63,984 nt of DNA, filler included, from Malassezia furfur (GCA_052055015.1; 9 parts of 9 records of this genome joined end to end with filler, not necessarily neighbours in it); one strand, 5' to 3'; numbered from the whole stretch's first letter, positions 1 to 63,984 are shown. The notes: generated from the sequence alone by a model not told the origin. Made by a program: numbers and translations.

Positions 1-820
1 CGCGCTGGGCCGCGTGCGCCGTGCCTTGGGCTCCGGCCACGCGTTCTGCCGCGGCGTATCGCGCGCGCCGCGCGTGTTGGTCGAGGCACGCAGCGGCGCG
101 GCGGCGCGCTCTTGGTCATGAGCTACGTGCGAGCGCGGCATGTCGCTCACCGTGACAGTCTCGTGGGAGTGACTGCCGCTGCCCGTATGCGTGTCGGCCT
201 CGCGCGCACGCATGGGTGCGCGGTGCGGCGTGCGGGGTGGCGGGGGTGCGTCGTCGGCGATGGACGATGCGAGTTCGTCGACGCTCGCGCCATACCCGTG
301 CGCGCGGGTGCTTGGCGACACGCTCGACGAGTGCAAGCTGGCGGTCTCGGCGAGGGTGCCGTCCATGACCTGCTCGGCGACGTCGCCGCTGTATGCCTCG
401 AGCTCGGCCATAAGCGTGATGGCCTGGGGCCGGTCGCTGAAGCGGCGGAGCACCTTGAGGACGCTCTCGATGTACAGCTGCTTGGCGTCCTGCTGGGTGT
501 AGCCGCGCTGGCTTTCCCATGCGTCCCTGGGTGAGCGGTGTGCACACGCACCATTTGGCGCGGCCGAGCATGTCAAACATGCCGGGCCGCCGCGAGTCGA
601 CGTCGCCATGGGTCGCTGCGTGAGTGCGGGGGCGCGCGTACCTTGTTTATAGAGCCTGGGTCAGCCGGCGCGGCGATACGTACCCATACAGCGCGAGCTT
701 CTCCTCGTACGACGTCTGGATCGCGCCCGTCGGCGGCAGCGACTGCACGATGTCGACCGTGCGCTCAAAGAGCCTGCGTCAGCGCACCACGTACGCGTCA
801 ATCACGCGCGCACTGCTCAT
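1..820 (-). CDS. Acyl-CoA-binding (ACBP) domain protein with a long C-terminal extension, ACBD5/Atg37-like; 4 introns; 3' end runs off the window start
   Basis: Not in the ORF track. Splicing GT..AG introns at 774-794, 656-683, 616-641 and 527-551 gives MSSARVIDALFERTVDIVQSLPPTGAIQTSYEEKLALYGLYKQATHGDVDSRRPGMFDMLGRAKWDAWESQRG, which contains the ACBP motifs LYGLYKQAT..GD..RPG.FD...RAKWDAW. The frame stays open to position 1. Confidence 0.88.
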
Positions 821-894
821 CCCCAACCGTCGGCCGTGCAGCGTCGCGAAGCGGCGCGTGCCCCGATGACTAAGCGTACGGGTTCTTCCCAACC
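821..894. promoter_or_regulatory. 74-bp divergent spacer between the ACBP gene and PEX3 start codons (probable bidirectional promoter)
   Basis: ATG at 820 (minus) and ATG at 895 (plus) face away from each other. Confidence 0.55.
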
Positions 895-2554
895 ATGGCC
901 CCCGGACCAGCGCCGCGCCGGATATGGCTGCGCCGCGGCCTGAACGTCGTGGCGATCACGACGGGGCTCGTCGGCGGGCTCTACATGCTTGCACAGTTCA
1001 CGCTCACCAAGCTCAATGAGATGCAGGAGCGCTTCCTCCGCGACCGCGTCGCGCGCGAAAAGTACGTGCCCCAACATCTCACGCAGCCTGCGCCGCCGCT
1101 TCCTGCAGAACCAGGAGGACTGCACGTTCACCATCATGGCGCTCCTCCCTACGCTCTCCACGCAAATCTTCCAGGAGATGGACGTCGAGGCGACGCGCCA
1201 GGAGCTCAAGCAGGTCATCGACAGCGCCAAGGAGGCGCCCAAGGTCGCTCCTGCGCCCGAACCCGCGCCGGCGCCAGCGGCCTCCGAAGAGGAGCCGGTG
1301 CGCGCGGCGCATACCACGCACACGATCGGGAGCGCCAAGGCGCCCGACGCAGCGCCGAGCGACGGCGCGCCCGCCGCATCCACGGCGCCGAAGCCCAAGG
1401 CCGGCCTCGATCGCCTGTCCGAGGCGCCGCCGCCGCCCATCTCGTCCGAGGCACGCCTGCCGAAGCCCTCGGCAGCGCAGCAAGAGGACGCACCCGCGCC
1501 CGCGCCTGTGCCCACACCGCCCGCGCCTTCTGACGAGGACCGGCGACAGACCAAGCTGCGGCTCTGGAACGAGATCAAGCTGCAGTCGTTTTCCCGCACA
1601 TTCACGACGCTCTATACGCTTGTCTTCCTGGCGCTGCAGACGCACATCCAGCTGAACATGATCGGGCGGCGTGCGTACCTCGCGGCGCTCGAGTCGCAGG
1701 CGCAGCACGAGTTCCGCGACACGCAGGCCGACCGCGGCGAGAAGGAGAAGCACCACATTGCGCTGCACGACGCGTCCAACCTGCACATCAACGCGCAGCT
1801 GCTCACGGATGACGACGATGCCGTCGGCAACGCTTTGCTCGACCAGGACACCGAGAAAAAGTACCTCACCTCCTCGTACTGGTTCCTGCACCACGGCTGG
1901 AAGACGATCGCGACGCGCGTACAGCGCGCGGTGCAGGCCGAGATGGGCGAGATGCCGCTGCGCACCATTTTGACCTACCACCACTTCCAGGGCGCCATGG
2001 ACCGCATCCGCGAGCGGCTCGAGCATGCGGACGGCAACGAGGATGTGCTTGCGTCCAGCGACGCGTTCCTCGGCAGGCACGGTTTCCGCAACCTGCTCCT
2101 GCCCGAGAGTGTGGAGGACGAGTGTGCGATGCTCGCGAGTGCGGGCGCCATCCTCCCGGATACCCCGACGGACGAGGTGCTGACGCCCCAGCTACGGGCG
2201 CTCCTGGACGAGACCAAGGACTATATCGACTCGCCCGACTTTGCGCGCGTGTTCCGCGTGTCGTGTGACCGCGTGTTTGAGCTGCTGATGCAGCACCTTG
2301 CGCCGTCGTTTGGCGTGCAGTCGGCGCCCGACGACCTGCTGCACGGCACGGCGGACGCGCGGCATCGCGCGCGGGCGCTGGCCGCCGAGAAGCCGCTCGA
2401 GCTCGCGCGTGTGCTTCCGCTCGTGGCGCTGCAGGCGCAAGTCGCCTTCAACACGTCGCCGAACGAGTACGTTGAGGCGATCACCGAGTCGCGCGAGCTG
2501 CGCGCGTTCAGTGTGCTGATGTACACGGCGTGGGGCAGCGACGTGACGCCATAG
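895..2554 (+). CDS. PEX3: Peroxin-3 (peroxisomal membrane biogenesis), 1 intron (1062-1086)
   Basis: N-terminal basic stretch plus TM segment (RRGLNVVAITTGLVGGLY). Removing the 25-nt intron gives ARENLRRRFLQNQEDC. Also KLRLWNEIKLQSFSRT, HIQLNMIGRRAY, LLDETKDYIDSPDF and ELRAFS, all typical of fungal Pex3. Confidence 0.93.
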
Positions 2555-2643
2555 ATCCGCCGCCACGTGCGCACCAGATCGGGGCGTGCAGCCGGCAAAC
2601 TTTTTTTTTTTTGGCGGCGCGCGTGCCCTTTCTTTATTGCAGG

Positions 2644-5600
2644 ATGTCCATGAGTGCGCCGGTGCAAGCGCTGCTCGAGAGCAGCTCAAGTGCCGATGCG
2701 CATCTGGCAGCCGAGAAGCTGGCCGAGTATGTAAATGAGCAGGGCCTGCGCGTGACGGCGCGCGAACATATCCTCGACACGCTGGTCGAGCGCCTGCGCT
2801 CGAAGAAGTCGGCGAGCGACCGCGAGCGTGCCGCGATTGGGCTCGGTGCGCTCGCGACCAAGGTGGGCGGCAAGAATGCGCCGATGCCGAACGGCGCGGA
2901 GCCGTGGCTGGGCGTGGCGCTCGTGCCGCTCCTCGAGAACTACGCGGACAAGAACGACGCCGCGAAGAAGGCCGCCGAGTCGGCCGTGTCGGCGCTCGCG
3001 GCGCTGTACCCCCCCGAGGCGATCCCCGAGCTGCTCGACAACCTGTACCTCGTGATCAAGTCGAGCAGCGTCAAGTGGCAGGCGAAGGTCGGCGCGCTCA
3101 AGGTCATGTCGCGCCTCGCCGACCGCGCGTTTGAGCAGGTCGGCGACGAGCTCGCGCACATGACGCCCGTGCTCACCGAGGCGATGCACGAGACCAAGGC
3201 CGAGGTGTCGAAGCAGGCGATCAAGACCGCGACGAAGGTGTGCGGTGTGATCGACAACAACGACATCCGCCCCTTCATCCCCGACCTGGTCGGGTGCATG
3301 GCCCGGCCCGATACGGTGCCCGAGTGCATCAAGAAGCTCTCGTCGATCACGTTTGTCGCCGAGGTGACGGGCCCCGCACTGGCGGTCATGGTGCCGCTGC
3401 TGAGTCGTGCGCTGAACGAGCGCAGCCAGACGGTGCAGCGCCAGTCGGTGATCATCGTGGACAACCTGTGCAAGCTGGTGCGCGACCCCCACACGGCGGC
3501 GACCTTCCTGCCCGAGCTGTACCCTGCCGTGAAGCGCATCGAGGAGGGCGCGAGCTTCCCTGAGGTGCGTGAGCACGCCAAGAGCGCCGCGGACACGCTG
3601 CGCACCGCGTTCGACGCCGCCGAGTCGAAGAAGCAGACGGTGGATCCCGCGCAGGCGCAGCGGCGCGCGCGGCATGCGGCGCTCAAGGCGCTGGCCGGTG
3701 CGGTGCAGTCGCACATGCCCGAGGGCGTCGAGGCGATGAACGACGCGTGGACGCTCGTGGGCCTGGAGTACGTCGCGCGCCTCATTGTGCGCCTGGCGGA
3801 CAAGCGCATGGTGCAGGCCGAGGCGTGGAACGACGTGTATGTGCTGCCGTACGTGCGCCGGATCACGGCGACGCCCGAGGGCGCGCAGGCGGCGACGGAC
3901 GCGGTGCGTGCCGAGTACGTCAAGCTCGACACGGAGCGCTTCGGGCAGCCCGAGGACGACGACGCGGACATTGAGGGCGAGCAGCTGTGCAAGACGGTGT
4001 TCTCGCTGGCGTACGGCGGTCTGCTCCTGCTGAACCACACGATGCTGCGCCTGCACCGCGGGCACCGCTACGGCATTGTCGCCGCGAACGGCAGCGGCAA
4101 GTCGACGCTGCTCAAGGCGATGCGCGACGGCAAGGTCGAGGGCTATCCGCCGCCCGAGGAGGTGCGCACGGTGATGGTGGAGCACTCGCTCCAGGGCGAG
4201 GACGGCTCGAAGCCGATCCTCGACTTTGTCGCCGAGGACAAGCAGCTCGCGCACAAGACGCGCGAGCAGGTCGCCGAGGCGCTGCACTCGGTCGGCTTTG
4301 ACGACGAGCGCCAGAGCAACCCGGTGGGCAGCCTGTCGGGCGGGTGGAAGATGAAGCTGGAGCTTGCGCGCGCGATGCTGATCGGCGCCGACATCCTGCT
4401 GCTGGACGAGCCGACGAACCACTTGGACGTGGCGTCGATCGCGTGGCTCGAGCAGTACCTCGTGAACAACAAGGACATCACCGTGCTCACCGTGTCGCAC
4501 GACTCGAGCTTCCTCGACAACGTGTGCACGGACATCATCCACTACGAGCACAAGAAGCTCAAGTACTACCGCGGCAACCTGTCGGCGTTCGTGAGCAAGC
4601 GCCCCGAGGCCAAGTCGTACTACTCGCTCGCCGCGACGTCGGTCAAGTTCTCCTTCCCGCCGCCCGGCTCGCTGATGGGTGTGCGCTCCAACACGCGCAC
4701 GATCCTCAAGGCGTCGCACGTCACGGTGCAGTACCCTGGCATGTCGCGCCCGTCGCTCGTTGACGCGTCGGTGAGCATCTCGCTGTCGAGCCGTGTCGGT
4801 GTCATTGGCCCGAACGGTGCCGGCAAGTCGACGCTGATCAAGGTGCTCACCGGCGAGATCGTCCCGACCGAGGGCAAGGTCGAGAAGCACCCCAACCTGC
4901 GTGTCGCGCTCATGGCACAGCACGCGTTCCACCACCTCGAGCAGCACCTCGAGAAGACCGCGTGCCAGTACATCACCTGGCGCTACCAGGACGGCCACGA
5001 CCGCGAGATCACCGAGAAGGTCACGCGCAAGCTGTCCGAGGAGGAGGCGCGCCAGATGGAGACGCCCATCGTCTCCACCACCGGCGAGAAGCGCAAGGTG
5101 GAGTTCATCGTGGGCCGCAGCAAGCTCAAGAAGAGCTTCCAGTACGAGATCAAGTGGGTCGGCATGGACCACAAGTACAACACGTGGATCCCCCGCGAGC
5201 GCCTGCTCGAGCTCGGCTTCTCGAAGCTCGTGCAGAAGTTTGACGACTTCGACTCGTCGCGCGAGGGCGCGGGCAGCCGCGACCTGAGCCAGAAGGCGAT
5301 CCGCAAGGAGCTCGAGGCGGTCGGCCTCAACGGCGAGATCGCCGAGAACAACGCCATGGCCGGCTACTCGGGCGGGCAAAAGGTCAAGGTCGTGCTCGCT
5401 GCGGCGCTATGGAACAACCCGCAGGTGCTTGTGCTCGACGAGCCCACGAACTACCTGGACCGCGAGGCGCTCGGTGGCCTCGCGGTCGCGATCCGCGAGT
5501 GGGGCGGCGCGGTGGTGATCATCTCGCACAACAACGAGTTCATCTCGGCGCTCTGCCCTGAGATCTGGCGTGTGGAGAACGGGCACATTGTGTCGAAGAC

Positions 5601-5901
5601 GAAGACGGACGTGGCCACGGAGAACTTTGCCGAGGACGGCGCGCCCGCCTCCGAGACGCCCTCAGAGGCGACGCCCGCGCCGAGCGCGCTCCCCAGCGCG
5701 GTCAACAGCGCGGTCAACAGCGGCGCCAACACGCCCGCGACGCAGTCCGACGACGAGGACATGTCCAAGCTCAAGGCCAAGAAGGGCAAGAAGAAGCTCA
5801 CACGCAACGAGAAGAAGGCGCAGGAGGAGCGCCGCCGCCTCCGCCTCAACCGCTGGCTGCAGTACGGCGGCGAGCGCGAGCCCGACACGGACGACGAGTA
5901 G
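2644..5901 (+). CDS. NEW1: eEF3-family ABC-F translation factor, New1/Elf1 type (HEAT, 2 ABC domains, chromodomain insert)
   Basis: Two Walker A motifs (NGSGKST, GPNGAGKST), LSGGW and LLLDEPTN. EHSLQGEDG, FPPPGSLMGVRSNTR and the tail KKLTRNEKK..ERRRLR..WL..DTDDE fit New1/Elf1 better than Yef3. First ATG at 2644. Confidence 0.88.
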   Translation: MSMSAPVQALLESSSSADAHLAAEKLAEYVNEQGLRVTAREHILDTLVERLRSKKSASDRERAAIGLGALATKVGGKNAPMPNGAEPWLGVALVPLLENYADKNDAAKKAAESAVSALAALYPPEAIPELLDNLYLVIKSSSVKWQAKVGALKVMSRLADRAFEQVGDELAHMTPVLTEAMHETKAEVSKQAIKTATKVCGVIDNNDIRPFIPDLVGCMARPDTVPECIKKLSSITFVAEVTGPALAVMVPLLSRALNERSQTVQRQSVIIVDNLCKLVRDPHTAATFLPELYPAVKRIEEGASFPEVREHAKSAADTLRTAFDAAESKKQTVDPAQAQRRARHAALKALAGAVQSHMPEGVEAMNDAWTLVGLEYVARLIVRLADKRMVQAEAWNDVYVLPYVRRITATPEGAQAATDAVRAEYVKLDTERFGQPEDDDADIEGEQLCKTVFSLAYGGLLLLNHTMLRLHRGHRYGIVAANGSGKSTLLKAMRDGKVEGYPPPEEVRTVMVEHSLQGEDGSKPILDFVAEDKQLAHKTREQVAEALHSVGFDDERQSNPVGSLSGGWKMKLELARAMLIGADILLLDEPTNHLDVASIAWLEQYLVNNKDITVLTVSHDSSFLDNVCTDIIHYEHKKLKYYRGNLSAFVSKRPEAKSYYSLAATSVKFSFPPPGSLMGVRSNTRTILKASHVTVQYPGMSRPSLVDASVSISLSSRVGVIGPNGAGKSTLIKVLTGEIVPTEGKVEKHPNLRVALMAQHAFHHLEQHLEKTACQYITWRYQDGHDREITEKVTRKLSEEEARQMETPIVSTTGEKRKVEFIVGRSKLKKSFQYEIKWVGMDHKYNTWIPRERLLELGFSKLVQKFDDFDSSREGAGSRDLSQKAIRKELEAVGLNGEIAENNAMAGYSGGQKVKVVLAAALWNNPQVLVLDEPTNYLDREALGGLAVAIREWGGAVVIISHNNEFISALCPEIWRVENGHIVSKTKTDVATENFAEDGAPASETPSEATPAPSALPSAVNSAVNSGANTPATQSDDEDMSKLKAKKGKKKLTRNEKKAQEERRRLRLNRWLQYGGEREPDTDDE

Positions 5902-5950
5902 ATAGCCCCGCAGTGCGTCCGGCCGTTTCGACCACGTGACCCTTTCGACG

Positions 5951-7235
5951 ATGAGCTTGGCGCCGCTGCCGGTGCACGCGGTGGACGCGTCGGAGCGGTA
6001 CCTCGTCGCGCTCACGGGCGCCAACCTTGTGCTGTACGAGCGCGCTAGCGGCATGCTGCTCGCCGCGCTCGACGCGCGCATCGACGCAGGCACGCCGGGC
6101 GATGCCACGGTCGCGGCCTTCCCCCGCCTGTGTGCGCTGTCGCCCAGCGAGACGTTTGTCGCGGTCGCTTCGGACGACAAGACGCTGCGCGTGTGGCGCA
6201 CCGCGGACATGGCGCGCGACAAGGAGGTCGTACGCCAGCGCCTCGCGAAGCGCGCGGGCACGCTGCAGTGGACGCACTACGACCTGAACGGCACGCTCGG
6301 CGAAGAAGTCGTCGTCGCCGACAAGTTTGGCGACGTTTGGAGCTGGCCCGTAGACGCCTCCGTCGCGCCCGCCGCGCTGCCGGACGCCGCCGAGGAGGAC
6401 CCGGCCGAGGCCGTGGTCAAGCCGCGCCTCGGGCACGTCAGCATGGTGACGTGCCTGGCGTTCCTCGGCGCGCCCATCCCCCGGCAGATTGTCAGTGCGG
6501 ACCGCGACGAGCACATCCGCATCTCGCGCTGGGGCGCGCGCCGCGCGGGGCACATCGTCACGCAGTACCTGCTGGGCTCCTCGAGCTTTGTCGGTGCGCT
6601 GCTCCCGCTCGCGGCCGCCGACGCCCGCGCGGCACACCTTGCCGAGCACGACACGCTCGTCTCTGCGGACGGCGGGCATGTGCTCCGTGTCTGGACGCAG
6701 GCCGAGAGCGGGGCATACGCGCCGCGCGCCGTCGTCACGCTCGACGCCGCGGCGCTGCGCAAGTACGTGTGTGTCGACGCGGACGTCGAGCGGCGCAGGG
6801 AGCGCGCGGCGAGCAACATCGGCCTGCGCGACGCGTTCGACCCCGCCGCGAAGCCGCCGCCGAAGCGCAAGCGCCCCGATGGCGAGGACGGCGAGGAGCA
6901 CGCGATGGACCCTGCGCCGCTCGTCCTGACGCGCCTGCTGCGCGTCGCCGACGACCAGGTGCTGCTCACGTGGGAGGGCGCCTCGGTGCTGGCGCTCGTG
7001 CCGCTCGCGGAGCTTGCGACGACGCGCACGCTCGACGACGTCTACCTGTACGACGTGCACGCGCCCGTGCTGAGCGTCGCGTACGTCTCCGCGGCGCATA
7101 CCCTGTACGTAGCGACGGACGACCGGCCGGGGATCGCCGAGGGCCCCGCGCTGCGTGCGTTCACGGTGGGCGCGAAGCAGCTCACGCCGCACGCGCTGCC
7201 CGGCGACGCGCTTGCGCAGCTCGCCGGCACGGTGC
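5951..7235 (+). CDS. TRM82: tRNA m7G46 methyltransferase WD40 subunit; 3' truncated by the linker
   Basis: Trm82/WDR4 motifs VADKFGDV, LGHVSMVT and SADRDEHIRISR; ATG at 5951. Confidence 0.9.
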
Positions 7236-7335
7236 NNNNNNNNNNNNNNNNNNNNNNNNNNNNNNNNNNNNNNNNNNNNTTAATTAATTAANNNNNNNNN
7301 NNNNNNNNNNNNNNNNNNNNNNNNNNNNNNNNNNN
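7236..7335. other. Artificial contig linker N44-TTAATTAATTAA-N44
   Basis: 100-nt N run with a 12-mer giving stops in all six frames; identical at all eight junctions. Confidence 0.97.
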
Positions 7336-10300
7336 CCACCGTCGCGGTGAACATGTTGAGGAAGATGTACATCGAGATGATGTTCCACGTAATGAACAAA
7401 AAGTAGGCCCACGGCAGTGAGCCGCAGTCGGTCTCGAGATAGTTGTACGATGGCGTGCACAGCGGTGGCTGCACGGTGTAGTCGTGCATGTACGAGTTCC
7501 ACCCCTCGCCCGTGGACGTCATCAGCAAAAAGACGAGCGTACCCCAGAGTGAGCTGAGGTTCTTGGCGTACGTCTCGTTGGCGCCCCACTTGGTCAGCCC
7601 AAACACTTCGACGAGCATGATGCCCCACACAAAGAACATGGTGAGCCACAGCAGGAACAGGCTAAAGATGGCCGGAACACTGCCGATGGCCGTCTTAAAC
7701 AGCTGGTTGAGCGAGTCGTTGCGCTGCACCAGCTTCAGCGCCACGCCCGTCAAGAAGATTTTTTGCAACTGCGCATGCACCTGCGAGCCGCCCGCGTGCG
7801 CCGCGAGCGGAATGCTGGTGCCCATGACGCCGGCCATGACCACCACGTCGTACCAGTTCCACAAATTCCGCATAAAGCTCGAGGCACCCAGCCCAATGAG
7901 GCGCACAAGGATGTCAGCGAGGTACACGGTGGCCAACACTGTGTAGATAATGCTCCGGATGCGCTCCGCGTACGGCGGGTCGCTGAACTGCTGCGTGACA
8001 AGGACCACGAGGATGCACAGGTGCATGATGGTCATCGAACGCAGCCACCAGCCCTGCTTAAGCGTCGCTGCCCGATAGCACCACTTCACAAACGGATTTT
8101 TGGGCATGACCCTCGGCCGCTTGGACGCCGTCTGGCGGCGCAGCTGGCGCTTGAGATCGAGCCACTGGCGCTGCTCGGTGGTAAGGTAGGCCGCACCCGA
8201 GTACCGCTGGAAGTTTTCGATGATCACCGACACGAACAACGTCAAGACGCTCACGGCGCCGATCAGGTTGTAGATCAAAAAGAAGAGCGCATTGTGCTGC
8301 GCGGCGTCGGTTTGCGGTTGCTGGTCGCGCCCGACAATCTTCATCGCCTGCGTCATCACATCGATCCACCCCTCCAGCGAGACAATCTCAAACAGAATCA
8401 GCAGCGAGCTCTTAAAGTCGTCAAACGAGTAGTGGCTCCCCTCGGTCGGGTTTGCCCACACGCGCGGGGCCAGGAACGACCAGTTGAGCGGCGACGAGGA
8501 AAACTCGCCGTGACAGTCGAGCTTCGAGCGGATCGAGGAGCTGTCGTCATTGCACGAATACATCAGGCCGGCGAATAGATTTTGGCCCCACACCGCATAC
8601 GGAATGATGTAAAGCAGCGCGAGTAGCGACGCATCCAGAATACGGCCCGCACCGGCAATCATGACCGCGTGGAAGGTGTCGCGCATGAGCGCCGACAGGT
8701 TGATCAGCCTCAGCGCACGGAACGCCTTGAGTGCACGCGTAAAGTGCGACACACCGCCGGCAACCACCAGCTCGCTAATGACGTTGATCAGCAGCGAGAT
8801 CAGCACAAACATGTCGAGCAAATTCCACACGCTGAGCACATACGCGTTCGGCGTAAACGCCAGGCCATCGGCGATCGTCTTGACAAAGAACTCGAGCACG
8901 AAAAAGACGGACAGGCTCAACTCGATCACCGAGAACCACGAGGCAAACACCACGCCGTGGTCCGCGTAGTACTGCTTGCGGTACTGCGGCGTGGCGATCG
9001 CCGCAACCACCACGGAGCCGACGATCGCCGCAAAAATGGTCGACTGAAACACATAGTTGCGTATGCGCGACATTGGCCGCCCAAACATGCGCTCGCCGTG
9101 TGAGCACGGTGTGAGGCTCTGGCAGAAGCGCCGGATCGGGTTCCTGTTCGAGAAGAGGAAGTAGGAGCGGTCATACGACGGGTGCTCGGCGATGGTGCGT
9201 GCCATGCGGATGCGCGGGTCGTTTTCGGAGCGATGCATATAGTCCTGCAAAAACTCGGCTTGGTCTGCTTCGTGATCTGTGAGACCCAGATCCGTGCGCA
9301 AATCTCGCACCGCCTGTCGCCCGCCGACGAGCCGCGCCTGCTCATCCTCGTCGTAGTAGACGTGCTCGTACTCGTATAGCGTACGCCGCCGCGCACTGGG
9401 ATCGTCACCAGCCTCTTGCATGCGTGCCTGTAGCGCCTTGAATCGCGCGTGCTCGCGGGGCTTGTCGAGGCGCAGCACGCGCTGCAGCGTGTCCACCGCT
9501 TGACCTGCGCGGTCGGGCGTAATGAGCTGCATAAACAGGCTCGGCTTCTTATTCTCGGCGTCATCGGCGGACGGGCCGGCGATGGCATTAAGCGGCACGA
9601 TCGGCTCGGCCGCCTGCTCCGGAACGACACCGCCGGGCGTCGGCAGTTTCGGCTCGCGTGGGTGCCGCTCACGAAACGGACTAAACATTTGCATCAGTCG
9701 CTCAAGGCGGGACATGCGCCGCGGTTCGGAACGTTTGAGGTATGCCTCCATTTGCCGCTTGTACTTGTCGCCCTCGGCCACGCGGAAGTTTTCGTTAATC
9801 ACCGCAATGAACATCTGCAGCACAATAAAGTTAGCGAAAATGAACCAGCCCACGAGGAAGATGCCGGCGATAACCGCCTGATGGTAGTTACGCTCGGTGC
9901 TGAGCACATTAAACAGCGGGTCGGTCCAGTTCTCCGAGGAGAAGACTTGGTACACGGCTAGGAAGCCGTTGAAGAGCTGCTTCCAAGTCATTTCGTGCTC
10001 CTCGCCATCGTCGTCTTCGCTGGGAATATCGCCGCGGAAGAGCTGGACGCTAAACAAGGCCGCCATAAAAATCACCATGATGAGGAAGGCAATCATGTTG
10101 AACAGCGAGTCCACCGAACCCAACACGCGCTGCAGCAGCACACGCATGCGCGGGATCGCCGCAATCACACGGTAGAACCGCGCCAGCTGGAAAAAGGTCA
10201 ACCACGGGTACCACCCGGACTGGTGTACCGCGGGAATCTGAATCACCGACGTGATTACCGCGAGGAACAGGTCGACGACGTTGTGCTTTTTGTGCAGAAA

Positions 10301-12841
10301 GGCGCGTGGGTTGCCGTCCAGTGCATATGTCGCAAACCGCAGCACAATCTCGACGTCAAATGCAATTGTCAGGTAGCGTTCTGCCCGGTTGCGCCATAGC
10401 TGTGCGTCGGGGAACTGGTAGGCGCTCTGCGAGCCCTGGATCGCGATGCTCAGTACAATCAGTGCAAGCCACAGGTACTTGGTGTACCCCCAGGCACGCT
10501 TGTATAGCTCAATCGCCCGGCGCCGCATGCGCCGTTTCCTCCGCGCTTCCCCGCCCGCGATTGACGGCTCGGGATGCGACACGATCGCGGCAAACGCACT
10601 GTGCTCCATCTGCGCACTGAGCGACGCAAACGAGTGCGTAATCACCGCGACGAGCAGGTTGGCCAGCCAAAAGTTGAGCAGGATGATGCCAAAGATGAAA
10701 AAGATGCACGCCGTATAGTAGTCGGCGTCAATCATATCGTACATCGTGTCGCTCCATCCGTTCAACGAAATGACAATGGACACTTGCAGGAGCGACGTGA
10801 ATACATTGTCGAAGCTCTGCACATTGTTGTTCGGGTTCGCCTCCTGCTCCATACACAGCTGACCATACGGGCAGATGTAGCCCTTGGGATGCTCGTTCGA
10901 TGACCGGCCGTCAATCAGGACGTGTCCAATTTTGGCACTCGAGTTGTGGGGGTCGTATGAGCCACCGCACAGCTGGTCGAGGGTATAGTTGAAGCCTTGC
11001 TCGTTGTTCAAATCGCCGATCCAAACACACTGCCGCCGGTACGACCCCTTGAAGCTCTGGATGCCGATAATGGCAAACAGCAGCATAAAGAATCCGATAA
11101 AGTAGGCGACGCGCATCAGCAGCGGTGCGACACGCTTGAGTGACAGCAGGATCATGGCCACGCCACTGGGCAGCGCCATGAGCCGCGCACACCGCAGCAC
11201 ACTTACCGCTCGGAACAGGTAAATGTGCCGGTGTGGTGTCTCCTCCGTGTGCGTCAGGCTGAGCGCGGCGGCCACCCAGTAGCACACGATCGCAAGGATG
11301 TCGACGCGGTTCCAGCTGTGTCGCAAGTACGCACGCTCTGACAGCACGTTCACATCGCCCGTGATCCCGCGCGAAAAGCGCAGCAGCACCGTCATACAGT
11401 GCTGCCATGCGCGATAAAATACGGTATGCTCCTCGGACACTGCCCCACCCCACGGTGTGTCAGGCAGCGAGCCGAGGGACAGCGTATTTGCCTGGCCGTC
11501 ACTGGTGATGCCTTCAGTGGGTTTCACGCCTTCGAGGTGTGTCGCTGCATGCGCTCGCGCCGCAGCGCCGTAGGGGTGCACGATGCGCTCCAGCTGCTCG
11601 CGCATCATGCGGTACAAATGGTGTACGGTCGCCGCCGTGTTGCTCTGCATCGAAACGGGCATGGTATCCGCTGCTTCCTTGCTCGGCAGCGAGTCGGTCG
11701 AGGCATTTTGCACCACCTGCACCGACGGGTGTGCCGTCTCGGGCGGGGGCGGATCAATGAGTAGGCCCGACACAATCACGCGCGCGGCCATCTCGAGGGT
11801 ATACAGGGAGAAAATACAGAGCAACACAATCTCCTCGCCGCTGGTCAACATGTCATAATGCGGCGGGTGCGTGAAAATGTCCCGGCTCGACGACACGATC
11901 AGCACCACCAGGTTGGTCGTGATCAACGCAAGGATCACGGGCTCCACCCACCACGACTCGAGCACGCGCGCACACCACACACGAAGAGGATGCGTCGGGC
12001 CAAAGTAGAGCAGCGTCTTGCCCCGCAACCGCGCATGCACCGGGCGCACGTCCGGCACCGGCCCGCTCTCGTCGGGGCGGTCTGCATCCTCCATTCGCAG
12101 CCACGGGCCCTCGTGGGGGCGCTCTTGCCGCCAGGGCATAGAGTCACTAGCAAGGCGCATGCGCTTCTTGGCGCGACCAATCGCCTCGCGTCCGCTCTGC
12201 GCAAGGTCTTGCAGACGCTGCGATAACGTCTCGTGGGGCCGCGGGCCATGCTGCGACTCAGCAGACGGCGTACGCGCCTCTTCATCATCAGATGGGCCGT
12301 TGCCTTGGTCGTACTCGTCAATTGCACTCGTCGGGAGGTACTCGGCCCACCCCGGGTGCCGTTCCTGGGCAGAGAAGCGCTCGGGATGCCGGGGCGACTC
12401 GTCGTTGCGGAGCATATAAGTATCGAATGCATCGCCAAGCACTGACGTCGATCGCTTGCTTTCTCCGTCATCGTTTAGTGGCAGCGATGAAAAACTCTGC
12501 CAGCGTGCATCCGACGTACCGCGGCTGGGAAACGCCCCCATATCTTGGTGTCCCAGGTCGTCGTCGCCGTCGTACGCCTTGATTGGCGGACTCTGCGTAT
12601 CGTACATGGCATCCGCGGCATATGCACCGGCTAGGGACTCGCCACTTGACCAGCGCGTCGGCGGGCGTGTGCTCAAATCCACGCTCGGCGGGCGGTCGGT
12701 CAGCGGCGAGAGGAGCGGCGGCGACGCCAGCGGCTCCCATCCGCCCGCGGCGTCAGGCGCGCGTGCATCCGTTTCAAGACGCACGTTTGGCCGCGCCTCC
12801 GACTCGCACCTTTTGCCAGGAAACGAGGAGGTATCGCGCAT
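7336..12841 (-). CDS. CCH1: High-affinity calcium channel alpha subunit (4x6TM, voltage-gated-like); 3' truncated
   Basis: Four ion-transport repeats with pore loops ISLNGW, FSSENW, VSLEGW and STGEGW (N-E-E-E filter of fungal Cch1). Also YLRHSWNRVD and S4-like RALKAFRALRL. First ATG at 12841. Confidence 0.93.
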
Positions 12842-12976
12842 TACAGTAACAGCCGCTCGGCATGCACCTCTGTGCTCACAGTTTGGCGGTGCTCGTCTGG
12901 GTGAACGCACGTGGCGATCGGGCAATCGGGAGTAGGCGCGTCGCAGGCGTCGAGGCTATGGTACTGTACAGGGGGG

Positions 12977-14436
12977 CTAGGCGTCGGGGCCGGAAATATC
13001 TGGGTAAGCACGCAACGTACAGTCGGGTCGCTCGGCCGCACGATACTCGGACATGAGATCAGCCAGTGTCTCGCGCGCTTCGTCGCTGTGGTCAGCCGTG
13101 TACGACGTACAATTCAGACAAGTCGCCCCCTTGGAACATGGGTTCGCGCTTGTACATCTCCATAAACGCGTTGCGCTTGCGCAGCTTGTCGTACTGGTCC
13201 GCAGTACGCTTAAACATACTCGCGATGCCCGTATGGTTGGCAAGCATTAGCCCGCTCACGCGGTGTGAACTCTCCACGTACGGGCTGCGCCGCGACAAGG
13301 CGACTTGGATACTCGCGGGCCCCCACGGCACAAAGCTCGCCAGGTGCCGCTCACGGATACGCAGCAGGCTTTTGTGCACATCGCGGGGGTCAACCTCGCC
13401 CTGGATGATGTTGAGCACGGACATGTAGCAGCTCGTTTTGCTCTGCCCGGAGATGCTCACCATCCGGTTCTTGGGCTGGAGCAACCGCCGCATCACGTCC
13501 AGTACCGTTGTTTTCATCGTCGCTTTACCCCGGTCCACATTGTCCGAGGTAAACGGCGTGTAGGAGGTCATGAGGAAGTGCAGCCGCGGCGCAGGAATCA
13601 ATGACGCCAGAATGCCGACCAGGTCGTTGTTCATATAGCCAGGGTACCGCAGCGTTGTCGTCGATGCCCCCATCACCGTGCTGACCAGCTGATTCGTCTG
13701 GCTGTAACTGGGGTTCTGCATGTGCAGACGGTCGCTGGCGATTCGGCTAAGCGCGGCATTGTCCAGCACCACGACACTGTCCGCATTGTTCACGAGGCGC
13801 TTCAGCGTCAGCACCGAGTTGTACGGCTGGACAACCACATCGGACGTTTCCTCTGAGTTGGGGAACACGCTGTATGTCTGGATCTGCTTTTTGGGAAACG
13901 CGTCGTTCAGGCGCTCCAGCAAGAAACTGCCGAGACCGGAGCCGGTGCCGCCGGCAATTGAGTGCGTCAGGAAGAACCCCTGTGTGAGTGAGGAGTGCGT
14001 ACGCCCAGACTGTCACTTCCGTCCGCCTCACGGTCGACCATTTCGATAAGCTCGTCGGCAATCTTCTCACCAGCCGCGTAACCTTGCGCCCAGTTGTTGC
14101 CGGCGCCGCCGCCATCTTTGCTACTGTAGATGTTTTCCGGATTGTACAGGCTGCGGTACGGCCCTGCCATGATATTGTTGATGACCTGAACAGTGAGCAT
14201 GCTGCAAGACCTACCCTAGGCTCCAGATCCACGAGAATGGCGCGCGGAATGTAGTGCTCGTCATCCGCCTGGTAGAAGAAGACATCTTTCCGATCGCCCG
14301 CCTGGCCTTCGGTGGCGAAATCCTCGAGCGTGCCATCTTGAGAGATACCATGCTCACGACACAGGTACTCCCAGAATTGTGACCCAATCTGGTTGCCGCA
14401 TTGGCCCGCCTGCAGCGTAATAATCTCGCGCGGCAT
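12977..14436 (-). CDS. TUB4: Gamma-tubulin, 4 introns (14186-14214, 13980-14002, 13086-13110, 13000-13020)
   Basis: [33 protein letters not shown] and DVVVQPYN. The spliced C-terminus reads SEFDEARE..AERPDYISGPDA*. Confidence 0.96.
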
Positions 14437-14556
14437 CGTCTCCGCGCGCTGCGAAACACCTCAACGCGCACGACGCGCCTCGGTGCAAGTCACGTGGGTA
14501 GCCATGTGTCCGGAAAAAAAAGCGGGCCGTCGCTCTTTTCGTACGGCGCACGAAGC

Positions 14557-14656
14557 NNNNNNNNNNNNNNNNNNNNNNNNNNNNNNNNNNNNNNNNNNNN
14601 TTAATTAATTAANNNNNNNNNNNNNNNNNNNNNNNNNNNNNNNNNNNNNNNNNNNN
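14557..14656. other. Artificial contig linker
   Basis: N44-TTAATTAATTAA-N44. Confidence 0.97.
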
Positions 14657-15349
14657 GCCCGCGTCGGCGCCGCGCCCGCGGGGCGGCACACTGTCGGCCG
14701 GAAGCCCGGCGCGGGCGGCGGCGCGCGCGACGAGCGACGCGCCGCCGCGCGATGCGGCGCAGGCAGTGCGCGCACCGCTCGTGTCATCCAGCGGGCTGCG
14801 CTACCTGAACACGGACGACGACGCCAGCTCCGTGATGCCGGACGACAGTGTGCCGCCCGGCGGGCGCGGCGCCGACTCTGGCTGGTCCTCGACGATGCTC
14901 TGCACGGCGTGCGACAGGCTTGCGTCGCGCGCGTGCCCGCGCCGCAGCTCGGGCGACGTGTGCTGCGACTGCACGGGGCTGCCGACCGGCGTCGCGGCGG
15001 TGCTGGGCGGATCCTGTGCCTCGGGGTCGTGCTGCGCAAACAGCGGCGGCACACGGTCGATCTTGAGCACACGGAACCGCGTCTGGTTCGTGCTGTGCGC
15101 CACGAGGTAGAAGTGCGCGCGTGCCTCGTACAGCGTGAACCGCTTCACCTCGCCGAGGCGCTCGAGGCCGAGCGTGGGACCTTCGTCGCGTGTCGGCGCA
15201 TCGCGGTGGGCGCGCGGGACCGACGTGCCGCGCGCACGTCCGCTCGGTGCACTGGACGCCACGAGCTCGGGCGGCACCGAGGCGTCCGCGACCGCAGCGA
15301 GGATGCGCGGGTCGCTCTCGCGCGGGGGGCTCGACGAGCCGGCCTCCAT
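14657..15349 (-). CDS. FIG4: N-terminal part of the Sac-family PI(3,5)P2 phosphatase; frame interrupted at 14801 as assembled; truncated by the linker
   Basis: KRFTLYEARAHFYLVAHSTNQTRFRVLKIDR matches the Fig4/Sac3 N-terminal motif (FTLYET...F(Y)IV......RFRILKIDR); ATG at 15349. Confidence 0.75.
14663..14876. repeat. 34-bp inverted repeat (33/34 identical) flanking a 146-bp segment
   Basis: Arm 14663-14696 (gtcggcgccgcgcccgcggggcggcacactgtcg) is the reverse complement of arm 14843-14876 (cgacagtgtgccgcccggcgggcgcggcgccgac) except at one base. Confidence 0.9.
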
Positions 15350-15455
15350 CGCGGACGTGCACGGACACCACGTGGCGTGGAGGCGCTGGGAGGTTGGACC
15401 GGCGGCGCGTCGAGGAAGCGTCGCTTGGTGCGTGTGGCTCGCTACGTGTCTACAT

Positions 15456-16982
15456 CTAGTACACAAACGGAATGAAGCGGTACGGCACGATCTGGCAGTA
15501 CTTGTCCCAGTCCTTGCCGTACTTGCGCTCGCAGCGCTCAAAGTCGCGGCCACAGCGGTGCGTGAGCACCGCGAGGAAAAAGAGCGAGTAGTAGTACGGG
15601 ATGATGGAGTGCGTGCCCGCGATGGCGCCCCACAGGAACGACTGCGTCCAGTCGGCCGTGTAGTTGGGCTTGCGGAGGAACTGCCACCAGCCGTCGATGA
15701 GCAGCGCATTGCCGTGCTCGGTCTGCAGGTAGCGCGGGTCCTTGAGCGTGCTCCAGGGCCACTGCGGGAAGGTCCAGCGCACCTTGAGCGTGCCCTGGAG
15801 CTGCATGCGGAAGCGCGACTTTTGCGCCATGGACGAGTCAAACACAAAGTGCGCAAAGATCAGCAGCGCGTACATGAAGATGTACGTCGGCGTCGAGAAG
15901 CGGTAGTCGGACGGGTCGTGCGCGGCCATGTACACGATGCTGTAGCAGTACGTGAACGGCACGCCGGCAAAGTTCCAAAAGATGACCATGAAGCCCCACT
16001 TCTCGTAGAACATGTCCCACGTCTGCGGGATGCACTCCTCGCCCTTCGCGCACGCGTTGATGTACAGGCCCGTGGCGAGCACCATGAACGCCATGTTCGG
16101 CGTCACGTAGCCGTACTCCTCGTACTGCTGCAGCGCACCGCTCACGCTGATCAAGAAGAGCAGGATCCACGGAATGCGCACCTCGGCCCACATCTTGAGG
16201 TCGATCGGGCCGATGCGCGGGTTGAGCTCGGCGCCCATGAAGAAGTCGTACACGACGTTGCCGCTCATGCGGTGCGTCTGGTGCGCGAGCACCGCGTGCA
16301 GGTAGGTCGCAATGCTCACCGCGAAGCCGGCGATCATGCTCACCGTCATGTACTCGCCAAAGTGCACGATGATCTGCGTCAGCGGGTACACGCCCGAGAC
16401 GTGCAGCGCCGCGGCGATGAGCAGCGTCGCGTACAGGCAGCCGACCGCGTTGCACTTGTACCACAGCGTCTTGTACCCCAGCGAGGGCACCGGCAGGCCC
16501 TCCTGCCAGAAGCCGGGCATGACCCACGCGAGCACAAACTCGACGAGCATCAGGCCGCCGTAGCCGACAAACGCGCGCTTCGTCGGGTACGCGTCGTTGT
16601 ACACGTGTGCGCCCATGCGCTGGAAGAAGGGCACAATGTCGCGCAGGCTCGTGGGGTGCGCGAGCTGCCCGTCGTAGAACCAGAGGCAGATCCACAGGTA
16701 GTACATCAGCAGAGGGAACAGCGTGATCATCGCCGTGACGCCCCACGGCCCGCCGAACTCGTACTCGTGGTGCGTGTCCATCTTCTTGTCGGACGCCTGG
16801 CCCTTTTCGGTGATGACGATGCCCGGCGTGTAGTGTGCGACGGCGCGCTCCTTGCCGCCGCCGACGATCTGCTCGTCGCGCATGTCGGGACGGCAGTAGC
16901 CGTGCTTGAACTCTCCATCATTCGCGCCCGCGGGCTGCTTGCCCTGCGCCGCGCCGCGCGCGCGCACCGTTTCCTGAACCAT
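15456..16982 (-). CDS. ERG4: Delta24(24-1) sterol reductase (ERG4/ERG24 family)
   Basis: YEFGGPWGV, YDFFMGAELNPRIG, NACAKGEECIPQTWDM, RKPNYTADW, HRCGRDFERC..KYGKDW..Y...VPYRFIP; ATG at 16982. Confidence 0.95.
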   Translation of the reverse strand: MVQETVRARGAAQGKQPAGANDGEFKHGYCRPDMRDEQIVGGGKERAVAHYTPGIVITEKGQASDKKMDTHHEYEFGGPWGVTAMITLFPLLMYYLWICLWFYDGQLAHPTSLRDIVPFFQRMGAHVYNDAYPTKRAFVGYGGLMLVEFVLAWVMPGFWQEGLPVPSLGYKTLWYKCNAVGCLYATLLIAAALHVSGVYPLTQIIVHFGEYMTVSMIAGFAVSIATYLHAVLAHQTHRMSGNVVYDFFMGAELNPRIGPIDLKMWAEVRIPWILLFLISVSGALQQYEEYGYVTPNMAFMVLATGLYINACAKGEECIPQTWDMFYEKWGFMVIFWNFAGVPFTYCYSIVYMAAHDPSDYRFSTPTYIFMYALLIFAHFVFDSSMAQKSRFRMQLQGTLKVRWTFPQWPWSTLKDPRYLQTEHGNALLIDGWWQFLRKPNYTADWTQSFLWGAIAGTHSIIPYYYSLFFLAVLTHRCGRDFERCERKYGKDWDKYCQIVPYRFIPFVY

Positions 16983-17033
16983 GCCTGTGGGGGGACGCAA
17001 ACCACGCCACGCACGCGCCGCCGCGAAGAATGG

Positions 17034-17039
17034 CACGTG
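17034..17039. promoter_or_regulatory. CACGTG E-box in the 93-bp divergent ERG4/bL12m spacer
   Basis: GGCACGTGAC, one of 11 intergenic copies in this window. Confidence 0.5.
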
Positions 17040-17075
17040 ACGGTTTTTGCCGGCGCACGCCGCCCTCCGTTCGCC

Positions 17076-17588
17076 ATGTCGTTTGTTCCTGCTGTGTCTC
17101 GCCGTGCGGCGCTCGCGGTGCGCGCCGCGCCCCTGCGCACGCGGATGTTCTCGCACAGCGTGCGTGTGCTGGAGGAGTCGGCCTCGCCGAAAATTACGTC
17201 GATCGTCGACGAGATCGAGAAGCTCACGCTGCTCGAGGCCTCGGAGCTCGTGTCGCAGCTCAAGACGCGCCTGAATATCACCGACATTGCGATGCCCGCG
17301 GCAGCGGCGCCCGCCGCCCCCGCGCCGGCCGCGCAGGAGGAGGTCGCGGAGGAGAAGCCGAAGGAGAAGACGCTCTTTACCATCCGGTTCGGCGGCCTCG
17401 CCTCCGACTCGGCCAAAGCCAAGGTCATCAAGGAAATTAAGGCGATCAACACGTCTATGAACCTGGTCGAGGCCAAGAAGTTCGTCGAGTCGGCGCCGCA
17501 GACGCTCAAGGAGAACGTCACCAAGGAGGACGCCGAGAAGATCAAGGCCGCGATCGAGGCGGCCGGCGGCAAGGTCGAGCTCGTCTAA
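17076..17588 (+). CDS. MNP1: Mitochondrial ribosomal protein bL12m (L7/L12)
   Basis: Arg-rich presequence, LTLLEASELV, Ala/Pro hinge, KVIKEIK..NLVEAKKFVESAP..LKENV.KEDAEKIK..IEAAGGKVEL. Confidence 0.95.
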   Translation: MSFVPAVSRRAALAVRAAPLRTRMFSHSVRVLEESASPKITSIVDEIEKLTLLEASELVSQLKTRLNITDIAMPAAAAPAAPAPAAQEEVAEEKPKEKTLFTIRFGGLASDSAKAKVIKEIKAINTSMNLVEAKKFVESAPQTLKENVTKEDAEKIKAAIEAAGGKVELV

Positions 17589-19390
17589 CCGCGCAAAAGC
17601 GCCGTCCAGGACGCCTGCCGGACGGGGTCGTGTGCATTGCATGCCTGGATCTGATACCGTACACGTAGCTGTAGCCGCTGTAACGTGTCCTTGCATGCGC
17701 TTCGTTCCGCCCGCGCGCCGCGGTGGTCGTCAATGCTCGCGTCGAGGCGCACCAGCGTCGCGTGGAACGCCGCCCAGGGCGCGAGGGGCGCAGTGCGCCC
17801 CGCGCCATCGATGTCCACGGCGTACGCGAGCAGCGCGAGCGTGTCGCGCAGCGCGGCGTCGTCACTGTCGTCGTCGTCGTCGTCGTCGTCGCGCACGGCT
17901 GCCGCACCGAGCACCTCGGTGCAGAACGCATGCGCGGCCGCAAGGCGGTCGGCAGGCACGCTGGGTCGGCCGGTCGCGAGACCCAGCGCGACGTCGGCCC
18001 GCACGCCGCGCACGGCCGAGGAGCCCGGCATCGCACGCACGAGGCGCAGCTGGTGTGCGCGCGGCAGCCGCAGCCCGACGTGCACGAGCGACGCAACGAG
18101 CGGTGCAGCAGGCACCGTCGCGAGTACGCCCCCTACAAAGTCCGCGGACGCGACCGACGGCGGAAGCGATGCGGCATACAGTACGAGGAGCGCACATAGG
18201 TTTGGTGATGCGACATCGCACGGTATCGCGATGCACGTCTCCCAGAGCGCAAGCACGGCCGGCGTCGGCGCACAGGGTATCGGGGCGCGCTCCTCGGCAG
18301 GCTCAAGCGGCGCCGAGCGCGTGCCCACAAGCGCGGCGTCGGCGCCGAGCGCGCGCATGGCTTGCGGTAGTCTATCCCAAAAGACCGCGCGCACCTCATC
18401 CTGTGTACGTGCGAGCGCCTGCAATGCGACGTGTGCGCTGTGCCGCCGCGTCGTGATCCGCTCGTGCACGAGCCAGGTCACGAGGGTCTCGCGTGGCACC
18501 GCGAGGGTCGCAGCGGTGCCCATCGCGAGGCGGGTATCGAGAGTGGTATGGTCGCGTGCGAACGCGGTAATTTCGGGCGGCCACGCAGGAGACAGTGCGG
18601 CGCGCGACGTGGTCCATAGCATAGGCGGCGCCGCGCGTGCTTGGGCGTGGTGCGAATGCGCTGCGTCGCGCTCAAGGAGGCGGAGCAGCTGGGTATGGTC
18701 GCCGTCCGCAAGGGCGAGCGGCACGGCGGCGTGTGGCGCGTCTTGCGCGACATGCGTCGCATTCATGCGGTGCTGCGCTGCGGCGATTTCGTCGGCGATG
18801 TGCGCGTCGTGCTCGGCAAGTGCGTCGACGTGCGAGAGGCTCGCGGTGTCGAGTCCCTTGCGCCGGAGCGCGTGCTTCTGGCGCAAGAGAGTCGCGATGG
18901 ACCGCGGTGCGTGCGTGCGTGTGGGCGCAACGACCGGCTGCGGGCGTCCGCGCTGGCGCTGCACGTCGTCGCTCGCCGGCTTGGTCAGGCTGAGCTTGAC
19001 GTTGTAGCGAGGCGCGCGCTGCGCGGCGGCACGGCGTGGCCGCTTGGTGGGCGACAGGTCAAGCTCAAGATCGCTCTCGTCGGACGATGCATCGAGCACC
19101 TTGAGTCGCAGCGCGTCGGGCGACACGATGTCGTCGTCGATGTCGTCGTCGGCTGCGGCCGCGCGCCGCTGGGCGGCGGCGCGGATCCGGTCGCTGGCCG
19201 AGACGGGCGACGGGGTGACGGGTTGTGACACTGTGGCCTCTGCCTGGAGGCGAGTGCCGTCGTCCAGGAGTCCACCGACCTCGTCGCCTGGGTCGGACGT
19301 CGGCACCGCGCCGGGGTGCATGCGAGCCTCCACACGCGGCGTGACGGCGGCCGCGAGCAGCGCGCGCGGCCCAGGGGCCTCCACCCTCAT
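17585..19390 (-). CDS. Hypothetical protein (601 aa): disordered N-half, helical C-half; possible Nse6/SLF2-like
   Basis: Long ORF with plausible codon usage that exactly fills the space between MNP1 and CCC2. The start could be 19390 or 19321. The family assignment is speculative. Confidence 0.7.
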   Translation of the reverse strand: MRVEAPGPRALLAAAVTPRVEARMHPGAVPTSDPGDEVGGLLDDGTRLQAEATVSQPVTPSPVSASDRIRAAAQRRAAAADDDIDDDIVSPDALRLKVLDASSDESDLELDLSPTKRPRRAAAQRAPRYNVKLSLTKPASDDVQRQRGRPQPVVAPTRTHAPRSIATLLRQKHALRRKGLDTASLSHVDALAEHDAHIADEIAAAQHRMNATHVAQDAPHAAVPLALADGDHTQLLRLLERDAAHSHHAQARAAPPMLWTTSRAALSPAWPPEITAFARDHTTLDTRLAMGTAATLAVPRETLVTWLVHERITTRRHSAHVALQALARTQDEVRAVFWDRLPQAMRALGADAALVGTRSAPLEPAEERAPIPCAPTPAVLALWETCIAIPCDVASPNLCALLVLYAASLPPSVASADFVGGVLATVPAAPLVASLVHVGLRLPRAHQLRLVRAMPGSSAVRGVRADVALGLATGRPSVPADRLAAAHAFCTEVLGAAAVRDDDDDDDDSDDAALRDTLALLAYAVDIDGAGRTAPLAPWAAFHATLVRLDASIDDHRGARAERSACKDTLQRLQLRVRYQIQACNAHDPVRQASWTALLRG

Positions 19391-19508
19391 CGATGCGCGT
19401 GCGCGGCCGGCGGCCGCCCCCTGAATTTTTGGCGTGGCGCCATCGATCGCCCCTCCACCTACCGTCGCCTGTCCGGACGGCGCCGGATTTCACGAGCGCG
19501 GCGCGACG

Positions 19509-43550: not shown

Positions 43551-44318
43551 CCGAGCGCCACACGCTCGCCGCCGTCACCCGAGGCGCCGCCCGCGGCCTC
43601 GGTCGAGGCGCTTCAGGCGCGTCTGGACGAGCTTGGCGCGCTGATTCTGCGGGGCGGCACGGCGGCGGCCGCCGAGGAGCCTGTGGCGCCGCACCCCGTG
43701 TCGCCGGCCAAGCAGCGCGGCTTCACCTTTGACGACCCGCTGCCGCTCGTGCAAGAGAAGCTGCATGCGGCGCTGTCAAAAATCGCGCGGCTCGAGCGCA
43801 AGTTGGCGGCGCGCATGTCGCTCCCCGGCGCTCCAACGTCCGGTGACGCTGCCAAGGACGCGCGCATCGAGGCGCTTCTGCAGCGCGTCCAGGAGCTCGA
43901 GACCGTGTGTGCCGCCCAAGCCGCCGAGGCGCCGGTCGCCCTTCGCGACGACGTCGAGGCCGAGTTCCGCGCGGAGCTCGATGCGGCCGCCCGGCGGATC
44001 GCCGAGCGCGATGCGTTCCTCGCCGAGGTCACCCACGAGTGTGAGCGGCTGCGACGCGCCAACGCACAGCTCGTGCGGCTGGCGCACCAGGATACCGAAA
44101 AGATGGTCGCTTCGCTCGCACGGCGGCCGGAGCGGCCGGTGATGTCGCTCTTTGCACCGCACCTGCGCCCCGCGACGGTGCTGGGCGGAGTCGCCGCGTC
44201 GCTGCCCACGACGCCGGCGCGCGCATGGGACGCGCCGATCTCGATCGACGGCACGGAAAGCGATACGCTCTCGACGAGCGATTTGGACGACGTACTTGAG
44301 TCGCGGGACAGTTTGTAA
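43551..44318 (+). CDS. C-terminal coiled-coil fragment, possibly a kinesin-7 (Kip2/CENP-E-like) tail; 5' truncated
   Basis: Open frame from the contig edge with strong heptad pattern (LQARLDELGALIL..VQEKLHAALSKIARLERKL..VQELETV..LRDDVEAEF). No motor domain is in the window, so the family call is weak. Confidence 0.6.
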   Translation, partial: PSATRSPPSPEAPPAASVEALQARLDELGALILRGGTAAAAEEPVAPHPVSPAKQRGFTFDDPLPLVQEKLHAALSKIARLERKLAARMSLPGAPTSGDAAKDARIEALLQRVQELETVCAAQAAEAPVALRDDVEAEFRAELDAAARRIAERDAFLAEVTHECERLRRANAQLVRLAHQDTEKMVASLARRPERPVMSLFAPHLRPATVLGGVAASLPTTPARAWDAPISIDGTESDTLSTSDLDDVLESRDSL

Positions 44319-44442
44319 TGGATAGGTCGCGAATGCTACGGAGCGCCCGCGAACACCACCAAGTTGGTCGCAGCAGACGGGAAGAAGGGCTGGGTATACG
44401 GCCGCGGCCCTAGGCGGCGCCGGCGGCGCCGGCGGCTGGTAT

Positions 44443-45432
44443 CTAGGCGCGGTCGGGCGAGATGCTCATGGCGCGGTCGGGCGAAATGCTGCGACGGTCG
44501 GGCGAAATGCTGCGACGGTCGGGCGAAATGCTGCGGCGGTCGGGCGAAATACTGCGACGGTCGGGCGAAATGCTGCGGCGATCTGGCGAGATGCTGCGGT
44601 CCGACCCGGCTGCGCGATCGGGCGAGACGCTGCGCGAGCGCATGTACCGTGCACGCAGACGCTCTTCGTCAGACTCGGACTGCTGCGAGCCAAACTCGTC
44701 TTCGTCATCGTCGTCGTCGCTGCGCATACCGCGCGCGTGCGCCTCGATGCGCTTACGCGCTGCACGCGTTTCGTCGGCATGCGCGCGCTTTTCGTCGCGC
44801 TCGCGACGCAGCCGGTCCAGGCTGTCGTCGCTGTCGTAGCCGCGCTCGAGGCCTGGCGCATCGCCAAGGACGAGCGCTTCTTCGAGCTTCGAGGTACGTG
44901 GCCGGAGCCCCTCGTTTTCTTCGAGCACGGAACGTTTGGTGAGGCGGGGCATGATGAGGTCACACACGCGCTCCTCGTTCAGTAGCTGATCCACAAATTC
45001 GTCCATGTGCGAGAGCGAGTATTGTCCTGCGGTGTCGCGGTAGCGCAGTTTGTGGTAATCATTGAGCAGGGGCTCGAGTAGCTCGTATACCTCGATCGAA
45101 GGGAACGTCATGCGGACGTACATCGCTGCAAGCGCGCGCAGGTACTTGAGGTCGCCGGCGGCCAGGTACTCGAGCACGATCTCGCGATCCGGTTGGATCT
45201 GGAGCAGTTTGCACACGAGGCACAGGAAGGGGCTCGGGCGCAGCATGCCGTAGGTCCCACCGACGTATTCCAGCTCGACGGCCTTGTCGATGAGTGTCTC
45301 GGCGGTGAGCGCAAAGCATTCGTGCTTCCAATACATCGAGTCATAGATCCGTGCGCGCACCACGCGCTCGATCAAGAACTGCGGATTTGTCCCATGGATC
45401 GTGTGCGCGCCGCGCACGGTCGTGTTCGCCAT
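44443..45432 (-). CDS. PRP38: Pre-mRNA splicing factor Prp38 (PRPF38A type)
   Basis: MAN.T...AHTIHGTNPQFLIE...RARIYDS.YWKHECFALTAE, PSPFLCL..KLLQIQP, KYLRALAAMYVR, LEPLL.DY.KLR and HMDEFVDQLL. Confidence 0.95.
   Translation of the reverse strand: MANTTVRGAHTIHGTNPQFLIERVVRARIYDSMYWKHECFALTAETLIDKAVELEYVGGTYGMLRPSPFLCLVCKLLQIQPDREIVLEYLAAGDLKYLRALAAMYVRMTFPSIEVYELLEPLLNDYHKLRYRDTAGQYSLSHMDEFVDQLLNEERVCDLIMPRLTKRSVLEENEGLRPRTSKLEEALVLGDAPGLERGYDSDDSLDRLRRERDEKRAHADETRAARKRIEAHARGMRSDDDDDEDEFGSQQSESDEERLRARYMRSRSVSPDRAAGSDRSISPDRRSISPDRRSISPDRRSISPDRRSISPDRRSISPDRAMSISPDRA
44446..44635 (-). repeat. Coding 21-bp minisatellite encoding S(I/V)SPDRR heptads
   Basis: Unit tcgggcgaaatgctgcgacgg on the plus strand; seven SISPDR copies plus one SVSPDR at the Prp38 C-terminus. 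Confidence 0.92.
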
Positions 45433-45556
45433 CGCGTCGTGCGCCGGGGGAGAAGCGTCGCGTCACGTGGCTGGGAGGGCAAAGCCGCGCGCGGTGCGGC
45501 GTGGAGAGTTCACGCTGGGCCCCCACGCGTGCAGGACCGAAGCCGAACAAGCCGCC

Positions 45557-48500
45557 ATGTCACGGTTTGTGTCCGCGGGCGAGGCGGACTACGAGTCGCT
45601 CGAGCAGAAGCTGCTCCTGCGGCAATCGGTCGAAGAGTCCGGGGACGCGCCCCGCGCGCAGCCCGGCACGTTTGATGCGCAGGACGCCGATTTGGAGGCG
45701 CAGGCGTCGCCCACGACGTCGTCGCCCGTGTCGGTGCGGGCGTCGAGCCGCTCCACGCGCAGATCCGCGCGCCCCGCGTCGCACCGGCGCAACTCGGACG
45801 TGGATGCGGCGCCACCTGCTCCCGACCACCGCACGGCCGACGGCGGGGGCGATACGAGCCACAGCACGGCGGGCGGGCGGCGCGTGTCGGGCGGAACGCC
45901 GCACGGTGCCGAGGGCGTCCCGCGCAAGCTCGGGACGTGGGACGGAGTGTTTATGCCGGTGACGCTGAATGTGCTGGGCATCATCCTGTTCCTGCGCTTT
46001 GGCTTTATCCTGGGCCAGGCGGGCCTGCTGGGCTCGCTGCTGCTGCTCGTGTTAAGCTACGGCGTGGACACGCTGACGGTGCTGAGTCTGAATGCGATCA
46101 GCACCAATGGCCAAGTGCGCGGCGGCGGCGCGTACTATCTGATTTCGCGCTCGCTTGGCCCCGAGTTTGGTGGATCGATTGGCCTGGTGTTCTTTTTCGG
46201 ACAGGCGTTCAATGCGGCGATGAACGTGCTGGGCTGCGTCGAGAGTCTCGTGGGCGCGATCGGCGTGTCGCGCGGTGGCCACGGATTTTTGCCCGAGGGT
46301 TCATGGTACTTGTATCTGTACGGGACGCTGGTGCTGTGGATCAGCACGCTGGTGTGCCTATTTGGCTCGTCGCTGTTCTCGCGCGCGACGCTGATGCTCG
46401 CCGTGGTACTGAGTTTGGCGGTGATCAGCATCCCCGTGTCGGCGCTGGTGGTGCCGCCGTTTGAGGACGCGGCGCGCGACGTGTACTACTCGAGCTGGTC
46501 CTGGACGACGTTTTCCGAGAATTTGTGGCCGCACTTTACCGCCAACGCCGCGGGCTCCTCGACGGCGCCCGCACGCGAGTCGTGGCGCTCCGTGTTCGGC
46601 GTGCTGTTCCCCGCGGTGTGCGGCATTCTCGCCGGGGCGTCCATGTCGGGCGATTTGCGCAAGCCGAGCAAGAGCATCCCCAAGGGCACCAACTGGTCGC
46701 TGGTGTTTACCTTTGCGCTGTACGTGTTTGCGTTTGTGATCATGGCCGCGACGATCCCGCGCGAGTCACTCTACCGCAACGTGGGCATCGTCGGCGACGT
46801 GGCGCTCTGGCCTGCGGTTGTCGTGTTTGGCGAGCTGGCGTCGTGCGCGTTCTCCGCGCTGATGGGCGTCATGGCGTGTGCCAAGGTACTGCAGGCGATT
46901 GCGCGCGACGATCTCCTGCCGTTGTTGACCGTCTTTGCGCAAGGCACCGCGCGTGGCGACGTGCCCATCGCGGCGTTGTTCGCGACGGCGCTCGTGTGCC
47001 AGCTCGTCCTGATGCTCGACTCGATCAACCTGATTGCGCAGCTCGTCACCATGACGACGCTGCTCACTTTTGCGGTGCTGTGTGCGGCGACGTTTGCGCT
47101 CAAGGCCGGCGGTGCGCCCTCGTTCCGCCCGTCATTCCGCTACTGGAACATTTGGACGGCGGGTGCGGGCACGGTGGTGTCGTTTGGCGCGATGCTGTTT
47201 GCCGATGCGTATGTCGCGCTGGTGTGCGTTGCGGTGACCGCGCTGCTGTTCATCATGATCCAGGTGTTTTGCCCGCCGAAGCCGTGGGGCGACGTGTCGC
47301 ACAACGTGACGTACCACTTTGTGCGCAAGTACCTCTTGCGCCTCGACGAGCGCAAGGGCCACGTCAAGTACTGGCGCCCGCAGATCCTGCTCTTGGCCAA
47401 CAACCCGCGCCACGAGTGGAACCTGATCATCTTCTGCAACTCGCTCAAAAAGGGCGCGCTCTACGTCCTCGGCCACGTGCTCAAGGGCGACTTCCAGCGG
47501 TGCCTGCCCGAGCTGCGCCAGCAGCACCTCGCATGGCTCAAGCTGGTGGACGTGAGCGGCGTCAAGTCGTTTGTCGACGTGGTGATTGCCCGCGACGAGC
47601 GTGAGGGCGCACGCAACCTCATCCTGTCGTGCGGTCTCGGGGGGATGCGACCCAACATCATCGTGCTCGGCTTCCCTGCCGAGCTCCAGCGCCCACGCAC
47701 CGTGCCGCGCACCATGCCGGGCGCGCCCGCCGGGCCGGCCAGCGCCGCGACGCCGCTGCTGCCGGACCTGCGCGCGCTCCCGACCGACACGGCGCGCAAA
47801 GAGACGCCCATCCGCCCCGAGACGTTTGTCGGGATCCTCGAGGACGCGCTGGCGCTCAACAAGGCGCTCGCTGTGGCGTACGGCTTCGAGTCGATGTGCC
47901 TCCCCGGCCCGTCCAAGGTCGCGCACTACCGCCATGGCGACGCCGAGCGCTACATCGACCTGTGGCCCATCCAGATCGCGACGCATGCAGCTTCCGAGGC
48001 GCCGACGTGGGACACGTATACCATGGTGCTGCAGCTCGGCACCATCCTCTCGTTTACCGGCACGTGGAGCCGGCACAAGCTGCGCGTAAGCGTGTTTGTA
48101 GAGCATGCGGAGGAGGTGGCCTCGGAGCGCACGCGCGTGCGTACGCTGCTCGACAACCTGCGCATCCCCGCGGCGCTGCGCGTCTTCTGCCTGTCGTCGG
48201 GCGCCGTGCCGCGCTACGACGCGATCGTGCGCGGGAAGCGCGCACTCGACCCCGAGGTCAGTGAGGCGCTCCACGACGACCCGTGGTGGACGCACGTGTG
48301 TGCCGCGCTCGCCGCGCAGCAGGCGGCCGCCCAGCGCCGCTCGGAACCAATCGACCTCGCGCGCCGCGACGCCGGCGACGCGCCCGGCACACCTGGCGGC
48401 CATGCGCGGCCAAGCAAGCGTAGCCAGCGGCTGTTTGGCGTGAGCTTGCCGGAGGAGCACCTCGCGTACCACTACAACAACATCCGCATCGGTCTCGCGC

Positions 48501-49252
48501 ACCCGCGCTCGCACAGCACCGCCGAGGACGACAGCGAGAGCGACTCGGACGTCGATGCGCCAGAAGACACCTACGACGAGCTCGAGGGCGAGCTGGCGCG
48601 CCTCGCTGTCGATTGGGACCCCAAGTACCTGATGCGCGGCCGCCGCCCGCCGCGCGACCACGGGCAGGTCGAGCTGAGCGGCACGCCGACGTACGGCACG
48701 CTGAGCTCCTCGCAGCAGACCGTGACACTGTCGCGCGTGCGCTCGTCGCGCGCGTCGCGCTCGACGCCGCCGCCGCCGTCGTCAGCAGGAAGCGACGCGT
48801 ACGTCGAACACACCCCGCGGCGCTCGTCGGTGCTGCGCGGTGCGGTGCGCCCAAGCGTCGAGGCGCCGAGTGCCGCGCCGCACGACGCGTACAGCAACGC
48901 GAGCAGCCCCGTGTCGTCGCGCGCCACGTCGCGGTCTGCGTCGCGGTCCGCGTCGCGCAGCGCGTCGATGGCGGCGCCCGGCGCGGTTGCCGCGAGTGGC
49001 GACGCGTTCCAGCTGTCGTTCAACGAGCTGCCGAACCTCGCGCAGTACCTCATCCTGAACGAGCTGATCCGCACCAACTCGGACGCGAGCACCTCGGTGC
49101 TGCTTACCGCGCTGCCTGCGCCCGAGCCGGGCACCTCGACGAGCCACGAGCAGAGCAAGACGTACCTGCAGCAGCTGCAGCGTCTCTACGGTGGGGGGCC
49201 GCCCGTAATGGGGGTGCATGCCACGACGCTGACCATGACCATGTCTTTGTAG
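45557..49252 (+). CDS. VHC1: Cation-chloride cotransporter (SLC12A9/Vhc1-like)
   Basis: KLGTWDGVF, GIILFLRFG, AISTNGQVRGGGAYYLISRSLGPEFGGSIG, FPAVCGILAGASMSGDL, PSFRPSF, HVKYWRPQILL and GLGGMRPN. Confidence 0.93.
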   Translation: MSRFVSAGEADYESLEQKLLLRQSVEESGDAPRAQPGTFDAQDADLEAQASPTTSSPVSVRASSRSTRRSARPASHRRNSDVDAAPPAPDHRTADGGGDTSHSTAGGRRVSGGTPHGAEGVPRKLGTWDGVFMPVTLNVLGIILFLRFGFILGQAGLLGSLLLLVLSYGVDTLTVLSLNAISTNGQVRGGGAYYLISRSLGPEFGGSIGLVFFFGQAFNAAMNVLGCVESLVGAIGVSRGGHGFLPEGSWYLYLYGTLVLWISTLVCLFGSSLFSRATLMLAVVLSLAVISIPVSALVVPPFEDAARDVYYSSWSWTTFSENLWPHFTANAAGSSTAPARESWRSVFGVLFPAVCGILAGASMSGDLRKPSKSIPKGTNWSLVFTFALYVFAFVIMAATIPRESLYRNVGIVGDVALWPAVVVFGELASCAFSALMGVMACAKVLQAIARDDLLPLLTVFAQGTARGDVPIAALFATALVCQLVLMLDSINLIAQLVTMTTLLTFAVLCAATFALKAGGAPSFRPSFRYWNIWTAGAGTVVSFGAMLFADAYVALVCVAVTALLFIMIQVFCPPKPWGDVSHNVTYHFVRKYLLRLDERKGHVKYWRPQILLLANNPRHEWNLIIFCNSLKKGALYVLGHVLKGDFQRCLPELRQQHLAWLKLVDVSGVKSFVDVVIARDEREGARNLILSCGLGGMRPNIIVLGFPAELQRPRTVPRTMPGAPAGPASAATPLLPDLRALPTDTARKETPIRPETFVGILEDALALNKALAVAYGFESMCLPGPSKVAHYRHGDAERYIDLWPIQIATHAASEAPTWDTYTMVLQLGTILSFTGTWSRHKLRVSVFVEHAEEVASERTRVRTLLDNLRIPAALRVFCLSSGAVPRYDAIVRGKRALDPEVSEALHDDPWWTHVCAALAAQQAAAQRRSEPIDLARRDAGDAPGTPGGHARPSKRSQRLFGVSLPEEHLAYHYNNIRIGLAHPRSHSTAEDDSESDSDVDAPEDTYDELEGELARLAVDWDPKYLMRGRRPPRDHGQVELSGTPTYGTLSSSQQTVTLSRVRSSRASRSTPPPPSSAGSDAYVEHTPRRSSVLRGAVRPSVEAPSAAPHDAYSNASSPVSSRATSRSASRSASRSASMAAPGAVAASGDAFQLSFNELPNLAQYLILNELIRTNSDASTSVLLTALPAPEPGTSTSHEQSKTYLQQLQRLYGGGPPVMGVHATTLTMTMSL

Positions 49253-49317
49253 GGATGTACAGTCCAAAAACGTAACCCAAAGCGCTATGGGGGGGGAGGC
49301 CCGCGTGAATCGCCGCC

Positions 49318-50624
49318 TCACGCGACCTTGCCAGCGAGGTTGCGCAGAAGCGGCACGTTGAGGTACGCCGGGCAGTACGTCTCGATGCCCGTCACCTCGC
49401 GCGGCGCCGGCAGTTCATAGGGGCCCGCCTCGTCGACCTCGGGCGGGAGTAGGAGGTGGTCGTTGCGGTCGTTGGGCACGACGCGGCTCGCGACGGCCTT
49501 GAGAATCTCGGGGGAGATGGGGTTCTCGTAGTCGGCGACGTGGTAGTGGCTGATGAGCTTCTGGATCTGCGTGGGGGTCAGCATCCAGCAGACATCGTAG
49601 ATGATGTCGATGTCGCTCATCGTCGCCTTTTTGAGCTGCAGCAGCTTGGTCGCCTGCAAGAGGTGCTCGAGCTGCAGCGAGCCCTCGGGCATGTCGTGCG
49701 ACTTGCACCACTCCTCGAGGCGCGTGATGTTGTACTGGATCTGCATCGCGCGCTTCCACGAGCAAAAGTTGCGCCGCATCAGCAAGTCGTTGAACGACGT
49801 CACACCGATCATCTTGAGCAGCTCTGTGATGACCTGCTGCGTGACGCTCGGCTCCACGTAGTAGCTCTTGAGGCACTTCCACGTCTTGTTCAGCAGCGCG
49901 AGGATGTCGTCCATCGTGTACGTCGGCGCATGGTTCCCGGCAAGGAGCCGGTTCAGCAGGCGGCCACCCGAGTCGTTCGTGATGAAGCCGGGCAGCGACT
50001 GCGACTCGACCAGCGCGGGGACAACCATCTTGTTCAGCAGCTTCTTGGACTGCTGCATCCATGTGTGATAGATGTTGTACTCGAGCGAGTCGAGGTCGTG
50101 CTTGACGATCGTCACCAGCCGCTCGTAGTCACCCCACTCAAAGTCGCGCGCCGAGCCATCCAGCCCAGGGCCGACGCCTTGGAGCATGTCGCTCTCGGCG
50201 ATGCACACAAACGAGAGAATTTCGTGCACGTTGCTCAGCCAAAAGATGCCGGGAATGATGGCGTCGTCCCCGTGGAAGTCCATGACGTGCTGCTGGATCG
50301 TCTGCATGACGTTCGCCAGGAAGCGCTCCGACTCGTGCACCAATCCGTACTTCCACATCTCGTTGGTCACCAGCGAGATCAGGTGCGCGGGGAACAGCAC
50401 CTCTTTCATCGACGGCGGGTTCTGCAGCGAGGGCGCAGGCACCTTGAGGTAGCGGATCAGGCCCTCGAGGACGTCCTCGTCGAGCTGCGCCTCGTTTTCG
50501 AGCAGCTCGATGATCTCCTCCGCGGGCACCTCGGGATCGTCGCGCACCTCGTCCACGACGTCGGCCGCAGCAGGCACCGCCTCGTCGGGCAGCGGCGGGA
50601 GCGGCGCCTCGGTCGCGAGCGGCG
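49318..50624 (-). CDS. MYO2: Class V myosin cargo-binding (DIL) tail; 5' truncated
   Basis: EVLFPAHLI, ESERFLANVMQTIQQHV, FWLSNVHE, VKHDLDSLEYNIYHTW, FNDLLMRRNFCSWKRAMQIQYNITRLEEWCKSH and LEHLLQATKLLQLKK. Confidence 0.95.
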
Positions 50625-50724
50625 NNNNNNNNNNNNNNNNNNNNNNNNNNNNNNNNNNNNNNNNNNNNTTAATTAATTAANNNNNNNNNNNNNNNNNNNN
50701 NNNNNNNNNNNNNNNNNNNNNNNN
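50625..50724. other. Artificial contig linker
   Basis: N44-TTAATTAATTAA-N44. Confidence 0.97.
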
Positions 50725-50744
50725 CTTCCGCGCGGGTCACCACG

Positions 50745-52841
50745 ATGCTCCCCAACGAGGTCCTGCTCACGCAGCAAGGTCCGCTTGCGCGGGTCTGGCT
50801 CGCGGCACACTGGGAGCGCAAGCTCAACAAGGCGCAGTTCCTCCAGACCGATATCCCGGCGAGCGTCGAGACGATCGTCGGCGAGGGCGAGGAGGACGCG
50901 CCGGTTGCACTGCGCCTGAGTGGGCAGCTGCTGCTGGGCATCGTACGCATCTACTCGCGCAAGGCCAAATACCTCGAGGATGACTGCAATGACGCCCTGC
51001 TCCGCATCCAGGTCGCGTTCCGCGGCGCGAACGCCGTCATCGACCTCTCGCACGACCAGCAAAACGTGTCGCGCGCGGCCATTACGCTGCCAGACACGCT
51101 CAGCGTCGCCGATTTGCTGATGCCCGAGCCCGCGTACGTGGCGCCCGCCGCAGTGGTGGCCGCTCATACGCGGCACTCGGCGCGGCCAGCCGACATCACG
51201 CTGCCCGACACGCAGCTCGCGTCGATGGACGTGGATATACCCTCCTACGAGCCCGACTCGCTCCTTGGCGGCGCGCTCGCAGACCTGGATACCTCGACGC
51301 AGTTCGACCTCGGCATCGAGGACGACAGAGCAGCGGCGCGTCCGCCAACCAAGCGCCCGCGCGAGTGGCGTCCGCGCGGCAGCACCTCGCGGCGGTCCAC
51401 GGCGAGCGACGCACGCCGGACCGAGACCGGCGTAGCAGATACAAGCCGCGCAGATACGAGTGTGGGCGACGCATCGCTCGCGCCGACAGATGCGGACGAC
51501 TCGTACGCTAGCGTCGGTGTGGGTCGTGACGCGTCGCTCGCGCCGGCGTCGGCCGCCGAGCATGTGCGCTCGCTGCTGGGCGACGTCGACCTGTCGATGG
51601 ACTTTTCGATGGATGCACTCGACTTGCCTACCCATACCTGTACGTGCTCTGGTACTGACGCAGCGACGCCCCCACGCCCCACGGAGCCGCCGCGCGCCGC
51701 GACACCCGTGCCCGACGTGTCGCTGGAACAGGCGATCGGCGCGCACACCGAAGCGCCGCTTACGCCGCGCACCGCCGCCAAGCTGCGGAGCGCAGCACTG
51801 GCACGCGCGGATGCCGCGCCCAAGGGACAGCGCAAGCGCCCGCTCCAGGACTCGGTCACGGACCTGGGCCGCTCGCACATGCTGCAGCTGCGCTCGGCGG
51901 CCGCGACTATGACCACGTCACCGCACGAGCTGCGCTGCCTGCCAGCGTCGCGCATGCAGCTTGCCATGCTTCTGGCGCCCAAAGACTTGGCGCGTGACGC
52001 ACAGCGCATGATGTCGATGCTGTGGGGCGCCGCGTACACCGAATATGCGCCGTCGATCGCACGGGCGATGCGCCTCGACGCACGCAAGCAGCATGCGCCG
52101 CCGCACTACGACCGGCAGCAGTGGCTGCGCGACGTGCACGACGAGGCCGTGCGCCTGAACCGCGACGAGGACGAGTTCCCGCACGAGGTCGGGCGCCGCG
52201 CATCCGATGCGCCGTGGCTCACCGAGGACGTGCGCTTTGCGGACGTGAGCAACGCAACGGCCGCCTCGCTCGGCGCGGATGCCAGCGTCGACAAGAGCCT
52301 GCCGCCCGCCGACTTTTCCATGAACGACGTGCCGGAGCTGCCACCGCTTCCCGCCCCAGACACGAGCCGCGACGCGCCGGCTGCTGCGCCGGCACAGCCC
52401 GAGCCGATGCACGAGGACGAGCCGCATGCGCTTCGCCGCTCGTCGCGCCGGCGTGCACCGTCGCCGACGCCGACAGGCCGCCTGCCCGAGGTGCGTCTCG
52501 GTACGCCCGAGGCCGAGGAGCGCGCGTGGCACCCGACGCCGGTCGCCGAGGATGCGCCGCTCGCAGCGTTTGAGACGCGCGCGCGCGAACAGCCGCGCGA
52601 CGCTTCGCTCGCGCACTGGGACGCGAGTACGCTGCAGGCGATGCACGTGCTCAAGAGCACGATGCACGACGAGCACACCACCTTCGAAACGCTCGCGCGC
52701 AGTGCGAGCCGGCGTGCGGCCGCGGGCTTCTTCTTCGAGATGCTCGTGCTCGGCACCAAGAACTGTGTGCAGCTCGAGCAAGAGGAGCCGTACGGAGATG
52801 TGGACATTACCGCCAAGCCGGCGCTCTACACTTCGCCTTAG
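50745..52841 (+). CDS. RAD21: Cohesin kleisin Rad21/Scc1/Mcd1; probable in-frame 24-nt intron at 51640-51663
   Basis: N-terminal GPLARVWLAAHWERKL..ALRLSGQLLLGIVRIYSRKAKYL..DC and C-terminal winged helix RRAAAGFFFEMLVL.T...V.LEQ.EPYGDV. Confidence 0.96.
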   Translation: MLPNEVLLTQQGPLARVWLAAHWERKLNKAQFLQTDIPASVETIVGEGEEDAPVALRLSGQLLLGIVRIYSRKAKYLEDDCNDALLRIQVAFRGANAVIDLSHDQQNVSRAAITLPDTLSVADLLMPEPAYVAPAAVVAAHTRHSARPADITLPDTQLASMDVDIPSYEPDSLLGGALADLDTSTQFDLGIEDDRAAARPPTKRPREWRPRGSTSRRSTASDARRTETGVADTSRADTSVGDASLAPTDADDSYASVGVGRDASLAPASAAEHVRSLLGDVDLSMDFSMDALDLPTHTCTCSGTDAATPPRPTEPPRAATPVPDVSLEQAIGAHTEAPLTPRTAAKLRSAALARADAAPKGQRKRPLQDSVTDLGRSHMLQLRSAAATMTTSPHELRCLPASRMQLAMLLAPKDLARDAQRMMSMLWGAAYTEYAPSIARAMRLDARKQHAPPHYDRQQWLRDVHDEAVRLNRDEDEFPHEVGRRASDAPWLTEDVRFADVSNATAASLGADASVDKSLPPADFSMNDVPELPPLPAPDTSRDAPAAAPAQPEPMHEDEPHALRRSSRRRAPSPTPTGRLPEVRLGTPEAEERAWHPTPVAEDAPLAAFETRAREQPRDASLAHWDASTLQAMHVLKSTMHDEHTTFETLARSASRRAAAGFFFEMLVLGTKNCVQLEQEEPYGDVDITAKPALYTSP

Positions 52842-55800
52842 CTACGACGTAGACACAGCAATGAGGCACGAGCCATACGGCAGCACCCACTGTGGGTTCG
52901 GCGCCTCGACGCGCACCATGCGGCCCAGGCGCGCGGCGAGCAGCGGGCGCTGGGCCGGCGGCTCCGCACACGCATCCGCCAGGCGCGCGTCGATGCTCGC
53001 GCCGATCAGCTGCTCAAGCGGCAGCGGCATCGCCTCGAGGTGTGTCGTCTTATGCGTGGGCACCGCGTCGTCGGTGCTCGGCAGGCGCATGCGCCATACC
53101 TCCCAGCGCGCTGCGCTGCGGTCCGAGTGTACCGTCGCTGCACGGCGCACGCCTAGCACCCACGCAGGCGCCGCGGGCGCAAAGGGCAGCACGTCAGCGA
53201 TGCCCCGTGCGTTCGCCCAGCTGTGCAGCAGGACGAGATGCGGCTCATTTGCATGCACGCCCACAAACCACACGCGGTTCGCCGTCGTGACGAGCAGCAG
53301 CGGCGCCGACGGCGCGCGCGACACGCGCTGGATCGAGTGCACCGCACCATCCGTACACGGCTCAGCCAGCGGCAGACTCGCGACCGGCTCGCTGTGCGGG
53401 TCGAGCCACAAGTGCAGCACGCCGTCCTGGTCGCCGGCGACGAGCCATTCTGTGTGCCGCGGTGCGGACGCCAGCCGCGGTGGCGTTATGATCGGCGGCG
53501 CCGGCGGCGTCGACGTCCCGTCCGCCTCAGCGACCAGCAGCAATGCACAACGGCACACGGCGCGCGTCTGCACACGTGCGGCGACCTCGGCACCCAGGCG
53601 CTCCTCGGCGCCCGGTGCAGACATCCGCGCCACGACGAGGTCACCCTGCGCCGACACGGCGCCGAACGCGTCGTCGTCCTGTGCAAGCGGCACGGCCGCC
53701 CAAGCGGTGTCGGATGCAAGGCACGTTGTCAGCCGGTACGCCGGCACACCGCTCGGCTCGGCCGTCTTGTGCGCCAATGCCGCGAGGTCACGCCATGCCC
53801 ACCATGCGCCGTCGCGGTGTAGCGTAAGGAGCGTCGCATGGCGCACAGTGACGTCCTGCACGGGCGCGAGCGGCCCGTCGGGCCCGCGGTGGACGTCCAA
53901 AACGAGCCGCCACGACGGCAAATGCACCACCGACACGCGCCCCGATGCCTGGCCGAGGCACACGAGCGCCTCGTCGTTGCCCACGTCGTGAACATAGAGC
54001 GCCGAGAGGCGCGATCCATCCGGGGCCGCGCCCGCGTCCGTCCGCAGCAACGCAAGCGCACACGACGTGCCGCGCTCGTCGTTCGTCGCGCGCAGCTGGT
54101 TGCAGATGTCGGCACTCACGACCCATGCGCCGTTGGCGCCCACGAGGTGCACGGGCGCGGCGTGCAACGCGTCGCTCAGCACCTCGACGTGCACGCGCAG
54201 CGACGATGCCGCGTTCTTGGACGGCTGCGGCAGCAGCGCCGAAAGCCCAGCGTCGGTCCCGTCCGATTTTTCGTGCTGCGACTCGAGCAGGTCGGTATCC
54301 TTGCGCAGGTAGCGCAGCACGCCCGACATGACCAGCATCGTCGCGGCGACGGGGCACACCACAAACAGGAACACGAGGAAGAGCGTCGCACCTTGCCGGT
54401 GGAAAAAGAGCTGCTCGAGCCACGGGCCGGGCGGCGTTCGCGCATCGGTGGGCAGCGCCGCCTGCGGCAGCGTCAGCACCGACCACGGCGCGACGCGCAT
54501 TTGTACGAGCGGCGCGTGCAGTGGGTTGATCGAGGCCCAGAACGCGCCGTACGGGTTGTCGTGCAGCGCGGTGGGCGCGATATTCGAGTCAGCGGCAACC
54601 GCTGCAAACGGCGACGAGAGCACCCGCGCAAAGAACTGTGCCACTTTGCCGTCCGACGCGTAGTACAGCACAGGCGTCAGCACCGCGGTCGCCAGCACCG
54701 ACACGCGGAACGAGCGCACGCCACGCGAGTGCAGTAGCGCATACATGCCGCTCAGTACGTACGAAATCACCGAGCGCGGGCGGTACGGCGCATGCGGCGC
54801 CGGCGGCTTGCCGGGCTCTGCCGCGGGCGTGGCCGGCGCGGCGGTCGGTGCTTGAAGCAGCACCTCGGCGAGCTCGAGGCGCTGCATGTCGATGCTCAGC
54901 ACCGTAACAAAGAAGGTCATCTGCATAAAGTAGTCAACCACCAGCGTGCAGATGGTAAACAGGCAGAACTGCAGCACCGCGGGGATCCGCACGGTCCAGG
55001 CCAAAAGCAGGAGCAGCACAATGTCCGACAGCGCAGTGAGCGTGATGGGGCCAGCCACCTGCGAGAGTCCGTATGCGATGCGCGCGTGCATCGTCAAAGA
55101 AAGAGGGGTGTTGGTAATGGTGCGGATCATGAACAGCATCGACTCGGAGCCAACCACCACGATGATAAACGGCAAGATGGACCAGGGCACGGCGTTCAGT
55201 CGGATGCCCAACAGTGCACACACGCTCAGACTCATGATCAAGTCAAGCAACAGCTGGACGCTCCCCGTAAAGGCGATACCGAACCGCGAGTGCAGCCGGC
55301 GCATCTGCACCAGCCCGCGGAAGATGAACAAGAGAAGCAGCATGTAGCCACCGGCCACCACCGAGACATTGAGTGTCGGCCGTGCGGTGAGGTGCTGCGG
55401 CTTGAACTAGGTCAGTGGGTACAACGTACGCGAAGATAAGTATCGCCCGCTTCGATGCCCGGCGGGCGCTCGAGCGCCAGGTGCCGGGTCGAGGCGACGT
55501 CGCGCACAATGTTCTCCCATGCTGCTGCTGTGCCGGGTTCATCATGCACAAAGAAGGACAGCACGAGGAATTCCGCGCGCGAAAAAAGTGGTAAGTATGG
55601 CCAACGGCTCGCGAGCGTCGTCGAATACAGCAGCGGGATGCTCGTATTGGCGTGCAGCGGCGCAACCGGCGGCGTCACCACCGCTCGCACAGGGCTCCCC
55701 GTGTAGGATTTGGCGGGGTGCCAGTCGGCCTGGACGTCGGCAGCCGTCGGCCAGTACGACAGCGGCGACAGCACGAGGCATGCGCCATCTAGCTCGTAGC

Positions 55801-56524
55801 ACGAGAGATTGTTGGGGAGCATCCGTGCCTCAATGTCATGTTGCACTTGCTGCGCAGCAAGCAGGGCATGCGGCTCGAGCATGCCGTAGGGGGAACCTTT
55901 GCCCTGGCGCACCGAGTCGGTGGTAAGTAGCACCTGTTCCATGCGGACCTTTGGCATGCCGCTGGCTTGCTCAGGCCGGGGAACCACTTCGAGACTGGGC
56001 GTCTCGTCCCAAAGCAGGTGCAGGTCGTGCACAGGGTAATCCGCATCGCTGCGGTTCACATGGCCACCGCCAGTAATGTCGGCGAGCGATGTCCGTACGA
56101 CATCCCAGATGTTGGTGGGCGCACGTGCGCCCAGCACACAGGCCGCGGTATTGTTGTGGTGGACGCGATGCCGTTCGTGGCACTCGGGCGTGAAAGACGT
56201 CGAGGCGTCTTCGGAGGTCGTCAAGAGGTACATGACCACAGCGGGGTAGAAGAGGGATGCAATCACCAAGTTGCATAGGAGGATCGTTCGTGTCTGGTGT
56301 CGTGAGATATGGCTGCCGTGCCGTGCAAATTGGCGCGTCAGATAGGTTCGTGCTGACCGCTGCATGCGCACTGCAGCCGTCACCACCCGCACCCACATGG
56401 GGTCGGGATGTCTGCGCGCAGGCCGCTGAAGAGGATCAGCATGCCCGTGCGATGACCAATCGGTCAACTCAAGCGCCGCTGGATTCCCAGAAGCGTTGCT
56501 TAATTTTCGACGACGATGCAGCAT
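52842..56524 (-). CDS. SCP1: SREBP cleavage-activating protein (sterol-sensing domain plus degenerate WD40), 1 intron (55407-55429)
   Basis: The 23-nt intron joins ORFs 55412..56566 and 52842..55361 in frame. SSD motifs HSRFGIAFTG, PWSILPF.IVVVG.E.M and QMTFFVTVLSIDMQRLELAEVL (compare SCAP SIDIRRMELADL), followed by a beta-rich C-terminus. Confidence 0.82.
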
Positions 56525-56795
56525 CCTGTGCGCATGGTGCGAATAAGCAAGAAGCGCTACGGCCACTCACGGGCTAGGCATTTTTAAAATTCGGTACGAT
56601 GCCCAGTGGCACATGTTCGACTAGACAGGCACATAGAAACACGTCTATGTGGACCCAACTACGTTGCTATAGCGCCGCGGAGCGGTCGTGCGACCGCCGG
56701 TGCAGATCTCGCACGTCTTCTCCGCAAGCAGAAAGAAGGCGCGGAGGCCACGTGGCGCATGCGTGTGTCCACGTCGGTCCTCCCCCACCTTCGAT

Positions 56796-57791
56796 ATGTC
56801 GAACCAAGGAACGAAATCGCTGGCGTTTGCCATTGCCGACTGGCTCCAAAGCAAGGAGACTGCAAGCTTCGACTCCTCGAAGCGTGAGCAGGCCGCCAAG
56901 TTGATCTGCGAGGCGTTTGACGTGGACACGTTTGATACGACACAGCGCGCGACCTACGCCAAGGGCTCGCCCGGCCTGAGTGCCATCTTTGACGTCTTCC
57001 TCAAGGCGCAGAAGAAGATGGCCCCGGCTGAGGATGCGAAGCCCGCGGCGCAGCCGGAATCCAAGGGCGTCTCGGAGGCGGACCAGGCCAAGGCCGAGGA
57101 GCTCAAGAACGAGGGCAACAAGTTCATGAGCGCCAAGGACTACGGTGCGGCGCTGAATGCCTACACCAAGGCGATTGAGCTGAATGGCGCGTCGCCCGTC
57201 TTCTACTCGAACCGCGCTGCGGCATACAGCCAGATTGGCCAGCACGAGGAGGCGATTGCCGACGCGAAGAAGGCCTCGGAAATCGACCCCAAGTTTGGCA
57301 AGGCATACTCGCGTCTCGGGCACGCGCTGTTTGCCTCGGGCAAGTATGAAGAGGCGCTGGCTGCCTATGAGAAGGGCTACGAGGTGGACCCGTCCAACAA
57401 GCTGATGAAGTCGGGCATCGACGCGTGCAAGGCCAAGGTTGCCGAGGCGCCCAAGGACGGCGCGGTGGCCTCTGCGGCGTCGCGTGGAGCGGATGCGCAG
57501 CCGGACCTGGGTGGCGGGGCCGGTATGGGTGGTGGCGGCATGCCCGATCTTGGCTCGCTGCTGAACAACCCCATGCTCTCGTCGATGGCGCAGCAGCTCA
57601 TGCAGAACGGCGGGCTGGAGCAGCTTATGAACAACCCCATGCTCCGCCAGATGGCCGAGCAGTTCGGTGGCAACGGCGGCCAGATGCCCGACATCAACGC
57701 AATGATGAACAACCCCCAGCTGCGACAGTACGTGCCCCCGATCTGACTAACCCTACAGGATGGCGCAGCAGTTCATGTCGAACATGGGTGG
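56796..57791 (+). CDS. SGT2: Small glutamine-rich TPR co-chaperone; intron 57728-57758; 3' truncated
   Basis: N-terminal dimerisation helix, TPR (AEELKNEGNK..Y..A...YTKAI..FYSNRAAAY..KAYSRLG) and Met/Asn/Pro-rich STI1 repeats (LLNNPML, LMNNPML). Confidence 0.94.
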
Positions 57792-57891
57792 NNNNNNNNN
57801 NNNNNNNNNNNNNNNNNNNNNNNNNNNNNNNNNNNTTAATTAATTAANNNNNNNNNNNNNNNNNNNNNNNNNNNNNNNNNNNNNNNNNNNN
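57792..57891. other. Artificial contig linker
   Basis: N44-TTAATTAATTAA-N44. Confidence 0.97.
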
Positions 57892-58527
57892 CCTGGAAGT
57901 CTTTCATGTTGGAGAACGCGCCGCGGGCGGCGGCGCCCGCGCCGCCGCAGACGTGGGCGTGGTCGGCGCGACGGTTGGCGCCGCGAACGTTGTCGGCGCA
58001 TCCTCGGGCGCAGGTGCAGTAGGCTGGGCAAGCATGGCATACACGACGAGCGTGCGTACGCGCTTGTGCTGTGCGTCGGACAGCTCGGCGCACTTGAGCG
58101 CAGGGAGCAGCACGCGCCCCCACCAGTCGCGGCGGAACAGGCCGACGTCGAGGAGCGGCGCAAGCATCTCGAGCACGCCGACGACCGCCATCCACGCGGC
58201 GGTCTCCGGTTTCTGTGTAGTGTGCTCGAATGCGTCGAGCATATCGGCGTGGAGCTTGTCGGCGACGGCGGTGCGCACGGCGTTGGGCGCGAGCTGGGCG
58301 CGCACCTCGGCATGCGCGAGCAGATCATCGTCGCTCGGCGGCGCATCCAGCGAGGCATCGGCGAGCAGGGCGTGCACGGCGGTGCGCGCCGTGTCGGCTG
58401 CGCCCGGCGCGCCCTTGGCAATGGCTGCGTGCACGGCCTGGGCGGCCTCCTTCACGAGGCCGAGCGTGCCGCGCGAGACATTGAGCGCGCCGAGGCCCGA
58501 TAAACTCGAGAACGACGGCGGCGGCAT
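57892..58527 (-). CDS. N-terminal part of a helical protein, probably hamartin/Tsc1; apparent frameshift near the contig end
   Basis: ATG at 58527. VLEMLAPLL....RRDWWGRVLLPALK resembles the fungal Tsc1 N-terminal W(W/F)..VL.PAL segment (recalled, not searched). Confidence 0.5.
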
Positions 58528-58645
58528 GCCGTGCGCAGCTCCTCTCTTCTCGCCACGCACAGGCGGCGGCTGCGGCGGTGCGGGGAAGAAAAGCGCGGCG
58601 TGCTTCGGAAATGGGGGCCGGCGCGGCGTCCTATCACGTGCCTAT

Positions 58646-61213
58646 CTACGCGGTCGCCGCGCCGCGGCGGGCGGGCGGCGGCGCGGCGCTCGTGGCGGCC
58701 TTCCCCGCGTCCTCTTTGAGCGAGACGATGCGGTTGAGCACGAGCTTGTCGTGCGCGGCATCGTCGCCGAACAGGGCGAGCTGGCTGTCGCGGTCCACGG
58801 CAAAGTAGCCGACGCGCATCGCCTGGAAGCGGATGCACTCCTTGCCGAACGTCGACGTCTTGACCGCCTGCAGCGCGTCGGTGTCGTGCGCGGCCTGCTC
58901 GGCACGCTCCTTGCCGAGCGCCTGCTCCGCCTGGTGCGCGGCCTGGCGCTCGCGCTCCGCCGTCTCGTCCTTGGCGCGCTGGATCGCGTGCCGCGCCACG
59001 TCGTAAAACGCCGGCTCGAGCATCGCGCCGCGGAACACCTCGCGCGAGTGCGGGTTGATGGTCGCCAGGAAGTCGTCCTCCGCCGCGGGGTTTTCGGAGA
59101 GGAACAGGTTGTGGAAGAAGCGCACCTCGTCCACGCGCACGGGGCTGCGGCTCGGCGCGTGCTCGGCCACCCACTGGATGTAGGTCTTGGGCTTCGCCTC
59201 GGGGTCGTAGCGGCACACGAGCTCTGTGACGTCGCCTGCAGCGTCGGTGCGCACGTCGGTGCAGGTGATCGGATGCGGCACCTGGTATAGCCCGACGCTC
59301 TTGCCCGGCGCAAGGCGGAAGTAGTCGGGCGCGTCCTCCGTGCGGAAATCGGAGGCGTCGATGTACACCGTGCGGGTGAAGGGCACCTTGGCGGTGCCCA
59401 TCGCAGGCACCTTGGGATGCAGCGGCTTTTCGATCTCGAGCACAAAGTCCTCGTCGAGGTTCTCGATGGTGATCTTGAGCGGCCGCACGACCATCATCAG
59501 GCGCGGCGTGTCCATCTCGAGGAACTGGCGCACGCTCTGGTCGAAGCGGTTCGTCTGGATCGTCGAGTTGTTCGTCGTGACGCCGAGTGCGCTCACAAAC
59601 GACAGGATCGCGCCGGGCGGCACGCCGCGCCGCCGCAGGCCGATCAGCGTGTACATGCGCGGGTCGTCCCAGCCGTCGACATACCCGCCGTTGACCAGCT
59701 TGAGCATCTTGCGCTTCGACAGGACCGTGCCCTCGATCGAGAGCCGGCCGTACTCGTACTGGCGCGGCTTGTACACCTCGAGCGCGTCGCACAGCCACTC
59801 GTACGACTCGCGCGACAGAATAAACTCGGTCGTGCACAGCGAGTGCGAGATGTTCTCGAAGCTGTCGACCAGGCAGTGCGTGAAGTCGTACGTAGGGTAC
59901 ATGCACCACGTCGTGCCCGTGCGGTGGTGTGGCGCATCCAGCACGCGATACGCAATCAGGTCCCACATCTGCGGGTTGCCGCTCCCGAGGATGTCCTGCT
60001 TCATGCGCAGCGTCGCCTCGCCGGGCTTGTACTTGCCCTGCTTCATCGCCTCAAAGTCGGCGAGGCTGTCCTCGACGGGGCGGTCGCGCCAGCGGCTCGC
60101 GTGGCGCGCGCCCTTTTCGGGGCCGCCGCGCTGCGCACGGATCTCCTCGGGCGTGGAGTGGTCGACGTACGCGAGGCCGCGCTTGATCAGGTCGACGGCC
60201 AGCTCGTAGAGCCGCTGGAAGTAGTCCGAGGAGTAGGTGATCTGGTACGGCTCAAAGCCGAGCCACCGCACTGTCTCGAGGATCGACGTAAAGTACTTCT
60301 CCTCCTCCGCCTCGGGGTTCGTGTCGTCAAAGCGCAGATAGCACAGGCCGCCGTGGTAGCGCGCGTAGCCAAAGTTGACCGCAATCGCCTTCGAGTGGCC
60401 AATGTGCAGGAAGCCGTTCGGCTCGGGCGGGAAGCGCGTCATCACCGACCCGTTCGTCGCCTTGAGGTGCGCGTCGCGCAGCCACGGGTGCACCTGCGGG
60501 TTTCCGCCGGGCTTGTGCAGACTCGCCAGGAAGCCCTCCTGGAACATGGCATCGGGGCCTGTGGGCTGCGTCGGCGCCGCATCCGCCTTCTTCGCGGGCT
60601 TCTTGGCCTCCTTCGGCTCCGCCTTCTTCTTCGGCGCGGCGCTGCGCGGGCCAAAGCGCTCGGTCAGCGTCGCTTCCACCGCCGTTTTGATGTCGACCGC
60701 ATTGGCCCACCGCATGGACGGATCGCTGCGCACGGCACCCATCACGGCCGACATCTTGGGCCAGCCACCGACGGACGCGAGCTCGTCGGCGTGCGCGTCC
60801 ATGTACGCCGTGACCGCCGCACGGCACTGCTCGGGCGTCACCACCACACCGACGCCGCACTGGGTATCAAAGTCGGCGTCGTCGATCGGGTCGTGCGTCG
60901 CGACGTACTGCACCGCCGTCTGGATCTGGTCGGTGGTTTTCAGGTCGCCCTTGACCACGCGCTTCACCACGTACTCGCGCGCGGCGGGCGCAAGGTCCGC
61001 GCCACTCGACGCCGCGACGACCACCGCCGAGCTCGTTTTGGCATCGAGGTTCGCCTCGTCGAGGCGCAGCGCATGGATCACCTGCTCCAGCGAACGCGCA
61101 TACTTGGCATTTTTGACCGTGTCCTGCGCACGCTGACCGGTCAGCGAGATTGTCGCAAACAGCTTCAACAGCCGCGCGACCTGCGGGTCGTTCACGTCGA
61201 GCTTCGGCGCCAT
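58646..61213 (-). CDS. GLN4: Glutaminyl-tRNA synthetase
   Basis: TRFPPEPNGFLHIGH (HIGH), LRFDDTNPEAE, YPTYDFTHCLVDS, LCTTEF, VLSKRK, WDDPR..T..GLRRRG and RFQAMRVGYF; eukaryotic N-terminal domain present. Confidence 0.97.
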   Translation of the reverse strand: MAPKLDVNDPQVARLLKLFATISLTGQRAQDTVKNAKYARSLEQVIHALRLDEANLDAKTSSAVVVAASSGADLAPAAREYVVKRVVKGDLKTTDQIQTAVQYVATHDPIDDADFDTQCGVGVVVTPEQCRAAVTAYMDAHADELASVGGWPKMSAVMGAVRSDPSMRWANAVDIKTAVEATLTERFGPRSAAPKKKAEPKEAKKPAKKADAAPTQPTGPDAMFQEGFLASLHKPGGNPQVHPWLRDAHLKATNGSVMTRFPPEPNGFLHIGHSKAIAVNFGYARYHGGLCYLRFDDTNPEAEEEKYFTSILETVRWLGFEPYQITYSSDYFQRLYELAVDLIKRGLAYVDHSTPEEIRAQRGGPEKGARHASRWRDRPVEDSLADFEAMKQGKYKPGEATLRMKQDILGSGNPQMWDLIAYRVLDAPHHRTGTTWCMYPTYDFTHCLVDSFENISHSLCTTEFILSRESYEWLCDALEVYKPRQYEYGRLSIEGTVLSKRKMLKLVNGGYVDGWDDPRMYTLIGLRRRGVPPGAILSFVSALGVTTNNSTIQTNRFDQSVRQFLEMDTPRLMMVVRPLKITIENLDEDFVLEIEKPLHPKVPAMGTAKVPFTRTVYIDASDFRTEDAPDYFRLAPGKSVGLYQVPHPITCTDVRTDAAGDVTELVCRYDPEAKPKTYIQWVAEHAPSRSPVRVDEVRFFHNLFLSENPAAEDDFLATINPHSREVFRGAMLEPAFYDVARHAIQRAKDETAERERQAAHQAEQALGKERAEQAAHDTDALQAVKTSTFGKECIRFQAMRVGYFAVDRDSQLALFGDDAAHDKLVLNRIVSLKEDAGKAATSAAPPPARRGAATA

Positions 61214-61233
61214 CGACGTCAGGGGTCACGTGG

Positions 61234-63185
61234 CTAATCGACGCGGATGTGGCTATAAATCGTCCGGACGCACACGTAGCACGCCATGAACCCGACAAAG
61301 CCAAACAGCAAAAAGTCGAGCAGGGAGAGGACGAACAGGTAGCCCAGGAAGAGCAGCTGGCTCGACATGTCGGGCAGGTTGAGGCGCGTATAGCAGTAGA
61401 AGAGCTGGGTCAGCACACACACACGTACCCCATACGCAAACAGCCAGAAGGAGCTCGAGCCACCCGTGATAAAGGCGCGCCACTGCCACCGGTAGTCTTC
61501 GGCGCACAGGTGGAAGTAGCACGCAAGGATGCTCACGGTCGCCGTTGTCTGGGTTAGTTTTGCGCGCCACGTACCGCCGCCGTGACCAAAAAGGTCATCG
61601 TCAGGAAGCCAAACGCATAGTACACGCGGTTGCCGAACAGCGAGTTGATGATAAAGAACAACTCAAGCCACGCAGCGCCAAACGGCAGGATGCCGGACAG
61701 CAGCGCCGACGGCCACGGGCGCAGGTACCACGCGGTGGGCGGAATCTGCCGCGGGATTTGGTTCACGCGCACAGGATGCGCAAACGCACCGGAGCGCAGC
61801 CCAAAGTAGGAGCCGGCGCACGACAGCGGCGCATTGATCAAGAACCACAGCGCGACAAGCGCAAGCAGCGTGCCGAACGGCACCGCTCCCGCCGAGTGGT
61901 TGTACACGAGCAGCAGGTTGAGCAAGTTCATCGCGCCAAAGATGATCGCGGGGAACAGCGTCGCGGTGAGCAGCATGTTGCGCCGCCAGCGCTCCCCGTC
62001 AAAGCTCGCGTATACCTTCGCACTCACCCACCCGGACACGAAGCCAAACAGCGTCCACGTCACGATCATGATCGTCGCCAGCGACCCGCGGTTCGACGGG
62101 CTCAGGAAACCGAGCAACGCAAAAAAGAGCGTCACGATCGCGATCGCCAGCAGCTGGGCGCCGGTGCCGGCCATGACACTGAGCAGCATCGGCGAGGTCG
62201 GCGCGCGGAACACCTCGCCGTGCACCAGCTTCCAGCCGTAGTCCTCCTGGATATCTTCGGTGAGGTCGATCGCATTGTATCGGTAAATGTCGCGGCGCAC
62301 GGCGCGCGCCATAATCAGGCCCACCATCACGCACAGCAGCGCAACGATCGCGAGCGAGTTGAGCAGCGAGTACCAGTGGATGCGCGGGTCGACGACGTGC
62401 AGGTACGCGTCCCAACGAGTGGCCCATGGCGTGCTGCTCGGCGTCCAGACGACGTCGTAGGTGTATGCAATCGGCGTCGGCGTATCGCTCGACACAAACA
62501 TGGGCTGCGTCGCATCGCACGTCACAGCGCCGCCCAGGCCATTCGGCAGCGAGTTCATCGACATCGGGATGACGTTGACGCCGACCACACGGTACTCGTT
62601 CGGACCGCGCATGTGGTACGACACATTCAGGCGGTAGTGGTTGTACAGCGCGGGCGTCGGCAGGCGGTGGAGCTCGGCATCGAGGATGCTGCCGAGCGCA
62701 AAGCCCACCGAGTTCGCGCGCACGTTGCCGTCGATGCCGGTGAGTCCGGCATCGGCGACAGGGAGGCCGTCGACCATCCAGTTGATCCCGTAGCGCTCCG
62801 TGATGCGTTCGTTCAGAAACGCCGCCTGCTCGGTCGAGACGGTCCCCTTGCACAACGTGACGCAGCTCTCGTTGCGGAGCATGCGCACTTCGATCGGGCT
62901 GTTGTAGATACGGTCTCCGAACAGGATACTGCCCAGACTGCCCGACTGGGCGTACGTGCCGTTCGGCGGCTTGCAGAAGCCGAGCCGCTCGTCGTAGTAG
63001 TCGTAACTCACCAGGCCATGCACGGGCGTCGCTCCCGACATGGGCTGCAGTGCATTCACCTGCACAGGTACCGAGTCGCCACTCCCAAACGAGCGCGGCG
63101 CACTGCCCGGCAGGTACCACGCCCACGCAGGCGCGGCCGCCGCCGCGAGGACAAGCGCCCCACGGACCACTCGCGCACCGAACAT
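61234..63185 (-). CDS. Nonaspanin TM9SF / Emp70 (Tmn) family membrane protein, 2 introns (61549-61574, 61405-61428)
   Basis: Signal peptide then WYLPG..P, SLGSILFGDRIYNSP, WATRWDAYL, IHWYSLLNS, GWKLVHGEVFRAP, RVNQIPRQIP, CAEDYRWQWRAF and the C-terminus IYSHIRVD. Confidence 0.95.
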
Positions 63186-63227
63186 CGTGTTCGGAAGACG
63201 CAGTCACGTGCGTAGCTCCACCGCACC
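63186..63227. promoter_or_regulatory. 42-bp divergent spacer with a central GTCACGTG
   Basis: Lies between ATG 63185 (minus) and ATG 63228 (plus); CACGTG at 63205-63210. Confidence 0.55.
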
Positions 63228-63984
63228 ATGGCGCTCAAGGTACGTGGGGCACCGCTTACAGCAGGTGTATTCGCTGTGGATCTTTGACCGGCACTGCGAC
63301 GCCATCTACCACCAGGACTGGTCGCACCTGTACCAGCAGGGCCCCACATCGTTTACGTCGTCCCTTGGCGCAACGCTCCAGCGCGTGGGCGCCCAGCCGG
63401 ACGGCTCCAAGCCCGACGCGGCCGCACAGGCGTTGCGCCCCGCGGGCGACGCGCTGCCAGGCGTGAGCCGCAACGTGACGCAGGACGCGACCGACTCCAA
63501 CCTTCTGCCGTTTGACCAGGAGGCGAAGCTGATTTACGGACTCGTGTACTCCCTCCGGAACCTCGTGCGCAAGCTGGGGGGGAAGCACGAGCAGTTTTAC
63601 AACTTTTCCACGTCCACGTATACCCTGTCGCACCTGCAGACGCCCTCGATGTACACATTTGTCATGGTCACAGACCCACCGCCGACGCGCAACGCCAAGG
63701 GTGCGCTCGCCAACTTTGCGAGCGCGAGCGCCATCCCTGGCACCGCCGGCATGACGCTCCGCGGCGTGCTCCACGAGATCTGGCGGGGGCCATGGGTGCA
63801 GAATGCGACGCGGCACCCGCTCGTGAACTGTACGGAGCGCGAGACGTACGAGCCACCGCTGCCGGCACCACAGGCGAGCGCGCCCGATACCGCCGAGGCG
63901 CCGGCGCCGGCGCCGCCCATGACACGCGACGAGTTGGGCGAGCGGGTGCGCCGGACGCACGGGATCGACAATGACGCGCTGCGC
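63228..63984 (+). CDS. BET5: TRAPP complex subunit Bet5/TRAPPC1; intron 63240-63264; 3' runs off the window
   Basis: Not in the ORF track. Spliced MALK|VYSLWIFDRHCDAIYHQDW, then EAKLIYGLVYSLRNLVRKL and F.TSTY.L....TPS...FVMVTDP (sybindin/longin signature). Confidence 0.9.

Follow-up and report, generated by a model that had tools for sequence, protein, structure and literature searches.

This stretch of DNA, the whole of which (63,984 nucleotides) is referred to here as the window, raises the question of whether the very short interruptions in its protein genes are genuine spliceosomal introns and, if so, whether they belong to an unusual splicing system or to the short extreme of a known one. 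The window represents about 64 kb of nuclear DNA of the Malassezia furfur clade, as an exon of its GT15 mannosyltransferase gene is 97% identical to the M. furfur protein and its OMA1-like product is 87% and 86% identical to those of M. brasiliensis and M. furfur, respectively. A preliminary description had listed 25 GT-AG introns in 11 genes, with lengths of 21–31 nt, a median of 24 nt and five introns of exactly 21 nt, and an independent recovery led to the same numbers (mean, 24.16 nt). The evidence presented below indicates that these are very probably ordinary U2-type (GT-AG) spliceosomal introns of a yeast of the M. furfur clade, with the extreme compactness that is typical of the genus.

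Identification of the Introns

A strict regular expression applied to the window returned 29 rows, which correspond to 24 distinct acceptors, 23 of them belonging to real introns, while two extra introns with GTACGC donors (616–641 and 13980–14002) were recovered from frame breaks and homology. Chance expectation was estimated by simulating the window 100 times with a second-order Markov model, and in these simulations the strict motif had a mean of 7.41 matches and a maximum of 14, as compared to the 29 observed. For a tight motif, namely GT[AG]NGT-N3-20-CTNACNYAG, the simulated mean was 0.29 and the maximum 2, as compared to 20 matches at 18 sites in the window, and all 18 sites belong to the 25 introns. 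Without the donor constraint, the motif was not enriched across the whole window (224 matches, 215.9 expected), and candidates of this donor-free type inside coding ORFs were rejected, being mostly false and having lengths that are multiples of three. A candidate intron of 56 nt (33861–33916) was discarded because it lies inside the SSU rRNA gene. The low-GC block at 29.6–36.4 kb, which was considered as a centromere, is the rDNA unit.

The claim that most of the introns restore conserved protein sequence was borne out, since 15 of the 25 are colinear with homologues from outside the genus upon removal (eight in GT15, four in gamma-tubulin, two in EMP70 and one in OMA1), and three more are backed by the continuity of a Pfam profile (Peroxin-3, CENP-C and ACBP). 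Another six are backed by restoration of the reading frame, bringing the introns whose removal restores frame and/or homologue colinearity to 24 of 25, and the last one, a candidate of 24 nt in a Rad21/Rec8 gene, is identified by its motif. The 25 introns are distributed over roughly 30 protein genes, about one-third of which (11) are interrupted. Lengths leave remainders of 1, 2 and 0 on division by three in 11, 7 and 7 cases, and the three phases account for 9, 8 and 8 introns; there is no excess of multiples of three, and such an unbiased spread is the pattern expected of real introns.

In an unbiased coding-segment map of the window, which uses codon statistics trained on the same window, no unexplained exon junction was found and none that would require a longer intron, and inspection of six extra exon-junction candidates from this map revealed no plausible intron at any of them. 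Atypical introns, or 5' exons that are short, could have escaped the search, but the map argues against this. That the interruptions are instead assembly errors, frameshifted pseudogenes or chance motif matches can practically be dismissed: all 25 lie in sense orientation within 11 conserved genes and obey one common grammar, the tight motif exceeds its expectation about 70-fold, conserved residues are exactly restored, and the M. furfur annotation contains the same 381-aa GT15 product.

Evidence From Individual Genes

The GT15 mannosyltransferase gene, on the minus strand, harbors eight introns; with these removed, its ORF is 381 aa long and aligns colinearly with nine GT15 homologues, without a gap at any junction. 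The introns are intron 1 (40949–40973, 25 nt, putative branch A at −8), intron 2 (40551–40571, 21 nt), intron 3 (40492–40512, 21 nt), intron 4 (40383–40404, 22 nt), intron 5 (40350–40370, 21 nt), intron 6 (40239–40261, 23 nt), intron 7 (40128–40152, 25 nt) and intron 8 (40027–40049, 23 nt, with a GTGGGT donor). Retention would place a stop codon within introns 2 and 7 and at the exon–intron junction of intron 6. Introns 3 and 5 are stop-free multiples of three; the 7-residue insert that intron 3 would encode is found in none of the nine aligned homologues. Introns 4 and 5 flank a micro-exon of only 12 nt (40371–40382, minus strand), which codes for H-F-W-T, part of an HFW[ST]NFE motif; eight of the nine aligned homologues have this motif, the sole exception being the M. 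japonica annotation.

Four introns interrupt the gamma-tubulin gene on the minus strand, where tblastn and alignment to full-length gamma-tubulins show colinearity at residue 74 for intron 1 (14186–14214, 29 nt, A at −9) and at residue 135 for intron 2 (13980–14002, 23 nt, GTACGC donor). Homologues are also colinear across intron 3 (13086–13110, 25 nt, A at −7), retention of which would introduce an in-intron stop. Intron 4 (13000–13020, 21 nt) is a stop-free multiple of three; once it is removed, a Tyr codon is formed and the C-terminus has the D-Y-I-S-G that homologues conserve, and its retention would add seven residues that are absent from the homologues. In a related Malassezia-like contig (L001, 49% GC), in which introns measure 24–36 nt, the gamma-tubulin introns are 29, 24 and 25 nt long, with 29 nt again at the position of intron 1 and 24 nt at that of intron 2.

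In the EMP70/TM9SF gene (minus strand), the Pfam EMP70 profile continues from positions 1–462 upstream to 465–505 downstream of intron 1 (61549–61574, 26 nt), with nine homologues colinear, and the eight residues that retention of intron 2 (61405–61428, 24 nt, a stop-free multiple of three) would add are absent from all nine. Removal of the single intron of the OMA1-like M48 peptidase gene (36821–36845, minus strand, 25 nt) gives a C-terminus (W|LPxAE...C) that matches OMA1 of Ustilaginales and Cryptococcus, whereas the read-through frame does not. Profile continuity is likewise seen around the Peroxin-3 intron (1062–1086, plus strand, 25 nt; profile positions 2–46 upstream and 48–457 downstream) and the intron of the CENP-C/Mif2 gene (28391–28412, minus strand, 22 nt; CENP-C_C 1–34 upstream and 36–85 downstream).

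The ACBP-domain gene (minus strand) has four introns, and its spliced ORF is open through all four junctions. Intron 1 (774–794, 21 nt, phase 2) has a GTACGT donor and the terminus CTGACGCAG, and its retention would lead to an in-intron TGA, while retention of intron 2 (656–683, 28 nt, phase 2), which is backed by frame restoration, would lead to a stop two codons past the intron. Intron 3 (616–641, 26 nt, phase 1, GTACGC donor) lies in a stretch (552–655) whose two ends are in different frames and which becomes continuous upon splicing. At intron 4 (527–551, 25 nt, phase 2), the ACBP profile runs from 32–53 in the upstream exon to 55–76 in the downstream exon.

Restoration of the reading frame is the evidence in three further genes. 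In a SCAP-like sterol-sensing gene, a 23-nt intron with a TAG acceptor (55407–55429, minus strand) joins two open stretches, of 379 and 854 codons, whose frames differ, and would contain a stop if retained. The intron of an SGT-like TPR gene (57728–57758, plus strand, 31 nt, A at −9) also contains an in-frame stop and restores the frame, with about 11 codons of the downstream exon readable before masked Ns begin. For a Sybindin/TRAPP gene, the frame points to a 25-nt intron (63240–63264, plus strand) after a first exon of four codons, in which an ATG and three codons adjoin the donor, and the downstream exon begins at position 1 of the Sybindin profile.

The Rad21/Rec8 candidate (51640–51663, plus strand, 24 nt) carries a perfect GTACGT...CTGACGCAG motif, is a stop-free multiple of three and leaves the ORF open if retained, as do 13000–13020, 40350–40370, 40492–40512 and 61405–61428. 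It could thus be argued that some such candidates, and above all that in Rad21, which is recognized by its motif rather than by comparison with homologues, are removed only sometimes or not at all and are translated as short inserts. Such retention appears very unlikely, as four of the five are contradicted by homologue alignments that have no insert, and the Rad21 element perfectly matches a motif for which 0.29 occurrences per window are expected; only three of its eight in-frame codons end in G or C, as compared to fractions of 0.82–0.85 in the flanking exons.

Intron Architecture and Proposed Recognition

Five introns are 21 nt long, two are 22, four are 23, two are 24, seven are 25 and two are 26 nt, with one each of 28, 29 and 31 nt. 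All 25 begin with GT and end with AG. The donors are mostly GTACGT (16), GTGCGT (3) and GTAGGT (3), as the preliminary description had it, with GTACGC in two and GTGGGT in one, so that the extended donor GT[AG]NGT covers 23 of 25. Acceptors are CAG in 24 introns and TAG in one. CTNAC is found upstream of the acceptor in all 25 introns with its A at −6 to −9, a test that is not fully independent, CTNAC being part of the search pattern; it takes the forms CTCAC (9), CTGAC (9), CTTAC (4) and CTAAC (3). The reported CTNACNYAG terminus, which fixes the putative branch A at −6, with 3 nt between it and the AG, was recovered in 20 of 25 introns, a figure that could be somewhat inflated since both searches started from the motif, and in the other five the A lies at −7, −7, −8, −9 and −9.

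The donor and the branch motif are separated by 6 to 13 nt, a stretch that is 71% G+C and only 50% pyrimidine, hence the 25 introns contain no polypyrimidine tract, in line with what had been claimed, and only C-N-Y is found between the putative branch A and the AG. Whole introns are 62% G+C, and at about 15 of 21 positions the base is part of an explicit signal (donor, branch or acceptor). In the five 21-nt intervals, all on the minus strand, the GT..AG unit consists of the donor hexamer, a 6-nt spacer, CTNAC and NCAG. Placing the branch A 6 nt from the 3' end gives such an intron a predicted lariat loop of 16 nt, as had been estimated. Five introns have exactly this length and none falls below it, which points to a steric limit: the donor G and the branch A may need about 15 nt between them.

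As judged from the DNA, these introns would be excised from the RNA by intron definition, with the A of CTNAC as the probable branch adenosine. Almost the whole intron is splice signal: the donor (6 nt, mostly GUACGU) is followed, after 6 to 13 nt of spacer, by CUNAC and then usually by just N-Y-A-G. The strong donor would be bound by U1 and then by U6, CUNAC would be recognized by U2, presumably together with SF1/BBP, and the acceptor would be the first AG past the branch A, 3 nt off, chosen by proximity and not by a pyrimidine tract. U12-type introns have the donor consensus [AG]TATCCTT and the branch consensus TCCTTAAC, and this class was rejected, as TATCC occurs in none of the 25 donors.

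A more far-reaching reading is that the spliceosome of this lineage was remodeled for a sterically minimal substrate, e.g., through loss or truncation of U2AF/Mud2, an altered SF1 or changed snRNAs, and thus represents a distinct splicing variant. The absence of room for a pyrimidine tract ahead of so close an AG, the 21-nt length floor and the GT15 micro-exon of 12 nt between introns of 22 and 21 nt would all fit such a variant. Donor position +4 is C or G in 25 of 25 introns, which would mismatch the usual U1/U6 partners. Against this stand the donor and branch motifs, which are strong and canonical in form, as standard U1/U2 recognition needs, and PRP38, the sole splicing factor encoded in the window, which is intact with a full-length Pfam match. 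Moreover, Yarrowia, Trichomonas and Giardia are described as anchoring their branch sites without a pyrimidine tract as well (PMC2483917). Remodeling is hence unlikely, and recognition of compact U2-type introns by a standard spliceosome remains the preferred reading.

What holds for the window may extend to the genome, and we put forward tentatively that the M. furfur clade has the shortest and most signal-dense introns known in a free-living, culturable and genetically tractable fungus, with a genome-wide mode of about 23–25 nt, a hard floor of 21 nt (6 nt each for donor and spacer, 5 nt for the branch motif and a final 4 nt), the branch A anchored 3 nt ahead of the AG, and micro-exons down to 12 nt that are spliced by pure intron definition. 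If true, the clade would be a convenient model for minimal lariat geometry with fully canonical signals. The introns of the window themselves indicate that a predicted lariat loop of 16 nt can go together with donor and branch signals that are strong and canonical, unlike the situation in the signal-poor tiny introns of nucleomorphs and ciliates.

Consequences for Gene Annotation

When the minimum intron length is set too high, proteins lose or gain short segments, and mis-annotation of many genes had been anticipated on this ground. The expectation holds for three proteins of sister species: in M. japonica, GT15 is without the four residues encoded by the 12-nt micro-exon; in M. nana, gamma-tubulin is missing exon 1 and 20 internal residues; and in M. 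yamatoensis, OMA1 has eight extra residues (V...LTQ) where the intron would lie, which look like a retained 24-nt intron. It does not hold for GLX27_003748 of M. furfur, the nearest genome with an annotation, the model of which is already correct, as its 381-aa protein has the length of the eight-intron GT15 model and is colinear with it. Gene finders and RNA aligners for the clade need a minimum intron length of ≤20 and tolerance of micro-exons. A phase-0 intron, if retained, would be translated as V...LTQ, which offers a quick screen of protein databases for such errors.

Comparison With Known Short-Intron Systems

Very short introns are established in the genus. A mean of 30 bp was reported for 5350 introns of M. 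sympodialis, 99% of them with RNA-seq support (Zhu et al., 2017; PMC5389616), and a median of 30 for M. restricta (Cho et al., 2022; PMC9241646), for the annotation of which the minimum intron length had been lowered to 20 and 15 (Cho et al., 2019; PMC6473144), and a review refers to the 'very short introns' of Malassezia (PMC7426719). The window shares with these two species the genus, the compact architecture and introns of a few tens of nt, but its median of 24 nt, mean of 24.2 nt and floor of 21 nt lie about 6 nt below the published means and medians, and anchoring of the branch motif at −6 is not described in the passages considered here on either species. In the searchable text of the Malassezia literature on intron length, branch point and spliceosome, no statement of a 21–25-nt mode, a median of 24 nt, a 21-nt floor or a −6 anchor was found, although the intron-size figure in the M. 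sympodialis supplement may bear on novelty; the word 'intron' is absent from the main text of the papers on M. furfur hybridization, Malassezia mating-locus genomics and centromeres. The introns thus represent the already documented compact Malassezia gene architecture at its short extreme, with the putative branch site fixed beside the 3' splice site. The median of 24 nt, the 21-nt floor and the −6 anchor are, as far as that text goes, new in detail and refine known Malassezia biology; they do not constitute a new kind of system.

Outside the genus, length ranges overlap with those given for Paramecium (20–34 bp, average 25) and the Bigelowiella natans nucleomorph (18–21 bp), yet the latter introns are described as AU-rich and without a discernible branch point, and the former as having reduced splicing signals (PMC6009652; bioRxiv 10.1101/2021.08.05.455221). 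With their strong CTNAC and 62% G+C, the window's introns do not match this signal-poor, AT-rich class as it is described there. The published description of Ostreococcus, with a GC-rich compact genome and highly constrained intron sequences (Irimia and Roy, 2008; PMC2483917), is alike in both respects, although the likeness is by that description only and the organism is a green alga. The introduction of a survey of sub-30-nt introns mentions no groups other than ciliates, microsporidia and dicyemids (PMC13644364), and to judge by that introduction, recent surveys of this kind overlook the M. furfur clade.

The anchoring of the branch site has parallels among distant lineages, as the distance from branch to AG is 2 nt in Yarrowia lipolytica and 4 nt in both Trichomonas vaginalis and Giardia lamblia (Irimia and Roy, 2008; PMC2483917). 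Trichomonas has its branch site fused to the 3' motif, and its type B introns measure 23–25 nt (PMC12316389). According to the passages cited, such anchoring in the absence of a pyrimidine tract is a known convergent state (PMC2483917), and the present introns share with it the fixed distance, here 3 nt in 20 of 25, and the missing 3' pyrimidine tract. In contrast to the window, in which about one-third of the genes are interrupted, one of them eight times, and all introns found are 21–31 nt long, those organisms are described as intron-poor with mostly longer introns (median 204 nt in Yarrowia, 56–196 nt for Trichomonas type A; PMC2483917; PMC12316389), and their branch motif as a strict CTAAC, the middle base of which is degenerate here (CTNAC). 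With the M. furfur clade, a basidiomycete would join the groups in which the branch point is held at a set distance from the AG.

Ultra-Short Introns in the Window

Across the material covered, namely one 64-kb window, homologues and literature, the final set comprises 25 introns in 11 genes of the window: those for an ACBP-domain protein, Peroxin-3, gamma-tubulin, CENP-C, an OMA1-like M48 peptidase (OMA1), a GT15 mannosyltransferase, Rad21/Rec8 (Rad21), a SCAP-like protein, an SGT-like protein, EMP70/TM9SF (EMP70) and Sybindin/TRAPP (sybindin). The introns range from 21 to 31 nt (median 24, mean 24.16), five of the 25 measuring 21 nt, and the donors are GTACGT (16), GTGCGT (3), GTAGGT (3), GTACGC (2) and GTGGGT (1), paired with 24 CAG acceptors and a single TAG. 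The putative branch motif CTNAC is present in every intron, and 20 of the 25 terminate in CTNACNYAG, where the A is at -6 from the 3' end. Phases 0, 1 and 2 are represented by nine, eight and eight introns, and division of the lengths by three leaves remainders of 1, 2 and 0 in 11, seven and seven cases, respectively. Our own count of genes, introns, lengths and CTNACNYAG ends gives numbers identical to those of the preliminary description, and the five intervals of 21 nt that it had quoted are exactly as claimed when read on the minus strand; the observation of ultra-short introns in the window is confirmed.

The full motif was observed 20 times, compared with an average of 0.29 (maximum 2) when the window was simulated 100 times under a second-order Markov model, and a pattern free of donor constraints showed no enrichment (224 vs 215.9). 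A strict motif pattern yields 24 distinct acceptors in the window. Its candidate at 33861-33916 is false, being located within the SSU rRNA gene, and two introns with GTACGC donors (616-641 and 13980-14002) lie beyond the strict-pattern set and were recovered from breaks in frame and homology. A coding-segment map made without splice motifs left no unexplained junction and none requiring a longer intron. As none of the 25 introns exceeds 31 nt, longer ones probably make up less than ~11% (95% bound).

Evidence From Individual Genes

Removal of eight introns from the GT15 gene (40027-40973) turns nine fragments into one ORF of 381 aa, which is gap-free at every junction against nine GT15 proteins from Malassezia, Pseudozyma, Moesziomyces, Rhodotorula, Nakaseomyces and Lichtheimia. 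The gene includes a 12-nt micro-exon (40371-40382, minus strand), which encodes H-F-W-T of the conserved HFW[ST]NFE motif and is flanked by a 22-nt intron on one side and a 21-nt intron on the other. For gamma-tubulin, taking out introns of 29, 23, 25 and 21 nt leaves a protein of 452 aa that is colinear with full-length homologues; the shortest of the four would be frame-silent, and its excision yields the conserved D-Y-I-S-G C-terminus. For EMP70, Pfam coordinates (462 to 465) confirm the 26-nt intron, and the 24-nt intron is confirmed by the eight residues gained on its retention, which are missing in nine of nine homologues. OMA1 proteins of smut fungi and Cryptococcus align to the spliced C-terminus of OMA1, not to the read-through frame, and Pfam positions are continuous across the junctions of Peroxin-3 (46 to 48), CENP-C (34 to 36) and ACBP (53 to 55). 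Six further introns (three in ACBP and one each in SCAP, SGT and sybindin) either join two strongly coding frames or introduce stops upon retention. The 24-nt intron of Rad21 is a candidate, for which the evidence is a perfect copy of the motif and codons whose third positions are atypical.

Origin and Gene Content of the Window

The window measures 63,984 bases and has ~66% G+C outside one low-GC block. The longest GT15 exon (40574-40948, minus strand) is 97% identical to M. furfur GLX27_003748, followed by M. obtusa (78%) and M. japonica (69%), and OMA1 (36846-38138, minus strand) is 87% identical to a protein of M. brasiliensis and 86% to one of M. furfur. These protein identities point to nuclear DNA from a yeast of the M. 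furfur clade. Identity to annotated M. furfur proteins is uneven (86% vs 97%), M. brasiliensis being as close as M. furfur for OMA1, and the lineage or species may differ from that of the annotated strain within the clade.

The low-GC block (~50% G+C) is one complete rDNA unit (29570-35491, minus strand) with LSU (29570-32958), 5.8S (33334-33487) and SSU (33698-35491). It is placed between the CENP-C and OMA1 genes, with unique genes on both sides and no further repeats, and represents either a collapsed array or an array edge inside N stretches. Sixteen N masks of 44 bases form eight pairs ~7.2 kb apart (7236-7335, 14557-14656, 21810-21909, 29034-29133, 36247-36346, 43451-43550, 50625-50724, and 57792-57891) and interrupt several genes, e.g., at the SGT-like 3' exon and the Cu-ATPase/Hobbit boundary. 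The sole spliceosome component in the window is PRP38 (44446-45462, minus strand), which is intronless with a full-length Pfam match. Stop-to-start gaps between same-strand neighbors are ~10-60 nt, as from EMP70 to GlnRS (61225-61246, minus), GlnRS to the next ORF (58611-58649, minus) and EF3 to a WD40 gene (5898-5927, plus), implying that UTRs overlap or promoters are very compact. Seven strongly coding ORFs are without assigned function (14807-15352, 17714-19363, 41476-42327, 42708-43448, and 58033-58611 on the minus strand; 17106-17585 and 43578-44291 on the plus strand), and a Pfam scan of four of them (17588-19489, 41419-42483, 42705-43448, and 43551-44315) gave no match.

Ultra-Short Introns in Public Annotation

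The annotated M. furfur GT15 protein is equal in length to our model and colinear with it, so these introns are already in public annotation. The preliminary description had expected many genes to be mis-annotated, which holds for three cases in sister species, whereas the one M. furfur protein checked, GT15, is correct. The deposited proteins P0360, P0359, P0099 and P0004 look mis-annotated at ultra-short introns. Among Malassezia-named homologues of three aligned genes, M. yamatoensis OMA1 (P0360) carries a V...LTQ insert at the intron position, M. nana gamma-tubulin (P0099) is missing exon 1 along with 20 internal residues, and M. japonica GT15 (P0004) lacks the four conserved micro-exon residues, probably because the frame survives when all 55 nt are removed as one "intron". 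Retained phase-0 introns translate to such V...LTQ inserts (GTN...CTNACNCAG); elsewhere, exons or micro-exon residues are missing. In three metagenome or assembly gene calls (P0086, P0087, and P0356), introns are read straight through into false C-terminal tails; gene calling appears to have been intron-blind, which places chimeric Malassezia "proteins" in protein databases.

Proposed Geometry and Mechanism

A 21-nt intron consists of the donor (1-6), a G+C-rich spacer (7-12), CUNAC (13-17, with the A at 16) and N-Y-A-G (18-21). The spacer is 50% pyrimidine and hence without pyrimidine bias, and with just three bases between the putative branch A and the AG, a pyrimidine-tract interaction of the U2AF65 type would not fit. 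From this layout we infer a mechanism in which the acceptor would presumably be the first AG past the branch, and the 12-nt micro-exon implies that splicing would proceed by intron definition. That introns cluster at 21 nt and none is shorter suggests that the donor-to-branch distance has a steric minimum. That the spliceosome is adapted to a minimal substrate, as the preliminary description proposed, seems to us improbable. The interpretation in the preliminary description is partly supported.

Relatives and Known Systems

Short Malassezia introns are already in print: a review speaks of "very short introns" (PMC7426719), the 5350 introns of M. sympodialis average 30 bp and have 99% RNA-seq support (PMC5389616, Table 2), the M. 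restricta median is 30 (PMC9241646, Table 1), and M. restricta was annotated with a BRAKER minimum intron length of 20 and an AUGUSTUS min_intron_len of 15 (PMC6473144). The ultra-short introns are real and neatly quantified, but would be no surprise for Malassezia genomicists, and they are already inside public annotation. A literature search on Malassezia introns did not find a mode of 21-25 nt, a floor at 21 nt or a CTNACNYAG anchor stated for any Malassezia, and the supplementary intron-size distribution of M. sympodialis may be similar. The word "intron" is not in the main text of the Malassezia genomics papers on M. furfur hybridization, the mating locus and the centromere, and the accessible part of a fungal intron survey including M. 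sympodialis does not mention ultra-short introns (PMC8476143). A 2026 paper on introns <30 bp lists ciliates, microsporidia and dicyemids in its introduction, and "Malassezia" is not in its text (PMC13644364).

The related 49%-GC Malassezia-like metagenome contig L001 carries gamma-tubulin introns measuring 29, 24 and 25 nt (2265-2293, 2477-2500, and 3405-3429), in which the putative A lies at -7 or -8, and a 36-nt candidate intron in a neighboring gene (947-982, minus strand). Two of four gamma-tubulin intron positions are common to L001 and the M. furfur clade; intron 3 of the latter is absent from L001, and the contig's last intron is slightly displaced. Short introns in L001 too make this a genus-level trait, with the M. 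furfur clade at its short, tightly anchored end.

Anchoring of the branch point to the AG in the absence of a pyrimidine tract has been described in Yarrowia (2 nt) as well as in Trichomonas and Giardia (4 nt), which the window introns resemble in both respects (PMC2483917; PMC12316389). Nucleomorph introns from B. natans (18-21 bp, AU-rich, with no discernible branch point) and introns from Paramecium (20-34 bp, with reduced signals), as reported (PMC6009652), overlap those of the window in length but differ in their signals.
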